In this document: positions 1-64,000 of the stretch, piece after piece
How the letters are laid out: each line of letters begins with the position of its first letter
How positions within the stretch are numbered: position 1 is the first letter of the stretch
Source of the DNA: an uncultured Armatimonadetes bacterium
Lineage (GTDB): Bacteria; Armatimonadota; UBA5829; DTJY01
Length of the DNA: 64,000 bases
Assembly: GCA_963717145.1 (NCBI GenBank)
Contig: OY970325.1
Location: forward strand, 4,992,001-5,056,000
Reading direction: 5' to 3'
Notes under the pieces: generated by a model
What the model saw: only the letters and a program-made list of their open reading frames with translations
What the model was told of the DNA's origin: nothing
Databases searched by the model: none
Position numbers and translations under genes: made by a program

Positions 1-268
1 GGACCAGCACCATGCCTGACGCGCGCCCGTCTGTCTTCTCGGGATAGGCGACGTATGCGAACACACGAGTCGGCTTGCCATGGTAAGGTTCACCCGTGTA
101 GTAGATCGACGCCAGGTTGCCATCGCGATCGGCCACGGTGAACTCCGGGGCCTTCTGCAGAGAAGCGAGGTCCCATGGACCTGTGTTCGGCCGGCTCCGG
201 GCGTCACACGCGCCAGTGAGAGCCGCCACTGCGGAGGCACAGCATAAGACACAGGCAACAAGGTGCAT
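1..268 (-). CDS. Partial secreted alpha/beta-hydrolase (acetylxylan esterase/dienelactone hydrolase-like), runs off the window edge
   Basis: Manual translation of the minus strand from ATG 268: MHLVACVLCCASAVAALTGAC...GPWDLASL...YYTGEPYHGKPTRVFAYVAYPEKTDGRASGMVLV, a typical N-terminus of this esterase group. Confidence 0.65.
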   Translation of the reverse strand, partial: MHLVACVLCCASAVAALTGACDARSRPNTGPWDLASLQKAPEFTVADRDGNLASIYYTGEPYHGKPTRVFAYVAYPEKTDGRASGMVLV

Positions 269-650
269 GATCCACTCCCATCCGATGAACACCATCTCAT
301 ACACAGCGTTCACGAAAACCGCCAACGTTCAGCTTCACCATTGAATTGGGCAAGAAGCCCTTCTTGTCCTTCCGGACACGCACTCCACGCTCAAGACGCC
401 AAAAGCACCGGATCATACCTCACCGGCGCTTTCCCTGTTGAGGATCCTCGTATTCGGCTGTTGTGGTGGAGGAAGTGTTCCTTCCGCAGAAGGCGACGGC
501 GGTCTTCTCTCAAGTCCAAAGGCGAACTCTCATCTGCATTTCCACCGCGTGCAACCCACGGTCGGTGCAGTTGCCGAGCCTAGTCGACGAACCCAAGTAC
601 TGTTGCAGCCCATTTGCCCGCACATTTGAGCTTGATACGCCACTTTCCGG

Positions 651-2153
651 CTATCGACTAGTCTTGCGGTCCCTGCTCAGCCCTTCTAGCAGTTTTCTTT
701 CTTGTTCGCAGTCTTTTGGTGTTCTTAGGAGTTGGTAAAGCTCCACATGGCCATTCTTTGCCGCAATCCGTGAGGCAGTTTGCATGCCATGCTCATCTAT
801 AGATGCGCTAACATCTGCGCCCCTTGCCATGAGAAGTTGGCAAACCTCCACGTGGCCATTTGACGCTGCCAGATGGAGGGGCGTTACCCTACCTGCATTA
901 ACATCTGCGCCCTTTGCCGCTAGGAGCTTGACAATCTGCACATACCCATTTGATGCCGCAATGTGCAGGGCCGTTAGATTGCCATCACTCATCGCATTAG
1001 CATATGCGCCATTTGCCATAAGCAGCTTGACTATCTCTGCGTAGCCATTGGATGCCGCCATGTGGAGGGGCGCTCTCAGACTGACATCGTGCGCATTGAC
1101 ATCCGCACCATGTTTTAATAGCACTTTGACAATGTCCAAATGGCCATTACCGGATGCGGTACACAGAGCAGTAGCTCCATCTGGGCCAGTCTTCGCATTG
1201 ACATCCGCACCTCTCTGCAGAAGCAATCCAACAGCGTTCGCGTTACCATCACGCGACGCATCATATAGGTCAGTGTTGGTACATCTGACGCCCAAACCGC
1301 GAACATACTCGGCAACGCTCATATGTAACGTTGATGTAGCCTGCGGATCACCAAAGTAGTGCCTCGCGAGCCGCAACTGACGCTCACCGAACTTGAGCGG
1401 ATTGTCAGCGAGTTCTGATCGGAGCTTCTCGCCGCATTCGGCACAGGCCATTCTCATCTCCTCCCCGCAGGGACCATAGTTGAATCCGGTACCCGGTGGG
1501 ATGGTCTTCTCGCAGGTGAAACAAGTAACCTTGGAGACAGCCCCGCTAGACCAACACCCCTCGGCTATAGAGCGCAGGTAACTCAGCACTGCGTCCGCAT
1601 CGCTCGGAAGAATATCTGCTGCGCTTATCTCATCGAACAGCAGGACGGCTGTCGTGCTACCGCAGTTTGAGCATGCTGGGAGCGAAGCCTCGTCAACTAG
1701 AGCTGGAGTGACTTCGCTGGTCATATAGTTCTGTCCGCACTTGCCGCAGTCAATCTCCATCCTGGTGAAGAGCATATAGCGTTGCGGTACCTCAAATGAC
1801 TGTGAAATCTCCCTCAACCCCGGGCCTCGGCCCGTGAGGCATTCTGCGACAAACGAACGAATACGGTTCACTTCAAGTGCGAGCGACAACGGTCGCTCGC
1901 CGCCTATGAGGAGGTCGGCAAACTCGGCCTCGTCATACGCGATGCGGTTTTCGACGGGGACATGCAGCGGGAAATTGATGACCAACTCCGGATCACGAGG
2001 GGTCGAAGGCCCGCTGCCAAAAAACCTCTTCAAGAAGCTCATGCTACGCTCCTTTCTGCGCGTTCGGTGCTGTCTAGCGAAGCGATCACGCTGACGTTCA
2101 GATTCACTCCTTGATTCTGCAGGAGGCTGTGTTTGTCCTTCTGAACGTGACAT
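651..2153 (-). CDS. Ankyrin-repeat protein with N-terminal CxxC (Zn-ribbon-like) pairs; true start possibly at MSFLKRFF (~2043)
   Basis: About six ankyrin repeats (TALHIAASNGYVQIVKLLAAKGADVNA etc.) in the C-terminal part; CGKC, CSNC, CFTC, CAEC in the N-terminal part. Confidence 0.85.
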   Translation of the reverse strand: MSRSEGQTQPPAESRSESERQRDRFARQHRTRRKERSMSFLKRFFGSGPSTPRDPELVINFPLHVPVENRIAYDEAEFADLLIGGERPLSLALEVNRIRSFVAECLTGRGPGLREISQSFEVPQRYMLFTRMEIDCGKCGQNYMTSEVTPALVDEASLPACSNCGSTTAVLLFDEISAADILPSDADAVLSYLRSIAEGCWSSGAVSKVTCFTCEKTIPPGTGFNYGPCGEEMRMACAECGEKLRSELADNPLKFGERQLRLARHYFGDPQATSTLHMSVAEYVRGLGVRCTNTDLYDASRDGNANAVGLLLQRGADVNAKTGPDGATALCTASGNGHLDIVKVLLKHGADVNAHDVSLRAPLHMAASNGYAEIVKLLMANGAYANAMSDGNLTALHIAASNGYVQIVKLLAAKGADVNAGRVTPLHLAASNGHVEVCQLLMARGADVSASIDEHGMQTASRIAAKNGHVELYQLLRTPKDCEQERKLLEGLSRDRKTSR

Positions 2154-2231
2154 ACACGCGTAGTATCACAAGGGCCCCGGCAATCACATCGCCCTAGCTC
2201 TCGGTAGAGAGAATCCTTGTACTGACCTATT

Positions 2232-2332
2232 TGGTGGAGTCGCAGGGACTCGAACCTCGGTCCAGAGAGCAGCACAGTTCAGCATTTGCGAGCGTATCCC
2301 GAGATTTGGTTCTCGCACTTCGGTCCCGCTCG
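2232..2332 (-). ncRNA. 3' fragment of a tmRNA-like gene (truncated/degenerate; possible att remnant)
   Basis: Minus strand reads ...GATACGCTCGCAAA...GGACCGAGGTTCGAGTCCCTGCGACTCCACCA: T-loop, Ala-type acceptor strand (U70, discriminator A) and CCA; no matching 5' GGGGTCG found, and the upstream CDS ends at 2333. Confidence 0.6.
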
Positions 2333-4306
2333 CTACTGCTTCTGCTGGTTCCACCCCACCGAGCCCGAGTCCGGGATGCCGGGCGACTCGTACCATGAAG
2401 CCAGGAAGCGGGCCATCGAGCCGGGCCAGGTGGCTGACTTGATATTCATCCAAGTCCGCTGGTCTCCCACGGCGAAGTAGAGCAGCGTCTTGCCATTCCA
2501 CTCGATCAGATCGGGGTCGGATGCGTTCACGCCCTCGTCGAGCCCTTCGGGGGTGAGCACGGGATTCGCCGGGCTGAGTTCCCAGTGCCGGAGGTCCTTG
2601 GACCTCGTGATGTAGGTCTCGAAGAACCAGCGAGGGGTCCGGTGCTCCAGGTACAGCACGTAGTAGTAGCCACCCGCATATCGGATGCAGGGGCATGCCG
2701 TGTAGCGATTCGTGCCGAACGTCGCGTCCGGCAGCTTCGTCCAGTGGAGCAGGTCCTTCGAGCGCGCAAACTTGATGGTGAACGCCGGATAGGCCGGATC
2801 GTCTGTCTCGTACGCGATGACGAAACCATCCGGCCCCTTGCAGACCGACGTGTTGAAGACCCCCTCGTTCTCGCCCTCCAGAACGAGCGACGACTCCCAC
2901 TTGCTCAGGTCTGACGAGTGGAATGCGGTCACGTTGCGCCACTGGCCGTCCTCCCACTTCGAGGCAAAGACATACAATCTGCCGTCGTGCACCAGCGCCG
3001 ACGCCAGCCCGTAGCCCTCGCCGCACCGTCCGATCTCCTTGCCGCTCTCAACATCCTTGAGCCTGAGGTAGTAGTCCTTCACCGTACCGCCGGATGCGGG
3101 TCGAACGGACTCCAGCAGGCAGAGGCGTCCCTTCCATTCGACGGGCGTCACCTCGCACATGTCCTTGCTTACGAGCCGACGCTCAGTGAGCCTCGACGGA
3201 CGGGCAAGTGAGGGTGGGGCGACCGACTGGAAGATGTCGGCCGGCCAGTGACCGAGCCTGGTCATCTCCCTAAGCGTTTCCTGCTGGTACTGCACGTAGG
3301 CTCTGACATCGCCCTTGACGGTGTATTCGATGTCGCCGGCAGTCTCCGGATGCACCTTCACGCCGAAGACCTTGTAGCCCATGAGAGCCGAGTCTTCCAG
3401 GTCCACGTGCAGGAGGCGTCCTTCCTCCATGCTTTGGATGATGCCGTCGGAAGGCGTCCCGACCGGTTGCGAGAAGTTGAGCACGATCAGCCGGCAGCCC
3501 TTGATGGCCACCCGCGTGAACGACTTCATACCGTAGTTGCTCACCTTGAGCGCGCACTGCGGGGAGACGAGGGTGCAGTCCTCGAACACGGCGTCGGGCT
3601 TCTCGGGCATGGACGAGTTCTCGCAGCGGACGTACGCGGCGGTGGTATCTCCCCACCAGTCGACGGCATAAAGGTGGCAGCGCCGGAAGGTGATCGGCTC
3701 AGCCGGTCGGGACAGGCAGCTCGCCACTCCGCCGCCGAATGCCCGCCCGATGCTGACACAGTCCTCGACGATGACGCTGAAAGGCTTGACCTGATCGGTG
3801 CAGTCGAAGAAGAGGCCGCCATCGCCGCCGGTCGCATACAGGCTTTTGAGATGCCAGCGATCCCAGCCGATGGCGGAGAAAGTGGACTCGGTATGCTCCG
3901 GCGACCATCCCTTGGAGTACGCCCGCACGTTGCCCCACCAGTCATAGCTCTTGAAGCCCTGCTGGCCCGGATCGCTTGAGTCGAGCACGACCCAGCCGGT
4001 CGTACCGGAGCCCAGCCGTCCGTCGGTGTCCCCGATCAGTTCGTTGTAGCGTCCCACCACACCCTTCTGCGATGGGAACAGGTTCGCCTCCATGTACGTA
4101 TCGGGGCGGACGATGATGCGGTGTCCGCCGGAGTCGTCCGGAAGTGCGCTGAGTGCGGTCTGGACGTTGTTGAAGGCGTGGGCCCACGATGAGCCGTCGG
4201 TGTTGTCACCGAGCTTGGAGACGTAGAGCGTTACGGGCCGAGCGGCAGCAGGGGTCATCATGGCGGAAACGGCAATCACGATCAGTCCAACGTACAGCGG
4301 GTTCAT
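2333..4306 (-). CDS. Secreted carbohydrate-active protein: N-terminal beta-helix-like region plus C-terminal beta-propeller glycosidase-like domain
   Basis: Signal peptide; 'LYVSKLGDNTDGSSWAHAF' beta-helix cap motif; repeated S-x-D-L-x-x-W boxes (SSDLSKW, SKDLLHW, SKDLRHW). Confidence 0.65.
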   Translation of the reverse strand: MNPLYVGLIVIAVSAMMTPAAARPVTLYVSKLGDNTDGSSWAHAFNNVQTALSALPDDSGGHRIIVRPDTYMEANLFPSQKGVVGRYNELIGDTDGRLGSGTTGWVVLDSSDPGQQGFKSYDWWGNVRAYSKGWSPEHTESTFSAIGWDRWHLKSLYATGGDGGLFFDCTDQVKPFSVIVEDCVSIGRAFGGGVASCLSRPAEPITFRRCHLYAVDWWGDTTAAYVRCENSSMPEKPDAVFEDCTLVSPQCALKVSNYGMKSFTRVAIKGCRLIVLNFSQPVGTPSDGIIQSMEEGRLLHVDLEDSALMGYKVFGVKVHPETAGDIEYTVKGDVRAYVQYQQETLREMTRLGHWPADIFQSVAPPSLARPSRLTERRLVSKDMCEVTPVEWKGRLCLLESVRPASGGTVKDYYLRLKDVESGKEIGRCGEGYGLASALVHDGRLYVFASKWEDGQWRNVTAFHSSDLSKWESSLVLEGENEGVFNTSVCKGPDGFVIAYETDDPAYPAFTIKFARSKDLLHWTKLPDATFGTNRYTACPCIRYAGGYYYVLYLEHRTPRWFFETYITRSKDLRHWELSPANPVLTPEGLDEGVNASDPDLIEWNGKTLLYFAVGDQRTWMNIKSATWPGSMARFLASWYESPGIPDSGSVGWNQQKQ

Positions 4307-4544
4307 TCATCTCTCCTTCAACTCTCGCAGCGAATGCTTGCCCCATTATACCAGAAGATCCAGCAGCCAGAGCCGCTGAAGACTCATGGACGCCCGGAGC
4401 GTACCCGATGGCAAGCGTCCGACCCGACAACAGAGTGCTCCTCCCGGCGTGAAACAGGGAATGCCATCGATCGCGTAGAAGACCCATGGTGAGTCCGGAG
4501 ACACCATGCTATTCGCGTAGCGCGGACCGGATCAGCCTTGCGGG

Positions 4545-5927
4545 ATGGAGGATGATACTATGGGATGGATATGGACCTCGGTCGTCATTGTGACGGTGCT
4601 TGCCGTGTCGAACTGCCCGGCGGCGAGCACTCCCGCGCCTATTAGCAAGGAGGCGGCGATGGCGCAGCCCGAGCGACACGATATCGTCAAAGATCATCTT
4701 TGGATATGGGCGCATGACGCCGCATTCTACGGTTCCGGTTCCGGATTGCCGGAAGTCGCCCACATTACGCCGATAGAGGGGGCATTCTTCATGGGCATTC
4801 CCAACGTGATGTTCATTCGCTATCAGGGCATACCTGAGCCACCGTTCGAGCAGTACACTGTTCCTTTTCGCTCATTGCGGTCATTCGAGTGGTCGCTTCT
4901 AAATAACAGCAACGAGATGAGTCACCTGGGGAATGAGCAGGAGCACGTGTATCGACTCGCCGCGAAGCGTCCGAACATGACGGGAGTTGTCATGGACGAC
5001 TTCATCATGAGGCCGGGCGGTGAGGCGACTGCGGGTCCTTGGCTTGCGGACAACAATCCCAGGTTTCCCGTGGTACTCAGCCTCACACTACCAGAGCCCT
5101 GCCGCGTGACATCCATCGAACTGACGCAAACCTCATGGCCGTCAGGTGACTACAGGACCGGGCGTTTCGAGGTGGAGGCGTCGTCGGACGGCAGTCTATG
5201 GAAACAGGTGTTCAAAGGTGAGATGCCGAACACCCCCGGCGCCCGGGTCAGTATCCCACTCGGAGACATGATGCTTAGCAGTGTGAGAATAAGTGTGCTG
5301 AGCACGCACGACAAATCAGGTTCTTTGAGCTGCGGCCTGGGATCGGTCCGTCTCCTTGACGGAGACTCACCCGTTCCCGTACACGACGCCATAGTGTCGG
5401 CGACATCGGAGTTCCCTACGCACGAATCCATCTGTCTGACACTGGAGCCCGGTGAGAAGCGAACCATACTGCCGAAGCTGATGCTGACCCCGGAGGAGTT
5501 GGGGAAGGCCCGGAAACGGCTCGACAACATCGATGGGCGACGGCTGGATCTCTCTGTGGTCGTCTATACGCACCAGATGGAAGCCAGTCTGGCTCAAGTG
5601 CTGGATGCCTGTGACGTCATACTGCTCTGGACCTGGCGTCCGGAGGACATCAAGAACATGCCGGAGAATCTGGCCAAAGCGCGGAGGTTGTTCCCCGGCA
5701 AGAGGATCAGGCTCGGATGCTACATGTGGGACTTCAGCGTTGGCAAACCATTGTCCATGGAACTCATGAAGTGGCAGTGCGATTTCGCGCTTCGGAGCCT
5801 CAGGGCGGGGGAGATCGAGGGGATAATCTTCCTCGGGACCAATATCTGTGACCTCGGCATCGACACGGTCGAGTGGACCCGCGAGTGGGTCCTACGTGTG
5901 GGCGAGACTCCGCTGGAGGACTGGTAG
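4545..5927 (+). CDS. Secreted hypothetical protein with an inserted discoidin/F5/8-type C-like domain
   Basis: Signal peptide; 'FEVEASSDGSLWKQV' discoidin-like motif; 460-aa ORF closely followed by the next gene. Confidence 0.55.
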   Translation: MEDDTMGWIWTSVVIVTVLAVSNCPAASTPAPISKEAAMAQPERHDIVKDHLWIWAHDAAFYGSGSGLPEVAHITPIEGAFFMGIPNVMFIRYQGIPEPPFEQYTVPFRSLRSFEWSLLNNSNEMSHLGNEQEHVYRLAAKRPNMTGVVMDDFIMRPGGEATAGPWLADNNPRFPVVLSLTLPEPCRVTSIELTQTSWPSGDYRTGRFEVEASSDGSLWKQVFKGEMPNTPGARVSIPLGDMMLSSVRISVLSTHDKSGSLSCGLGSVRLLDGDSPVPVHDAIVSATSEFPTHESICLTLEPGEKRTILPKLMLTPEELGKARKRLDNIDGRRLDLSVVVYTHQMEASLAQVLDACDVILLWTWRPEDIKNMPENLAKARRLFPGKRIRLGCYMWDFSVGKPLSMELMKWQCDFALRSLRAGEIEGIIFLGTNICDLGIDTVEWTREWVLRVGETPLEDW

Positions 5928-5931
5928 CATT

Positions 5932-8607
5932 ATGAAGACAGCACTTATCTTGATCGCCATGACAACGCTTGCGGCTATGGCCTGCAATGCAGGAGAGTGG
6001 GTAGGTAGCATGAACAAGGACAACGACATCCGCTTGCAGTCGGAACTGGTGGGCAAGCCGGTAGACATCGCGCCGTGGACCTACATCTGGCGTGCCGATC
6101 GTGCGGTCCAGGAGAAGCCGGAAGCGTATTTCATCCCGCGTCGCCTCGACCGGCTGGACAAGGTGTACCGGACGGCCTTCGATGCGCTACCTGAGCAAGA
6201 GTTGAAGAGCATATTCTACGACATGCCTGACCTGCTGAAACCGCTGCTCCCGAAACCGAAGGGCCGGCTAAGGGCAGGGCTGCTTTGGACCGGAGGATTG
6301 GTGGACTATGAGGTGGAACTGCATTGGCCCGCCGGTGCGATCCCTTCGCCGGATGCAGTGGAGGTCAGGGCCTATCCCACTTCGTTCGGCTGGTTTGGGT
6401 GGACCGTGGACAAAGTACTCAGTGGTCCGCAGATATCAGAGGACGGGCGTACCTGGACGTACAAGAGCGATCCTACCGCGAAAATGGACTCGTCGTACAG
6501 CACCCGGGTTCCTGCGGCTACGGAGATGGTGGCGGTGTTCTGCGAAGAGGATAAGTCCGGTGTTGAGCCTGCTGTGCCGAGTATCCGTATCGCCGGCCCG
6601 AGCATGGGCGTATGGAAACGGATGGACATAGAGATCGAATGGGGTTTCGAGACCGGGAAGAAGAAGGACTTCAGCGGCGGGCTCGAGCCCTACATGGCGA
6701 TGGTCGGCCCCGTGACCCCCTTGACCAATGCTCGACAAGGCATCGTCGTACCGCTACTGTATGCTCCCGACGCCCGCCCGGGTTTGGACAGCCGGATCAC
6801 CGTCCGGAGTGGGAAGTCCGGTTTCACGTTTCGCATCAGCGATCTGGAGAACGGGCCGATTCTGATACCGGAGCATGGTGTGTTCGTGACGAAAGCCGGC
6901 AGCGGGCAAACCGCACAGAAGTTCATTAAAGAATTGGCGGTGAGGAACCTCAAGAGCGTTAGCCAAATGACCCGCGAGCATCGTGAGGCTTCCTCGTGGG
7001 ACGAGCTTATGCAGGAGGTCAGGCTGTGGACGTGCCCGGAGGGAACGGCCGTGCCGCGGTTTCCGAAAGTGGACGAGCCTGCCATGCTGGTGCAGCTGCC
7101 TGACGAACGCTGGACGGACGCGTGGCGGGCAGCCTCGTTCCAGTTGACAGGCAAGCATATGTGGGGAGGGCTGGCGTTCGAGGTGGGACGCGTCGCCCAT
7201 GAGATGGATATGATAGGCCTGCATGAAGAAGCGGATAAAGTATATGAGCATTTCCTGAAGGCCCCGGGGGCGAAGTCCGACGGCGATTACTCGGATGGTG
7301 ATGGGGCACTGGAGTGGGCGACGGCCATGAGACACGACATGGGCTACAGCCACGATGGGACGCACGCCTCGACGGGCAGACTCCTGTTCGCCATGGCCGA
7401 GCGCTATTTCCTGACGGGTGATAAGGAGTGGTTTGGGCGGAACCGAGCCCGGCTTCAGGCGGCGGCTGATTGGATTATCCGGCAGCGGACACTCTACATG
7501 AAGGATGTTCCCAACCGGCAGGATCTCTTCGTCGCCGGTCTGATGCCGCCGCAGATGCTCGGCGATTATGCCCTTCCGACGTGCGACTGGCATTGGTACT
7601 ACGTAGACAATGCCTTATCTCTGCAGGGCCTACAGCGCTTCGCTGACGCGTTGACGCAGTTCGATCCGAGAGCAGGCCGGAAGTACCGCACACAGGCGGA
7701 GGCGTTTCGTAAGGACCTTCGCCGGGCGGTGGAGCAGGAAGCGACGCTTGCGCCGGTGCGGCTCGGGCGTGACGGCATGTACCACAGTTATATCCCGAGA
7801 ATGGCGTATGCCCGGGGACTGACCGGCCCGGAGTTGGGCGCTCCCCAGTTTCCGGATTGCGACAAGTTCATCGGGGCACTGCCACTGGCTGAACCATTCG
7901 CGGCACTCGATGCCGGCGACTTCCGCATGGTCGATACTCTGGATCTGATGGAAGAGATGGGAACGTCGGTCGAGGCCGTGCGGGAGAAGGAAGAAGCTCG
8001 GAGGCAGAAGGGCCTTTCCGCGGACGACGCCTGGTTCTGGAACTGTTTCGTGATCTTACCTAAGGCCTCACACAATGCCAATATCTACCTGCTGCAGGAC
8101 GATGTGCCGAACTTCCTGCGGTTCTGGATGAACTCCTATGCGTCGGTGGTGGGCGCAGATGGCAAGCTGTGGGAACACTGGCACTTGGGCGGCTACGGGG
8201 TGTGTGAAGCTCCCGACAACGGGACGGCGGGCTGGTTCATGGAGAATTTCCGCAACCTGCTCGTCATGGAGGAGGGCCGGTCACTGTGGATAGCGCGCGC
8301 CACACCCCGGTCCTGGCTGGAGCAGGGTAAGAGGATTGCCGTAGAGAACGCCCCGACCTACTTTGGAACTCTGGCGTATGAGATCATCTCGGACGCGGAC
8401 AACGGAAAGATCACTGCCACCATCGAGATACCGACTCGCAGTCCAGCCAAGACCATCATTCTGCGATTCCGTCACCCCCAGGCGAAGTCGATTAGGAGTG
8501 TGACGGTCAACGGCCGGCCGTGGAAAGGATTCAACCCGGGCAAGGAGATCATCGAACTGAAGGGATTGGCTGGGAAGGCGGTCGTCGTCGCCGGCTATGG
8601 ACCCTGA
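5932..8607 (+). CDS. Secreted (alpha/alpha)6-barrel glycoside hydrolase-like protein
   Basis: Start MKTALILIA at 5932; 'AERYFLTGDKEW...AADWI' barrel motif; C-terminal 'VENAPTYFG' beta-sandwich. Confidence 0.65.
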   Translation: MKTALILIAMTTLAAMACNAGEWVGSMNKDNDIRLQSELVGKPVDIAPWTYIWRADRAVQEKPEAYFIPRRLDRLDKVYRTAFDALPEQELKSIFYDMPDLLKPLLPKPKGRLRAGLLWTGGLVDYEVELHWPAGAIPSPDAVEVRAYPTSFGWFGWTVDKVLSGPQISEDGRTWTYKSDPTAKMDSSYSTRVPAATEMVAVFCEEDKSGVEPAVPSIRIAGPSMGVWKRMDIEIEWGFETGKKKDFSGGLEPYMAMVGPVTPLTNARQGIVVPLLYAPDARPGLDSRITVRSGKSGFTFRISDLENGPILIPEHGVFVTKAGSGQTAQKFIKELAVRNLKSVSQMTREHREASSWDELMQEVRLWTCPEGTAVPRFPKVDEPAMLVQLPDERWTDAWRAASFQLTGKHMWGGLAFEVGRVAHEMDMIGLHEEADKVYEHFLKAPGAKSDGDYSDGDGALEWATAMRHDMGYSHDGTHASTGRLLFAMAERYFLTGDKEWFGRNRARLQAAADWIIRQRTLYMKDVPNRQDLFVAGLMPPQMLGDYALPTCDWHWYYVDNALSLQGLQRFADALTQFDPRAGRKYRTQAEAFRKDLRRAVEQEATLAPVRLGRDGMYHSYIPRMAYARGLTGPELGAPQFPDCDKFIGALPLAEPFAALDAGDFRMVDTLDLMEEMGTSVEAVREKEEARRQKGLSADDAWFWNCFVILPKASHNANIYLLQDDVPNFLRFWMNSYASVVGADGKLWEHWHLGGYGVCEAPDNGTAGWFMENFRNLLVMEEGRSLWIARATPRSWLEQGKRIAVENAPTYFGTLAYEIISDADNGKITATIEIPTRSPAKTIILRFRHPQAKSIRSVTVNGRPWKGFNPGKEIIELKGLAGKAVVVAGYGP

Positions 8608-8680
8608 ATTCGAGGATGCGACGCTGCCTGCCGGATAGCATCGAGGACCTGGCAATTATACCTGATTTGCGCCGACGGTA

Positions 8681-8709
8681 TTGACAGGAGGGCTTTATGC
8701 CAATATGAT
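8681..8709 (+). promoter_or_regulatory. sigma70-type promoter for the amidase gene
   Basis: TTGACA(8681-8686)-17 bp-TATGAT(8704-8709). Confidence 0.7.
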
Positions 8710-8797
8710 GAATACCAGGAGGCTTGTTGACTAGCCCCTGTTTCACCTGCAGTACTTGCGCACCATATCAGCCGAAATCGGCGAGAGGACATTCAAC

Positions 8798-11700
8798 ATG
8801 AAGAAAACCGTCGTTCTGCTAATCACGCTTGTTGCGATCTGCTCGCTTGCAGGCATAGCTTCCGCTTCGAACGTAGTATTCTACCTCGATGAGAACGGAA
8901 CACCCTATGGCTATCAGCGTGCGGATGCGTATGACGTCAGATCAGCGCTCAATCTGTTGCCGACCGCTCCAACACTGGAGGAAGCAGGAATCGTGCTGAC
9001 AAGCGCCGTTCCGGTCGGAACGGTGGTCGCCGATTTCGGCTTTGAGGAGGATACGGCAGTCGTCGCCTTCTCCGCGGACATCGTGGTAGGTCTGAGCGAG
9101 GCTCGCCTGGCGGCAATCTTCGATCAGGTGAGGAATACTCTGCGCCAGTTCGGGGTCGATCAGAGCATCAAGATGCTCGCCGATGGAAAGGCGTTGTCCG
9201 ACTACCTGCCGCCCACCCCGGTAGCTCCACAATCCATGGACATGGAGCTTGCTCCACCTCTGGTCGGCGTGAACAACCTGGCCGGCAGGATGATCACACT
9301 CTCACCGGGTCACGGCAAGCGATGGAACGGCAGCAGTTGGTCCACGGCTCGGCCGGTCTACTGCTCTCCCCTGAATCAGGAAGACTACCACAACCTGGAG
9401 AATGCTCAGTATCTGGAAACGTACCTGGCTCAGGACGGCGCGACTGTGAAGATGATGCGCTGTACGGATAAGAACTATGGGGCTTCACCCTGGGCAGGCG
9501 GTGAGCAGTGGTGGCGCATGGGCGCGTGCTACTGGTTGCAGCACTTGGGCTATCCAGGATGGGTGTATGGTCCGGGAGGAACGAATCTCGGCGAAGGAGG
9601 ATCAGACGATACCAACGAGATCCAGTCGCGGCCGCTTTCCTCCGACTATGACGGTTCGGATATCTACATATCCCTGCACACCAACGGTTCGGCAGGCGAC
9701 TGTGGAGGATTGAGCTGCCCGACCGGGACTTGCACGTACTATGACGCAGGGACCGAGCATGGCCCCTGGGGAGCCGTCAGCCAGGACCTTGCGACCGACG
9801 TGAACAATGCCATGATCGAGGCGATCCGAAACCGGTACCCGGACGCAGGCTGGTCCAACAGGGGCGTGCTTGATTCTAGCGGAGGCTTTGGCGAGATCAG
9901 GATTCCTGACCGAGCGGCCATCCTGATCGAGTTGGCATTCCACGACTCCTGCGACATGGATGCGCTCAAACTTCGGGACAACTTCTTCCGCTCGACCACC
10001 ATGTGGGCGGTCTACAAGGGCACGTGTGACTACTTCGGGACGACGCCGACCTGGGACTACTACTCCGATGAGTTCGTCAGCCATGACATTCCCGCCGCCA
10101 TGACGGTTGGTGAACGCTATACGGTCCATGTCACCATGAGAAACAGGGGCGTGCTCTGGAATGACGCCGCGGGATTCCATCTCGGTGCGGTCGGTGACTC
10201 CGATCCGTGTACGACAACTACCCGGCAGCCGATCAGCGGCGAGGTGAATCCTGGCTCGGAATACACGTTCACATTCCAGCTTAGAGCGCCACTGGCCACG
10301 GGAACTTACACTACGGACTGGCAGATGGTCAGGGACGGCTTTCAGTGGTTTGGCCCGACCGTTTCGCAGACCATCGAAGTCACCGGCATCCCCGACACCG
10401 AACCACCGACTGTCCCCACTGGTTTGACGGCTACCCCGGAGAACGAGATACGCGTCAACCTGTCCTGGACTGCCTCGACCGACGACCGAGTGGTCATCGG
10501 CTACAAGATCTACCGCGATAACGTCCAGATCGGCACCAGCGCGACGACCTCCTACTCTGATCTGACTTGTCAGCCGAGCACTGCCTACACATACGAGGTC
10601 AGCGCCTACGATGACTTCTTCAATGAATCAGGTAGAAGTCTCCCCGCCCTGGCTACTACTCCGGTTCCCTCGCCGCCAACCGTTCCGCAGAACCTGCATG
10701 GTACCGGCTCAACAACCAGCACCATCTCGATGGCGTGGGACGCCTCCACTGACAACGTGGCGGTCGTCGGCTACAGGGTCTATCGCAACGGTATCCAGGT
10801 GGGCACGACGGCAGGGACCACTTACACGGATACGGGCCTGAACTACACCACGTCGTATACCTACGAGGTCGATGCTTACGATGCCGTGCCCAGCTACTCG
10901 GCCAAGAGCACACCGGCCGTGCTGAGCACCCAGACACCTTCTTTCTACACATGGACACGCACGACGAGCAATGGCGACTGCTACATCCGAAGTGGCGCCA
11001 CCGGTACCACAGGCGACAACGCCGGCATACAGGCGGGCTGGAGTACGTCCACTGCTATAGCCGCTCGTCGCGGTCTCGTGCAGTGGAATATGACTGGCGC
11101 TCCGGCTCAGGCCGCGATCGTCAATGCCGGGAACAGTGTTCGGGTCAAGATGTACTGCTATCTTCGCTCATCCAACTCGGCGAGGAACATAGACCTGCGT
11201 AAGGTCAATGCGAACTGGACTGAGGGAACTGCGACTTGGGCCAACATGAGCGCGAACTACTCCGGGGTGTTTGCCACCACTCCCGTCGGCGCTGTGGGGG
11301 ACTACACGTGGTCGTGGAACGGATTCAACGCCGGCTTACCAGAGCAGAGTCGAGGCGTTCAGGTCTACAACCAGGCGGAGACTGAGGGCTCTATGGTCAA
11401 GATATTCAATGATTTGGAGAATTTTGGCGGCACCGGCGGCGCAACTCTCCCGAGGTTGGAGGTCGACTACTACGACATCGTCGCGCCCACTAGCTGCACC
11501 ATCAGCATCAACGGCGGAGCGGCGTACACCTCCGGCGCCGCGGTCACTCTGACTCTGTCGGCGGCGGACTTCCCGAGCGGCATGTCCCAGATGCAGTTCA
11601 GCAACGATGGTACCAACTACTCGGCCCCGGAGACGTATGCGACCGGCAAGAGTTATACGCTTCCCGAGGGCGATGGGCTGAAGACCGTGTATGTGAAGTA

Positions 11701-12646
11701 CAAGGACGTATCGGGCAACTGGTCCGCCCCCGTTTCCGATACCATAACAGTCGATACGTCTCCCCCGACGGGAACGATTGAGATCAATGACGGCGCGCCT
11801 TATGCGGCCTCGAGCACTGTGACGCTGAGCTTGTCTTCCACGGATTCCGCGCAGATGCAGTTCAACAATGAGGGCGGCGCATGGAGTGGCTGGGAGGCTT
11901 ACGCGGCGAGCAGGAGTTGGTCCCTAAGCGCGGGCGCCGGCGACAAGACCGTGTACGCGCAGCTCAAAGATGCGGCCGGCAACGTCACAACCGAGCCGAT
12001 AAGCGCCGACATCAGGGTAGTCGCGGATACCGGCACTATCCCGGCCGCAAAGGCGCTGGACAACGCCGGTGACAAGGAAGTAGCGCTCTTGAACAAGGCC
12101 GTTACTGCGGACTTCGGTGGTCACTTGTACATCCAGGAGCCTGGAGACGGATTCTCCGGAATCAGAGTAGACAAGGGCGGATTCGCGCAGGGCAGCTTCG
12201 TCAACGTGGCGGGGGTCATGAACCTGCTGAACGGCGAGCGAATCATCCAGAACGCGTCCGTGACCGCCGGAGTTGTCGGAGTAATGCCTCAACCGGTGCT
12301 CCTCTTGAATAAGAACCTCGGCGGCGCGAGTCTGAACGCGTACACGCCCGGCATAGCCGGACTGTATGGTCTGAACAACATCGGACTGCTCGTGACCGTC
12401 ACGGGCAGACTGACCAAGACCGAGAGCGGTTTCTGGTTCGTGGACGACGGATCAGCCATGCCATACGATGCGGTGATCGTCGGGATACCTGTGGACGTAT
12501 CACTCCTGAGTGCATCGAAGAAGGCTGAACTCGCGAGCCTGGATAACGTGGTTGTCACCGGCATCTGCCAGGTCGGTACGGTGAACGGTCTGCAGGCGCC
12601 GGTAGCCAAGCTGAGAGGCGACGGGGACATAGTCTACTACCGGTAA
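8798..12646 (+). CDS. Modular N-acetylmuramoyl-L-alanine amidase (GerMN-like + Amidase_3 + NBR1-like Ig + 2 FN3 + DNRLRE-like + Ig repeats + C-terminal OB-like domain)
   Basis: Signal peptide; ITLSPGHG...ED...ISLHTN...ILIELAFH Zn-amidase motifs; FN3 repeats (LSWTASTDD..V.GYKIYRD); C-terminal NKNLGG...GLNNIGLLVTVTG. Confidence 0.85.
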   Translation: MKKTVVLLITLVAICSLAGIASASNVVFYLDENGTPYGYQRADAYDVRSALNLLPTAPTLEEAGIVLTSAVPVGTVVADFGFEEDTAVVAFSADIVVGLSEARLAAIFDQVRNTLRQFGVDQSIKMLADGKALSDYLPPTPVAPQSMDMELAPPLVGVNNLAGRMITLSPGHGKRWNGSSWSTARPVYCSPLNQEDYHNLENAQYLETYLAQDGATVKMMRCTDKNYGASPWAGGEQWWRMGACYWLQHLGYPGWVYGPGGTNLGEGGSDDTNEIQSRPLSSDYDGSDIYISLHTNGSAGDCGGLSCPTGTCTYYDAGTEHGPWGAVSQDLATDVNNAMIEAIRNRYPDAGWSNRGVLDSSGGFGEIRIPDRAAILIELAFHDSCDMDALKLRDNFFRSTTMWAVYKGTCDYFGTTPTWDYYSDEFVSHDIPAAMTVGERYTVHVTMRNRGVLWNDAAGFHLGAVGDSDPCTTTTRQPISGEVNPGSEYTFTFQLRAPLATGTYTTDWQMVRDGFQWFGPTVSQTIEVTGIPDTEPPTVPTGLTATPENEIRVNLSWTASTDDRVVIGYKIYRDNVQIGTSATTSYSDLTCQPSTAYTYEVSAYDDFFNESGRSLPALATTPVPSPPTVPQNLHGTGSTTSTISMAWDASTDNVAVVGYRVYRNGIQVGTTAGTTYTDTGLNYTTSYTYEVDAYDAVPSYSAKSTPAVLSTQTPSFYTWTRTTSNGDCYIRSGATGTTGDNAGIQAGWSTSTAIAARRGLVQWNMTGAPAQAAIVNAGNSVRVKMYCYLRSSNSARNIDLRKVNANWTEGTATWANMSANYSGVFATTPVGAVGDYTWSWNGFNAGLPEQSRGVQVYNQAETEGSMVKIFNDLENFGGTGGATLPRLEVDYYDIVAPTSCTISINGGAAYTSGAAVTLTLSAADFPSGMSQMQFSNDGTNYSAPETYATGKSYTLPEGDGLKTVYVKYKDVSGNWSAPVSDTITVDTSPPTGTIEINDGAPYAASSTVTLSLSSTDSAQMQFNNEGGAWSGWEAYAASRSWSLSAGAGDKTVYAQLKDAAGNVTTEPISADIRVVADTGTIPAAKALDNAGDKEVALLNKAVTADFGGHLYIQEPGDGFSGIRVDKGGFAQGSFVNVAGVMNLLNGERIIQNASVTAGVVGVMPQPVLLLNKNLGGASLNAYTPGIAGLYGLNNIGLLVTVTGRLTKTESGFWFVDDGSAMPYDAVIVGIPVDVSLLSASKKAELASLDNVVVTGICQVGTVNGLQAPVAKLRGDGDIVYYR

Positions 12647-12670
12647 ACCTCGGCTCAACCGACTAACGAC

Positions 12671-12706
12671 AAATGCCGCCTGGTGAAAACCAGGCGGCAT
12701 TTTCTT
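12671..12706. terminator. Intrinsic terminator between convergent genes
   Basis: AAATGCCGCCTGGT-GAAA-ACCAGGCGGCATTT hairpin followed by TCTT. Confidence 0.85.
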
Positions 12707-12751
12707 GCGCGCCACGCCCGGCGGCGATTCGGCGGACTCCTGGTTGTGGAA

Positions 12752-15361
12752 TCATCGCACCTCATCCGCCGGAGAACTCGGCGTGGCTGTTCGTGCCTCG
12801 CTATGCACTGAGAGGCCGAGTGTGCCGCCCACTTGCAGCACCCCGCGCCATTCAGTCACGCCACCCTCGGCCTTTTCGGCACGGAATCCCTTCGGGAGCG
12901 CGAGATAGCGCAGCCCCTTGCCGGTGATCATGACGCCGTCGCCTCTGGGGTCGAAGCTCACGTCGATACGGGATCCGCGGACACTGAGATTGCTCACACC
13001 CGAGGCGTTCGGCAGGCGGACAAGAACCGGCGCGCCGTCCCCGTACATGATGCCGTTGTGCCACAGTGAGGCGTCGATGATGCTCGCTGCCCCAAAGATC
13101 GATGGAGCGACGCCTATCGGGCGCGGCGGGTACGCGTCCTGGTTGTACCATTCGGAGAACTCCCCGGCGGCGACGATGTCGCGCATGATCGACTCGGCGT
13201 ACTGGGCCGTCTCCTGCACGAGACCATACTGCCATGCGCCTCTCAGGGTGTAGCTCATGCTCGGATGTTTGCTGAGATTCCAGATCATGAACGGCGTCTC
13301 CGAGCTGAGGCTCGACTTGAAGAGCTTGACCAGGCTGTCCTTCTCGGGCTGTTGAAGGATGCCTATGGGCAGCACGATGGCTGGGACTGACCACGCGTTG
13401 TCAGGCGCGGCCCGCTGCTTCGTCTGATCATCGTAGATGCGATAGACCGGACCTCCCGGCGTCTCCCAGAACCATTGCCGGAACTTGCCCGCAAGCTCCA
13501 CAGTCTGCGCCTGCCAGTACTTGGACTCCTGGGGCATTCCCAGAGCATCCGTGATGTAACCGGCATACCGCATGTCCATGAGGTCGTGAACGACGAACTC
13601 GATGTCTTTCATCCCGGGCGAGGTGAGGCCCTTGAAGATCCAGCGGGGATCGTCGATCTTCCACTGAAGCAGGCGCTTGATGGCCGGGTAGCATTTCCGC
13701 AGGCGCTCCTTGTCCGGAGTCTCCGAGTACAGCGTCCAGGCCACCTGTGCATGGCGCGACGGGAGTCCCTCTCCTCCCATAGTCCCGTTTGCGTCCACCA
13801 GTGACATCATGCCCTCGAACGCCCGCCAAGTCGTCTCGGAATCGATGCAGGCGTAGAACAGCATGGCGATCATGCTTTCCCACTGAGCGGAGGCGCGTGA
13901 CTTGGGGTGACCCTCGGCCCAGAGCGAGGGCTTGCCGGCTGCCAACTGCGGGTACGGATAGCCATTCTCGGGCATCGGCGGCAGGACATTCGCCGCCAGA
14001 AAGACCCATGCGCGGTAGTAGGTGCGCCTGATCTGCTCGGGAGTGACGCCTCGGTACTTCATGAGATGCAGATCGAAGTCCGCCGGACGCGGCGCGCGGC
14101 TGAGCATCGTGTTCCAGGTCGCCTCCCGTTCCTGCAGGGATTTCTTGAGAGCAGGGACCTCCGCCATTCCCGCCGCCTGCGAGACCAGATCCGCAGTCGC
14201 TCCGGTACCAGGGGCAAATCGCGCGACAACGGCGATATCGTCGCCGGACTTCACTCCGTCGAGGGCCAGCGCCCACGTGCCCTCGGCGACATCAGGGCTG
14301 AGGTCGCCGGTCAGTGCCTTCACAGGTGAAGTCGCCGCCCCCAGCCATCTCGCAGGTCTGTTCAACGCAATCACGGCGCGCAGTCGCTCGGACGCGAGTA
14401 CCAATGCCTGACGTTTGCCATCCCATCGAACGCTGCCGTCCGGGAAGCAGCCTCGCAGGATAAGCGACGTGGAGGACGCCCGGCTGATGTGGATCATCTG
14501 CGCGACGGTCGATTCGTCGGGGAAGAATGTCGTGGTCTGCAGATCGAGCCGTATCTCGGGGCACTCGGCCTCGCAGACGATCTCATGCGGCGCCCAGACG
14601 GTGCGCTTCAGTGACAGCGTGGGGAAGTCGCTGCTCAAACCGACCCACCGGAGTGTCGAGCAGTCGATGCTCGCGCCGGGCTCTCCAACCACGAAGAGCT
14701 TAACGGCTAGCTTCTTCTTCCCGTGCCAGCCGGTGACGGCGCGCACATCGGCCGCGAAATCTCCGGAGTCCGCGGTGTCGCCTTTCAGGTACGTATCGGC
14801 GGCTTGCGTACCATCGCTCACCTTGAGCGCCCATCGCGATCCGTCATGGCTTTGGACACTGAACAGGAGATACGGAGTCTCATCCAGATCAACCGTAAGT
14901 GTCCCCGCAACGTGTCCGAAACTCCGGCCACTGAGGGTCACGTGAACCCCGGACTCGGCGAAATCGGCGCTGACATCCTGGTTGTGCCAGGCAATCGGCT
15001 TGCCTCTCAGCAGATCGATCGATCTCCCAACGATCCCTGTGGAAGAATCGACCCCTTTCCTTGAGGGCTGCCATGACCAGAACATCGGCAGCTTCACCGG
15101 CTCATCTCCGCCGACCCAATAGGCAAGGTTCACGGGCAGCGCGGGTCCGAATCCCTCGGCAATCGGCGATTTCATGGGGAGGAAGTCATATCCCCCGGCG
15201 GGATTGATGACCAGTCGGCTCTGCGGAATGCTGAGCCATCGAGGCCCGTTGATCGATTCCCGCAGCATCCGACAATCGATCTTCTGCGGCGAACCTGCAA
15301 CGGAAGGCATGCTAAAGATGAGAAGGGCAGCGGCGGCGAGGAGTGCGCATTTGATGACCAT
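12752..15361 (-). CDS. Secreted glycoside hydrolase-like protein (C-terminal (alpha/alpha)6 barrel, GH63/MGH1-like)
   Basis: Signal peptide; 'YYRAWVFL..N', 'AQWES', 'GEFSEWY...SIFGA' resemble six-hairpin glycosidases. Confidence 0.55.
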   Translation of the reverse strand: MVIKCALLAAAALLIFSMPSVAGSPQKIDCRMLRESINGPRWLSIPQSRLVINPAGGYDFLPMKSPIAEGFGPALPVNLAYWVGGDEPVKLPMFWSWQPSRKGVDSSTGIVGRSIDLLRGKPIAWHNQDVSADFAESGVHVTLSGRSFGHVAGTLTVDLDETPYLLFSVQSHDGSRWALKVSDGTQAADTYLKGDTADSGDFAADVRAVTGWHGKKKLAVKLFVVGEPGASIDCSTLRWVGLSSDFPTLSLKRTVWAPHEIVCEAECPEIRLDLQTTTFFPDESTVAQMIHISRASSTSLILRGCFPDGSVRWDGKRQALVLASERLRAVIALNRPARWLGAATSPVKALTGDLSPDVAEGTWALALDGVKSGDDIAVVARFAPGTGATADLVSQAAGMAEVPALKKSLQEREATWNTMLSRAPRPADFDLHLMKYRGVTPEQIRRTYYRAWVFLAANVLPPMPENGYPYPQLAAGKPSLWAEGHPKSRASAQWESMIAMLFYACIDSETTWRAFEGMMSLVDANGTMGGEGLPSRHAQVAWTLYSETPDKERLRKCYPAIKRLLQWKIDDPRWIFKGLTSPGMKDIEFVVHDLMDMRYAGYITDALGMPQESKYWQAQTVELAGKFRQWFWETPGGPVYRIYDDQTKQRAAPDNAWSVPAIVLPIGILQQPEKDSLVKLFKSSLSSETPFMIWNLSKHPSMSYTLRGAWQYGLVQETAQYAESIMRDIVAAGEFSEWYNQDAYPPRPIGVAPSIFGAASIIDASLWHNGIMYGDGAPVLVRLPNASGVSNLSVRGSRIDVSFDPRGDGVMITGKGLRYLALPKGFRAEKAEGGVTEWRGVLQVGGTLGLSVHSEARTATPSSPADEVR

Positions 15362-15464
15362 TATTCTTGTTTGACTCCCATGGATGACTCACTGTGCGTT
15401 TCTTCGCGATTGGCTGCACTTCCTCTTCCACGTCGGGCTGGGGTACTTTGCCCTTGAGAAAGTG

Positions 15465-15498
15465 CGATCCCCTGACGACTCCCGTCGTCAGGGGATCG
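15465..15498. repeat. Short inverted repeat
   Basis: CGATCCCCTGACGA-N6-TCGTCAGGGGATCG. Confidence 0.6.
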
Positions 15499-15570
15499 TG
15501 CTTTGCCATCCGCTCTCGGGCTTGTCGGCAAAAGTCTTTTCGGAAAGAGTTCACGATCAAGGATAGTGGT

Positions 15571-15638
15571 TGTCATTCTGAGCGAAGTGAAGAATCTGGC
15601 CGAGCGCAGACAGATTCTTCACTTCGCTCAGAATGACA
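15571..15638. repeat. REP/REPIN-like palindrome, family A copy 1
   Basis: TGTCATTCTGAGCGAAGTGAAGAATCT...AGATTCTTCACTTCGCTCAGAATGACA; same arms at 61571. Confidence 0.85.
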
Positions 15639-15686
15639 TCCGCGAAGCGAAAGTATCAATGATCGTGAGTTTTTTTTCGCAAAGTG

Positions 15687-15740
15687 TTGACAAACCGGAC
15701 AAGATGGGGTATAACTATACCATACCCCGGTAGGGTATGG
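15687..15740 (+). promoter_or_regulatory. sigma70 promoter plus CsoR/CstR-type operator
   Basis: TTGACA(15687)-17 bp-TATAAC(15710); palindrome CCATACCC-CGGTA-GGGTATGG (15720-15740) directly before the repressor gene. Confidence 0.85.
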
Positions 15741-15751
15741 AGGATCATGTC

Positions 15752-16024
15752 ATGTCAGAGAAGGACGAGTTGTTGGCGCGATTGCGCAAAGTCGAAGGCC
15801 AGATAAGAGGCCTTCAGAAGATGATCGAAGAGGAACGCGCATGTTCCGACGTGATCACACAGGTTGTTGCCGCGAGCAAAGCATTGGACAAGGTCGGATT
15901 CATGGTGGTGAGTCACAGCGTGCAGGATTGCGCGACTCGGAGCATGGCGACGGGCGAGGAACCGACCGCCGCTCTGGGCGATGCCATCAAGACGCTGATC
16001 GATCTCGCCAAGCGGGGACTATAG
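15752..16024 (+). CDS. CsoR/RcnR/CstR-family transcriptional repressor
   Basis: LLARLRKVEGQIRGLQKMIEEERACSDVITQVVAA...C family signature. Confidence 0.9.
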   Translation: MSEKDELLARLRKVEGQIRGLQKMIEEERACSDVITQVVAASKALDKVGFMVVSHSVQDCATRSMATGEEPTAALGDAIKTLIDLAKRGL

Positions 16025-16038
16025 CAGGGGGTGTCTCG

Positions 16039-17349
16039 ATGTTCAACAAGCATCTCATTCTCATATCGGCGCTGGCAATCCTGAGCGCGTCAGGGTTCGC
16101 CGATACTACCGGGCCGCTCGATCTGCAGGAGGTCTGCAGGATGGCGGCTCAGACGAATCCTGCCTTGGCAGGCGCCCGTGCGAATGTGGAGCTGTCCGCT
16201 GCAGCCGCTAAGAAGGCGCGCGGAGTGATGCGGCCGTCGGTGTCGGTCAGCAGCGGGTACCAGTACGTGAGCAAGGAGACGGTGTTCGGCAGCACGCCGA
16301 TTCTCGAGCAGAACACCGTCGTCAACAGGGTCGAACTCATGCAGCCGATCTTCACCGGTGGGGCACAGCAAGCAGCAGCCCGCTCCGCCGAACAGGGATT
16401 GTATGCCGCCAGGAGTAACCAGTCGGTGGTCAAGAGTCAGGTCGTGACGGGCGCCGCCGCGGCCTACTTCCGGGCAAAGCAGGCCAGGGAAGCGATCAAG
16501 GTGGCGGAGAGCAGCATCAAGTACCTGGAGTCGAGCTACGATGCCGCCCGAAAGATGCACGTCGAAGGTGTCGTGACCAATTCGGATGTGCTTCGCTCGG
16601 AGGTAGCGCTTACAACGGCGAAAGACCGGCTGATCCGGTCGCAGAATGACTACGCCACGGCCCTCGCCGCGCTCAAAACGGCCATCGGGCTGCCGCAATC
16701 GGCAGCGATAGAACTCAGTACCGACTCGCCCGACGCGGCGCTTCGAGGCATCGACGCTCTCCCCGCTCGTCGCCGGCCGGAGGTCGAAGCAGCGGAGTAC
16801 TCAGTGAAGGCGGTGGGTGAGCAACTGCGAGCTGCTCGGGCGGCAAGACAGCCGCAAGTGGGGCTGGTGGCCGACTTCCAGAACCAACCCACGGGCGCGG
16901 AGTTCCCCCGTCTTTCGAACACTTTCGGAATAGGTGTCGTGGCGAGAATCAATATCCTGGACGGCGGTCAGATCAAGGCGGGCGAACACGAGGCGCAGGC
17001 CTCGGTAGACCGAGCCAGGGCCGATCTGATGAGCGTGACTCAGTCAACCGAGTTCCAACTCGAGTCGGCGAGACTCACGGCAAACTCCGCCAGAGAAAGA
17101 GTGAACGCGTTGGCCACACAGGTCAAGTCAGCCGAGGACAGCCTCCGCGTCGTCCAGGCCGGGTACACGGAAGGCATCAACGTGATGACCGACGTTCTGT
17201 CCGTCGAATCCATGGTTACGGCGGCCAAGGTCTCCGTGCTCGCCGCGGAGTACGACCTCAAGATCGCCGAATTGAACCTGCTCCTCGCGTTGGGGCAGAC
17301 CGACATCCTGAATCGAGTTCAGGATGACAGAATAGGAGGAATATTATGA
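16039..17349 (+). CDS. TolC-family outer membrane efflux protein
   Basis: Signal peptide; NPAL.GA, QPIFTGG, AAYF, EG..T.SDVL repeats typical of OEP/TolC. Confidence 0.9.
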   Translation: MFNKHLILISALAILSASGFADTTGPLDLQEVCRMAAQTNPALAGARANVELSAAAAKKARGVMRPSVSVSSGYQYVSKETVFGSTPILEQNTVVNRVELMQPIFTGGAQQAAARSAEQGLYAARSNQSVVKSQVVTGAAAAYFRAKQAREAIKVAESSIKYLESSYDAARKMHVEGVVTNSDVLRSEVALTTAKDRLIRSQNDYATALAALKTAIGLPQSAAIELSTDSPDAALRGIDALPARRRPEVEAAEYSVKAVGEQLRAARAARQPQVGLVADFQNQPTGAEFPRLSNTFGIGVVARINILDGGQIKAGEHEAQASVDRARADLMSVTQSTEFQLESARLTANSARERVNALATQVKSAEDSLRVVQAGYTEGINVMTDVLSVESMVTAAKVSVLAAEYDLKIAELNLLLALGQTDILNRVQDDRIGGIL

Positions 17350-17537
17350 CTATCAACCGCATGCTGAGGCTTATCGCCGGTTCGTTCATCATACTGAGCG
17401 TTGCGCTCGCCTACTTCGTGAACATGAAGTGGCTCTTCTTCACCGCATTTGTCGGGGTCAACCTGGTGCAGTCCGCCTTCACTGACTGGTGCCCCATGAT
17501 CACCTTACTCCGCAAGCTTGGCGCGCGGGAAGGATAG
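17346..17537 (+). CDS. DUF2892 (YgaP-like) small membrane protein
   Basis: RMLRLIAG...FVGVNLVQSAFTDWCP motif. Confidence 0.9.
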   Translation: MTINRMLRLIAGSFIILSVALAYFVNMKWLFFTAFVGVNLVQSAFTDWCPMITLLRKLGAREG

Positions 17538-17550
17538 GATTGGAGGTCCG

Positions 17551-18995
17551 ATGATGGGCAAGAGACAGAAGACTATCGGAATCGCCTTGGCGGTTGTCGC
17601 ATGCCTGGTCGCGGTACTGTGGATGATGACGCGCAGGGGTGGGGGCGTGGAGAACGCGTCTGAGAGCACTGAGCGACCTGTGAAAGTGGCGGCCATCGTG
17701 GTCACGTCGCGTCCGATCGCCGACGAGGCATCGGCTTCCGGGACGATCAGGCCTCTCCAGGATGCGCAGTTGGCGGCCAAGATCATGAGCACCGTGACCG
17801 AGGTCTACGTCAAGGAAGGCGACCACGTCCGCAAGGGGCAGGTGCTCGTCCGCCTGGAAGCGAGAGACCTCTCGACTCAGGTGTCATCCGCGAGTGCCGC
17901 AGTCAACTCGGCGCAGTCGATGAGCAGGAAGGCTCAGGCCGCGATCGAGCTTCAGGCTGCTCAGACCAGCGCGAGCATAGCCAGCGCTCAGGCTACCTTG
18001 GAGATGGCCCGCCAGCAGTTGTCATCTGCCAAGGAGGGCCCGCGCAAACAGGAGAAGACCCAGGCCGACCTCGCCGTCGTACAGGCGGAAGCGCAGTACA
18101 ATCACGCGCAGACCGAGCTTGGGCGCATGACCAGGCTCTATGAGCAGGACGTGATCCCCAAGCAGCGGCTCGATTCGACACAGACGCAGTTCGAGGTCGC
18201 GAAGGCCCAACTCGGAATAGCGAGACAGCAGGCGGAGATGTCCCGGGAAGGTGGACGCAGCCAGGATGTGCAGGCCGCGCAGGAGCGGGTCAGACAGGCG
18301 GAGGAGGCTCTGCGTCTGGCGAAGGCTTCTGCGGTGCAGAACAAAATGGCGAAGCGCGACGCTCAGGCATCCGCCGCCATGGTCTCCCAGGCGCGGGCAG
18401 GTGAGTCCGCGGCCAGAGTGCAACTGGGTTACGCCACGATCGTTGCCCCGTTCTCAGGAGTCGTCGCCGCTCGATTTGTGGACAAAGGAGATATGGTCTC
18501 GCCCAGCGTTCCCGTGATGATGATCGAGGATGATTCTCTGTACAGACTGGAAGCGACCGTGGCCGCCAGGGACATCGGTGTGGTATTCAAAGGCATGACC
18601 GTCGGCCTGGAGTTGGGGACCGCCAAGCGACTCGGCCGGGGCCGGGTCAGCGTCCTGTCGCCATCCGGTGATCCTGCCTCCCGCAAGTTCCTGGTGAAGG
18701 TCGATATCCCCGATTCGATGCCGGCACTGACGGGTGACTTCGGCCGAATGTCGTTCGCGAGGGGCCATACGCAGGGGGTCGTGTGCCTCAGACCGCAGTC
18801 CACGATGAGGGCGGCATCCTGAACGTCTATGTCGTCGGTCCGAACAATCGCGCCGACATGCGGATAGTGCGCACAGGTCGAACCACAAGCGAGGGTGTCG
18901 AGGTGATCACGGGCCTCAAGTCGGGCGACAGAGTCATCGTCGCCGCCTCTTCCTCGCTGCACGATGATGCTCCCGTTGAGATCATGGGGAGGTAG
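17551..18995 (+). CDS. RND efflux membrane fusion protein, frameshifted near 18785
   Basis: N-terminal TM, lipoyl-like halves (VKEGDHVRKGQVL; IVAPFSGVV); C-terminus (PQTAV...GVEVITGLKSGDRVIV) continues in another frame. Confidence 0.85.
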
Positions 18996-19001
18996 GCTGT
19001 A

Positions 19002-22220
<3,219 letters not shown>

Positions 22221-22232
22221 CCCCGATGAAGA

Positions 22233-22268
22233 AGTGAGGGCCGGCGACTGCCGGCCCTCACTCTCTTT
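22233..22268. terminator. Intrinsic terminator after the RND operon
   Basis: AGTGAGGGCCGGC-GACT-GCCGGCCCTCACT then CTCTTT. Confidence 0.75.
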
Positions 22269-22371
22269 CAGGCTCGTGCGGTGTGCCTCAACCTGATGGC
22301 ATCGGCGAGCACCCCACGGTCTGTCTTTATCATGCGGGGGCGCTTAGCGTAGCTCCCCCGACTTCAGTCGG

Positions 22372-25300
22372 TTAGTCACCATTGATCTGCTGGAACCTGG
22401 CGCCGTCAGCGACAACGATCTTACCGGTCGCTCCCGTGCCGTTGCCGAGCTTCAGGTAGCCGGCAGTCCCAATGGCGAAGTGCTTGTTACCAAGCAGCAG
22501 TCTCCAAGCTCCACCGTTTATCGACTGATTCCAGTTCACGAGCTGTGAACCGCCGTCCCAATAGACAGTGAACTTCGAGTTGGTCGCCCTGTTGGATCCC
22601 TGCGCATACCAGATGTAGGTATCGTAGTATCCGGCATAAGCGATCGTCGGCCGCCATACCGCCGTCTTGCCCTCGGTCACGGCAGTACTGGCGTACTTGT
22701 AGTTAGTCAGGTACTTATCCGTGCCTGACGTAGATGTCGTCCACACACCCGTGAAGGTAGCAGCCGGGTTGTCGATGATGATGTTTGCATACGCAGGAGT
22801 GGTGATCTGGAACGGAGCGCTAAGACCAGATGTATTTCCCGCCGCGTCGTAGGCATTTACCGTGAAGGTATATGTCGTACTCGGCGTGAGGAAACCACTC
22901 TCGCAGATCTCGTCCACTGATGTAGTCAGCCAGACACCGTTCTTGTACAGGTTGTACCCGGTGACTGCGACGTTATCCGTGGAAGGATTCCAGTTCAGAC
23001 TGACCCTTCTCGGCCCAACGACATGACCGGTAAGACCGGTCGGAACGCTGGGCGGTATGGGGTCAGTAGTTGAGGTCAACAGGAAGCGCATTGCATCAGC
23101 AACGACGATAAAGCCTGTCGCTCCTGTGCCATTATGCAGCTCGACCGAGTTTCCCGAACCCTGCAGCATGTGCGTGTTCGTGCGCAAGGTCACCCATGCT
23201 CCGCCGCCCGCCTGCTGGTTGATGTTGACGGTCTGCGTACCGCCACCCGTGCCAGTCCACGTGACGACATGCGGAGCGTTAGTCGCTCTGTTGGCTCCCT
23301 GAGTGTACCAGCAGTACACGGTGTACCAGCCGTTTACGTCAATCGGTGCAGTGAAGGTCGCCGAACCAGTTTCGGCAACAGCAGTGCTCCGGAAGACATA
23401 GTCGGCGCCGTACTTACCGGTCGTCGAGGTACCTGAGGTCCATGCGCCCACGTATGTGCCCGCAGGGTTGTCCATGATGATGTCCGTCACTGACGGAGTC
23501 GTGATGACCTTCGCCGTACTCTGCGCGGAGTTATTTGACCGCGCATCGTAGGCGCTCACGGTGTAGCTGTACGTGGTGTTACCCCAGCAGGTGAGGTCGG
23601 AGTAGCTGGTCGTGGCGCTGGTGCCGATCTGCACACCACCGCGGAAGACCTTGTATCCGGTCACACCGACGTAGTCCGTGGAAGCGGTCCACGTCAGGTT
23701 CACCTGGGTCCGCGAGATCGCAGTCCCGTTCAGGTTCGTTGGTACGGTCGGAGGAGTCACGTCCGTGGTGGTCGTGCCCTGTACGCCGGTGCACAGCGCG
23801 GACAGGTTGTGGTCTGCATCTTCGGCCTGCACCTGATAGGTGTAAGTAGTAGATGCGATCAGACCGGTATTCGAGAAGGAGTTCGTCGTCGTAACGGCGA
23901 TCTCCACGCCATCGCGAACAACCCTGTAGCCGGTTACGCCCACGTTATCGGTGGATGCGGTCCAACTCAGGTTGATCTGTGTCTCGGATATCGGTGTCGC
24001 GGCCAGACCGGTCGGTACGCTCGGAGGCGTGCCATCCAAGGTCCTGGCCTGTATAGGCCGGGCTCTTGGCCGACTCGTTATCCTCCGCGTCGTAAGCCGA
24101 CACCTCATAGGAGTACTCGGTGTACTCCGTCAGGCCGGTGTCTGAATACGACGTGACAGTGCTCGTGCCAACCTGTACGCTATTGCGGAAGATCTTGTAT
24201 CCGGTGACTTCGGTATCATCGGTCGAAGTCGTCCAGGCAAGATCGATCGCGGTGGTAGACACGGCGTTTGCCACAGTGATGGTCGGCACGGAAGGAGGCT
24301 CGATATCGGCGCCGGGCATCAGTATGTCGACAGCAACGCTCTTCGCCGATTCGTTTCCTACAGTGTCGTAGGCCGATACTTCGTACACGTACCTGGCTCT
24401 TGCTACACAGGTCATATCCGAGTAGGAGTTCGTCGCGCTGGTGCCGATCTGAACGCTGTCCCGGAAGACCTTGTAACCGGTGACTCCGACGTTGTCGGTC
24501 GAAGCCGTCCAGGTCAGGTTGGCCTGGGTCTCAGACGCGGCCGTCGCGGCCAGGTTGGTCGGAACGGTCGGCGCGGTCGTGTCGGTGTACGACAGCTTGA
24601 TCGCGTCGGCCATGATGCTCAGCGCGGTCTCGCCCGTACCGTTGTGGACCTTTATATTCCCTGCAGTACCGACAGCGAACGGATGCCTGCCGAGCAGGTT
24701 CCATCGGCCTCCGCCTGATGTCTGGTTGACATAGTAGGTCTGGGTGCCACCGTTGTATGAGACCACGTACGGCGCCGCCAGCGAGCGATTCGCGCCCTGC
24801 GGGTACCAGCATGAGAGGTCATAGGTACCACCGACGAGGATATTCGGTCTCCACGTCGCGGACTTGGTCTCAGTGGCTGCAGAGGTGCAGTAGGCGTAGT
24901 CTGCTCCATACTTATCAGTGGAGGCAGTACCCGTGGACCACGAACCAACATACGTGCATGCCGGGTTGTCGACGATGATGTCTGCAACCACGTCATTGCC
25001 GAGTGTTGTGAACGTGTAGTCAGTTGACTGCGCCAGATTCCCTGCGCCGTCTCTGCTCTTCACTCGGTAGTGATAGAGGGTGTTCGGCGAGAGGCTGACG
25101 AGCTGAACCTGATGGTTCAGTACGAGCTGCGAATCCTCGGTAGTCTGACTACCGTAGCCGGTCGTCAACCCGTACTCGACCTGGCTCTTCGCTCCCTCGT
25201 TCGTATCCCACTTCACCTGTGCATTCGATCCCCAGACATTCTGAGTACCGACATTCGAGATCACAGGCGCTGTGGAGTCCGTTCCGAGAACGATGTCCAG

Positions 25301-28300
25301 GTTCGCCACCTGACCGGCAACTATCGTTGCCTGTCCGCTGTTCTGGCTGTAACCAGGCGCGTTAACCGTGACTGTGTAGACGCCCGGAGCGAGGTCCACG
25401 AAGCCGTAGAAACCAGTTCCACTGTTCTTCGTAGTCGAGGTCTGGACGGCGACGGTCGCCGGATAGATCGCCACGCCGGCGCCGGTCTTCACGAAGCCCT
25501 TCAGCATGCCGAGGGTCGGGTTATCGATCCAGGACATGGGGGCAACGCTCTTCTCATACGAGAAGGGGCCGATTGCTGCTGCGTCGATCAACGCGTTCTT
25601 GAAAGCGGTCCTGTCAACGGTACCGCTGTTAGTGATCCTGTAGGTGTACAGCGACACACCCGGGAAGCCCAGGGCCTGCGCCGAAGCGATCTGCGTCATC
25701 GAGTTGCTGATCGTGTTCAGGTAAGAGCCCTGTGCCGGGTACATGTGCCGGCCGTACATCCTGCCGACGTTGTCCTGATTGTCGCCGTCGAAGGTGGAAT
25801 TGCTTGTCGTGTAGTTCATCGGACAAGCATAGTCCAGCCAGTGGTTCATCATCCACTGATCCCAGTTCTGGAACCAGCCGGAGTTACCGCTGCTGGCCGG
25901 GCTCCAAACGGCGGCGCCGATCTTGATCGATGGCTTGATAGCCTTGGCCTCGAGATAGATCCTCTTCACCATGTTGGTGACCTGATCTCTGCGCCAGTTC
26001 GCCCATCGGAGATCGCCGGACGAAGGACTCCCGGACGTACCGTACTCGGCATTGTACCGGGACACGGCCGTGGCGTTGTAGCCGTAGCTCGTGCTCGGGT
26101 AGCGGATGTAATCCAGACAGAAGCCGTCGATGGCGTAGTTCTGGATTATCTGCATGAAGACGTCCTTGTGGAAATTCTCGACCCCGGGATGTCCCGGATC
26201 GAGCCAGGTGTCGTCTGCATAGAATTGCGCACCCGTGTCGCTCAGCGAGAACCACTCCGGATGTACATTATAGACATGGTTCGGTGATGTGACCGCCGGA
26301 GCAGTCTGGCTGGTCCATATTCGGTTGACCACCACCCATGCGTGTACTTCCAGGTTGCGGGCATGTCCCTGAGTGACAAGGTCCGCGAGACAGTCATAGC
26401 CGCCCTGCGGTGTAATGTTAATACCGGTCGGCTCATATGTAGAGGTGTAGTATGCGTCACCACGCTTCCTGACTTCAGGGATAACCGCGTTGGCGTTGCA
26501 TGCCACGACGTAGTCCAGCATTGCCGCGGTGGCGGTGGCATTCTCGAATCCGGATCCCCACGAATCCACCCAGAATGCACGGAACTCGTCCTTGCCGGCC
26601 GTATTGGCAGGCGCACTCTGCGCGGACTCATTGCCGTCCGCATCGTAGGCGCTTACCGTGTAGGTGTAGTTGATGTTCGCAACGACAGTCGTGTCCGAAT
26701 ATGCCGTTCCAGCGCACGATGCCAGGTATACGGCATTGCGATAGACTTTGTACCCGGTGACTGCGACGTTGTCGCTCGAGGCCGACCAGGTCAGGTCAAC
26801 CTGCGTTGGAGCCACTGTTGTTGCCAACAGGTTAGTCGGAACGCTCGGTGCGATGGTATCGGGACCATTGTCGACCGAGATCGTTACGTAACGAACGGCA
26901 TCGGCGCTGACGATGAAGCCCGTCGCCCCTGTGCCATTGCCCAGTCTAACGTAACCGGCCGTACCTGCTGCGAAGATGTTCCCTGAACGCAGGAGGTTCC
27001 AATGTCCGCCGTTGCCCTGCTGGTTGGTGTTCACGACCACCGATCCACCATAGTAGTTGATGGTATACGGTGCGTTGGTAGCTCTGTTAGTTCCCTGAGT
27101 CCACCAGGCGTAGGCGTCATAAGTACCGCCGTACGCGAAGTTGGGCCTCCAGGTAACGGTCTTGCCCTCGGCCACCGCTGTACTGGCGAAGATGAAATCC
27201 GCGCCATACTTGTCGGTCGAGGCAGTTGCCGTAGTCCATACGCCGGAGATTTCGGCGGCTGGGTTGTCGATGATGTATTCGGCCGCAGGGGTCGTCGCCG
27301 AAGCAGGCGAACTCTGGGCTGAATTGTTACCCGCTGCATCATATGCGCTCACGGTGTAGCTGTAGTTTGTGCTCGGCGCACACGTCGTGTCGTTGTAACC
27401 GTCCGCATTGGGAGCGGTACCGATCTGGACGCCACCCCGGAAGATCTTGTATCCGGTGACTCCGACGTTGTCGCTTGACGACGTCCAGTCGAGGCTGATC
27501 CTGTTCGGTCCGCCTGCGATCGCGACCAGGCCTGTCGGCACGGTCGGCGCGGTGGTCTCACTCGGCACCAGTGCGAAGTTCCTGGTTGCCGTCTGGCCCG
27601 CTGTCACGGCGACGGATGCGCTCTGTGTGGCGTATCCGGCCTTGCTCGCGGTTACTGTGTAGGTCCCCGAACTCAGCCCGGTGAACGTGTACACTCCCGA
27701 GGCATTCGCGGTCGTGGAAGGTCCGCCGGAGACGGCTACTGCCGCCCACGGAAGGGCCTCACCACTGCCGGAACGGGTCACCGTGCCGCTGATGTTTCCG
27801 GTCGCCGCGGTGACGTTGATGTTCCATGTGATCTCGGGGCCGAACCAGGCCACGCCCTCCTGAACCAGACGGAACTTCTCCGCGTATGCGGCCGGACTAG
27901 CCGGCGCCTTCAGGATGAACGTGAAGCGTCCTACCTGACCCGTGGAGACGGCGCTCTGGTCGACTTCACTGGGTCGGTTGCAGCCGATCCAGTTTGGAGT
28001 GTTGCAGAATGCGCTCGACCGGTCGTTAGGGCTCGAAGTACCCAGCCTCGTGCCGGCATGGCCCCACGTACCCGTGCCCTGGTTCGTGAACTCGGCCCAC
28101 ACCACTGCGGTCGAGCCGGCCACCATGCTGGACGGATAAGACGCCGCATGGTAGGTGCTGTTCCACGTGGGAGGAGGAGGTGGTGGTGGCGGAGGAGGAG
28201 GAGGCGGAGTTCCCCCCGTCACAACTGCTATGAAGGCGGACCAGTTCCAGCCGCCGCCCGGATCCCAGTGAGTTCCGCCGCAGTGACAGTTGTTGGCATC

Positions 28301-29413
28301 ATTGTGGCCCAGGATTCCGGGAGCACAACCTCGATGCGCCTTGGGGATGCCCCAGCTGTTGCAGATGTCGCGGGTCAGCAGACCGGCCACATTGTACAGA
28401 CTCTGGGGGTGGCTGGACGATCCGGCATATCCCTCGTTCTCGATCCCGACGGAGCGCGAGTTGAGGCAGCCGACGTGCCATGCCCTGTACATCTCTCGTA
28501 CCATCTGCCAGCAACCGCCTGCTTCCGATGTGACATAGTGAGAGGTCACGCTGGAGTTGCAGTTCTTCATCCAGGAACGAGCGCCCGCAGCGGACCCCTC
28601 GATCGTGTGGATGACGACGGTGTCCTTCGAAGTGGAGACCGCAGTCCAGTTGCATGAGGGCGCAGGATCCCAGATCGCAGGCCCGTAGTCCGTGGACAGG
28701 ATCCCGCCAATCGCGTCCCTCAACGCCACGATCGCCTCAGACTTGGCCGCTGAGTCCTCCGGGGATACTTCCGCGCCTTTTGGCCACAGGTCGCCGATGT
28801 CTATCCCGCTGATGTCCTGCGGCGGGAAGTAGAACTTCTCCCCGTCGGTGTTGGTCTTCTCCAGACCTATGAGAAGTCTCTCGAAGATCTCAGCAGCGAA
28901 GAAGCGACTGTTCTCCTCGTCAAGGCCGGCGAACTTGATGACGGGTTCGACCCATCCCGCATAGCCCTGACTCGTGTCTACCTTCATCTGCTTCGCATAG
29001 GAAGCCAGCACCGCGGCGCACGCATTGATGTTTGCCTCGGGGTTGACCTTGAGATGAGCCATTGGAGTTGCGACTAGTGATGCCGCCTCGCCAAGTGAGT
29101 TGGCTCCCATGAAGTTGTTATCACGGAGCGCCATAACTCCGTAGCCGCCTTCGACGGTGGGAGCATCGCCGCGGTTTTCGAAGCCGCAGCCGAAGTTGGC
29201 GAGTGTGATGAGGAGAGGTAGAGGAACACCGTGTTTCTCTGCGGCTCTCTGGAGCATTGGCATGAGCGGAGCTGCCCATGGCCCGCCAGGCACTTTGGCA
29301 TGGAATACGGCATCGGGTTGCGACCCTTCGTCGCACAGGACCGGAGGCGCGTTTGCCGCCGCCAGCAGGGCGAATCCCACCAGCAGCGCGATCAGGATAC
29401 CTGATCTTCGCAC
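22372..29413 (-). CDS. Giant (~2,350 aa) modular cell-wall hydrolase: lysozyme/SLT-like N-domain, Amidase_2, NBR1-Ig, carboxypeptidase-regulatory-like, many FN3, golvesin/Xly-like CBDs and a GHL10-like glycoside hydrolase; one frameshift near 24050
   Basis: GTG start after AAAGGAG; VVIHTIEG...SHY...AWHVG...GIENEG...GH...HWDPG (Amidase_2); EFRAFWVD...GDAYY...WLDPGHP...DGFCLDYIRYP (GHL10); ORF 22372-24108 continues the FN3 repeat of ORF 23945-29467. Confidence 0.85.
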
Positions 29414-29927
29414 GTTTCGTTCTCCTTTCAGAGCACATACGGGTCGCCCATTCATGTGCTCATTCACGGAGAAGCGTTTCGGCAGCAGAGAAATCCGCTG
29501 TTCGAAGTCCCGCCGTTGTTACAAGCCCGGTTCGGTTCGTCAGGTGGCGTTACTTCCGCCGGAGGACAATGTCACCTCGTCTAACCTGACTGTTCGGAAA
29601 CGAGCCTGGAATGCGCATATGTGGGCAACCTTCTTGCTGGCTGGTGGCCGAGCCAAATCGGTAGCACATAATACAGATTGTCGAGAACTCCGGCCCTTAG
29701 AACTGATTCTAGGGCCTGGTCATATGGATCATTCCCCCCTCCATCACCCTGAGCGCTATACGCCCTGGGCAAAGAACTACGGTATCGAACTACAACAAGT
29801 ATTGTAGTCCTCCGTTACCGGTCCGTCAAGTACTGTCTCAACTATTTTTCGGTTGCTCTGAAAAAATGTTAAGCCCGGTGAGTGTCGCGGAGTACCAAAG
29901 ATACAGTAACCAGCAGGTGACGCGATT

Positions 29928-32564
29928 CTAGTCCCGTATCTGAATCAGGTCGGACGTGGTTGTCAGAGATGCGTCCGTTGGCGATAACCGGCTGAGAATG
30001 CCCCGAACAGTCACGTACTGGCCGGTGGCCAAGCCGTGATCTGTCGCATACACTGTGACCGGCATGCCCGACCCGTCGTCGACGGTGAAGGAGCCGCTGT
30101 CCAGCCTGTGCACCTCACCCCAGGTCATGAACAGGAATCTCGATTGTACGTCGAGGGTAAGCGCGTCAAAGACGGCTCGGTTGGTCAAGGAGACCACGGC
30201 GGCAGTGGTATACGCGTGGTTCGCGTCGACTGTGGTGTTGCCCCCCGCATCACGGACTTCCACCTGAACGAAATGAAGACCGAGCGCTCCGTCCGCAGGT
30301 ATCGAGCCCGACCAACTTCCGCCCCCGTTGTCGGTGAGCGGCAATGAGTTGGCGGTCACCGTCTGGATCGCCACGTTATCGGACGCACTCACTTGTACCC
30401 GCACCTGGTCCCCGTCCGCGGCGAGAGATGGAGTCACCGCTATTGAGCTGATCACTGGCGGCGTCACATCAGCGAAGTAAGCTGGGCTTAGCGCCGTCCA
30501 GGTCCCCCATACTCCTCCGCTCACTTGCGACTTGCCCCACATCTTGCCGTCCGCCTGGTAGATGAAGATCTGCAGGCGACCATGGTCGTGGTGCCCGACT
30601 ATAGGCATTCCGATTGCGGAGCCGCCGAGTGATTGCCAGGCAGACCAGCCACCGTCCACTGCCGTCTGCGCGCTTCGCATGACCTGCCCGGCCGCGTCGG
30701 TGTAGAACATCTCCTGCAGACCGGAAGATGGACGGGCGAGCACGGGATCCGAACCGGCAGAGGCACTGAGCGTAGTCCATCCGCCCCAGGACGTGCCGAC
30801 ATTCGTGCTGGACTGGCGATTGTACCGCAGAGTACCGTCGGCGAACCGGCAGTAGACCTCAGTGCGACCGTCGGAGGCCCTGCCCGTCGAAGGTTGCCCG
30901 GCGATCGGTCCGCCGAGGGAAGCCCATCCGGACCACGATCCATCGTTGAGCTGGTATTTCCAGTAGAGCAGGTTGTCGGTTCCGCGCGCGTACAGCTCTT
31001 GTCGGCCCTCCCATGACAGCGCGACCACAGGATCACCGGCCGAACTGCCGCCAAGTGATTCCCAAGCCTGCCATCCGCCGCCCGAGGCCTCCCACCTGTG
31101 CTGAATGCTTCCGTCGGGCATCCTGCAGAAGACGTCCAAGCGGCCGTCGGGGCTCTTGCCTACAGCGGGCTTGCCCTCAATCGGTCCGCCGAAACTTGTC
31201 CATGCCGACCAGCTTCCGTTCGGAGTGCTCTGCATACGGTAGTAGAGGTTGCCGTCACCGAATCTCGCGAAGACGGTATTGCCCTTGCTGATGTTGGTGG
31301 CCGTAACCGGCTCGGAGGCCGCCGTGCCGCCCATGGCATACCATGCAATCCAGCCGCCATTCGGAGTCGCCTGCCGCATCACGTAGATCGCGCCGTCAAT
31401 GCCGCGCGCGAAAACATACATCTGTCCTTTGGTGTTCGTGGCGACCGGATCCACCGAGCGGTACGTGTAGTACGGATACCGGCCGTACACGAGATTCGGC
31501 ATCACCGCGATGAGGACGCCGCCTGCGTGGTAGAGCCAAACATGGGCGATCTGAGTCGCATTGTAGACCACATGATCCCAGCGCGAGTCTGCGCCGGCCG
31601 GGTCGTTGCAGATGTAGTCGCCGGAAGCAGTCACGCCGACCATCAGCACAAGGTGCCCGTTGGTGGAGGTGATCGGCGAGTTCGTGAGTTCGCCTGCGCC
31701 GTAGGCCATGCTCATGATCACAGCGTTCCCGGCGGCGAACTGGTCCCTCAGGGGCTGCTGACCGTTCGCGCGGAACGTATATGCCTTGAACCCACGCTTG
31801 GCCGCCGCCTGCGCGATGAACGGCCAGTTGCCGTAGGCATGGTAGTACTCGTCATAGCAATCGTCCGCGACGGTTTCCGTGGGCAGATCACAGCCGTAGT
31901 AGTCCTCGGCCATGGTGAGTGATGTGGGGCCGCAGATGACGTCGCCGATCCCGGGGACCCAGTACTGCGAGCGCCACGGAACCGGCAGAGAGGTCGTGAC
32001 TCCAGGGCCGGGCAGCGGCGAGTACGCTATCAAGTACCCCGTATCGGCATAGGAGACAGACATCAGGCGCAGGGTGGGTGTAACGCCGGCGTCGCGTGTA
32101 TAAAGCGTGACTCGGTACTCGATTCGGGGCCAGGTCGCATACAGCACGAGGGTATCCCAGTTAATATAGCCGTATGGATCGCTCCTGTCGCGCTTGACGC
32201 CTCCGGGAATATATCCCTGGCGGGCCACCTCATACCAGATCGTCGAAGTGCCGCCGTTTACCGCCCGCATCTCCATTCGGGCGCCGGTATCCTCAGGGAA
32301 GTCCAGGTTCCACGACGCCACTATCTCGTCCACGGGGAAAGGGGCGTTCACCCCAGCGAAACTGGCCGTACCGCTCGTCGCCGAAGACGTGAGTCGGATG
32401 CCCGTGCCGGATACATACTGAGTGCCGGAGCCAAGCGCAATCGGGCCTTGAGACGTCTGAAGATCGAAGACGCTCGTGGAGTTTCGAGGCGAAGTAGTCT
32501 GGGCAAAACCAGCGGAGACGAGAAAAAACAGGGCCAGGATCAGTGCGTGTGGCGCTGAACGCAT
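29928..32564 (-). CDS. Secreted C39-like cysteine peptidase with PLL/fucose-lectin-like beta-propeller repeats and C-terminal OB-like domain
   Basis: VPWRSQ...CGPTSLTMA...GHLVLMVG...NDP; repeats of DGRLDVF.R..DG...W..W.SLGG. Confidence 0.8.
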   Translation of the reverse strand: MRSAPHALILALFFLVSAGFAQTTSPRNSTSVFDLQTSQGPIALGSGTQYVSGTGIRLTSSATSGTASFAGVNAPFPVDEIVASWNLDFPEDTGARMEMRAVNGGTSTIWYEVARQGYIPGGVKRDRSDPYGYINWDTLVLYATWPRIEYRVTLYTRDAGVTPTLRLMSVSYADTGYLIAYSPLPGPGVTTSLPVPWRSQYWVPGIGDVICGPTSLTMAEDYYGCDLPTETVADDCYDEYYHAYGNWPFIAQAAAKRGFKAYTFRANGQQPLRDQFAAGNAVIMSMAYGAGELTNSPITSTNGHLVLMVGVTASGDYICNDPAGADSRWDHVVYNATQIAHVWLYHAGGVLIAVMPNLVYGRYPYYTYRSVDPVATNTKGQMYVFARGIDGAIYVMRQATPNGGWIAWYAMGGTAASEPVTATNISKGNTVFARFGDGNLYYRMQSTPNGSWSAWTSFGGPIEGKPAVGKSPDGRLDVFCRMPDGSIQHRWEASGGGWQAWESLGGSSAGDPVVALSWEGRQELYARGTDNLLYWKYQLNDGSWSGWASLGGPIAGQPSTGRASDGRTEVYCRFADGTLRYNRQSSTNVGTSWGGWTTLSASAGSDPVLARPSSGLQEMFYTDAAGQVMRSAQTAVDGGWSAWQSLGGSAIGMPIVGHHDHGRLQIFIYQADGKMWGKSQVSGGVWGTWTALSPAYFADVTPPVISSIAVTPSLAADGDQVRVQVSASDNVAIQTVTANSLPLTDNGGGSWSGSIPADGALGLHFVQVEVRDAGGNTTVDANHAYTTAAVVSLTNRAVFDALTLDVQSRFLFMTWGEVHRLDSGSFTVDDGSGMPVTVYATDHGLATGQYVTVRGILSRLSPTDASLTTTSDLIQIRD

Positions 32565-32601
32565 AGTGAAAACCTCGTGTTCATGATCCGCGCTCTCGTC
32601 C

Positions 32602-32629
32602 ATTATACTTCAATGCGCCCGAATGTCAA
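32602..32629 (-). promoter_or_regulatory. Consensus sigma70 promoter whose -35 box coincides with the IS left end
   Basis: Minus strand TTGACA(32629-32624)-16 bp-TATAAT(32607-32602), upstream of the C39 peptidase gene. Confidence 0.75.
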
Positions 32630-34006
32630 GCGGTCGAATTGCTTCACGAACGATGTTACCGAAACGGAAACGTTGCCTCAGATAAGAATGTTACCGAAAC
32701 TGAGGCATGGAGAAGATGACAACTGCATCCGTAAGAGAAGTCGTGAGGCGCAAACGCAAAGAATATGGCAAAGCCACCAAATCGGAGAAGAAGCTGGTAT
32801 TGAGTGAAGTCCAGGGATTGACCGGTTACCACAGGAAGTCGCTGGTGAGGCTGTTCGCGAAAGGAGTTCCACCAGCGAGGAGTCCAGTGAGACGCGCAAG
32901 GAAGTCGAAATACGAGCCGATAGCCCACAAGCTGAAGACACTCTGGGCTGCGAGTTTCTACGCGTGCGGTAAGCGTCTGCAGCCGTTTCTGACTGAGTTT
33001 CTACCCATACTGGAGTCATTCGGGGAGATAACGGTTACACCAGAAGAAGAGAGGCTGCTTAACTCGATCAGCGCGTCGAGCATCGACAGGTTGATGAAGA
33101 AGGAGCGGTCTGCCCTATCGCTAACAGGGAGGACCTTAACAAAGCCGGGGACACTGCTTCGGTCTCAGATCCCGGTGAGGACGTTTGCCGACTGGGATGA
33201 AGCTGAGCCTGGGTTCTTCGAGATGGACTTGGTGGGTCATTGCGGAGGTGACGGGAGCGGAGAGTTCCTGTATACTTTGACTATGACTGATGTAGCGACC
33301 GGATGGGTAGCGCTTGATGGAATGAAAGGCCGAGGGGAGCACGGAACCGTGCTTGCGGTGCAGTCCGCGTCCAAGAGCGCACCGTTTGCAGTCAGAGGCA
33401 TAGATACCGACAACGGCGGCGAGTTCATCAACCATCACATGAACAAGTACTGTCGAGCGCACAGGATCACGTTTACGCGCAGTCGGCCTTACAAGAAGAA
33501 CGATCAATGTCATGTAGAGCAGAAGAACTGGAGCGTAGTCCGGCAGTTTATAGGTTACCGGCGATTCGAGACGGACGAGCAGCTTGCGGTACTAAAGGCG
33601 ATATATCCGCTGATCGTGGCGTATCACAACTTCTGTCAGCCCATGATGCGTCTTAAAGAAAAGGAGCGGATTGGGAGTAAAGTGATCAAACGCTATGAGC
33701 CTGCGATGACGCCGTACCGCAAGCTGATAAGTGTTGAAGGATGGCTTGACGATGAAGCAAAGGATCGCCTCGATAAAGAACGTAGAGCGACGAACCCGGT
33801 GGAGCTACTAAGACGCATCCACAGGCTATCATCAAAGCTTGACAGGATGCCGAATAAAGACAGATCGAAAGCGAGCAAGGCGCGGCCCTGAGCGGCGATC
33901 AAGAGCCGATCTGACATACTTGAACACACTACTTGGTAACATTATCAATGACGCAACGAATGGCGTTTCGGTAACAAAGTTAAATGAGGCAACACGGCGG
34001 TTAATA
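32624..34006 (+). mobile_element. Insertion sequence (ISNCY-like, rve/DDE transposase) with tandem subterminal repeats
   Basis: Two TTGCYTCA-N7/8-TGTTACCGAAAC units at the left end and two inverted units at 33935-33993; left end TGTCAA, right end degenerate TTAATA. Confidence 0.75.
32707..33891 (+). CDS. DDE integrase-core transposase
   Basis: TKPGTLLRSQIPVRT...EMDLVGH...DTDNGGEF...FTRSRPYKKND...VEQKNW. Confidence 0.92.
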   Translation: MEKMTTASVREVVRRKRKEYGKATKSEKKLVLSEVQGLTGYHRKSLVRLFAKGVPPARSPVRRARKSKYEPIAHKLKTLWAASFYACGKRLQPFLTEFLPILESFGEITVTPEEERLLNSISASSIDRLMKKERSALSLTGRTLTKPGTLLRSQIPVRTFADWDEAEPGFFEMDLVGHCGGDGSGEFLYTLTMTDVATGWVALDGMKGRGEHGTVLAVQSASKSAPFAVRGIDTDNGGEFINHHMNKYCRAHRITFTRSRPYKKNDQCHVEQKNWSVVRQFIGYRRFETDEQLAVLKAIYPLIVAYHNFCQPMMRLKEKERIGSKVIKRYEPAMTPYRKLISVEGWLDDEAKDRLDKERRATNPVELLRRIHRLSSKLDRMPNKDRSKASKARP

Positions 34007-34059
34007 ATACGCCTCGAACGCCGAAGTCTCCCCTTTTGAAAAAAAGTTTACTAAACCGG

Positions 34060-34087
34060 TTGACAAACTCGGGAATTGTGGCATAAT
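34060..34087 (+). promoter_or_regulatory. sigma70 promoter of the sulfur operon
   Basis: TTGACA(34060)-16 bp-CATAAT(34082) with extended TG. Confidence 0.7.
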
Positions 34088-34187
34088 CCTGACAAAGCAG
34101 ATCAACTTAGTTTACTAACTCCGGCCGCTGAAGTCGGGTCTGGGCCGATTAGTTCATGATCGCTGTGTCGAAAGGGGAGGTATTCGA

Positions 34188-34340
34188 GTGGAAACAGGAG
34201 CTGTGTTGCTGCATACGAGCCCGGGAGTCTATGCGGCCGTCGTTGTCGCCGGGATGGTGACCATCGGGTTTGCGCTCGGAAGTGTGCTCGACCGTGTGAT
34301 GGGCCTGTTCGGTCTGCAGATCGATCGGGTGGAGAAGTAA
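34188..34340 (+). CDS. 50-aa small membrane protein (resembles the C-terminal part of DVU0150-family TSUP partners); not in the ORF track
   Basis: AAAGGGGAGG SD, GTG start, METGAVLLHTSPGVYAAVVVAGMVTIGFALGSVLDRVMGLFGLQIDRVEK*, stop overlaps the TSUP ATG (TAATG). Confidence 0.7.
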   Translation: METGAVLLHTSPGVYAAVVVAGMVTIGFALGSVLDRVMGLFGLQIDRVEK

Positions 34341-35329
34341 TGTACGCCGGGTCGATACCGACACTTCCACTGGCGATCGCACTTGTCGCGGTCGGCTTCT
34401 GTGTGGGTGTCGCAGGCAGTTTCTTCGGCGTGGGCGGGGCCTTTCTGGTTACCCCCGCACTAAACATTCTCGGATTCCCGATGGCCTACGCGATCGGCAC
34501 GGATTTGGCGCATATGACCGGGAAGTCGATCATCGCTTCGATCAGACACAGGAGACTCGGGCATATCGACTTTCGCGCGGGGGCTCTTCTGCTCTTAGGC
34601 ACTCTTCCCGGAGTCAAGCTCGGGGCGATGTCGGTGATGAAGCTGGAGAGGATCGGCGCCATCGAAATCGTTATCCGGCTGTCGTACATCGTGATTCTGA
34701 CTCTGATCGGCGCGCTCGTATTGAGAGAGAGTCTGAGAGCAAACCGGGGACACGAAAGAGAACGAGACCGCGCTCTGCTGGTAAGGTGCTTCCGGATACC
34801 GCCGTTGGTGTGCCTGAGCGCATCGAACATAAAGAGCATCAGCATCTGGGGGATCATCCTCCTTGGGTTCGCGACCGGCTTCCTGGCCGCATTCCTGGGC
34901 GTCGGCGGTGGGTTCATCAGAATGCCCGCCCTGATCTATCTGATCGGCATGCCGACCCGCCTGGCGATCGGCACGGACTTGATCGAGGTGGCTTTTTCCG
35001 GCGCATTCGGCACTTACCTGTATGCCCGCGAAGGACGTGTCGATGTCATAGCCGCCCTCGTGATGTTGATGGGCGCGGCGGTCGGGAGTCACCTGGGAAC
35101 GCTCGCGACGAAATACGTCGAGTCGGGCAAGATAAGGCTTTATTTCGCCGTTACCGTTCTTTGCACCGCCCTCGCGGTGACCGCAAAACAGCTCGGCTTC
35201 AAGTCGCTGTCCGCGGGGATACTGCTGACCCTCGGGATCGCGTTGGTAGCGCCGATCCTGTACGGTCTGTTCAAGGGGATTCGGGACGATAGGGCCGCAT
35301 CCCTGGAGAAGGAGTTGGAGGCGACATGA
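34340..35329 (+). CDS. TSUP (TauE/SafE) family sulfur-compound transporter
   Basis: Duplicated GVGGAFLVTP / GVGGGFIRMP and AIGTDL motifs, multiple TM segments. Confidence 0.9.
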   Translation: MYAGSIPTLPLAIALVAVGFCVGVAGSFFGVGGAFLVTPALNILGFPMAYAIGTDLAHMTGKSIIASIRHRRLGHIDFRAGALLLLGTLPGVKLGAMSVMKLERIGAIEIVIRLSYIVILTLIGALVLRESLRANRGHERERDRALLVRCFRIPPLVCLSASNIKSISIWGIILLGFATGFLAAFLGVGGGFIRMPALIYLIGMPTRLAIGTDLIEVAFSGAFGTYLYAREGRVDVIAALVMLMGAAVGSHLGTLATKYVESGKIRLYFAVTVLCTALAVTAKQLGFKSLSAGILLTLGIALVAPILYGLFKGIRDDRAASLEKELEAT

Positions 35330-35421
35330 TTTCGCGTATTGCACGGTTGGTCTACGCGCAGGTTTGTCGGCTGATCGCAGCTCTTGGGGAAACCAGCGCC
35401 GACATGGTTCTGATGTAGACG

Positions 35422-36165
35422 ATGAGCAGGAAGGTATTGAGTATGCAGGACCTCATGGAACTGAACGACGCCTTGCGCGGATCCGATGCGAAGGGCGTTT
35501 TGCGCCGGGCATTGGACGAATTCGGCGACGGCCTGGTGCTCGCATCGAGCTTCGGCGCTGAGGACATGGTGCTGATCGACATGCTGTGCCGAGTCACCGA
35601 TTCGCCGCGTATCTTCTTCCTGGATACGGGACGATTGCACCAGGAGACGTACGATCTGATCGCACTGGCTCGAACGCGGTACGGAATAGGCTTCGACGTC
35701 TATTGCCCTCAGACGGAAGCGGTCGAGAGGCTGCTCAGGACTGAGGGCCCGAACAGCTTCTATGACTCGATCGAGGATCGCAAGGAGTGCTGCCGGATAC
35801 GGAAGGTCGAGCCGCTCGCACGGGCATTGTCCACCGCGCGGGCATGGATCACCGGGCTCAGGCGCGACCAGTCGGTTACGCGCTCCGACATGGCGGTCAT
35901 CGAAGTCGATGAGACGCACGGCGGCATCGTGAAGATCAACCCGCTCTCGGACTGGTCTGAGCAGGATGTGTGGGACTACATCAGGGCAAACGACGTGCCG
36001 TATAACGCGCTGCACGACAAGGGATTCCCGTCGATCGGCTGCGCGCCGTGCACGCGGGCGATCCAGCCCGGCGAGGACCTGCGCGCCGGTCGCTGGTGGT
36101 GGGAGTCGCCCGAACACAAGGAGTGCGGGCTTCATAGCAGAGACGGAAAGGTAGCCAGACGATGA
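35422..36165 (+). CDS. cysH: Assimilatory APS reductase (CysH-type, [4Fe-4S])
   Basis: [32 protein letters not shown]...KECGLH. Confidence 0.92.
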
Positions 36166-36987
36166 GTGTCAATGTGATCAGAGAAGCGGATCATCTCGAT
36201 GCGCTCGAGAACCAGAGCATCTACATACTCCGAGAGGCATACCGGAAGTTCAAGAAGCTGGCGATGCTCTGGAGCATCGGCAAGGACTCGACGGTGCTGC
36301 TGTGGCTGGCGCGGAAGGCATTCTTCGGCCACTGCCCGATCCCGCTCGTGCATATCGACACCAGCCGCAAGATTCCCGAGATGATCGAGTTCCGGGACAA
36401 GATCGCGAAGGAGTGGAACGTGCGCCTCATCGTCGGGCAGAACACCGAGGCTCTCGCGGACGGTATGGGGCCGGACAAGGGCCGCATCGTCTGCTGCAAC
36501 TCGCTCAAGACCGAGGCGCTGCAGCAGCTCATGGCCGAGCGCGAGTTCACCGGGCTGATCCTCGGCATCCGGCGCGACGAGGAAGGCACTCGCGCCAAGG
36601 AGCGTTACTTCTCGCCGCGCGACAAGAACTTCGAGTGGAACTACAAGGACCAGCCGCCGGAGTTCTGGGACCAGTTCAAGACCGATTTCGACAAGGACAC
36701 GCACATCCGGATCCATCCGCTGCTGCACTGGACGGAGATCGACGTCTGGCAATACATCAAGCGCGAGAAGATCCCGATCGTGGACCTCTACTTCGCCCGA
36801 GACGGCGAGCGATACCGCTCGCTGGGCTGCGCGCCGTGCACGGGCCGGATCAAGTCCAACGCGACGACGGTCGACGAGATCATCGAGGAACTGCGCACCA
36901 TGCACCACGAGCGAGCGGTCGGTGCGCGCGCAGGACCAGGAAGACACCTACGCGATGCAGAAGCTGCGGGCGAAGGGATATATGTAG
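36162..36987 (+). CDS. cysD: Sulfate adenylyltransferase subunit 2 (frameshift near 36905)
   Basis: [31 protein letters not shown]-terminus RAQD...[10 protein letters not shown] in a shifted frame ending 36987. Confidence 0.9.
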
Positions 36988-37064
36988 TGCTGGAGAGTAT
37001 GGGAGTGTGGGACGTATGCGGAGTAATGCGTATAGTGAGCAGAGCGGCCATCCGAGGCCGACAG

Positions 37065-38311
37065 ATGAACATCGTGATCGTCGGACACGTCGACCACGGG
37101 AAGTCGACGCTGGTCGGACGGCTGTTCTACGATACCGACAGCCTGCCGGACGGCAGGTACGAGGCCGTCGCGCGAGTCTGCGAGGACACGGGCAAGCAGT
37201 TCGAGTTCGCGTTCCTGCTCGATGCGCTCGAAGAGGAGCGCGACCAGGGCATCACGATCGACACGGCGCAGACCTACTTCCACACCGCGAGCGCGACTAC
37301 GTGATCATCGACGCGCCGGGACACAAGGAGTTCCTGAAGAACATGGTCACCGGCGCGGCATCCGCCGATGCCGCGATCCTGCTGATCGACGCGGACGAGG
37401 GCGTGCAGGAGCAGTCGCGCAGGCACGGCTACCTGCTGAAGCTGCTCGGCATCCGGCAGGTCGCGGTCGTGATCAACAAGATGGACCTCGTCGGCTATTC
37501 GAGGAGGTATTCGAATCGGTGAAGCGGGAGTATGTGGACTTCCTATCGCAATTGGAGGTCAAGGCGCAGTTCGTGATCCCGGTTTCCGCCGCGACGGCGA
37601 CAACGTCGCCACGCCCGGAGCGGCGACTGAGGAGTGGTATGACGGGCCGACCGTGCTGGAGTCGCTGGACCTGTTCACGCCGTCCGCCCACCAAGGAGAA
37701 GCAGCCTCTGAGGATGCCGGTGCAGGACGTCTACAAGTTCGACAAGCGCCGCATCATCGCCGGCCGCGTGGAGTCGGGAACGATCCGGGTCGGCGACAGG
37801 ATCAGGTTCAGCCCATCGGGTCACGAGGGGATCGTCAAGACCATCGAGCGGTGGCACAGCGCCGATCGGGACTACGCGCTCCCCGGCGAATCGATCGGCA
37901 TCACCCTCACCGAGCAGATATTCGTCGAGCGCGGGGATATCATCTCGCACGTCGAAAACGCGTCCGCCGTGCTCGAGTTCGATCATGGCGAACCTCTTCT
38001 GGCTCGGCGACCGGCACCTGAGAACCGGGAAGACATACATGCTGAAGCTGGCGACCCAGGAGGTCGAGTGCCAGGTGGCGTCGATCAGCGATGTCATCGA
38101 CACATCGAGCCTGGCTTCAGTGGGGGAGATCGCGACCGAGGTGGCGAAGAACGAGGTCGCCACCGTCATCCTCGACTTCAAGAAACCGGTCGCGTTCGAC
38201 CGGTTCAGCGATATCGTCGAGACCGGCCGGTTCGTGATCGTGGATGGCTACGACGTTGCGGGCGGCGGCATCATCACTCAGACGGAGCTACCGGTCACTT
38301 ACGCGATTTAG
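37065..38311 (+). CDS. cysN: Sulfate adenylyltransferase subunit 1 (GTPase), several frameshifts
   Basis: [48 protein letters not shown]...GG across four frames. Confidence 0.85.
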
Positions 38312-38338
38312 CGTTGTCATTCTGAGCACGTGACTGCG

Positions 38339-38416
38339 CGTCGTTGGGGATGGAGTTGGACTCCATCCCCCTGGCCTAGTTACCGGGGATGGAGTCCAAC
38401 TCCATCCCCAACGACG
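38339..38416. repeat. Nested palindrome (two inverted hairpin units), preceded by a half family-A REP at 38315-38327
   Basis: CGTCGTTGGGGATGGAGTTGGACTCCATCCCC...GGGGATGGAGTCCAACTCCATCCCCAACGACG. Confidence 0.8.
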
Positions 38417-38456
38417 GGTGAGGGTCAGAACGGCTGTATATCGAACGAGGAAGTAT

Positions 38457-39692
38457 ATGGACATCGAGACAACAGCCTTGCACGGCGGGTATGCGCCGGA
38501 TCCGCACACCGGTTCCACGGCGACGCCGATCCACCAGACCACGGCCTATGCCTACGCCTCAGCCGAGGAGATCGCCGATGTCTTCGCGGGTCGCGCGCCG
38601 GGATACGTCTATTCCAGACTTGGCAATCCCACCTCCACGGCATTCGAACTGCGTCTGGCCGAACTCGAACGCGGCATCGGCTGCCTGTCGTGCTCATCAG
38701 GGATGGCCGCCATCGCATCCGCCGTCATGGGGCTTACTCGCGCGGGCGATCACATCGTGGCGGGCAACGGCATTTTTGGCGGGACCGTCTCGTTCTTCTC
38801 GAAGACGCTGGCGCGGTTCGGCGTTGTCACTACCTTCGTCGACAGCGGGGATGCAGAGTCCTTCCGCCGCGCGATCAGGCCCGAGACGAAGCTTGTTTTC
38901 GTGGAGACCATCACGAATCCGCAGATGGCCGTGCCGGACCTGTCCGCGATTGCGGATATCGCTCACCAGTCGGGCATCCCTCTGGTAGTTGACAGCACTC
39001 TGACGACCCCGATCCTGGTCCGACCGGGCGAATGGGGCGCGGATATCGTGGTGCATTCCGTTTCGAAATTCATCAACGGCCACGGCAACTCGATCGGCGG
39101 GGCGATTGTCGATACCGGCAAGTTCGACTGGGCCAAAGGACCGTTCGAGGACATCGCATCGCTCGCGAAGAGGGCCGGCAAGCTGGCGTTCCTGGCACAT
39201 CTGCGCAGGCTCATCTACCGCGACCTGGGTTGCTGTCCATCGCCGTTCAACTCCTTCATGCACCTCACGGGCATCGAGGGACTGGCGCTCAGGATGGAGG
39301 CTCATTGCCGGAACGCCATGGCGCTCGCGGAGTATCTGGAAGCCCATCCCAAGGTGGCATGGGTGAACTACCCGGGCCTGGCATCGAATCCCTATCACGA
39401 TGTGGCATCGAAGCTGTTCGGTGATAAGTATGGCGGCGTGCTCGCGGTCGGCCTGGGAGATCGGGAGCGGGCGATGAAGCTGGTGGACGGCACGTGTCTG
39501 GCGCAGAACCTGGCGAATATCGGCGATTCCAGAACGCTGGTGATCCATCCGGCATCCACCATATTCCAGGAGTTCCCGCCGGACGAACGTGATGCCCAGG
39601 GGATTCCCGATGACCTGGTGCGCGTATCGGTCGGAGTGGAAAGTACAAGAGACATCATCGCCGACTTCGAGTCGGCGCTCGAACGGATATAG
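38457..39692 (+). CDS. O-acylhomoserine sulfhydrylase (MetY/MetZ family, PLP)
   Basis: TPIHQT, YSRLGNPT, SSGMAAI, HSVSKFINGHG, ANIGDSRTL.IHPAST. Confidence 0.9.
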   Translation: MDIETTALHGGYAPDPHTGSTATPIHQTTAYAYASAEEIADVFAGRAPGYVYSRLGNPTSTAFELRLAELERGIGCLSCSSGMAAIASAVMGLTRAGDHIVAGNGIFGGTVSFFSKTLARFGVVTTFVDSGDAESFRRAIRPETKLVFVETITNPQMAVPDLSAIADIAHQSGIPLVVDSTLTTPILVRPGEWGADIVVHSVSKFINGHGNSIGGAIVDTGKFDWAKGPFEDIASLAKRAGKLAFLAHLRRLIYRDLGCCPSPFNSFMHLTGIEGLALRMEAHCRNAMALAEYLEAHPKVAWVNYPGLASNPYHDVASKLFGDKYGGVLAVGLGDRERAMKLVDGTCLAQNLANIGDSRTLVIHPASTIFQEFPPDERDAQGIPDDLVRVSVGVESTRDIIADFESALERI

Positions 39693-39715
39693 ACCCGTGA
39701 GCATGATACGCAAGT

Positions 39716-39832
39716 CACCGTCAGTCCTGAGTGCGCCGGTGAATGACGGCGTGTATCGAAGGACGGCTCGGTGCAGCAAGGCCGTCCTTCGATACACGCC
39801 GTCATTCACCGGCGCACTCAGGACTGACGGTG
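39716..39832. repeat. Long REPIN-like hairpin, family B copy 1
   Basis: CACCGTCAGTCCTGAGTGCGCCGGTGAATGACGGCGTGTATCGAAGGACGGC-loop-exact reverse complement. Confidence 0.85.
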
Positions 39833-39862
39833 GGGGTCTCGGTTGGAAAATGGAGGCGATAA

Positions 39863-40072
39863 ATGCAGATCACAAGTAACGGCAAACCCGTCGAAGCGAC
39901 GGATAACATCACAGTGATTGATCTACTGACGGAGCTGAAAGTGGCCACCCCGATGTACGTGTCGGTCGAGCTGAACGGCGAGATCCTCGACAGGGAGCAG
40001 TTCGCCACCACCAAGGTTTCCGATGGAGACACGGTCGAGTTCCTTTACTTCATGGGCGGAGGCAAACTGTGA
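39863..40072 (+). CDS. ThiS-like sulfur carrier protein with blocked C-terminus (HcyS-like)
   Basis: VELNGEIL...DGDTVEFLYFMGGGKL; residues follow the Gly-Gly motif. Confidence 0.9.
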   Translation: MQITSNGKPVEATDNITVIDLLTELKVATPMYVSVELNGEILDREQFATTKVSDGDTVEFLYFMGGGKL

Positions 40073-40884
40073 GCCTCGGATTCGAGGAGATCGAACGCTA
40101 CAGCCGCCAGATACTCCTTCAGCAAGTCGGCGGCAAGGGGCAGGAGAAGCTGCTCGCCTCGAAGGTGCTGCTCGTGGGCGCGGGAGGTCTCGGCTCGCCT
40201 GCTTCGATGTACCTCGCGGCGGCGGGAGTCGGAACGATCGGCCTGATCGACGGCGACAAGGTGGACCTGACCAACCTCCAGCGCCAGATCGTCCACTTCA
40301 CGGACGACATCGGCAAGCCCAAGGTCGAGTCAGCGGCGGCCAAGCTCAACGCGATCAACCCGGCGGTGAATGTCGAGACCTACGAGACCCTCGCGCTGGC
40401 CGACAACAGCCTGGATATCATCAGCCGCTATGATTTCGTGATCGACGGCACCGACAACTTCCCGGCCAAGTTTCTCATCAATGACGCGTGCTATTTCGCC
40501 GGAGTGCCCTTCTCCCATGCGGGCATCCTGCGCTTCGATGGTCAGCTTTTCACAGTGATTCCCGGCCAGACGGCGTGCTATCGGTGCCTCTTCGGAGGTC
40601 CACCGCCTGCAAATGCCGTGCCGTCGTGCTCCCAGGCCGGAGTGCTCGGAGGAGTCGCGGGCGTGATCGGATGCCTGCAGGCCACGGAGGCACTGAAGTA
40701 CCTGCTCGGCGTCGGTGAACTGCTCACGGACCGCATGATGATATTCGATGCGCTCGCAATGCGGTTCAGAGAGGCGAGGTTCAAGCGCAATCCGAAATGC
40801 CCGCTCTGCGGAGAGAATCCGACGATCACCGAACTGCGTGACGAGGAGCAGGTCGCGTGTGATCTGAAGGCGGCGAGAGCATGA
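40069..40884 (+). CDS. MoeB/ThiF-family adenylyltransferase (HcyF-like)
   Basis: RYSRQI, GAGGLGS, TNLQRQ, DGTDNF, CYRC, CPLC. Confidence 0.92.
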   Translation: MSLGFEEIERYSRQILLQQVGGKGQEKLLASKVLLVGAGGLGSPASMYLAAAGVGTIGLIDGDKVDLTNLQRQIVHFTDDIGKPKVESAAAKLNAINPAVNVETYETLALADNSLDIISRYDFVIDGTDNFPAKFLINDACYFAGVPFSHAGILRFDGQLFTVIPGQTACYRCLFGGPPPANAVPSCSQAGVLGGVAGVIGCLQATEALKYLLGVGELLTDRMMIFDALAMRFREARFKRNPKCPLCGENPTITELRDEEQVACDLKAARA

Positions 40885-41291
40885 TCGTCATGCCGGCGGG
40901 AATTCTGGCTGATATTGTGGAGCATGCGAGACACGATGCGCCGAACGAGGCATGTGGATTGCTCGCGGGCAGCGAATCTACCATTGAAAAGTGCTATCGC
41001 CTGACCAATGTCGACGCAAGCCCGGAGCACTTCAGCCTCGACATCCGGGAACAGTTTGCCGCCGTGAAGGATATGCGGACGGCGGGTATCGAGATGCTCG
41101 GCGTGTACCATAGTCATCCGGCGACACCGGCGAGAATGTCCGCGGAGGACCTGAAGCTGGCGTTCACACCGGGGATCGCCTACGTGATCGTCTCGCTCGC
41201 GGACCCGGATCAGGCGGTCGTCAAGAGCTTTCGCATCGTCGACGGCAGTCCGGTCGAAGAAGAAGTCTCGATACAGGAGTTGGAGCAGTGA
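40881..41291 (+). CDS. JAMM/Mov34 (M67) metalloprotease (HcyD/Mec-like)
   Basis: PNEACGLL...YHSHP...MSAED. Confidence 0.92.
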   Translation: MIVMPAGILADIVEHARHDAPNEACGLLAGSESTIEKCYRLTNVDASPEHFSLDIREQFAAVKDMRTAGIEMLGVYHSHPATPARMSAEDLKLAFTPGIAYVIVSLADPDQAVVKSFRIVDGSPVEEEVSIQELEQ

Positions 41292-43603
41292 GCAAGACAA
41301 CCTACCGAATACCGGACAGCGTCGTTGAAGACACGCATGCGTACCGTCGCGATGTGGAGAAGTTCCTGTCGGGCGAGACATCACCGGTCGCATTCCGGGC
41401 GATCCGCGTGCCGATGGGCATCTACGAGCAACGGGAGAGCGACACCTACATGGTGCGGGTACGGGGCGCCGCGGGTGTGTTCCTGTCCGACCAGGTTCGG
41501 CTGATCGCGAAACTCGCTGAGGTGTTCGGAAACGGTATCGTTCATGTGACCACCAGGCAGGACCTGCAGATTCACAAGGCGCTCATACAAGACACGCCGA
41601 CCGTGCTGGAGCGGCTGCTCGAGGAAGGGCTCTCCTCCAGAGGCGGCGGTGGGAACACTGTCCGCAACATCTCGGCATGTCCGCTCGCAGGCATCTGCGC
41701 GGACGAGGTCTTCGATGTCACGCCTTACGTTTTCGCGCTCACGGAGTACCTGATCACGAACCGGGCGAACTTCAACCTGCCCAGAAAGTTCAAGGTCGCG
41801 TTCTCCGGCTGCGGGGATGACTGCGGGCTCTGCTCCGTTGCCGATCTCGGGTTCTTCGCGCGCGAGAGGGACGGCGTCCGGGGCTTCTCGGTCTATGCCG
41901 CAGGTGGAATGGGCACGCATTCATCCATCGGTACGCTGATCGAGGATTTCATCCCGGCAGAGACGATCTTTGAGGTGGCCGAATCCGTCAAGCGGCTGTT
42001 CGATGAGCACGGTGACCGCACGAACAAACACAAGGCTCGACTGCGGTTCGTCCTGGAGCGCATGGGCCGCGACGAGTTCATCCGTCTGTATCGCATGGAA
42101 CTGGCGAAGGTTCGGCAAGAGGGCATATCGACCCCCGATATCAACTTGGACTGCGAACCACGCGAAGGGGCGAAGGATCAGTCGGTTGAAGCGGAGAATA
42201 GTCCGGCATATCTGTCATGGCGACTGGGATGCGTCTTTCCCCAGAAGCAGGAGGGGCTCTTCGCGGCGAGCATTCCTCTGAGGCTCGGGGATATCCCGAC
42301 TGAGGCACTGAATGCTCTTGCCGATATAGCTGACGAAACCGGCGACGGGACGCTGCGGACGACACAGGAGCAGAACCTGCTGATCAGAGATATACATGAG
42401 AGCCGGCTGCCGGGATTGTACCGATCGCTGCTGGAACTTGACGAGTCGCTCACGATCGCGCCGCCGGTCATGGTTGTGGCCTGCGCGGGTGCATCGACCT
42501 GCAAGCTGGGACTCTGCCTTTCGCGCGGATTGGCCGACGCGATCGAGGCCGAACTGGAGAAGTCGGGTGCGTCATTCGATGCCCCGATCCGCATCAGCGG
42601 CTGCCCGAACTCGTGTGGCCATCATCCGATCGCGGCGATCGGTCTGCATGGAGTCGCCGTGCGCTCGGATGGCAGGCTCGTTCCGACATATACGATCCTC
42701 GCCGGCGGAAACCTGGCAGAGGGTGAAGCAAAGCTCGCACAACCGATCGGCAAGGTTCCCGCAAAGGCCGTCCCTGCGCTGCTAGGGGAGTTCCTGACGA
42801 CCGCCGCACGGGAGCGAGTTGTTGGCGAATCGGTGCACGATCTGATGGACCGCTGGGGCACGGATTGCCTCAGAACGCTCAGCGAGAAGCACGCGTCCAT
42901 ACCCGCCTACGATGAAGCGCCGGAGTTCTACCGGGACTTCGGAAGCGACGAGGAGTTCTCGCTCGCCGGTCGCGGTCCGGGCGAGTGCGGAGCGGGTGTG
43001 ATGGATGTGATCGCGCTCGACATCGATCAGGCTGCACGAGCGCTCGATGAGGGCCGGCTCTACGAGGCTGTTGTCGCCGCAGCTCGAGCCCTCCTGGTTA
43101 CGCGAGGCATCGAGCCCAAAAAGGACCGCGAGGTCTTCGCCGCCTTCACCGAGCACCTGATCGTTCCCGGTTGGGTCAGCCCGCGATCTCAGGTCCTGCT
43201 CGATGCGGCGCTCGACTTCAAGCTCGGCGACAGAGATTCGCTCGATGACCTGCTGGATGACATCCGGGCGCTGCTCGATCGGGTGAAGGAGCTGTTCCGG
43301 TCGCTGGACTCGAACCTCAGCTTCCGTGTCGAACCGATTTCGCAGGCTGAGATTCGTTCGGATGCGCAGGAGCAGGGGCTAGCCCGTGAGTTGGACCTGC
43401 GCGGTGTGCTCTGTCCCATGAACTTCGTGCGCGCGAAGATCGAACTGGAGCAGATCGACGTCGGAGAGGCGCTGGACATCCTGCTCGATGAAGGTGAGCC
43501 CGCTCGGAACGTGCCGGCCAGCTTTGCCGATCAGGGACAGGAAGTCGTGTCCGTTGCTGATGAAGGCGGTCACTTCCGCGTCCGAGTGCAAAGAACCACA
43601 TAG
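41288..43603 (+). CDS. Siroheme sulfite reductase-like protein fused to HEPN-like and C-terminal TusA/SirA domains
   Basis: TTRQDLQ, ACPLAGIC...LPRKFK.AFSGCGDDC and second ACAGASTC...ISGCPNSC motif sets; C-terminal LDLRGVLCPMNFV. Confidence 0.88.
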   Translation: MSKTTYRIPDSVVEDTHAYRRDVEKFLSGETSPVAFRAIRVPMGIYEQRESDTYMVRVRGAAGVFLSDQVRLIAKLAEVFGNGIVHVTTRQDLQIHKALIQDTPTVLERLLEEGLSSRGGGGNTVRNISACPLAGICADEVFDVTPYVFALTEYLITNRANFNLPRKFKVAFSGCGDDCGLCSVADLGFFARERDGVRGFSVYAAGGMGTHSSIGTLIEDFIPAETIFEVAESVKRLFDEHGDRTNKHKARLRFVLERMGRDEFIRLYRMELAKVRQEGISTPDINLDCEPREGAKDQSVEAENSPAYLSWRLGCVFPQKQEGLFAASIPLRLGDIPTEALNALADIADETGDGTLRTTQEQNLLIRDIHESRLPGLYRSLLELDESLTIAPPVMVVACAGASTCKLGLCLSRGLADAIEAELEKSGASFDAPIRISGCPNSCGHHPIAAIGLHGVAVRSDGRLVPTYTILAGGNLAEGEAKLAQPIGKVPAKAVPALLGEFLTTAARERVVGESVHDLMDRWGTDCLRTLSEKHASIPAYDEAPEFYRDFGSDEEFSLAGRGPGECGAGVMDVIALDIDQAARALDEGRLYEAVVAAARALLVTRGIEPKKDREVFAAFTEHLIVPGWVSPRSQVLLDAALDFKLGDRDSLDDLLDDIRALLDRVKELFRSLDSNLSFRVEPISQAEIRSDAQEQGLARELDLRGVLCPMNFVRAKIELEQIDVGEALDILLDEGEPARNVPASFADQGQEVVSVADEGGHFRVRVQRTT

Positions 43604-43619
43604 GGCGAGAGGTAAGCAC

Positions 43620-44780
43620 GTGACACTGGATCCGCTGATCGATGACAGTTATGTAGATACGCCCAGGCAGAGAACTCTGGATAAGCTGCTCCGCCAGCGG
43701 GCTTCCGGCATGCCGGTTGTGGGTGTGTACTGCTCATACGCGCCGATCGAACTGATCTGGGCGATGGGTGGTACCGTCGCCGACCTGTGCGCCTATGCGA
43801 ACAAGACCATTCCTGATGCCGAGACGGTCCTCCCCTCCAGCCTTTGCCCTCTGATCAAGTCGAGCTACGGCTTCATCATCACCGACCAGTGTCCGTTCTA
43901 TGCGATCAGCGACGTTGTCATCGGCGAGACTACGTGCGACGGCAAGAAGAAGATGTTCGAGCTGATCCGTGACATCAAATCGATGATCGTGCTCGAACTC
44001 CCGCAGAAGCCCGATGACGTGGATGCTCGGATCCACTGGGAGGCGGAAGTCTGGAAGATGAAGGCGTTCCTGGAGCAGACCTTCAGCAGGCGCATCACCG
44101 ACGATGACCTCGAATCGGCAATCAAGGCCGCGAACAGACGCCGCAAGCTGCTCACCGAGATCATTGCCTTCGCCGGTCACACGCCGCCGCACATAAGCTG
44201 GTGGGAGGTGAAGGCGATCATCGGCACGGCCTATCCCTCCGCCGATACGAGCGCCATGGACGATCTGCTGGAGGACGTGTTACGCAAGCTCCACATGCGC
44301 CGATCCATAGGCGAGCACACCGCCTTAGAAAATGCTCCCCGCGTCATGGTCACGGGATGCCCGATCGGTGGCGATGCGGAGAAGGTCTTCCGGATCATCG
44401 AGGAAGCCGGTGGAGTGGTTGTCATGCACGAGGCATGCAGCGGCATAAAGCCGTTGCTCTATCCGGTCGAAGAGGAAACCGGGGATCCGCTTGCCGCCAT
44501 CGCCCGCAGGTATCTGCAGCTCCCCTGCTCGTGCATGACGCCGAATCATCACCGCCTGGAACTGATCGACCGCCTGATCGAGGACTTCAAACCCGACGCG
44601 GTGGTCGACGTCGTCCTCAGCGGCTGCCACACATACAACGTCGAATCGTTCACCATCAGGGAGCACGTGTCGAAGAAGCACGGGCTGCCGTTTCTCAAGC
44701 TCGAAACGGACTACTCGGAGAGCGATGCCGAGCAGATCAGGACGAGGGTCGAGGCCCTGATGGAACTCTGCGGGAAGTAG
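43620..44780 (+). CDS. Double-cubane-cluster reductase / 2-hydroxyacyl-CoA dehydratase-family protein
   Basis: GVYCSYAP.ELI.A, LCPLIKSSYG, GETTCDGKKK, TGCP, CSG, PCSCMTPN, CHTYNVE, ETDYS. Confidence 0.85.
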   Translation: MTLDPLIDDSYVDTPRQRTLDKLLRQRASGMPVVGVYCSYAPIELIWAMGGTVADLCAYANKTIPDAETVLPSSLCPLIKSSYGFIITDQCPFYAISDVVIGETTCDGKKKMFELIRDIKSMIVLELPQKPDDVDARIHWEAEVWKMKAFLEQTFSRRITDDDLESAIKAANRRRKLLTEIIAFAGHTPPHISWWEVKAIIGTAYPSADTSAMDDLLEDVLRKLHMRRSIGEHTALENAPRVMVTGCPIGGDAEKVFRIIEEAGGVVVMHEACSGIKPLLYPVEEETGDPLAAIARRYLQLPCSCMTPNHHRLELIDRLIEDFKPDAVVDVVLSGCHTYNVESFTIREHVSKKHGLPFLKLETDYSESDAEQIRTRVEALMELCGK

Positions 44781-44788
44781 GTCGCGGC

Positions 44789-45013
44789 TTACCCGAGTGG
44801 CTGTATTCCGTCGGTCTCGATTCCGAGACTCTTCAGGAGCGCATCGATCTGTTCCAAGTCGTCCCAAACGAAGCGCACGGACACCCCGCAGTCGTCGGAT
44901 ATCTCCCGAGGCACGGGTATCATCGCGACATCGAACCCGGCTTCCTGCAGCCGCGTCTCGATCTGCAAGGCCACTGACGACCTCTTGCACAGAATGACTC
45001 CGCATGTGGGCAT
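44789..45013 (-). CDS. DUF3343 putative Se/S-carrier-like protein
   Basis: ALQIE..L......MIPVPREISDDCGVSVRF. Confidence 0.8.
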   Translation of the reverse strand: MPTCGVILCKRSSVALQIETRLQEAGFDVAMIPVPREISDDCGVSVRFVWDDLEQIDALLKSLGIETDGIQPLG

Positions 45014-45029
45014 GAATCAGTGTTCTCCG

Positions 45030-47420
45030 CTATTTCGCGAACAGGGGTCTCGTCACTTTGCCGGACGTGAGATCCAGAACACGTATGCGCTCCAGTGAGT
45101 CTGAGAGATCCACGAAGGCGATCATCCTGCCGTCGCTGTCTATGGCCGGCATGCTCGACGGCACGGCCACCAACTCTCGTGAGTCACTACCATCGAGCTT
45201 CATGGACGCAACATGCGGCTCTCCCGACGATATCGACGTGAACAGGATGCGGTCGCCATCCGGGAAGAAGACCGGCGGACTCGTGCATTCCGCCAGATAG
45301 ACTCCGTACTCTGAGACCACGTCCTCCGAGCGCACGAGACGCTCTGTGCCGGTTTCCAGGCCGACCAGCCAATACTCGATCATCAGCTTTCCCGGCTTAC
45401 TCGCAAGCGCCTGGAAAAGTATCGAGTCTCCCTTCGGCGACCAGGTGCAATCGGATAACGACCATTCGCGCTCATCCTCGGATCTGAGCTGAGTCAGTTG
45501 GCGCTCACCCTCTCCGGCGGTGTCCACCAGCCATATCTGATCGTTTCGGATAAACGCAACCAGGTTGCCCTGAGGCGAGACGGTGGGGAGAAGATCGACC
45601 ACGCCGGGCGGCGCAGGTTTCGCCAGGTTCTCCTGAGGCCCCATCATGCCGAGTCCCGAGTGCGGATTGCCCTCCTCCGCCGGGGGTGGAGCAGCCTCAT
45701 TGGCTGCCACAAGTACGCTCTGAGGGATGAAGCTCAGACTTGCGCTTGCCACGAGGATGCCCGCGGATGCCCGATCGTTCGAGGGTTTGTCTTCGTTGGT
45801 CGAAGGATCGGCCGGCGACGGAGTGGGCTCTGGGGTTGGTGCGGGCGCCTCAGAGGACGGCGCGGGCGCCTCGGGGGTCGGCGCGGGCGCCTCGGGGGTT
45901 GGCGCGGGCGCCTCAGCGGTCGGCGCAGGTGCCTCAGGCTTGGGCTTGTTCGTCAAGAGCCGGTAGCCCTGACCGTCGAGCTTGATGGTTGATACTCCCG
46001 CATCACGGTTCAGCCAGTCAGTGAAGAATACCGAATCGCCGCCGATTCTGGGCTGATCCGCGGCATTCTTGAGGCTCGAGAAAGGCTTCAGCGCCTCTTC
46101 CTCGGTCACGCGTTTGCCGGAATCCACGACAAACAGTCTCCCGGCGAAACCGAGGAGAAGCTTCTTGCCGTCCGGGTACCAGGAGATCGACCGTACAAGA
46201 CCGTTCCCGGGAAGAGCGGCGATCGCCTTCTCGCGGCTGCCTGACTTGGACCCGACGAACAGCTCCGTTGAGTGGTTCACATCTGACTGAAAGGCCAGGC
46301 GCTGGCGATCGGGTGACCACATCGGCATCCAGTATGAACTCCGGCTGCGGTTGAGTCTTTTCAGTCCCGTCCCGGAGGTGCTGCAGATATAGGTCTCGGG
46401 ACTGTAGGAGTCGGATGATGTGCCAGTGAATGCGACGGTCTTCCCATCAGGCGAGAACGATGCCGATGTCGGGTACACGCTGTCGGGAGTTAGGCACTTC
46501 AGGTCTTCGCCTGTCGATGCGACGCTCCACACGGCTGCATGGCTCTTCCTCCCTGCACAGAAGAACAGCCTGCTACTATCCGGTGACCAGGTTATCTTTC
46601 CGCCGTCAAAGGTGCGCACCGCGATGAGTCTGTCGGATCGGGTTTCGAGATCTATCACCTTGATCTTGGACCCACTTATCACGTCGGGCACGGCAAAAGC
46701 AAGATTGCGCCCGTCGGGTGAGTAGGCAGGCGCGCTGCAAAAACCCTTGTAGAGCAGCGTTAGCTCCTTGTCTTTCACCCCGACCGTCCAGATGCTGGCG
46801 CCGGTGGATCTGCCAACCACAAAGGCCAATGTGGATCCGTCCGGTGACCAGGCCCACTCACGCACCCAGAACTTCGTTGTGAGTCCGGTCGTGCCCACTC
46901 CGCCGACGCGTGTGAAAGACAGGTCTCTCGCATTGCCATCCTTGGAAACCGTGGCGAAGGAGACGAGAGAACCATCGAGTGACCAGGATGGGTTACTCGC
47001 GCCGGGTGGCAGGATGGTCAGCGGTGTCTCCTGGTCGGGACCTCCGCTGGGATCTATGGACCAATAGGCCGGACCGCCGCTACGAACGCTCCCGAACACA
47101 ATTGCTTTGCCGTCGCGTGTCCACATCGGGCCGTGCGCTCCTTTGCTCGTGAGTGGCCGAGCGCCGGTTCCGTCGGCTCTCATGACCCAGAGGTTTGGTA
47201 TTCCATGCAGGGAACCCGAGCAGAAAGCGATGCTCGTGCCGTCCGGAGACCAGGCGGCTTCCCATCCCCCGTTTGGGGCCGATAAGCCCGCGCATTCCGA
47301 GAACGCCGGCAATGCCAGTAAGGCGATGACCAGAAAGAACCTCAGGAATCTCGACAAGTTAGCCTCCGGACGATGGAAGGGCAGAGCATTCCCCCGCCAA
47401 TTCGAGCTGACAACTACCAT
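45030..47420 (-). CDS. TolB-like protein with PD40/WD40 beta-propellers and a Pro/Ala-rich linker
   Basis: Many WSPDG repeats; EAPAPT(P/A) tandem repeats at ~45820-45940. Confidence 0.85.
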   Translation of the reverse strand: MVVVSSNWRGNALPFHRPEANLSRFLRFFLVIALLALPAFSECAGLSAPNGGWEAAWSPDGTSIAFCSGSLHGIPNLWVMRADGTGARPLTSKGAHGPMWTRDGKAIVFGSVRSGGPAYWSIDPSGGPDQETPLTILPPGASNPSWSLDGSLVSFATVSKDGNARDLSFTRVGGVGTTGLTTKFWVREWAWSPDGSTLAFVVGRSTGASIWTVGVKDKELTLLYKGFCSAPAYSPDGRNLAFAVPDVISGSKIKVIDLETRSDRLIAVRTFDGGKITWSPDSSRLFFCAGRKSHAAVWSVASTGEDLKCLTPDSVYPTSASFSPDGKTVAFTGTSSDSYSPETYICSTSGTGLKRLNRSRSSYWMPMWSPDRQRLAFQSDVNHSTELFVGSKSGSREKAIAALPGNGLVRSISWYPDGKKLLLGFAGRLFVVDSGKRVTEEEALKPFSSLKNAADQPRIGGDSVFFTDWLNRDAGVSTIKLDGQGYRLLTNKPKPEAPAPTAEAPAPTPEAPAPTPEAPAPSSEAPAPTPEPTPSPADPSTNEDKPSNDRASAGILVASASLSFIPQSVLVAANEAAPPPAEEGNPHSGLGMMGPQENLAKPAPPGVVDLLPTVSPQGNLVAFIRNDQIWLVDTAGEGERQLTQLRSEDEREWSLSDCTWSPKGDSILFQALASKPGKLMIEYWLVGLETGTERLVRSEDVVSEYGVYLAECTSPPVFFPDGDRILFTSISSGEPHVASMKLDGSDSRELVAVPSSMPAIDSDGRMIAFVDLSDSLERIRVLDLTSGKVTRPLFAK

Positions 47421-47434
47421 GACTGCATTATCTC

Positions 47435-48892
47435 CTAGCCCACTGCCTCGCGCAATCGCGCGGCCTCACGCTCGATGACCGCACTGCCCGAACGCGACGA
47501 AGTGGCGACCCTCAGAAGCGTACCACCTGATGAGGGCATGATGCTGGCCCTGACCACAGTCCGGGCCACATAGAAAGAACAGAATACCCCAAGCAGCAAT
47601 ATCGCGAAACCGGCACATACCGCGGGCAACCCCGGGTTGCTTGCCACCTGGAGGCCCGTGTAGCTCACAGCGCTTTCCATGGTGATCCGGAATCCTTTGT
47701 ACTTGGCGGAACCGGAGATTGGTATCCAACCCAGGTTCGACCACGCGTCCTGGCCCTTATACTCCGGAAACCTGTCGTTCACCATGACCTCCGCAGCCGG
47801 GTGAATCGGCATGAAGCTGGCACTGATCTCTTCCCCTCCCACGTAGTCCGGAGCGAAATCGTGGACGAATATGCTGAGCTTCTGCTTGCCGATCTTTATC
47901 TGTCGGGGCTCCTGCTCCGAAACCATGTATAACTTGCCCTCCGGCCCGTTCTTCGTATCGACGCTGATCGGGACTCTCACGGATTCCCCATTCGCCCCGG
48001 TCACGACCAGATAGAAGCCCACGATCCCATAATCCGATTGATAGAAGGACACTCCGCGATAGGTCAGTGGGTGGTCGACGTCGACAACCTTGCCGGCGAC
48101 GAGCTTATCCGCATCATACACCTGCAGATCGCTCTTGTAGGCGGTCGGGTTGTGCTCGTCGTCGTGCTCGATGTAGAACTTCTTCAGTGCGACTCGGAAC
48201 TTGAGGTCCGCCGGTTTTTCCGAACGGCTCGGGAAGTAGCTGTTCGTGGATCGGCCTTCAACGATGGTTGTATAGCCCTCCAAGCCCAGCATACTCCCCA
48301 CCATACCGCCAAGAAAGATCACAAGAACGCTGACATGAGCAAGATATCGGCCCCACAGATTGGCGGTTCCCCTGGCTGCGTAGATCGAGATCTCGTCGCC
48401 CGTCCGCTCTTCACGCACCGAATAGTGCGCCGCGCGAAGCGCCCCCTTGACCTTCTCAGCCGTTTCATCAGTACCGGAGTCAGTCTGGATTGTCTGTGAT
48501 CCCTGCATCTTGCCTACCCGCGCGTGGCCGATCGCGACCTCCGGACGATATGCCTGCTTCCATGTACGGCTGAACCTGTTGATGCTGCACACCGCCAGGT
48601 TCGCTCCGATGAGCAGGATGATCAGTTGATACCAACTCGAGCGGTACAGATCAGTGAAACCGAGTGCTTTGAGGGTGGCGTAACCCCCGGGCCCAAACCG
48701 GGCATAGTCCTCAGGCGAAGCTCCTTGAGGGATGATGGTCCCGATGACCGAGACGGCGGCCAGTAACAGGAGCAACGTCACCGCCGTGCGCATCGAGCTG
48801 AAGGTCGTCCACAATATCTTTCCTAGATTCGTGCCGTCATTCGTATCAACGATATGCTCGGCGGTGTCTTCCGGGGCGAGACGCTCTGACAT
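47435..48892 (-). CDS. resB: Cytochrome c biogenesis protein ResB/Ccs1 (system II)
   Basis: FSSMRTAV.LL...SVIGTIIPQ, DLYRSSWY...CS..R, AHVSVLVI, VDHPLTYRGVSFYQSDY, YTGLQV..NPG. Confidence 0.9.
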   Translation of the reverse strand: MSERLAPEDTAEHIVDTNDGTNLGKILWTTFSSMRTAVTLLLLLAAVSVIGTIIPQGASPEDYARFGPGGYATLKALGFTDLYRSSWYQLIILLIGANLAVCSINRFSRTWKQAYRPEVAIGHARVGKMQGSQTIQTDSGTDETAEKVKGALRAAHYSVREERTGDEISIYAARGTANLWGRYLAHVSVLVIFLGGMVGSMLGLEGYTTIVEGRSTNSYFPSRSEKPADLKFRVALKKFYIEHDDEHNPTAYKSDLQVYDADKLVAGKVVDVDHPLTYRGVSFYQSDYGIVGFYLVVTGANGESVRVPISVDTKNGPEGKLYMVSEQEPRQIKIGKQKLSIFVHDFAPDYVGGEEISASFMPIHPAAEVMVNDRFPEYKGQDAWSNLGWIPISGSAKYKGFRITMESAVSYTGLQVASNPGLPAVCAGFAILLLGVFCSFYVARTVVRASIMPSSGGTLLRVATSSRSGSAVIEREAARLREAVG

Positions 48893-48928
48893 TAGTCCTC
48901 CGATGACTCAGACAAGGCCCGAAACGAT

Positions 48929-49018
48929 TCGTGCAAAAAATCACGTATGTGGCATCAGTGTGGGACATTGCCACATGTGTCACAATGTTATCATAGCTCG
49001 GCGGGGGGTAGATGTCAA
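48929..49018 (-). promoter_or_regulatory. resB promoter with a downstream Rex-like box
   Basis: Minus strand TTGACA(49018-49013)-17 bp-TATGAT(48995-48990); TCGTGCAAAAAATCACGT at 48929-48946. Confidence 0.65.
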
Positions 49019-49108
49019 GAGCAACGACCGGATGTGACACCCCTCACAAAGCCACCCGGCAACGTAAAATCGCCAAAATCTTCGTTGAACATACAGTAAT
49101 TTTACCTG

Positions 49109-49186
49109 TTGACGGGAGGATTTCCGTGTGCTATACTGTCCCAGTATTGTGCAGAATTGCACAATAGTTTGTGCAAGGTTTCACAG
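49109..49186 (+). promoter_or_regulatory. Cytochrome operon promoter followed by tandem Rex-like operators
   Basis: TTGACG(49109)-17 bp-TATACT(49132) with extended TG; TTGTGCAGAATTGCACAA (49147-49164) and TTGTGCAAGGTTTCACAG (49169-49186). Confidence 0.8.
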
Positions 49187-49249
49187 ACTTTGGAGCAAAG
49201 CGCATTCGGATTCGCGCTTCGCTCGCCTTAGGAAGAGGACGTAGTTCAT

Positions 49250-49669
49250 ATGAGAATCAGAGTGCTCATCTTATTGGTCCCATGTTTGGTTTTGGCGATG
49301 ATTCTGGGCCACGGGATACTCTCCGCGCAGGGCGGCAGCGCCTATGGCGGAGTGGAGAACTGCAAGATGTGCCACCCGGACATTTACACCGAATGGTCGA
49401 AGTCCGACCATGCGCGAGGATTCGAACTCCTGACAAACGTCGGCCAGGAGAAGAACGCTGAGTGCCTCCCTTGCCACACCACCGGATACGGTAAGGGCGG
49501 TTACGTGGACGAAGCCACAACCCCCGGATTGAAAGGCACGGCTTGTGAATCGTGTCACGGACCTGGCGCCGGTCATATGGGCGACAAGACCAAGATCACC
49601 AGGAAGCCGCCCGCCGGGACGTGCGAGGGCTGTCATCAGGCGACAAATATCCATTCTGTGACTAAGTAG
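49250..49669 (+). CDS. Small tetraheme cytochrome c (c554-like)
   Basis: Signal peptide; 4 CxxCH (CKMCH, CLPCH, CESCH, CEGCH); YGG.E.C..CH...W..S.H pattern. Confidence 0.9.
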   Translation: MRIRVLILLVPCLVLAMILGHGILSAQGGSAYGGVENCKMCHPDIYTEWSKSDHARGFELLTNVGQEKNAECLPCHTTGYGKGGYVDEATTPGLKGTACESCHGPGAGHMGDKTKITRKPPAGTCEGCHQATNIHSVTK

Positions 49670-49686
49670 GCGCACCGTTACTAGAT

Positions 49687-51111
49687 ATGTCAAGGAAGTT
49701 TGAGACCAAACCAGTTCTGACTCTTATCGCCATCGGGATCTCGCTCCTGGTCGGTGGGATGCTGATCCCGTGGGCAGCGGATGCGCAGAGTGCGCCGCCG
49801 CAACCGCCCACGCCCAAGGCGGAGGTGGTTTCTACCGCGAGGTTCGTCGGTAGCCAGGGATGCCAGACCTGCCACTCGCAGGTCGCGGAACCTTGGTTGG
49901 CCAGTCCGCACGGTCGGGCTCTCACGCAAGAGGGCTTGCCGGAGGAACGGCGAGGCTGCGAGGCCTGTCACGGAGCGGGGAGCGCGCATGTCGGAAGTGC
50001 ATCGGCCAGCAAGATGTCTATTCCGATCGCGGCGGATCCGCCGGCGGCAAACAGCCTGTGCGGATCCTGTCATTTCGATCGCGAGCCGTCAACTGCACCC
50101 GATGCCCCGCACAGCTTATCCAAGGCTGAATGGACACGAAGCGCGCACGCGCGAAAGGATCTGTCCTGCCTGTCATGCCACTCCGGACATCCGAACGCGA
50201 ACGAGAAGGCGCTCGTGAGACCGGCCAAGGACCTGTGCCTGAGTTGCCATGCATCAGTGATGGAGGACGCTCCCGGCAAACCGGCGGCATACACCCATTC
50301 GCCTGTTGCGCAGGGACAGTGTACGTTGTGCCACGATCCGCATGGGGCGGCTGACCGGCGTATGGTGGCGGATGATGTGAATAAGGCGTGCGAAACGTGT
50401 CATGATGCCGGGACTCCCGAGATGGCAGCCGGCCATCAAGGGTTTGCCGTCAAGGGTGCGAAGTGCATTTCCTGCCATGACCCGCATTCACACAAAGCTT
50501 CCGACAAACTCATGCGGACGAAACAGCACATGCCGTTCAAGCAGCGAAACTGCGTGCTCTGTCATGGCAAGCCCGGGGCTGATGGGGCAGCGACTCTGGC
50601 TAAGCCGGCCAAGGAGCTGTGCGTATCCTGCCATCCGACGGGCAGCATCATGAAGGACGGCGAGAAAGCCCATGCTCCGGCGAAGGAGGGGCTTTGCACG
50701 GTATGCCACGACCCGCACGCGTCGAATGCCAAGGGCTTGCAGAAGACTCGTACTGCCTATGCGTGCTTCACCTGCCACAGCAAGGTTGAGATCGATACCC
50801 TATCCGCCCACAAGCATGGGGCGTTCAACAGCAATATGGACTGCACCGGTTGCCACAAGCCGCACAGCTCGCCGCAGGAGAAACTCCTGGTCAAGGCTCA
50901 GGGTGACCTATGCGGGCAGTGCCACAAGCACTCGGGCTCACATCCGATGGGAACCAGGAAAGACGGCACTCCCGTCATCGACCCGAATACCAGCAAGCCG
51001 ATGGTGTGCGCCAGTTGCCATAACCTGCACGGATCGAAATTCGCCATCCTGGCCAAGGCGGACAAAGGCAGAGACCTCTGCCTGCTGTGCCACCAGATGG
51101 AGCACAAGTAG
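49687..51111 (+). CDS. 16-heme cytochrome c (DmsE/MtrA-like N-terminus, paired CxxCH repeats)
   Basis: Signal peptide; 16 CxxCH motifs counted. Confidence 0.9.
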   Translation: MSRKFETKPVLTLIAIGISLLVGGMLIPWAADAQSAPPQPPTPKAEVVSTARFVGSQGCQTCHSQVAEPWLASPHGRALTQEGLPEERRGCEACHGAGSAHVGSASASKMSIPIAADPPAANSLCGSCHFDREPSTAPDAPHSLSKAEWTRSAHARKDLSCLSCHSGHPNANEKALVRPAKDLCLSCHASVMEDAPGKPAAYTHSPVAQGQCTLCHDPHGAADRRMVADDVNKACETCHDAGTPEMAAGHQGFAVKGAKCISCHDPHSHKASDKLMRTKQHMPFKQRNCVLCHGKPGADGAATLAKPAKELCVSCHPTGSIMKDGEKAHAPAKEGLCTVCHDPHASNAKGLQKTRTAYACFTCHSKVEIDTLSAHKHGAFNSNMDCTGCHKPHSSPQEKLLVKAQGDLCGQCHKHSGSHPMGTRKDGTPVIDPNTSKPMVCASCHNLHGSKFAILAKADKGRDLCLLCHQMEHK

Positions 51112-52137
51112 ATGTATCGCACAGCTAAGCTCTTTGCAGCCTCGATAATTTGCGTGATGGCGCTAAGTATACAGGCGAGCGCTGCTCCGGAAAGCAGGAC
51201 ATTCAAGCTCACCTACTCGTACGTAGCCCACGGGTATTCGACCAGTCAGCGGTTCTCAAAGCCGAGCGGTCTCTTCTACGATACGAACCGTGACGAGCTG
51301 TATGTTGCCGACACGGGCAACAACCAGATCGTGATCTTTGATAAGAAGGGGATGCCGACCGCGCGGATCCGGCATAACGTGGAGGTCGCCTCATCGACCG
51401 ACAGAAAGTCACTCCCTGGAGAGCCCAAGAGCATTCTTGTCCGCAAGAACGGCGACATCCTGGTCACGGACAACCTGTGCAACTACGTGGACGTCCTCGA
51501 TTTTCGTGGCCGTTCGCTCGAGAAGATCTGGCCCGCGGACCTGCTCGGCTTGTCCCGAACCAAGGTTCAACCGCGCTGCCTTGCTATCGACGCTGCACAG
51601 AACATCTACGTGAGCGTGACAGGTGCGGCCAGCAGTATCCTGGTTTTCACACCCGAGTTCAAACTCAAGTCCGAGATAGGCCGGATCATAGGAGGCGGTA
51701 CCATGAAATCGGTGACCGGCCTCTGGGTGGACAACAGCGGCAAGGTATATGCCACGTATTCCCAGGGTGAGTGCGTGCGAGTCTACGCGGCGGATGGGAA
51801 GCAGCTTACGAGCTTCGGCGGACACGATGTCGGTTACGAGAACTTCTCCCTGCCGGTCGGTGTCGTGACGGACGCACAGAGCAACATCTGGGTGGTCGAC
51901 ACCCTCAGGCACATCGTCAGCGCGTTCAAGCAGGAGACAACGGACTCCGGTCTCACCGCGACCGTAATCCACGCGCTCGGCGGATACGGCAGCGGGGCCG
52001 GAGAGATGTCATTCCCGACGGCGCTTGCCGGTGACGGATCGAGCAAACTGTTCATACTAGAGGGAGCAGGCGCGAGGCTCCAGGCATTCAGCATAGATTT
52101 CGCGGCGCCCGCCCAGCAGGCGGGTGTGAAAACCTGA
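51112..52137 (+). CDS. NHL-repeat beta-propeller protein
   Basis: FSKPSGL...LYVADTGNNQI; FSLPVGV..D...IWVVDT. Confidence 0.88.
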   Translation: MYRTAKLFAASIICVMALSIQASAAPESRTFKLTYSYVAHGYSTSQRFSKPSGLFYDTNRDELYVADTGNNQIVIFDKKGMPTARIRHNVEVASSTDRKSLPGEPKSILVRKNGDILVTDNLCNYVDVLDFRGRSLEKIWPADLLGLSRTKVQPRCLAIDAAQNIYVSVTGAASSILVFTPEFKLKSEIGRIIGGGTMKSVTGLWVDNSGKVYATYSQGECVRVYAADGKQLTSFGGHDVGYENFSLPVGVVTDAQSNIWVVDTLRHIVSAFKQETTDSGLTATVIHALGGYGSGAGEMSFPTALAGDGSSKLFILEGAGARLQAFSIDFAAPAQQAGVKT

Positions 52138-52263
52138 TGATAGTGGTTTCGCGAGTATCGCGGGGTTGACGCGTGCGGCGAGACTTCTACATAACAGCCG
52201 CCCCTTGTGGCCAACAGCCACGAGGGTGAGGCATGATTAAACGAAAGGGAGGTACACAACCGA

Positions 52264-53328
52264 ATGAAAGTGATGGTAGGGCTTCTAATCACGGCGCTTG
52301 CGTTGTGTGGGGGCGCGGCTCTGGCCGGCGACTATCACAATAGCGCCACCCTGGTCTGCTCCGACTGCCACACGATGCACTACAGCGCTCAGCACGGCTA
52401 TGACGGAGTTACTCCGATCACGCTGGGAGCAGTTGGGCCGAACGAGAACCTGATCAAGGCTCCGACCCGCAATGCTCTGTGCCTGACGTGTCACGACAAT
52501 CAGGCCTATGCTCCGGACGTCTATGCAGCCAATACGGGGTCCCACGTTCGCAACGCAGGCGCTCTGAACAAGCTGGGTGATGCCGGCCTGTACGCTGAGT
52601 ACAAGGGACACACCCTGGGCTCACTTGCGTCCGCTCCCGGCGGCACGTGGGCGCCAACAATTCCGGCAGAGGGAGAGGCAGAGGGTATGACCTGCGGCAG
52701 TTGTCACGGCACGCACGGTTCGACCTACTACCGCAACCTGAAGAACAAGCCGGGCGGTTCAGCCGACAACACCTATGTCACGTATGCGGTCGGCACCAAC
52801 GACCTGACCAAGGATGTCTTCGAGCGCGATGCGACCCTCAACCAGGTCTCGACGCACTACGATGTCGCCAACGTTGACTTCAACGAGCCTGACTCGACGA
52901 AGTCGGCCTATGCCAACTGGTGCAAGAGCTGCCATACCAACTTCCACGGCGTATCCGGTGGAACTGAGGTCGGCGGCGCATCCGGCGGCGACATCAGCAG
53001 CCACTCGACCGGAGTGGAAGGAGTGCCCTGGCACCGACACCCGAGCGCTGACGTGAACATTGGTCAGAACGGCAACTCCAAGCTGACCCAGTACAACCAT
53101 GTCACGCATGTGAACAAGGTCAAGGTCATGAGCAATTCCGGCGACTGGGGCAATACGAGCACCGATGTCACCCCATCGTGCTTCTCCTGCCACAAGTCTC
53201 ACGGAAATCAGAATGCCTTCGGTCTGATTCACATGAGCGGCACCGGAACTCTGAGCGAACAGGGCGACGATGGCGGCGGCAACAACGTGAGAGGTCTCTG
53301 CAGACAGTGCCATTCGCAGGGCACGTAG
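52264..53328 (+). CDS. Hexaheme cytochrome c, OmcS-like paralog 1
   Basis: Signal peptide, strong SD AAAGGGAGG; YH-x6-CSDCHTMH, CLTCH, GH.L, CGSCH..HG...YRNL, WCKSCH, HP, SCFSCHKSHG, LCRQCH. Confidence 0.85.
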   Translation: MKVMVGLLITALALCGGAALAGDYHNSATLVCSDCHTMHYSAQHGYDGVTPITLGAVGPNENLIKAPTRNALCLTCHDNQAYAPDVYAANTGSHVRNAGALNKLGDAGLYAEYKGHTLGSLASAPGGTWAPTIPAEGEAEGMTCGSCHGTHGSTYYRNLKNKPGGSADNTYVTYAVGTNDLTKDVFERDATLNQVSTHYDVANVDFNEPDSTKSAYANWCKSCHTNFHGVSGGTEVGGASGGDISSHSTGVEGVPWHRHPSADVNIGQNGNSKLTQYNHVTHVNKVKVMSNSGDWGNTSTDVTPSCFSCHKSHGNQNAFGLIHMSGTGTLSEQGDDGGGNNVRGLCRQCHSQGT

Positions 53329-53371
53329 TCCGCGAATCGACATACATCACGGTAATGTCGTTGTAGTATTG

Positions 53372-53459
53372 CCTGTCGAGGCGAGGGATGGATCTCTCGC
53401 CTCGACAGGTTGCCTTGTGAGTAAACGGTTTCCGAGGGGCACCCCTCGGAAGCTGTTTT
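53372..53459 (+). terminator. Two consecutive hairpins after OmcS-like gene 1; the second has a T tract
   Basis: CCTGTCGAGGCGAG...CTCGCCTCGACAGG and AAACGGTTTCCGAGGGG-CA-CCCCTCGGAAGCTGTTTT. Confidence 0.65.
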
Positions 53460-53490
53460 GCTAGGTGCGCCGTTGACTTACAGAAGGGAC

Positions 53491-54537
53491 ATGGATGTGA
53501 ACGCACGATACCTTACCTTCGGAATGGCCTGTCTATTCCTTTCCTTCACCAGCGTTTCCCTGGCAGGGCTGACTCACGTTGGAAACAGCCTGGTCTGCTC
53601 TGATTGTCATTCGATGCACTATAGCATGCGGCACAACTACCGCGGCGGCGCAACCGATCTGGTCACGGATGCGAACGGACCCTTTGGGAATCTCTTGAAG
53701 GCTTCACCTAACGAGCTGTGCCTCGCGTGCCACGATCAGACAAGCTTCGCGCCGGATGTGCTCGGAGAGCCGTCCGGTGAGTATGTCAGGCAGGCAGGCG
53801 CGCTTAACCGGCTGGGGGTAGAGGAGTCCGGCTACAAGTCATGGACGGGCCACACACTGGAAAGCACCGATGTCGCTCCGGGAGGCACGTGGTCCAATTC
53901 CACCACCGGGCTTCGATGCATCGATTGCCATGCGCCTCATGGAATTCCGACTCAGTTTCGCAATCTGTGGACAGACAGTGCTGCAGGCCATAACTTCGAG
54001 AACAAGACCCTGACCTACGCTTACGGCGCAACCAACGACACGAACAAAGACGTCTTTCTCCACGACGGCTTCGACGTCGCCTACCGATATGGCGTCCTCG
54101 GCACGGATTTCAACGAACCCGACGAGACGAAGTCGGCCTACGCCAACTGGTGCCGGAGCTGCCACACGAACTTCCACGGCGCTTCCGGTGGGTCTGAGGT
54201 CGGGGGCGTGAGTGGTGGCGATACGGGCGGTTCCGACGGAGTCGCCTGGGTCAGGCATCCGAACGCTGATACCAACATTGGTGCGCACGACGCAGAGATG
54301 TCCAGCCTGGCTGAGTTCCAGTCCCATGCCAACCGGGCGAAAGTCATGAGCCATTCCGGCACGTGGGCCTCGGCTGCGGATGTTACCCCTTCATGTTTCT
54401 CCTGCCACAAGGCACACGGGAACAAGAACGCGTTTGCCCTCATCTACATGTCCGGAAGCGGAACTGTCACTGAGGAAGGTGACACCGGAGGGTCTCATAG
54501 CGTGCGAGATCTATGTCGCCAGTGTCACGAGCAATAG
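53491..54537 (+). CDS. Hexaheme cytochrome c, OmcS-like paralog 2
   Basis: TH-x6-CSDCHSMH, CLACH, CIDCH.PHG...FRNL, WCRSCH, HP, SCFSCHKAHG, LCRQCH. Confidence 0.85.
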   Translation: MDVNARYLTFGMACLFLSFTSVSLAGLTHVGNSLVCSDCHSMHYSMRHNYRGGATDLVTDANGPFGNLLKASPNELCLACHDQTSFAPDVLGEPSGEYVRQAGALNRLGVEESGYKSWTGHTLESTDVAPGGTWSNSTTGLRCIDCHAPHGIPTQFRNLWTDSAAGHNFENKTLTYAYGATNDTNKDVFLHDGFDVAYRYGVLGTDFNEPDETKSAYANWCRSCHTNFHGASGGSEVGGVSGGDTGGSDGVAWVRHPNADTNIGAHDAEMSSLAEFQSHANRAKVMSHSGTWASAADVTPSCFSCHKAHGNKNAFALIYMSGSGTVTEEGDTGGSHSVRDLCRQCHEQ

Positions 54538-54583
54538 AGCCGGTCGCTGCGCAGTTTGCGTAGTTGTTCTCACGAGAACGCCG

Positions 54584-54698
54584 ACCGCTGGTCCTGAGTT
54601 CGCCGGTGAATGACGGCGTGTAACGAAGGACGGCCCTACTGCACCGAGCCGTCCTTCGTTACACGCCGTCATTCACCGGCGAACTCAGGACTAGCGGT
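54584..54698. repeat. Long REPIN-like hairpin, family B copy 2 (inverted relative to copy 1)
   Basis: GTCCTGAGTTCGCCGGTGAATGACGGCGTGTAACGAAGGACGGC-loop-reverse complement. Confidence 0.85.
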
Positions 54699-55115
54699 GG
54701 GGAAAACTGTTGTTCCACCTCGAATCCAGGATCATCCTCTCACTTGGTGCCATTCCAGGCAAAACCTGTCACTTCTACCAGTATCGTTCCAGCCCCTCAC
54801 CGTGGCACATACTATTACCAGGGAATCCCAGGATCGTGGCACATATTGTCAGCCGTAACTAGTGGCAAATGAGGGTATACAACAGTTAGGCTGAAATGCC
54901 CTGAGGCGGTCAGAAACATACGAGGATGGGTAAAATATTCTTGGCGGACTCGACAAGAACTGAAAAACGTGCGATAATGAGTAGTAAGTGGCGGGCGCAT
55001 CCGACAGAACCGGGTGCTGCAAGCCACGGATTTGCCCGTGCTCGAGGGATTCCCCGAGGGCATGCGACAACGCTATCTCATCAACTGGCGAATGAAACTG
55101 GGGTTACGGGGGTTC

Positions 55116-55133
55116 TCGTGAAATATTTCACGA
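55116..55133. promoter_or_regulatory. Rex-like operator upstream of OmcS-like paralog 3
   Basis: Perfect 18-bp palindrome TCGTGAAATATTTCACGA; candidate promoter TCGACA(54950)-17 bp-GATAAT(54973) upstream. Confidence 0.75.
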
Positions 55134-55185
55134 ACCCTTCGAGGCACGGTTCATTCCTGGCGAGAGGTATTTGGGGGGATGGCAT

Positions 55186-56142
55186 ATGTCGAGGTTGTTA
55201 GTACTTATCGAATGTGCGGTCTTGACCGTAGGCATCATGGCGACATGCGGTTCAGCCCAGGCGGCGAACTATCACTTCCGCGATACGCTGATCTGCTCTG
55301 ACTGCCACATCTCGCACGCCAGCGCCAGCCACGGGGACGGAGGCGACGCGGCCTCTTACGGCGAGCCTCCGAATGGTAACCTGCTCAAGTCTTCATCATC
55401 CAGCGACGTGTGTCTGCGCTGCCACGATGGACAGGCCGGTGTGCCTGACGTCGTCGCCGGGGATGTGAACAAGCCGTCTGAGCCATATGATGGACAGGAA
55501 CGGGCGGCCGGCGCCTTCGCCGATGGTACCGCGGACAACTGGAAAGGGCACAACCTGCCCGGACAGGGCAGCGTCGGACCAGGCGGTTGTGACTCCTGTC
55601 ACGAGCCTCATGGGAACACCAGTTACCGCAACCTGCGAACTCTCGACGGTTCTGGAGACGAGTTGGTGGCCTTCGTAAACCCCGCCGCGGCCGCGTTGGA
55701 CAAGTACAGCCGTGCGAACGTGGGCTACGGAGGGAATATCGGAGACAAGCTCTGCGGGGGTTGCCACGGTTTTGGCGCGATATCGAATACTCGTTCTTCG
55801 GGCGGACAGCACTTCAATCGGCACCCCAGCACCAGCAGCGAGGCCGTCATCTCCATGGAATCCGGGCGATCCAGTATCGACCCGATCCACTGGGTTTCCG
55901 GAGAGGGCAGCGGTTTCACGGCGGGCGAACTCGTAGTGCCGCGCGTGCCGTTCGCGGTGAGTTCAGCCACCAGTTACTCCGATGCCAGGACGGTGTCCGC
56001 CGCCAACGAGGTGTCCTGCCTGTCATGCCACAAAGCCCACGGCTCAGTGCACGCATTCGGCATGATCTGGCCGTACGGGAGCGGTGACGGAGCGGCCGGC
56101 GGCTCCGGCTGCAACCAATGCCACAACATCTCCCGCGAGTGA
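55186..56142 (+). CDS. Hexaheme cytochrome c, OmcS-like paralog 3
   Basis: YH-x6-CSDCHISH, CLRCH, GHNL, CDSCHEPHG...YRNL, CGGCH, HP, VSCLSCHKAHG, CNQCH. Confidence 0.85.
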   Translation: MSRLLVLIECAVLTVGIMATCGSAQAANYHFRDTLICSDCHISHASASHGDGGDAASYGEPPNGNLLKSSSSSDVCLRCHDGQAGVPDVVAGDVNKPSEPYDGQERAAGAFADGTADNWKGHNLPGQGSVGPGGCDSCHEPHGNTSYRNLRTLDGSGDELVAFVNPAAAALDKYSRANVGYGGNIGDKLCGGCHGFGAISNTRSSGGQHFNRHPSTSSEAVISMESGRSSIDPIHWVSGEGSGFTAGELVVPRVPFAVSSATSYSDARTVSAANEVSCLSCHKAHGSVHAFGMIWPYGSGDGAAGGSGCNQCHNISRE

Positions 56143-56144
56143 CG

Positions 56145-57279
56145 TTACTTCAGAACGCCCACGATTCCCGTAGCGGTCTGCTCTATCCCACTCTGCAGAT
56201 CCTTCGGGCCGCTGAGGAATACGCCAAACCGACCTACAGCCAAATCCAGGTGGTAGTATCCGAAACCGGATAGCTCCGTGTACGCGGGCAGCGTCTCGAA
56301 GACGGTCTGCTGCTGTCCGGCGTGGTAGGTCTGCAGGAACTTCTCCGCAGTCGCCTTAGTGCGATAGTCCACGAGCCGAACGTCGACAAACTTCCCGCCG
56401 TCGTTGAGCTGATACCGCGTGTCTATCGCATCGTGGAAATGCTTCTTGTACGTGACTTCACCCAGTTTCGCGTTGCCGACATCCTTGAGTAGCACCTTCA
56501 GCTCGGCTTCGCCGTAGGTTGCAGTCTCGTCCAGATATCGAGGCGTCCCACCAGTTGCTCCCTGTTGATGCGCAATGGCAGCGACTTGCGACTCCCCTGA
56601 TGTGTCGTTCTTGACCGGAGCCGTTTCGGTGGCTGTGTTATTGGCCGTGTGCGCGGCAGCCGTGCTTCCGCCCAGGCTCACCAGTATATCCGGCGAGGAT
56701 TTCATCATGGATTTCGCCATTGCGGATACGGCCAGCTTGGAGAGCTTGCCGAGCGAGGAGATTCGGCCGATGTCGAAAACCTTGACGCCCTCCGCTCCCG
56801 TCTTGCTTATGGTGGCGGCCCACATAATATCCGCGGTTCGAGCGTTCACCGAGCCGCGCGCTGAACGAGATCGACGGATACGAGTCAGAGCCGACCCGCA
56901 CCTCGCCATATTCCTCGACTACGCCGATGACATACGCATCCACGTTAAGTGCGGGCTGAAGCTTCTGGCACATCTCCTGCGTTATGCCCTCAGTGATCCG
57001 AACGCTCTGTGCCTGCAGGGCCGAGTAGACCACCCCCGGCTCCACAACATCGAAGCCGCCGGTTGAGAGCAGGTACGTGACAACCGTGTTCGTAAGCACG
57101 CGTCCGGCATCCTGATCCTTGCTGACGTTGTCAAAGGGAAGGACGGCTATCCTTACCCGCTGACCCGCGGGCCTGTTGACGAACACCTGAGTCGAAGGGC
57201 CTCCGTCATTGCACCCGGAGACCAGGGCAAGCACCGAGAATGCCATCAGGGCTTTTACGAGTAGAGAGCTTTTCTTCAT
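56145..57279 (-). CDS. CsgG/GNA1162-like lipoprotein, frameshifted near 56855
   Basis: Lipobox LVSGC; RIAVLPFDN...GGFDVVE...VIG.VEEY...SISFSARL then VNARTADIMWAA in the other frame. Confidence 0.75.
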
Positions 57280-57311
57280 GTTGCACCAATCCTCATGTTC
57301 TGGTTGATTCC

Positions 57312-59027
57312 TCAGAGATATCTAGCATAATACAGGGCAAAATGTCTTTGCCAGTCTATCAGTCCGGTATTCCCACTGTGAAAGTCGTAATATAACTCCA
57401 GCGATGAACGATCCAGGAACGAATGCGATAGACGAAGCACGGATCCTCTTCTCCGCTGGCCAACAAACTGCCAGTTGATCCAATCCCACTGCTTGTCCGA
57501 TTGGAAGTTGTAGTTCAGGCTAAGGTTACTCGCGGGATCGATCTGCCACCTCACGCCCAGCGCCGGTGACAGCGTTTCGGATATGCTCGATCCATTGCTA
57601 ACCTGGTAGGAAAGCCTCAGGTTCAGGCTGAGTTGGTAGTTGGGCATCCACAGAGCGTCGACGTCCACCGCATCCGTGGTCTGTGATACGGGACTGGCGT
57701 CCGCACTGAATGAATCGGTCTGCGAGCGACGATAGGAGGCGCCCATCGACATCCCGCCGGCGGTCCTGGTCCTGAAGGAGATGCCCGCAAAGCTCCCACT
57801 GAACCCCCCGTCCGACCCAATCGTGGACTTGTTTCGTCCATAGTCGAGGCTGATATCCGCGGCACGGCTGAGTGCGCTCTGGAGTGAAACCTGGAGCGAA
57901 TTCTGCGAAGAGCCGGAACTCAGCGCACCGGCGTAATCCGATCTGGACAGCGATGCGTTCAGGACGCTCTGGTCGCTCAACCGAGCGGACACCCCCAGGT
58001 TGCGATTGTTGGAGTCGAAGGAGATGACGCGGCCCAGAGCGTCGGTGATCGACGTCTCCTGTCGCCGATCGGTGTAATCGGCGCTGAGACCCGGCAATAC
58101 CTGTGCTCTCACATTGAGGGAAAGCGCATTATCGCCGGAATTGCTGTTCACTGCGGCTGCTCCCTGGTGGCTGGATTGGTCAGAATACTCCAGGCTCGCA
58201 GCGATCGCCCTGGTGGGGGTCGCCTGGAGTCGGAGGACCTGGCGCTTCGTATCCATTCTGGAGTTGCCCTCGGCGCGCTCATTGTCCGTCGCGTAGTTGC
58301 TCAGTTCGCCAAAGAGGGTGAGTCCCTGCAGCAGAGTCTGATTCAGGAAGACCGACGATCTCCGAGTCATCTGCGTATTCCCGGAGGATCCGCTGTACGC
58401 CGATGTCTGCCTTGACTGGTCGAAGGTGAATCGGAGCGGCATCAGGTCGTAGTAGGAACCGAGCAGCCAGGTGTTCGAGGCGTAGCTGGACGCCGAATCC
58501 CCGAAGGAGCTGCCGGACACATTTCGCGAGTACTGCAGGTTCAGGACGGGATATGCCGGTTGCGAGATAAGCATGCTGAGGTTATAGTTGGACGAATTTC
58601 CGATCGACGTGCCGCCCTGGCCGAGTGTTTCGCTCTGATAGTCGTTGCGGTTCACTCTGCCCATCAGGGTGTAGCTGGGTTGGCGGTAATACAGGTTGAT
58701 CCCCAGGCTTCTGTTGTCCTGACTGCCGAACTGGTCGTTCGTGGAGGATGTACCGAGCGTTACATCGCTTATCAGGGCGGAGAAGGGCATAACAGGCCCG
58801 CGCATGGCAAGGCTGTAGTTCGTCGAAAGATGACCGTCACCATTCGGCGATTCCCCCGCTTTCTTGTTCTCGAAGAAGTCGTATCGCATCTGTACCTGCA
58901 GACCCAGAGTTTGCGCACCCGTGCATTCATGTGACTGCGCGAGTAAGACCAGTGCAATCAAGAGCGTCAACAGTATCATCGGTGCGCCGTAACCGCCAAT
59001 GTTCGCGGTATTCGCGTATTCTGACAT
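57312..59027 (-). CDS. Putative outer-membrane beta-barrel protein (start uncertain)
   Basis: Signal-like N-terminus; Ser/Asn/Tyr-rich alternating beta-strands throughout; ends FALYYARYL. Confidence 0.65.
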   Translation of the reverse strand: MSEYANTANIGGYGAPMILLTLLIALVLLAQSHECTGAQTLGLQVQMRYDFFENKKAGESPNGDGHLSTNYSLAMRGPVMPFSALISDVTLGTSSTNDQFGSQDNRSLGINLYYRQPSYTLMGRVNRNDYQSETLGQGGTSIGNSSNYNLSMLISQPAYPVLNLQYSRNVSGSSFGDSASSYASNTWLLGSYYDLMPLRFTFDQSRQTSAYSGSSGNTQMTRRSSVFLNQTLLQGLTLFGELSNYATDNERAEGNSRMDTKRQVLRLQATPTRAIAASLEYSDQSSHQGAAAVNSNSGDNALSLNVRAQVLPGLSADYTDRRQETSITDALGRVISFDSNNRNLGVSARLSDQSVLNASLSRSDYAGALSSGSSQNSLQVSLQSALSRAADISLDYGRNKSTIGSDGGFSGSFAGISFRTRTAGGMSMGASYRRSQTDSFSADASPVSQTTDAVDVDALWMPNYQLSLNLRLSYQVSNGSSISETLSPALGVRWQIDPASNLSLNYNFQSDKQWDWINWQFVGQRRRGSVLRLSHSFLDRSSLELYYDFHSGNTGLIDWQRHFALYYARYL

Positions 59028-59041
59028 ATCGATTATCAGTC

Positions 59042-60505
59042 TCAGTGACATCCCGAGGTGGTAGCGCAACTGTTCTCGGAGTACGCTCCACCGTTGGCAT
59101 GAGTGTAGGACGTGATTCCCTGTCCTCCCGCCAGATAATAAGGCGGACCGTCACTCACGTATACAATGAGGTGTCTCCGTTTGAACCCATGCGGCACGGC
59201 GGAGTGACACTGGAAACACCCGGCCCGCGCATGCTCTGACTTGCGATGGAGATTGTCACTCCCTTTGCGGAAATTCGTCCGGTTCGCGTCGCCTCCGCCC
59301 TGCCCATACGTGCTCCAGTCATGGCAGACGAAGCACAGATCGGACTGGGTGCCGGTCCTCCCGGTGTTATCGGAAGCGCCCGCCACCGCCTTGAAGCGCC
59401 TCTTGAGCGAGTAGTTGAATTGCGATCCATGAGGGCCCTGTGCGCTTCCGGGACTCGAGTCACTCGCGTGACAGTCGGTGCAGGCCATTGCGGAGTTCGG
59501 CCCCCACGGGCTGACATAAGCAGGCGGATTCGCTGACCCGAACACGACATCATCGGTAGGGACAGATGAAGCCGTTTGACCCGTAACATTGTGATAGGCC
59601 GGATTGCCGGGGCTGAACTCCAGCCCCTGGTCCGTTTCGCGTGTCCCGTCAGTCGTGTAGGGCGCAACACTCCCCCATGACCAGGAGGAGTGGCACTTGA
59701 GACAGAGATAGTACTCGTGCTCCGTCGCCGTGGACTGGAACTGCTCGACCGCATAACTGGTCGGCGCCGTCCATGGAGCAGTTGAGAAGGTCGGTCTGAC
59801 ACCCCAGGAGCCCAGAAGCATCTCGCCGATATTCGAAGACTGGGGCGCTCGCAGGCCCGACTTGGCGAAGTGCGTGTTATGGCAGTCCACGCATTCCACA
59901 TGACGGTTCGATCCGCTGAGAAGCGGGTTCGGATTCACGGCGACCGATGCACCCTCCGCGGTACTATCGTGCTTGCCGCGCTGATTGGCGACTCGATGGG
60001 AATAAGCTCTGTTCATCTGCGTCTGAATGTCGATGGCGCCCGTCGGCCTGAAACCCGTTCCATGGCACGTGAAACATGTCTCCTCTTCGGTCCGGCCGGT
60101 CATGTGGGGATATGCGCCTGTGAGATCGCCCGAGCCGTGCGGATTGTGGCACTGCGTACAAGAGCCGACGGGCTTGCTGTTCATGCTGGAAGCCGAAGCC
60201 GAGTGGCCGCTCATGTTATATTGCGTCTGCCCGTAGTATGAGCGCAGACTCCCCGTGTGGCAGGTGTAGCAGAGATCGTTGTTGTTCGCTGTCCACAGCC
60301 CGAAATCCTGGTTGGCCGTTCCATGGCCCACGTGACATTGGGCGCAACTGCCCTTCGGAAGAGACGTATCGCGCTGCACGCCGGATATGGCGCTTCCATG
60401 AGGCGTGCGAGTGTAGTATCCGCCATCTGCTTCGGCGCGCAGAGTCAGGCCGACGAGGATGAGAGGCATGATCGCTGCCCATGCTATCCGGAGATATGCG
60501 CTCAA
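59042..60505 (-). CDS. Multiheme cytochrome c (9 CxxCH plus a terminal CX5CH); start uncertain
   Basis: CAQCH, CYTCH, CTQCH, CFTCH, CVDCH, CLKCH, CTDCH, CFVCH, CFQCH, CATTSGCH. Confidence 0.88.
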   Translation of the reverse strand: MSAYLRIAWAAIMPLILVGLTLRAEADGGYYTRTPHGSAISGVQRDTSLPKGSCAQCHVGHGTANQDFGLWTANNNDLCYTCHTGSLRSYYGQTQYNMSGHSASASSMNSKPVGSCTQCHNPHGSGDLTGAYPHMTGRTEEETCFTCHGTGFRPTGAIDIQTQMNRAYSHRVANQRGKHDSTAEGASVAVNPNPLLSGSNRHVECVDCHNTHFAKSGLRAPQSSNIGEMLLGSWGVRPTFSTAPWTAPTSYAVEQFQSTATEHEYYLCLKCHSSWSWGSVAPYTTDGTRETDQGLEFSPGNPAYHNVTGQTASSVPTDDVVFGSANPPAYVSPWGPNSAMACTDCHASDSSPGSAQGPHGSQFNYSLKRRFKAVAGASDNTGRTGTQSDLCFVCHDWSTYGQGGGDANRTNFRKGSDNLHRKSEHARAGCFQCHSAVPHGFKRRHLIVYVSDGPPYYLAGGQGITSYTHANGGAYSENSCATTSGCH

Positions 60506-60519
60506 ATGACTATCGCATC

Positions 60520-61542
60520 CTACTTGAAGTGGCATTGCTGGCACCCCGAGATCGTGTCCGCCCCGCTTTCGATGTAAGGCCAGACCATACCATACTTGTA
60601 CTTACTCCCGTGAGCCTTGTGGCACGAAAGGCAAGTCACGGTGTCTCCGACGCCGCCGGTCGTGTTGCTTCCCAGTTGGCTGCCGTACCTGAGTCTCGGC
60701 ACGCCCAGGGCCGAGTCGCCGATATCACCGCCGAAGCCCGTGTAGTCGCCGGGCGTTCCCAATTGCCAGTTCGTGGCGTCTGCGTGGGGGTATGCTCCGC
60801 CGATCTCGACGTTGCTCGGGTGACCCTTGAAGTGGGCAGGGGCGCTCCCCGCAGAATTCTCTGACAGCGCATCGTGACAGTCCGCGCACCAGGAGCTGAT
60901 GTTGTTCTGTGCGTAGAATGCCACGTTTGACGCGTTATAGGCTACAGACGGATTCGGATTCACGATATCAACAGGCGTGGTTTCCTTGATCTGCGTGCCG
61001 ATGAGAATGTCCCACGAGCCCGGATGCCTGGGATTCGGATCCGATATGAGATTCCGGTAGTTCGGGGCGCCGTGAGTATCATGGCAGTCCGAGCAGAGCA
61101 GCCCGCCGGCTTTCGTGTAGGTGCTCGACAGTGGAGCCGTGACTGAGACGGTGGGGCTCACGTCGTGGCCATAGGGATTCGCCGCACCGATAAAGTCGCC
61201 CTGAAAGAAGCCGGCGCTGGATCCGTACTTGCTGTCGTAGGAGTTCGAAACGACATTCGTCGGGCTCGCGGATGTACCGGTCGAGACGATGTCGGGCGCT
61301 CGGGAATCCGTGCCATTGTGACAACTCATACAGAGCCCTATCTGGCCCATGGAGTTCTTCAGCAGATGCTCGGTCGGCGTCAATACCTCGCCCTGGCTGC
61401 TGGCGTGCTGGGTGTGGCAGTCCGAGCAGATGCTCTCGGTGACGTGATGATACTCCCCCGACATTGTGTTCCGAGGAAGAAGCAGGCATACGCCTGCGAC
61501 TGCGACTATGGCGGCTATCAGCCTCTTGGTCTGGAAACGCAT
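60520..61542 (-). CDS. Hexaheme cytochrome c, OmcS-like paralog 4
   Basis: YH-x6-CSDCHTQH, CMSCH, AG.F...GH, CSDCHDTHG...YRNL, SSWCADCH, HP, VTCLSCHKAHGS, CQQCH. Confidence 0.85.
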   Translation of the reverse strand: MRFQTKRLIAAIVAVAGVCLLLPRNTMSGEYHHVTESICSDCHTQHASSQGEVLTPTEHLLKNSMGQIGLCMSCHNGTDSRAPDIVSTGTSASPTNVVSNSYDSKYGSSAGFFQGDFIGAANPYGHDVSPTVSVTAPLSSTYTKAGGLLCSDCHDTHGAPNYRNLISDPNPRHPGSWDILIGTQIKETTPVDIVNPNPSVAYNASNVAFYAQNNISSWCADCHDALSENSAGSAPAHFKGHPSNVEIGGAYPHADATNWQLGTPGDYTGFGGDIGDSALGVPRLRYGSQLGSNTTGGVGDTVTCLSCHKAHGSKYKYGMVWPYIESGADTISGCQQCHFK

Positions 61543-61570
61543 AAACTGACCCTGCTTCACGCGCACACTC

Positions 61571-61649
61571 TGTCATTCTGAGCGAAGTGAAGAATCCGGC
61601 TGATCGAGCAAGGCGACTCGCTGGATTCTTCACTTCGCTCAGAATGACA
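61571..61649. repeat. REP/REPIN-like palindrome, family A copy 2
   Basis: TGTCATTCTGAGCGAAGTGAAGAATCC...GGATTCTTCACTTCGCTCAGAATGACA. Confidence 0.85.
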
Positions 61650-61662
61650 CGTATAATCCGGG

Positions 61663-62649
61663 TTAGAGCCCGGCCGGTCTGAACGGTTCGAAGGGCCGGG
61701 CAAGAGCGAAAACCTGCATCCTGCGGGATCCTGACTCCAGGACGATCACGTGCCCGAAGCTGTCTATATCAGCATCGACAGGGTAGAAGAGCATGCCTTC
61801 GCCCAAGCCGTAGTTGCCGAATCTCCGAAGGAACATGCCGGTCCTGTCAAATACCTTCAGCCCGTGCTGCGCCCTGTCCACAATCCAAATCTGGTCATTC
61901 CGATCCAGGAACATTGCGGTCGGAAACGCCAGATCCTGCTCAGCCTCGCCGTGCAGGCCGAACCGGTACAGGTACTTTCCGTTCCGGTCGAACACCTGGA
62001 TCGGAGGCCCAATGGAATCGAGCACGTATATTCGGCCCTGGCGGTCTACGGCCACATCCTGGAGCATCTTGAACTTATACTGGTCCGACTCGAGAGCCGC
62101 AATGCGGAATCTGATCTTTCTCTGTTTGTCAAACACGCATATCTCGTTGTTGGCCCTATCCACAACATACAGGTTGCCATCCCGGTCGAAGGTCATTCTC
62201 CCGGGCTTGGGCTGCTCATTGCCCTCAACGGCAGGGAGTTCGAGAGTGGTCAGCTCTTCCTTCGCGCCGATGATCTTTATCGGCCCACCCTCGTTCTCGG
62301 CGACGTACACGTCGCCTTTGGAGTCAACTGCCACCGCCAGGGGGGACTTCAGGCCTTGCTTCGGCCCGTATCGGAATCTCGGTATGCCCTGCCGGCTGAA
62401 CGCGTCCAGCGTTCCCGTCTTGACGTCTGACACGTATATCAGCCCTGATCGCTCATTCAGGGCCAGCGAAGCGGGGTCGCCAAACCAGCTCTTGCCATCA
62501 TAGCCATTGACCGCGTAACGGAATGTGAAGTCCTGTTCCGCCTGGTCAAAGACGGCAGCGCGCGAGATGCCGTCTGTGAATGCACAACAGAACAAAACGA
62601 CGACTGCGAGAAGCACTTTCAGAGCCACAACCAACCTGGCTAACCTCAT
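61663..62649 (-). CDS. NHL-repeat beta-propeller protein
   Basis: PLAVAVDSKGDVYVAE, QDVAVDRQGRIYVLD, FG..G.GEG...YP. Confidence 0.9.
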   Translation of the reverse strand: MRLARLVVALKVLLAVVVLFCCAFTDGISRAAVFDQAEQDFTFRYAVNGYDGKSWFGDPASLALNERSGLIYVSDVKTGTLDAFSRQGIPRFRYGPKQGLKSPLAVAVDSKGDVYVAENEGGPIKIIGAKEELTTLELPAVEGNEQPKPGRMTFDRDGNLYVVDRANNEICVFDKQRKIRFRIAALESDQYKFKMLQDVAVDRQGRIYVLDSIGPPIQVFDRNGKYLYRFGLHGEAEQDLAFPTAMFLDRNDQIWIVDRAQHGLKVFDRTGMFLRRFGNYGLGEGMLFYPVDADIDSFGHVIVLESGSRRMQVFALARPFEPFRPAGL

Positions 62650-62744
62650 TCCGCGCCATCCCCGCTGAGAGCAGATGATCGGAATCCGTGCGTCCTTAGC
62701 TCCCGTAAAGCGAAGGGGACTTCAGGCGCAACTGATTCTGTGAT

Positions 62745-62913
62745 ATTATACACGATTTCCCTCGATTTGTCCAGTCTGAGCGCATTGTGAACGAATTCAC
62801 GAGCCGGGACGGCAGAGGTCAATCGGAACGGGGCAAAAAGCCCGGAATCGCGGGGCGCGCCGTTCGCCAAAAAAAATTTAACCGTACACTAACGTTCGAG
62901 AAGGAATTCACAA
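62745..62913. promoter_or_regulatory. Divergent promoter region with Rex-like boxes
   Basis: Minus strand TGGACA(62773-62768)-17 bp-TATAAT(62750-62745); TTGTGAACGAATTCACGA (62785-62802); TCGAGAAGGAATTCACAA (62896-62913). Confidence 0.7.
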
Positions 62914-62966
62914 AGTCACGTGTCGAATCAATGAAACGACGCGAACTCGGTATCAGGGAGGGCTCT

Positions 62967-64000
62967 ATGAGTGCAGTTCTCACAACCTGCGGGTTCTGTA
63001 GCTGCGGATGCGGGGCGTATGTGCAGCAGAGGAATGGTCGTGTCGTCGCCCTATGTCCGAGCACCGGCCACCCCGTTGCGAACGGAAAGCTTTGCACACG
63101 GGGATGGAACGGGATTCCTGCCGTCCTCGGCAGACAAAGGTTGCGCTCGCCGCTCATCAGGAAGGGCGATGCGCTCCAGCCGGCTTCCTGGGATGAGGCA
63201 ATCTCATTCACCGTGTCCTCCCTCCAGCGTTTCTTCCCTGAAACCATCGGCGTCATCGGATCCGCAAAGACCACCAACGAGGAGTGTTACTCGCTCGTCA
63301 AGTTTGCCAGAAGCGTCCTGCACACCCCCAACGTCGACGGCCCGTGTCGGTTCTCCGACGCATCGGTCGTCTCAGGCCTCATGGGTACGGTCGGGACCCC
63401 GGCGGCGCAGGTCACGCTGAACGAGATTCCGACCGCCGGCTCAATGCTCATCGTCGGCGGAAATGCCTTCGAGCAGTTGGCCCACGTCGGCTCGAGGATC
63501 GAGACCGCGAGGGACAACGGCTGCCACATCGTGGTCGCCGATCCTCGGACCACACGTCTGGCGCCGTTCGCCGAGGTGTTCCTCCATCCGCAGGCCGGGA
63601 CCGATCTCGTCTGGGTCCGCGCGCTCCTAAAGACGATAGTTGACCAGGGGCTGCACACGGAGAGCGCTCCAGGCCTCCCGGGCTTCGAGGAACTCAGGGT
63701 GTCGTTGAACGGCTTGTCGGTGGACGACGTGAGCGGGGCCTGCGTGTTGGATGGCGAGAGTCTTAGAGAGGTAGCCCAACTCCTTGCGAGCAATCCGCGA
63801 CCGATCGTCATGTTCGGGCTCGGAGTCCTTCAGCAGGCACAATCGACGCAGATCGTCAGCGCCCTTGCGGACATTGCCATCCTTCTGGGCGGCGCGGTCT
63901 TCCCGCTCAGAGGGCAGAACAACGCTCAGGGCGCCTGCGACATGGGCCTGACCTTCGATCTTCTGCCCGGCTACCGCAGCATGAGCGATCCTGATGCCAG
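62967..64000 (+). CDS. Partial FdhF-like molybdopterin oxidoreductase (runs off the window; not in the ORF track)
   Basis: SD GGGAGG; MSAVLTTCGFCSCGCG...GKLCTRGW...RLRSPLIR...SWDEA...GSAKTTNEE...NVD...PQAGTDL...PLRGQNNAQGACDMG. Confidence 0.85.
   Translation, partial: MSAVLTTCGFCSCGCGAYVQQRNGRVVALCPSTGHPVANGKLCTRGWNGIPAVLGRQRLRSPLIRKGDALQPASWDEAISFTVSSLQRFFPETIGVIGSAKTTNEECYSLVKFARSVLHTPNVDGPCRFSDASVVSGLMGTVGTPAAQVTLNEIPTAGSMLIVGGNAFEQLAHVGSRIETARDNGCHIVVADPRTTRLAPFAEVFLHPQAGTDLVWVRALLKTIVDQGLHTESAPGLPGFEELRVSLNGLSVDDVSGACVLDGESLREVAQLLASNPRPIVMFGLGVLQQAQSTQIVSALADIAILLGGAVFPLRGQNNAQGACDMGLTFDLLPGYRSMSDPDA

Follow-up and report, generated by a model that had tools for sequence, protein, structure and literature searches.

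Among described systems for extracellular electron transfer, the closest to the locus presented here is the omcS-companion (osc) cluster of Geobacter sulfurreducens, GSU2505–GSU2493, as it appears in the portions of PMC13194489 and PMC12977616 drawn on here and in the gene table of PMC3495685. Its hexaheme cytochrome OmcS binds heme through 12 His ligands, one of them supplied by the neighbouring subunit (PMC6584659, in the part consulted), and it is the only one of four G. sulfurreducens OmcS paralogs for which wires are known, according to the sections of PMC12977616 used here. The part of PMC12307469 cited here still treats the secretion and anchoring of such nanowires as a matter of speculation.

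A locus within a 64,000-nt stretch of genomic DNA (the window) is a real, divergent variant of this cluster. A preliminary description of the DNA had likened it to the Geobacter omcS companion genes, and the likeness holds when Geobacter annotation is compared with the locus through an Acidobacteriota intermediate, L047, whose parts have the sizes of those in the Geobacter block and whose barrel, lipoprotein, hexaheme and 16-heme proteins belong to families found in the Armatimonadota locus. Common to the latter and to Geobacter osc, and grouped together in each, are several OmcS-family hexahemes, one or more NHL proteins, a 16-heme cytochrome, one or more lipoproteins and a large hypothetical protein. 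OmcS is the only Geobacter Osc sequence compared directly; the barrel and the PelC-fold lipoprotein are linked to GSU2499–GSU2497 by size and order through L047, and the 16-heme cytochrome is the counterpart of GSU2494 by heme number (16 in both).

The Armatimonadota locus lacks the 26-heme cytochrome of Geobacter osc (GSU2495), and the 25/26-heme proteins of L047, L072 and L077 match its 16-heme cytochrome and a 10-heme gene rather than the genome's other 26-heme gene. Also missing are the YVTN propeller, in place of which there is a TolB-type propeller, and the 572-aa protein (PPIase-type in L047 and L077); tblastn with the YVTN and PPIase-type proteins of L047 and L077 gave no match in the genome, which has three other rotamase genes outside the locus. 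There is one lipoprotein instead of two, and a 4-heme cytochrome, a 9-heme cytochrome, the TolB-type propeller and ResB are additional. Finally, unlike the Geobacter block, the locus has been split by rearrangement into three units.

Locus organization

The features of the locus, with coordinates in the window, are:

45030..47420, minus strand: TolB/PD40-type double beta-propeller, exported, with a Pro-rich linker (Pfam PD40, E 1.5e-37)
47435..48892, minus strand: ResB/CcsB, system II cytochrome c maturation (PF05140, E 4e-80)
48893..49249, no strand: region between divergent genes, both strands bearing sigma-70-like sites (consensus matches)
49250..49669, plus strand: c4, tetraheme c554-like periplasmic cytochrome (4 CxxCH; PF13435, E 7e-15)
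49687..51111, plus strand: c16, 16-heme cytochrome, N-terminal half MtrA/DmsE-like (16 CxxCH; TIGR03508)
51112..52137, plus strand: NHL1, NHL-repeat beta-propeller 1 (PF01436)
52264..53328, plus strand: H1, OmcS-family hexaheme of the main clade, candidate filament subunit (6 CxxCH; profile and fold)
53491..54537, plus strand: H2, OmcS-family hexaheme of H1's clade (6 CxxCH; 52% identity to H1)
54581..54701, no strand: palindromic repeat with 54-nt arms (about 100 genomic copies)
55186..56142, plus strand: H3, OmcS-family hexaheme, the shortest (6 CxxCH; A2 profile, E 1e-28)
56145..57279, minus strand: lipoprotein with a PelC/LpoB/CsgG-fold N-domain and a C-terminal domain (frame switch near 56850)
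57312..58979, minus strand: outer-membrane beta-barrel, 28 predicted strands (AF2 model; no Pfam family)
59042..60544, minus strand: c9, 9-heme cytochrome (9 CxxCH; no close solved relative)
60520..61542, minus strand: H4, OmcS-family hexaheme of its own clade (6 CxxCH; clade profile)
61571..61649, no strand: REP-like palindrome with 30-nt arms (about 50 genomic places)
61663..62649, minus strand: NHL2, NHL-repeat beta-propeller 2 (PF01436, E 4e-23)

Much of this inventory had been anticipated. Motif counts confirm the seven c-type cytochromes (4+16+6+6+6+9+6 = 53 CxxCH), the two NHL propellers, the TolB-like propeller and ResB all pass Pfam cut-offs, and the cytochrome-bearing units do converge at 56142/56145, with the resB-tolB pair running away from the 4-heme gene. 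That junction is spanned by contigs of close relatives from two studies. The whole genome holds 340 CxxCH motifs in about 6.0 million six-frame residues, and the presence of 53 of them at one locus is therefore far above chance. Apart from the lipoprotein, every gene of the locus is open and full length.

Within the leftward part, c4 opens its unit in the Armatimonadota relatives, c16 matches TIGR03508 with E 2e-50 (below the cut-off), and NHL1, which is 23% identical to NHL2, precedes a hexaheme in nearly all related loci. The TolB/PD40-type propeller falls below the cut-off of TIGR02800; its homologs, 28–44% identical, lie inside the clusters of relatives, and it is a cluster member in Armatimonadota relatives only. 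The idea of a self-contained module did not survive, in that the locus lacks CcsA and an inner-membrane quinol oxidase. The only CcsA genes are at C1:4115245 and 4118149, about 0.9 Mb away (in the L111 cluster, ResB is followed by CcsA), and a separate cytochrome b/MtrAB-type cluster lies at C1:3.93–3.95 Mb.

The hexaheme cytochromes

The proposed OmcS-type identity of the four hexahemes is upheld by family profiles, by the fold model of H1 and by heme-ligand conservation, and on this sequence and model evidence we regard H1–H4 as compact OmcS-family proteins. OmcS (GSU2504; PDB 6EF8, 6NEF) is the sole significant match of the family profiles and of the H1 AlphaFold model (pLDDT 86). In profile searches, hexaheme profile A2 matches 6EF8 with E 3.6e-14 and the H4-clade profile matches OmcS with E 1.2e-16, an alignment in which every distal His is matched (to OmcS H2, H16, GH, HG, RHP and HA). 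The link needs profiles, since single-sequence phmmer searches of the PDB with H1 and H4 gave no match at E<=1. The structure search that the preliminary description had suggested was run on H1, and the predicted model has the OmcS fold: Foldseek gives E 5.9e-5 and TM 0.38 (one of the three matches listed is significant), a modest likeness, and VIA gives Z 11.7 over 251 aligned residues with an rmsd of 4.1, the next match having Z 4.8.

The order of the six CxxCH motifs in each hexaheme is that of OmcS. All four paralogs keep the twelve heme-ligand His, including the N-terminal His and all six distal positions; the latter are kept in 119 of 120 homologues among those listed. None of the four has lost either end of the head-to-tail motif. 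We take OmcS His16 to be the ligand donated to the next subunit. Against these likenesses stand an identity of about 22% over the structurally aligned residues and mature chains of about 290–330 residues (H1 332, H4 312), 75–115 fewer than the 407 of OmcS. H1 and H4 fall outside the range used in the consulted part of PMC12977616, a length within 10% of OmcS, and we assign them to a compact subfamily and do not call them OmcS orthologs. This subfamily comprises 897 proteins at E<=0.001.

Within it, H3 is about 30% identical to the other hexahemes and groups with 7-heme forms in a quick, preliminary tree, built with no outgroup and no Geobacter rows, that served for paralog grouping only. H1-type genes occur as one to three tandem repeats, the number varying between relatives, and in several Armatimonadota clusters the gene immediately preceding c9 is H4. 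Filament formation by H1–H4 is plausible.

The barrel and its lipoprotein

The large outer-membrane barrel that had been claimed is borne out by an AF2 model (pLDDT 94) with 28 strands and no plug, whose top structural match is MtrB (6r2q_B); the best PDB match of c16 is the MtrA chain of the same MtrCAB entry (6r2q_A, E 3.7e-14). MtrB has 26 strands. The barrel differs from MtrCAB in its strand number and in the lack of a Pfam MtrB_PioB match (PF11854, 0 of 51 family members). Its profile also fails to match the MtrB-like porin encoded by the same genome (P at most 2.4). The gene is single copy in the genome, and its ESM Atlas matches are clusters from Eisenbacteria and Acidobacteriota.

The lipoprotein had been called CsgG-like, but PelC-like is the better label. 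In the PDB search its family profile finds PelC-type chains, including 9H80, through its N-domain (E 1e-14 to 1e-12), with no CsgG among the matches listed; we take 5T10, 5T11 and 5T0Z to be PelC relatives. The window's lipoprotein half reaches only E 0.095 with the CsgG family (PF03783), below the cut-off, and among 71 relatives 29 match CsgG and 43 match LpoB at E<=0.01. It differs from PelC in having an extra C-terminal domain, confined to Armatimonadota relatives, and in lying in a locus without exopolysaccharide genes.

The two halves are in different frames (N-terminal ORF 56638–57279, C-terminal ORF 56145–56909), which invites the reading of a locus in decay in this strain, with a genuine frameshift and no working export. 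The cluster is missing from all ten same-family genomes searched, in keeping with such decay. Yet the remaining genes are intact, contigs X1, X2 and X4 of a strain about 95% identical (one sample) are one base shorter across the switch, and the same assembly splits other ordinary genes between frames (a second resB, the dehydrogenase E1 region and cysD/cysN). In seven related genomes the lipoprotein is a single ORF of about 370–390 aa. The frameshift is probably an assembly error, and we consider decay very improbable.

The 9-heme cytochrome

It is informative to examine c9 in light of its natural fusions. In L125 and L116, a c9-like part, three Ig-like domains (Big_1) and a barrel-like part form one protein of 1724–1736 aa (hhalign P 99.7 and 96.4); as single sequences, the barrel part matches moderately (P 76 and 93). 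On the other side, a hexaheme is fused to a c9-family partner in L053, L070, P0258 and P0252. We had considered the 12-heme proteins and P0252 as doubled OmcS and rejected this, the second part belonging to the c6/c9 family. Unlike the H1-type genes, c9 is single copy, and its ESM Atlas matches are generic multiheme clusters only. A tenth, atypical heme at its C-terminus was also rejected: it is not conserved as such, and relatives have a normal CxxCH there.

In a complex model with H4, the sole hexaheme used and with hemes omitted, c9 is predicted to cap the C-terminal, heme-5/6 end of H4. The ipSAE is 0.63, compared with 0.00 for the best control (of 157 solved complexes, 116 attain the mark applied to this score, as against 2 of 215 mismatched pairs), runs share at least 79% of contacts, and partner pLDDT is at least 81. 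The score may reflect likeness to the OmcS–OmcS interface. The N-terminal end of c9 bears CxxCHxxH, a motif frequent among multiheme cytochromes. Taken with the fusions, c9 may be an adaptor joining a hexaheme wire to the outer-membrane barrel.

Host and distribution

The suspected Armatimonadota host is supported; it is an uncultured sugar-degrading bacterium of a phylum in which we know of no shown electroactivity. Among 401 genomes of the phylum, 13 have the hexaheme family and 10, all within those 13, the stand-alone barrel. The gene set is conserved across phyla, with a single hexaheme in most non-Armatimonadota loci; other phyla also have 42-heme fusion proteins. In the host genome we found no cytochrome bd and one COX1-family gene, which speaks for the proposal made below.

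Discussion

With somewhat better than even confidence, we propose that this osc-like system takes OmcS-family cytochromes through maturation and export to the cell surface, where they are displayed, in order to move electrons across the outer membrane. The cytochromes would be exported by Sec and, as system II biochemistry suggests, receive heme through ResB and the CcsA encoded elsewhere. A complex encoded elsewhere, most likely by the C1:3.93–3.95 Mb cluster, would draw electrons from the quinone pool, and c4 and the MtrA-like c16 would relay them through the periplasm to the predicted 28-strand barrel, which may sit on a ring of the PelC-type lipoprotein. The 9-heme c9 would be tied to the barrel and is predicted to dock its CxxCHxxH end on the heme-5/6 end of a hexaheme, in the position that the following subunit takes in an OmcS filament; the chain would start with H4 and could be extended head to tail by H1/H2 and perhaps H3, consistent with their conserved ligands. 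Such a system would likely serve an anaerobic polysaccharide degrader as an electron sink. Against the proposal, Fe(III) oxide reduction persisted after deletion of filament cytochromes (PMC11077965, in the part consulted).

A more specific form of this proposal is tentative, and we think it less probable than not: a heteropolymeric, polar nanowire in which the barrel holds or exports c9, whose OmcS-mimicking N-terminus caps the heme-5/6 end of H4, the start of outward growth by H1/H2 (and H3). For some Armatimonadota, such a wire would have as its base one autotransporter-like protein with a 9-heme head, an Ig stalk and a barrel.

Two other readings must be weighed. As proposed for Geobacter osc, the barrel and lipoprotein ring may serve secretion only, exporting folded hexahemes that form polymers and receive their charge from periplasmic cytochromes, with no electron conduit in the barrel and with c9 as cargo or tip protein. 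OscE/F/G are described as required for OmcS secretion (PMC13194489, in the part used here, citing Shen 2025), the barrel model lacks a plug, PelC has 12 chains in 9H80, and with a separate MtrAB-type conduit present in the genome, that role is not required of this barrel. Set against this are the c9–barrel fusions, which tie c9 permanently to the barrel, the MtrB and MtrA chains as best matches of the barrel and c16, and the report, in the portion seen of bioRxiv 2023.10.26.564108, that omcS alone gives OmcS filaments in Shewanella; we judge secretion alone to be rather unlikely. Less likely still is a short surface conduit with no long wires, an outer-membrane reductase of fixed length made up of the barrel, c16, c9 and one or a few hexahemes, in which different acceptors would be served by different paralogs as the terminal unit. 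The restriction of demonstrated filaments to OmcS among the Geobacter paralogs (PMC12977616, as cited above), the hexaheme–partner fusions, evidence that a fixed segment is a workable form of the module, and the lone hexaheme of most loci outside Armatimonadota all fit it. Against it stand the retention of the head-to-tail motif at both ends in all four paralogs and the varying tandem copy number of H1-type genes, where c9 and the barrel are single copy.

If the polar nanowire is correct, its base would both anchor an OmcS-type wire and be the place where electrons enter it. Fused naturally to either neighbour in relatives and modelled at an interface with H4, c9 is a named anchor candidate. 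The model is not directly transferable to Geobacter, because the Geobacter block has no 9-heme gene. As far as the homology extends, OmcS-type systems would now reach into Armatimonadota, and because one-sequence searches do not link the compact subfamily to OmcS, genome surveys may overlook it. Relative to the osc descriptions in the consulted parts of PMC13194489, PMC12977616 and PMC3495685, the Armatimonadota host and the fusion-linked c9 are new; Shen et al. 2025 may already list either.

Intergenic elements and neighbouring genes

The divergent region at 48893..49249 contains three sigma-70-like consensus matches (0.6 expected), which are not evidence of function. A sigma-54-type pattern gave one match, the chance level. 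An Rfam scan of the window returned no families and hence no known riboswitch. The palindrome at 54581..54701 is intergenic filler, not specific to the system, and coincides with a depth spike and loose ends. Recent horizontal transfer was considered and set aside for want of a compositional sign (locus GC3 0.68–0.76, genome median 0.77), although the distribution is patchy. The neighbouring FdhF-like gene (62787 onward) was rejected as a part of the system, no related locus having an Fdh match; it is the first gene of a divergent operon that also encodes AsrAB-like subunits and a group 4 hydrogenase and so resembles a formate hydrogenlyase set.

Results

The window lies within a single 5.37-Mb contig that is 98% complete. 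Our recount of its cytochrome cluster (45030..62649) agrees with the preliminary description: seven cytochromes carry 4, 16, 6, 6, 6, 9 and 6 CxxCH motifs (53 in all), the transcription units are oriented as stated there, and Pfam identifies two NHL proteins, a PD40/TolB-type propeller and ResB. In Armatimonadota relatives the typical order is the 4-heme (c4) and 16-heme (c16) cytochromes, an NHL protein, one to three genes resembling the first hexaheme (H1), TolB, another NHL protein, the fourth hexaheme (H4), the 9-heme cytochrome (c9), a barrel and a lipoprotein, with ResB and CcsA sometimes included; the window has the same gene set, rearranged into three units. Loci of other phyla have two lipoproteins and either a 42-heme gene or separate 26- and 16-heme genes. 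The first half of c16 is MtrA/DmsE-like, and c4 (window 49250-49669) is similar to the heme domain at the C-terminus of UshA-like selenoproteins (NF041198, E 7e-29, under the cut-off). There are also two palindromic repeat families with ~100 and ~50 genomic places (window 54581-54701 and 61571-61649), and a short hairpin pair between H1 and H2 (window 53372-53458).

The proposed OmcS-type identity of the four hexahemes is borne out by both profile and structure searches. Single-sequence PDB searches with H1 and H4 gave no match; a profile built from H1 and H2 together with 119 of the 120 homologs listed (897 were found) reaches OmcS at E 3.6e-14, the sole match below E 0.6 among the 12 listed, and a 16-row H4-group profile does so at E 1.2e-16. 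The AlphaFold model of H1 (pLDDT 86) matches OmcS structure 6EF8 by Foldseek (E 5.9e-5, TM 0.38). VIA-align finds the same structure among 48,161 chains (Z 11.7, with 251 residues aligned at rmsd 4.1), followed by a hit at Z 4.8. Six distal-His positions are kept in all four paralogs, in 119 of the 120 homologs listed (897 found), and in 46 of 64 rows tested, where the misses include 7-heme forms wrongly framed by the test. The OmcS ligand donated to the neighbouring subunit is His16. A passage of PMC6584659 describes 12 His ligands in OmcS, one supplied by a neighbouring subunit. Because members of the H1-H4 family are much shorter than OmcS, they are a compact OmcS subfamily and not orthologs. 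H1 and H2 are 52% identical, the remaining pairs 25-31%; a quick tree places H1 and H2 in a large clade with the lone hexaheme of Eisenbacteria, Acidobacteriota and others; in it H3 clusters with 7-heme forms, and H4 forms a clade of its own. One relative (loci L121 and L128) has four recently duplicated H1-type genes, all without the RHP histidine motif.

The barrel is modelled with 28 strands and no plug (pLDDT 94), and MtrB is the structure it matches best (Foldseek E 5.8e-10; structural alignment Z 21.2 over 382 aligned residues, rmsd 7.2, against 19.0 for the next match). None of 51 barrel-family members matches the MtrB/PioB Pfam family, and the barrel profile gives no match to the host's own MtrB-like porin; six Armatimonadota barrels match 45 barrels of other related loci at P 99.1.

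The lipoprotein first described as CsgG-like is better called PelC-like. The CsgG Pfam family is found in 29 of the 71 members of its profile, but LpoB is commoner (43/71; GNA1162, 28/71), and the N-domain profile (71 rows) points to PelC-type chains (E 1e-14 to 1e-12), with no CsgG chain among the PDB matches listed for it. The gene is broken across two frames near 56850. Both halves lie within one ORF in seven related genomes (duplicates counted once), contigs from three sequencing runs of one sample (X1, X2 and X4, ~95% identical) each lack one base relative to the window across intervals covering the switch site, and further ordinary genes of the assembly are likewise split, although a rough test found more than one frame in only 2 of 32 matched loci, the lipoprotein gene among them. 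The switch most probably reflects an assembly error and less probably a strain-specific lesion. A second NHL and resB pair, its resB also frame-split, lies far from the locus (G000:C1:142723-145163; L131:7724-10164).

No close relative of c9 was found among solved structures. In two related loci (L125 and L116) a single protein of 1724-1736 aa replaces c9 and the barrel; it has nine hemes, and its middle is Ig-like, with three Big_1 stretches in the L125 form. A third locus (L067) divides this architecture over two genes.

Fusions of a 9-heme head, Ig-like domains and an osc-type barrel (~1730 aa, autotransporter-like)
L125:4800-9974, one gene
L116:5521-10731, one gene
L067:14206-19395, two genes

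Against the c9 profile the N-terminal part scores P 99.7 over 358 columns, whereas three unrelated multihemes match over just 78-106 columns. Against the barrel profile the C-terminal part scores P 96.4 over 433 columns (76 and 93 for fused barrel parts as single sequences), compared with 2.1 for the host's MtrB-like porin. In four further cases (loci L053 and L070, and proteins P0258 and P0252) the fusion is between an OmcS-type module and a partner with six hemes, which belongs to a family that matches c9 at P 99.8. P0252 (1879 aa, 24 hemes) has an OmcS-type module, a c6/c9-type module, then 12 further heme motifs and non-heme domains.

The predicted H4-c9 complex, modelled without hemes, has an ipSAE of 0.63 (runs 0.63, 0.53 and 0.68; best of three controls 0.00) and passes a threshold that 116 of 157 solved complexes pass, as do 2 of 215 mismatched pairs; the pass may reflect likeness to the solved OmcS interface and implies no preference for H4 over H1-H3. 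The runs share at least 79% of their contacts, and partner pLDDT is 81 or higher. In the modelled interface the C-terminal end of H4 (residues 295-312, which carry the sixth heme motif, and 210-213) contacts the N-terminus of c9 (residues 1-6 and 22-43, with the first CxxCHxxH). Its polarity is that of the fusions and of the OmcS filament. We tentatively suggest, while thinking it somewhat doubtful, that barrel-tied c9 caps H4 as the base of a wire that H1 and H2 (perhaps H3) would extend outward. Together with its host, the candidate c9 adaptor, which is found fused to either neighbour and gives a complex model that passes, renders an open question testable.

Discussion

It is informative to compare the locus with osc, the omcS-companion cluster of Geobacter sulfurreducens. 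In the relevant passages, osc proteins are proposed to act in OmcS folding (OscH), secretion (OscE, F and G) and morphology (OscD) (PMC13194489), GSU2500-GSU2493 is an eight-gene block, and among four OmcS paralogs a wire is known for OmcS only (PMC12977616). The block, as tabulated in PMC3495685, runs from a YVTN propeller, a 725-aa hypothetical protein and 199- and 392-aa lipoproteins to a 572-aa hypothetical protein, 26- and 16-heme cytochromes and an NHL protein. In a related locus, L047, the parts are of matching size, and the 572-aa position is taken by a PPIase. L047 also has barrel, lipoprotein, hexaheme and 16-heme families in common with our locus, which is therefore osc-like by this bridge and not by direct comparison. 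The likeness proposed in the preliminary description holds to that extent, but 26-heme, YVTN and PPIase-type genes are missing, whereas c4, c9, TolB and ResB are extra. The locus is a real, well-conserved, osc-like cluster.

A GTDB genome scan confirmed 204 matches, the best 79 of which come from Eisenbacteria, Krumholzibacteria, Acidobacteriota, Zixibacteria, Nitrospinota and others; among these 79, many of them incomplete and part of the source of the profiles, a barrel occurs in 65, the lipoprotein in 63 and a c9-family gene in 54. Hexaheme homologs include several records named Armatimonadota, and the family is present in 13 of 401 sampled genomes of the phylum and in none of 10 from the host's own family (the same with all candidates scored). 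The stand-alone barrel occurs in 10 of the 401, every one among the 13. Genomes ranked as kin of the host carry loci identical or sister to those of Armatimonadota records, from which we infer that the host belongs to this phylum. Our literature search returned nothing pairing OmcS with Armatimonad* and no published link between OmcS and Eisenbacteria; passages on Armatimonadota report MtoA, Cyc2 and large multihemes in MAGs (PMC9671151) and multihemes of unknown function (PMC11788075), neither passage mentioning OmcS. OmcS homologs are elsewhere described as widespread (PMC10954620), and PMC11077965 counts against function as wires. What is new is the Armatimonadota host and the candidate c9 adaptor; the osc system itself is already described and widespread, so the surprise is only moderate.

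The locus is not the self-contained module first envisaged, as CcsA and the likely quinol-oxidising feed are both encoded outside it. The only ccsA genes lie next to hemA, at C1:4.115 and 4.118 Mb; these two genes, hemA and a 7-heme cytochrome are flanked there by insertion sequences (G000:C1:4115239-4119978; L135). A further cluster likely provides the quinol-oxidising feed and a second conduit.

G000:C1:3934963-3947503 (L129:6963-19503), minus strand, second electron-export cluster

It encodes 9- and 11-heme cytochromes, two cytochromes b561, a 26-heme protein with a NapC-like start, a 10-heme protein, an MtrB/PioB porin and a 1067-aa protein outside any Pfam family. We found no cytochrome bd in the genome, and its one COX1-family frame (785 residues) resembles a quinol-dependent NO reductase. 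Glycoside-hydrolase-like genes are present in the window, and we infer that the host is an anaerobic sugar degrader dumping electrons outside the cell.

Two neighbouring regions are also worth describing. A formate-hydrogenlyase-like operon (window 62787-64000 and L130:788-16367) encodes FdhF-like and AsrA/B-like proteins, group 4 hydrogenase subunits and HypB. A sulfur-assimilation region (window 36138-44780) contains cysD/cysN in shifted frames, O-acetylhomoserine sulfhydrylase, MoeB, a TusA-fused sulfite/nitrite reductase and a double-cubane-cluster reductase above the NCBIfam cut-off.

Follow-up and report, generated by a model that had tools for sequence, protein, structure and literature searches.

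Compact OmcS-family hexaheme cytochromes and their osc-like gene neighbourhood in an uncultured bacterium

Four genes within the 64,000-nucleotide stretch of DNA analysed here (the window) encode hexaheme cytochromes, termed H1 to H4 (Table 1), which are members of the OmcS family by homology and by their complete set of 12 heme-ligand histidines. Judged from sequence, we lean towards reading the locus as a divergent version of the osc (omcS-companion) cluster that serves an OmcS-type heme wire built of compact subunits. H1 appears to be the strongest candidate for the principal subunit of the filament, H1 and H2 are both likely filament subunits, and an adjoining decaheme cytochrome is a candidate cap or anchor.

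Compact relatives of OmcS

Each of the four proteins contains exactly six CxxCH motifs, preceded by a hydrophobic leader that by eye is a putative export signal. As the first-pass annotation of this DNA had reported, all four carry the quoted N-terminal strings with the exact H-x6-CxxCH-x2-H spacing, share the downstream order GH..CxxCHxxHG..(Y/F)RNL..CxxCH..HP..CxSCHKxHG..CxxCH and are shorter than OmcS (318–354 aa, compared with 432 aa for the OmcS precursor). By eye, the mature N-termini are two residues longer than that of OmcS (G-D-Y-H etc.).

Table 1. Features of the hexaheme locus, in window coordinates
Feature	Position	Strand	Remarks
TolB-like PD40 propeller	45030..47420	-	also conserved in versions of the cluster from the same phylum
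ResB/CcsB heme-attachment protein	47435..48892	-	PF05140, E 4e-80
Small c554-type tetraheme cytochrome	49250..49669	+	
16-heme cytochrome	49687..51111	+	16 CxxCH; related to a 16-heme gene and to the C-terminal part of a 42-heme gene in related clusters
NHL beta-propeller 1	51112..52137	+	HHalign 99.9% to the propeller that precedes OmcS in canonical loci
H1, compact OmcS-type hexaheme	52264..53328	+	354 aa; directly 3' of NHL propeller gene; His16 equivalent His39, codon 52378-52380
H2, hexaheme paralog	53491..54537	+	348 aa from ATG (alternative TTG start at 53458 possible); own conserved sub-clade; His16-equivalent codon 53617-53619
Promoter-like site	54950..54978		within spacer before H3
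H3, divergent hexaheme	55186..56142	+	318 aa; 3' of 650-bp spacer; His16-equivalent codon 55315-55317
CsgG/GNA1162-like lipoprotein gene	56145..57279	-	HHalign 99.9%
Probable outer-membrane beta-barrel	57312..59069	-	start uncertain; weak homology to canonical omcS-locus barrel
Probable decaheme cytochrome	59042..60544	-	9 CxxCH plus terminal CX5CH; first motif CxxCHxxH; surplus conserved His
H4, divergent hexaheme	60520..61542	-	340 aa; overlaps decaheme gene; His16-equivalent codon 61405-61407
NHL beta-propeller 2	61663..62649	-	upstream of H4; HHalign 99.95%

When 128 rows were aligned together (31 canonical OmcS-type sequences, 93 compact sequences and four tandem modules), exactly 12 mostly-histidine columns emerged, which are common to the compact and the canonical proteins. 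All 12 OmcS heme ligands, including the equivalents of His2 and His16, are kept in H1 to H4, and the His16 column is histidine in 128 of 128 rows, in agreement with the His16 signature that the annotation had singled out. Identity to OmcS-type sequences is about 28–32%. A single-sequence phmmer search of the PDB with H1 gave no match at E<=1 and profiles were needed; with these, the best PDB match was OmcS (6EF8; E 5e-12, 7e-14 and 4e-24). An OmcS-specific family is absent from Pfam and NCBIfam, where the matches were to generic paired-CXXCH and similar families. Foldseek searches with predicted models of H1 (pLDDT 86) and H4 (pLDDT 89) returned 6EF8 as the sole match at E<0.001, with TM-scores of 0.38 and 0.49, and VIA comparison with the same structure aligned 259 residues of each model (Z 12.7 and rmsd 4.2 for H1; Z 14.2 and rmsd 3.6 for H4), the next-best rows reaching Z 5.5–5.7. 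In these predicted models, H1 and H4 share the OmcS fold. The compact proteins lack about 96 OmcS residues in eight segments, including 38 residues between hemes 5 and 6, so that their protein–protein interface may differ from that of OmcS. A complex prediction for an H1 homodimer with four hemes (score 0.12, mark 0.42) carries no weight either way.

The core of the compact proteins measures 289–331 aa and that of canonical OmcS 407–437 aa, and the canonical sequences group together with 100/100 support, a long branch separating them from every compact protein. H1 and H2 are 55% identical and H4 is about 29% identical to either, the window paralogs as a whole being mutually 29–55% identical. 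An AU test on 32 of the 128 rows rejected a single clade for H1 to H4 (p 7.6e-9), which rules them out as recent duplicates; from their sequences, they are old, separately conserved clades. This separation, together with the link between H4 and the decaheme in gene order and in fusions, means that the four cannot be treated as interchangeable copies. The compact subfamily suggested in the annotation is thus upheld as a set of compact clades apart from canonical OmcS, found in an osc-like cluster, and not as four equivalent copies. H1 to H4 also lie outside strict OmcS orthology, defined by a length within 10% of OmcS and by placement in the OmcS clade; the length rule is the one given for an OmcS collection in the cited part of PMC12977616. 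A seventh CxxCH, which H3 itself lacks, is present in all five of the best-H3-hit relatives that were fetched.

The first-motif histidine and head-to-tail linking

In OmcS, 11 of the ligands come from the same chain, and His-16 acts as ligand to heme V of the neighbouring subunit (PMC6584659, PMC13319180). The annotation had taken the N-terminal string as a sign of such inter-subunit ligation, for which the string, though not a chance occurrence, is insufficient on its own: CxxCHxxH is a generic paired-CXXCH repeat, found at 38 of 154 motifs in those cytochromes of this genome with at least four hemes (eight with the full H-x6 spacing), and among the 1848 motifs of 44 related 42-heme proteins it occurs 847 times. 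What is diagnostic is its position on the first motif, which is seen in five of the 19 genome cytochromes with at least four hemes, namely H1 to H4 and the adjoining decaheme, and in none of the 44 42-heme proteins. In a hexaheme, no heme pair of the same chain would precede the first-motif histidine, and the His16 equivalents of H1 to H4 likely face outwards. Very probably, both ends of each hexaheme are open, its first-motif histidine ligating heme 5 of the preceding chain and its own heme 5 taking a histidine from the next. Natural gene fusions support head-to-tail linking: P0250 consists of four tandem hexaheme modules, 26–31 aa apart, each of which keeps the His16 equivalent, and in eight of 11 large representatives examined a hexaheme module comes first and a decaheme-type domain starting with CxxCHxxH follows 31–43 aa on. 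P0246 is a fusion of an H4-type hexaheme with a decaheme.

Gene neighbourhood and proposed assembly

Among 79 genome loci that carry an H1-type gene, in most cases just one, an NHL propeller is encoded in 74, a CsgG-like protein in 63 and a decaheme-type protein just downstream in 59. In this assembly, a single-base frameshift near 56851, absent from related DNA, splits the CsgG-like gene of the window into two open reading frames; positions 56145-56909, considered as a separate lipoprotein gene, are the second half of this gene, and an Atlas search with them gave no usable match. In HHalign comparisons, the barrel scores 86% against the canonical barrel (E 5e-6, 507 columns) and 98% against an Eisenbacteria-type barrel, and Eisenbacteria-type and canonical barrels score 95% against each other. 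BLAST matches of the 16-heme cytochrome comprise the terminal multiheme of canonical loci as well as the 16- and 42-heme genes. The decaheme probably starts downstream of 60544, and its terminal motif, CX5CH in the window copy, is CX3CH in 34 of 36 family rows. A decaheme follows H4 in all four strong orthologues (>300 bits) from 16 same-phylum regions fetched; among seven genes with H4 as best hit, three (120–204 bits) are placed after NHL propeller 1 and not before a decaheme, so clade and gene slot are not strictly tied. A c-di-GMP switch is found at omcS; for the window, an Rfam scan directed at upstream riboswitches gave no matches.

On balance, we favour a model in which H1 and, as its alternative or as a second subunit, H2 would be exported via the barrel and the CsgG-like lipoprotein, aided by the NHL propeller, and would polymerise into an insulated wire fed by the periplasmic tetraheme and 16-heme cytochromes for extracellular electron transfer. 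With somewhat greater assurance, H4 can be seen as an adaptor rather than a main subunit, whose heme 5 would take His74, the N-terminal histidine of the decaheme, which in turn would end or anchor the chain. A bolder and tentative extension is an ordered hetero-polymeric nanowire, in which a rod of H1/H2 (and H3), the adaptor H4 and the decaheme cap are placed in fixed order by N-terminal histidine donation and each hexaheme type has its own propeller chaperone. Such a polymer would resemble a chaperone–usher pilus in build and would be new, all cytochrome nanowires found as of PMC11936953 being homopolymeric; if correct, its logic would explain the roles of OmcT and GSU2501 in Geobacter, and P0250 would amount to a preformed, covalently linked piece of such a wire.

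The same genes could instead specify a finite heme conduit of fixed length in place of a micrometre-long filament, with the 16-heme cytochrome, H1/H2/H3, H4 and the decaheme, in one or a few copies, joined head-to-tail by the same kind of histidine relay and spanning the envelope through the barrel. The unit is used at defined length in the fusions and the single-chain P0250, the paralogs are kept as separate clades, and the barrel, lipoprotein and periplasmic multihemes resemble porin–cytochrome modules; we nevertheless regard this as unlikely, given that most of the 79 loci have one H1-type gene, that a lone open-ended subunit satisfies both ends only by self-polymerising or immediate capping, and that H1 occupies the OmcS slot of canonical loci. 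Less probable still is a reading close to that of the annotation, with H1 to H4 as equivalent nanowire subunits that homo-polymerise or mix freely into several wire types. Each of the four retains its two open ends and the 12 histidines, and H3 has a promoter-like site of its own and relatives that, like omcJ, often lie away from the cluster, but the low identity of H4, its tie to the decaheme by overlap, order and fusion and the rejected single clade speak against equivalence, as does the fact that OmcS is the one of four Geobacter paralogs known to polymerise according to the cited part of PMC12977616. The least probable reading is of non-polymerising secreted or periplasmic cytochromes acting as shuttle or enzyme, in which the N-terminal histidine would simply belong to the repeat and heme 5 would either remain open or gain its ligand from another protein within a small soluble complex. 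In its favour are the generic motif, a review table listing GSU2501/OscC as periplasmic and possible export by a separate MtrAB-like conduit cluster. Against it stand the 128-of-128 first-motif histidine, which by the repeat pattern has no intra-chain target and is kept at that position in none of the 44 42-heme proteins, and the conserved barrel and CsgG-like export genes.

A wire of this kind would bring OmcS-type wiring, in a version whose subunits are reduced in length by about a quarter, to many uncultured phyla and a probable Armatimonadota lineage; the length filters of Geobacter surveys would miss such compact proteins. It opens to testing the question of how filaments of the OmcS type begin and terminate and how their paralogs are employed, with the fusions pointing to a specific hexaheme–decaheme junction and a head-to-tail order, and the shortest variants (cores of 235–266 aa) mark a minimal scaffold for engineered heme wires. 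The literature searched on these phyla and on heteropolymers, mostly by superficial screening and with Shen et al. 2025, the reported source of the osc cluster, outside it, contained no description of the compact family.

Comparison with known systems

OmcS of Geobacter sulfurreducens (GSU2504; 6EF8/6NEF), the physiological role of which is disputed (PMC13194489), shares with the window proteins the CxxCH order, the six distal histidines and, in the models of H1 and H4, the overall fold along the full length; the window proteins are about 80–115 aa shorter, and their mature N-terminus extends about two residues further. Geobacter, too, has several hexaheme paralogs at or close to a single cluster (OmcT, OmcJ and GSU2501/OscC), and the tandem pair H1/H2 resembles omcS/omcT (PMC12977616), whereas the window paralogs appear to be far more divergent from each other.

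The osc cluster (GSU2505-GSU2493; PMC13194489, PMC12977616) and the window locus have in common an NHL propeller before a hexaheme, a CsgG-like lipoprotein, a 16-heme cytochrome similar to GSU2494 and, probably, a large barrel, and H1 holds the slot right after the propeller that OmcS has in canonical loci. In contrast to osc, the window cluster falls into two divergent operons with a separate propeller and hexaheme in each, and adds the decaheme, the c554-type tetraheme, the TolB-like propeller and ResB; no such decaheme was seen in the canonical OmcS-type loci fetched, many of which are short. Canonical loci also have genes for a PPIase, a YncE-type propeller and a 26-heme cytochrome that the window locus lacks, and a tblastn search of the genome for the missing osc genes gave only a weak PPIase match (E 0.001). 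A 26-heme protein encoded elsewhere in the genome was rejected as the missing one, having different motif spacing, about 23% identity and a place in another cluster. The genome also carries a separate MtrAB-like conduit cluster. In four Acidobacteriota loci, genes matching the canonical PPIase and YncE genes by BLAST accompany a compact H1, and in three of these a BLAST homologue of the barrel gene does so too. OmcE is a tetraheme and matches the H4 model with only Z 4.4; its nanowire cluster likewise brings together multihemes, two propellers, the nanowire subunit and a barrel beside resB, and includes extra-heme variants, as do the relatives of H3 (PMC13712944).

Kinship of the hexahemes with OmcS

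The four hexaheme reading frames reported by the first-pass annotation (H1-H4) are all present, and they are genuine relatives of OmcS. A single-sequence search of the PDB with H1 gave no match, and the OmcS filament subunit of Geobacter sulfurreducens (6EF8) was the top PDB match of profiles made from four sequences (E 5e-12) or from about 120 sequences (7e-14 and 4e-24). AlphaFold2 models were made of mature H1 and H4 (pLDDT 86.4 and 89.2), and 6EF8 was their sole Foldseek match below E 0.001 (query TM 0.38 and 0.49, respectively). VIA-align superposed 259 residues of each model on 6EF8, with Z 12.7 and rmsd 4.2 Å for H1 and Z 14.2 and 3.6 Å for H4, for which the runner-up among 48,161 chains searched had Z 5.5. 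Beyond the six motif histidines, six further ones are conserved (H25, H39, H116, H151, H259 and H313, H1 numbering): in an H1-centred alignment five are His in 124/124 rows and the sixth in 123/124, the exception being a misaligned H4. A joint alignment with OmcS types (128 rows, 31 of them canonical sequences from metagenome loci picked by the OmcS N-terminal motif, which are proxies and not G. sulfurreducens genes) contains exactly 12 mostly-His columns, and H1-H4 have His in all 12. The profile matches, this 12-His set and the two model folds bear out the earlier OmcS-type assignment; the claimed compactness is also real, with cores of 289-331 aa versus 407-437 aa in canonical types, and even shorter core groups exist (256-266 and 235-245 aa). 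About 96 residues of OmcS, in eight segments, are absent from the compact proteins; the stretch between hemes 5 and 6 accounts for 38 of these.

Coordinates of the hexahemes, the decaheme and other cytochrome-related genes of the host genome
Feature	Position	Strand	Remarks
H1	52264-53328	+	354 aa, six CxxCH
H2	53491-54537	+	348 aa, six CxxCH
H3	55186-56142	+	318 aa, six CxxCH
H4	60520-61542	-	340 aa, six CxxCH
Decaheme	59042-60544	-	
CcsA heme-attachment genes	L143:7231-8142 and 10138-10968		~0.9 Mb from locus ResB gene; adjoin 7-heme cytochrome
Separate electron-conduit cluster	L142:4966-14259 (G000:C1, ~3,934,965-3,944,261)		

The paralogs differ in history. In a quick tree of the 128 rows, H1 and H2 form one clade (100) with H2 as a sub-clade (100), H4 falls in a separate clade containing the fusion protein P0246, while a long branch leads to H3; identity is 55% for H1-H2 and 29-37% for the remaining pairs. 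A single group of H1-H4 was rejected on a 32-row subset (p-AU 7.6e-9). In five H3-type relatives (L128, L132, L139, L140, L141) a further CxxCH, the seventh, stands between hemes 2 and 3; these proteins, which also have extra His, are candidate branched or 'leaky' OmcS-type subunits.

Gene neighbourhood and related loci

The locus comprises two divergent operons, the plus-strand one encoding a tetraheme and a 16-heme protein, the beta-propeller NHL1, H1, H2 and (H3), and the minus-strand one the propeller NHL2, H4, a decaheme, a probable barrel and a CsgG-like lipoprotein; upstream, the minus strand also encodes ResB and a TolB-like propeller. The lipoprotein gene is broken near 56851 by a one-base frameshift, which is probably an assembly error, because relatives encode a single 360-386 aa protein and the contigs of 4/4 runs compared (at most two samples) lack one base there. 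Between H2 and H3 lies a near-perfect palindrome (54584-54698; arms ~51 bp, -116.8 kcal/mol, z -19), a member of a MITE/REP-like family found in at least 40 places genome-wide (80 strand matches; 40/124 candidates scored); the palindrome reads differently in contigs from two runs of a single sample. Near 61557-61947 the depth peaks sharply, which suggests a further repeat. By eye, 40069-43603 holds a sulfur-transfer set (MoeB/ThiF-like, JAB-like, sulfite-reductase/TusA-like), and a formate-dehydrogenase-alpha-like molybdopterin gene (62787-64000) is divergent from NHL2. Other expected parts are present in the host genome, namely two CcsA genes and a separate cluster with 9- and 11-heme cytochromes, two cytochrome b561-type proteins, a 26-heme protein with a NapC/NirT N-terminus, a DmsE/MtrA-like decaheme and an MtrB/PioB-like barrel.

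GTDB genomes yielded 204 matching stretches, of which 79 loci (L008-L086) were counted, with titles including Eisenbacteria, Krumholzibacteriia, Zixibacteria, Acidobacteriota, Armatimonadota, Gemmatimonadota and Bacteroidota/Ignavibacteria. An NHL gene occurs in 74 of these 79, a CsgG-like gene in 63, a decaheme-type gene directly after H1 in 59 and a 42-heme protein in 44. Motif spacing in the latter equals that of a 26-heme plus 16-heme pair, which occurs split in other loci and recalls GSU2495 (26 hemes) and GSU2494 (16 hemes) of Geobacter. A shorter form of the H1 partner, which combines six canonical motifs with one wide non-canonical CXnCH, occurs in 18 loci. In four Acidobacteriota loci the genes around a compact H1 include BLAST homologues of the PPIase and YncE genes of canonical loci, and in three of them a barrel homologue as well. 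The family is patchily distributed, being found in 13/401 same-phylum genomes searched, host included, and in 0/10 of the same family.

The first-motif histidine and a putative wire

Excerpts of PMC6584659 describe 11 OmcS heme ligands as intra-chain and one as supplied by the neighbour, and those of PMC13319180 have His-16 ligating heme V of the adjacent monomer. The first-pass annotation took the equivalent histidine to mark all four proteins as wire-forming, which is too strong: CxxCHxxH is an ordinary paired-CXXCH repeat, present at 38/154 motifs of host-genome proteins with four or more hemes and at 847/1848 motifs in 44 related 42-heme proteins, and the string is therefore no polymerisation signature. 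It is informative by its position. The repeat pattern suggests that the xxH serves the preceding heme pair, so that at the first motif it would have no target in its own chain; CxxCHxxH stands there in 5/19 host-genome proteins with four or more hemes (H1-H4 and the locus decaheme) and in 0/44 42-heme proteins.

Searching 1.84 billion representatives with a profile brought up 3915 proteins at E<=0.001. Among the best 150 of these, 8 of the 11 large proteins examined have a hexaheme module at the start and, 31-43 aa further on, a second domain that starts CxxCHxxH and has the decaheme as its best window match (E 2e-63 to 8e-5); a 12-heme fusion of like kind occurs in two genome loci. The overlapping window genes, H4 then decaheme, follow the order of the fusions. 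The last part of P0250 (1880 aa, 42 hemes) consists of four hexaheme modules in tandem, separated by 26-31 aa and all with the His16 equivalent retained; two such modules and part of a third occur in P0264. These OmcS-like modules (~240 aa each) group beside canonical OmcS in the quick tree. Such natural fusions support head-to-tail linking.

We lean modestly towards a model in which H1 (with H2) would polymerise through inter-chain ligation into an insulated OmcS-type wire that would be used in extracellular electron transfer, with H4 as the adaptor joining it to a terminal decaheme; its export and assembly would fall to the osc-like genes (osc being the omcS-companion cluster of Geobacter). 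A finite conduit, which the hexaheme-decaheme fusions and the four-module tandem would suit, seems unlikely; four equivalent subunits, with the shared His set in favour and the separate clades against, are quite improbable. Non-polymerising cytochromes, consistent with a generic CxxCHxxH and at odds with its first-motif position, are very improbable.

For a wire ending in the decaheme, the decaheme family has the first-motif His in 36/36 rows, a non-canonical tenth motif (CX3CH in 34/36 rows, CX5CH in the window protein) and ~13 conserved extra His versus 10 hemes, enough of a surplus to close its far end, and on that ground the decaheme is a plausible candidate cap. Close H4 homologues with names are Armatimonadota, the sole ground here for assigning the phylum. 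A best-H4-hit gene occurs in 7/16 fetched same-phylum regions; all four strong matches (>300 bits) precede a decaheme and none of the three weak ones does, which is evidence against a strict slot rule.

Comparison with known systems

The machinery is called widespread and ancient in the title of Shen et al. 2025. Our literature search found no description of the compact family, which that paper's text or supplements may already list, and it is undescribed in excerpts of PMC9473688, PMC12307469, PMC8478452, PMC9671151 and PMC12133095. New here are the four-paralog two-operon layout, the first-motif position control and the tandem-module protein. In the respective papers, the osc operon is summarised and the importance of OmcS disputed (PMC13194489), OmcS homologues are reported from Geoalkalibacter and Anaeromyxobacter (PMC10954620), cytochrome wires found so far are homopolymeric only (PMC11936953), and OmcE has a similar cluster recipe, with extra-heme variants that resemble the seven-CxxCH H3-type relatives (PMC13712944). 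The gene order in canonical OmcS-type loci is NHL, OmcS, YncE propeller, barrel, two CsgG-like genes, PPIase and long multiheme; the present locus lacks the PPIase, YncE and 26-heme genes. Its propellers and CsgG-like protein match the canonical ones at an HHalign probability of 99.9% and its probable barrel at 86%. Taken as a whole, the locus is a genuine form of the OmcS/osc system, divergent and well conserved.
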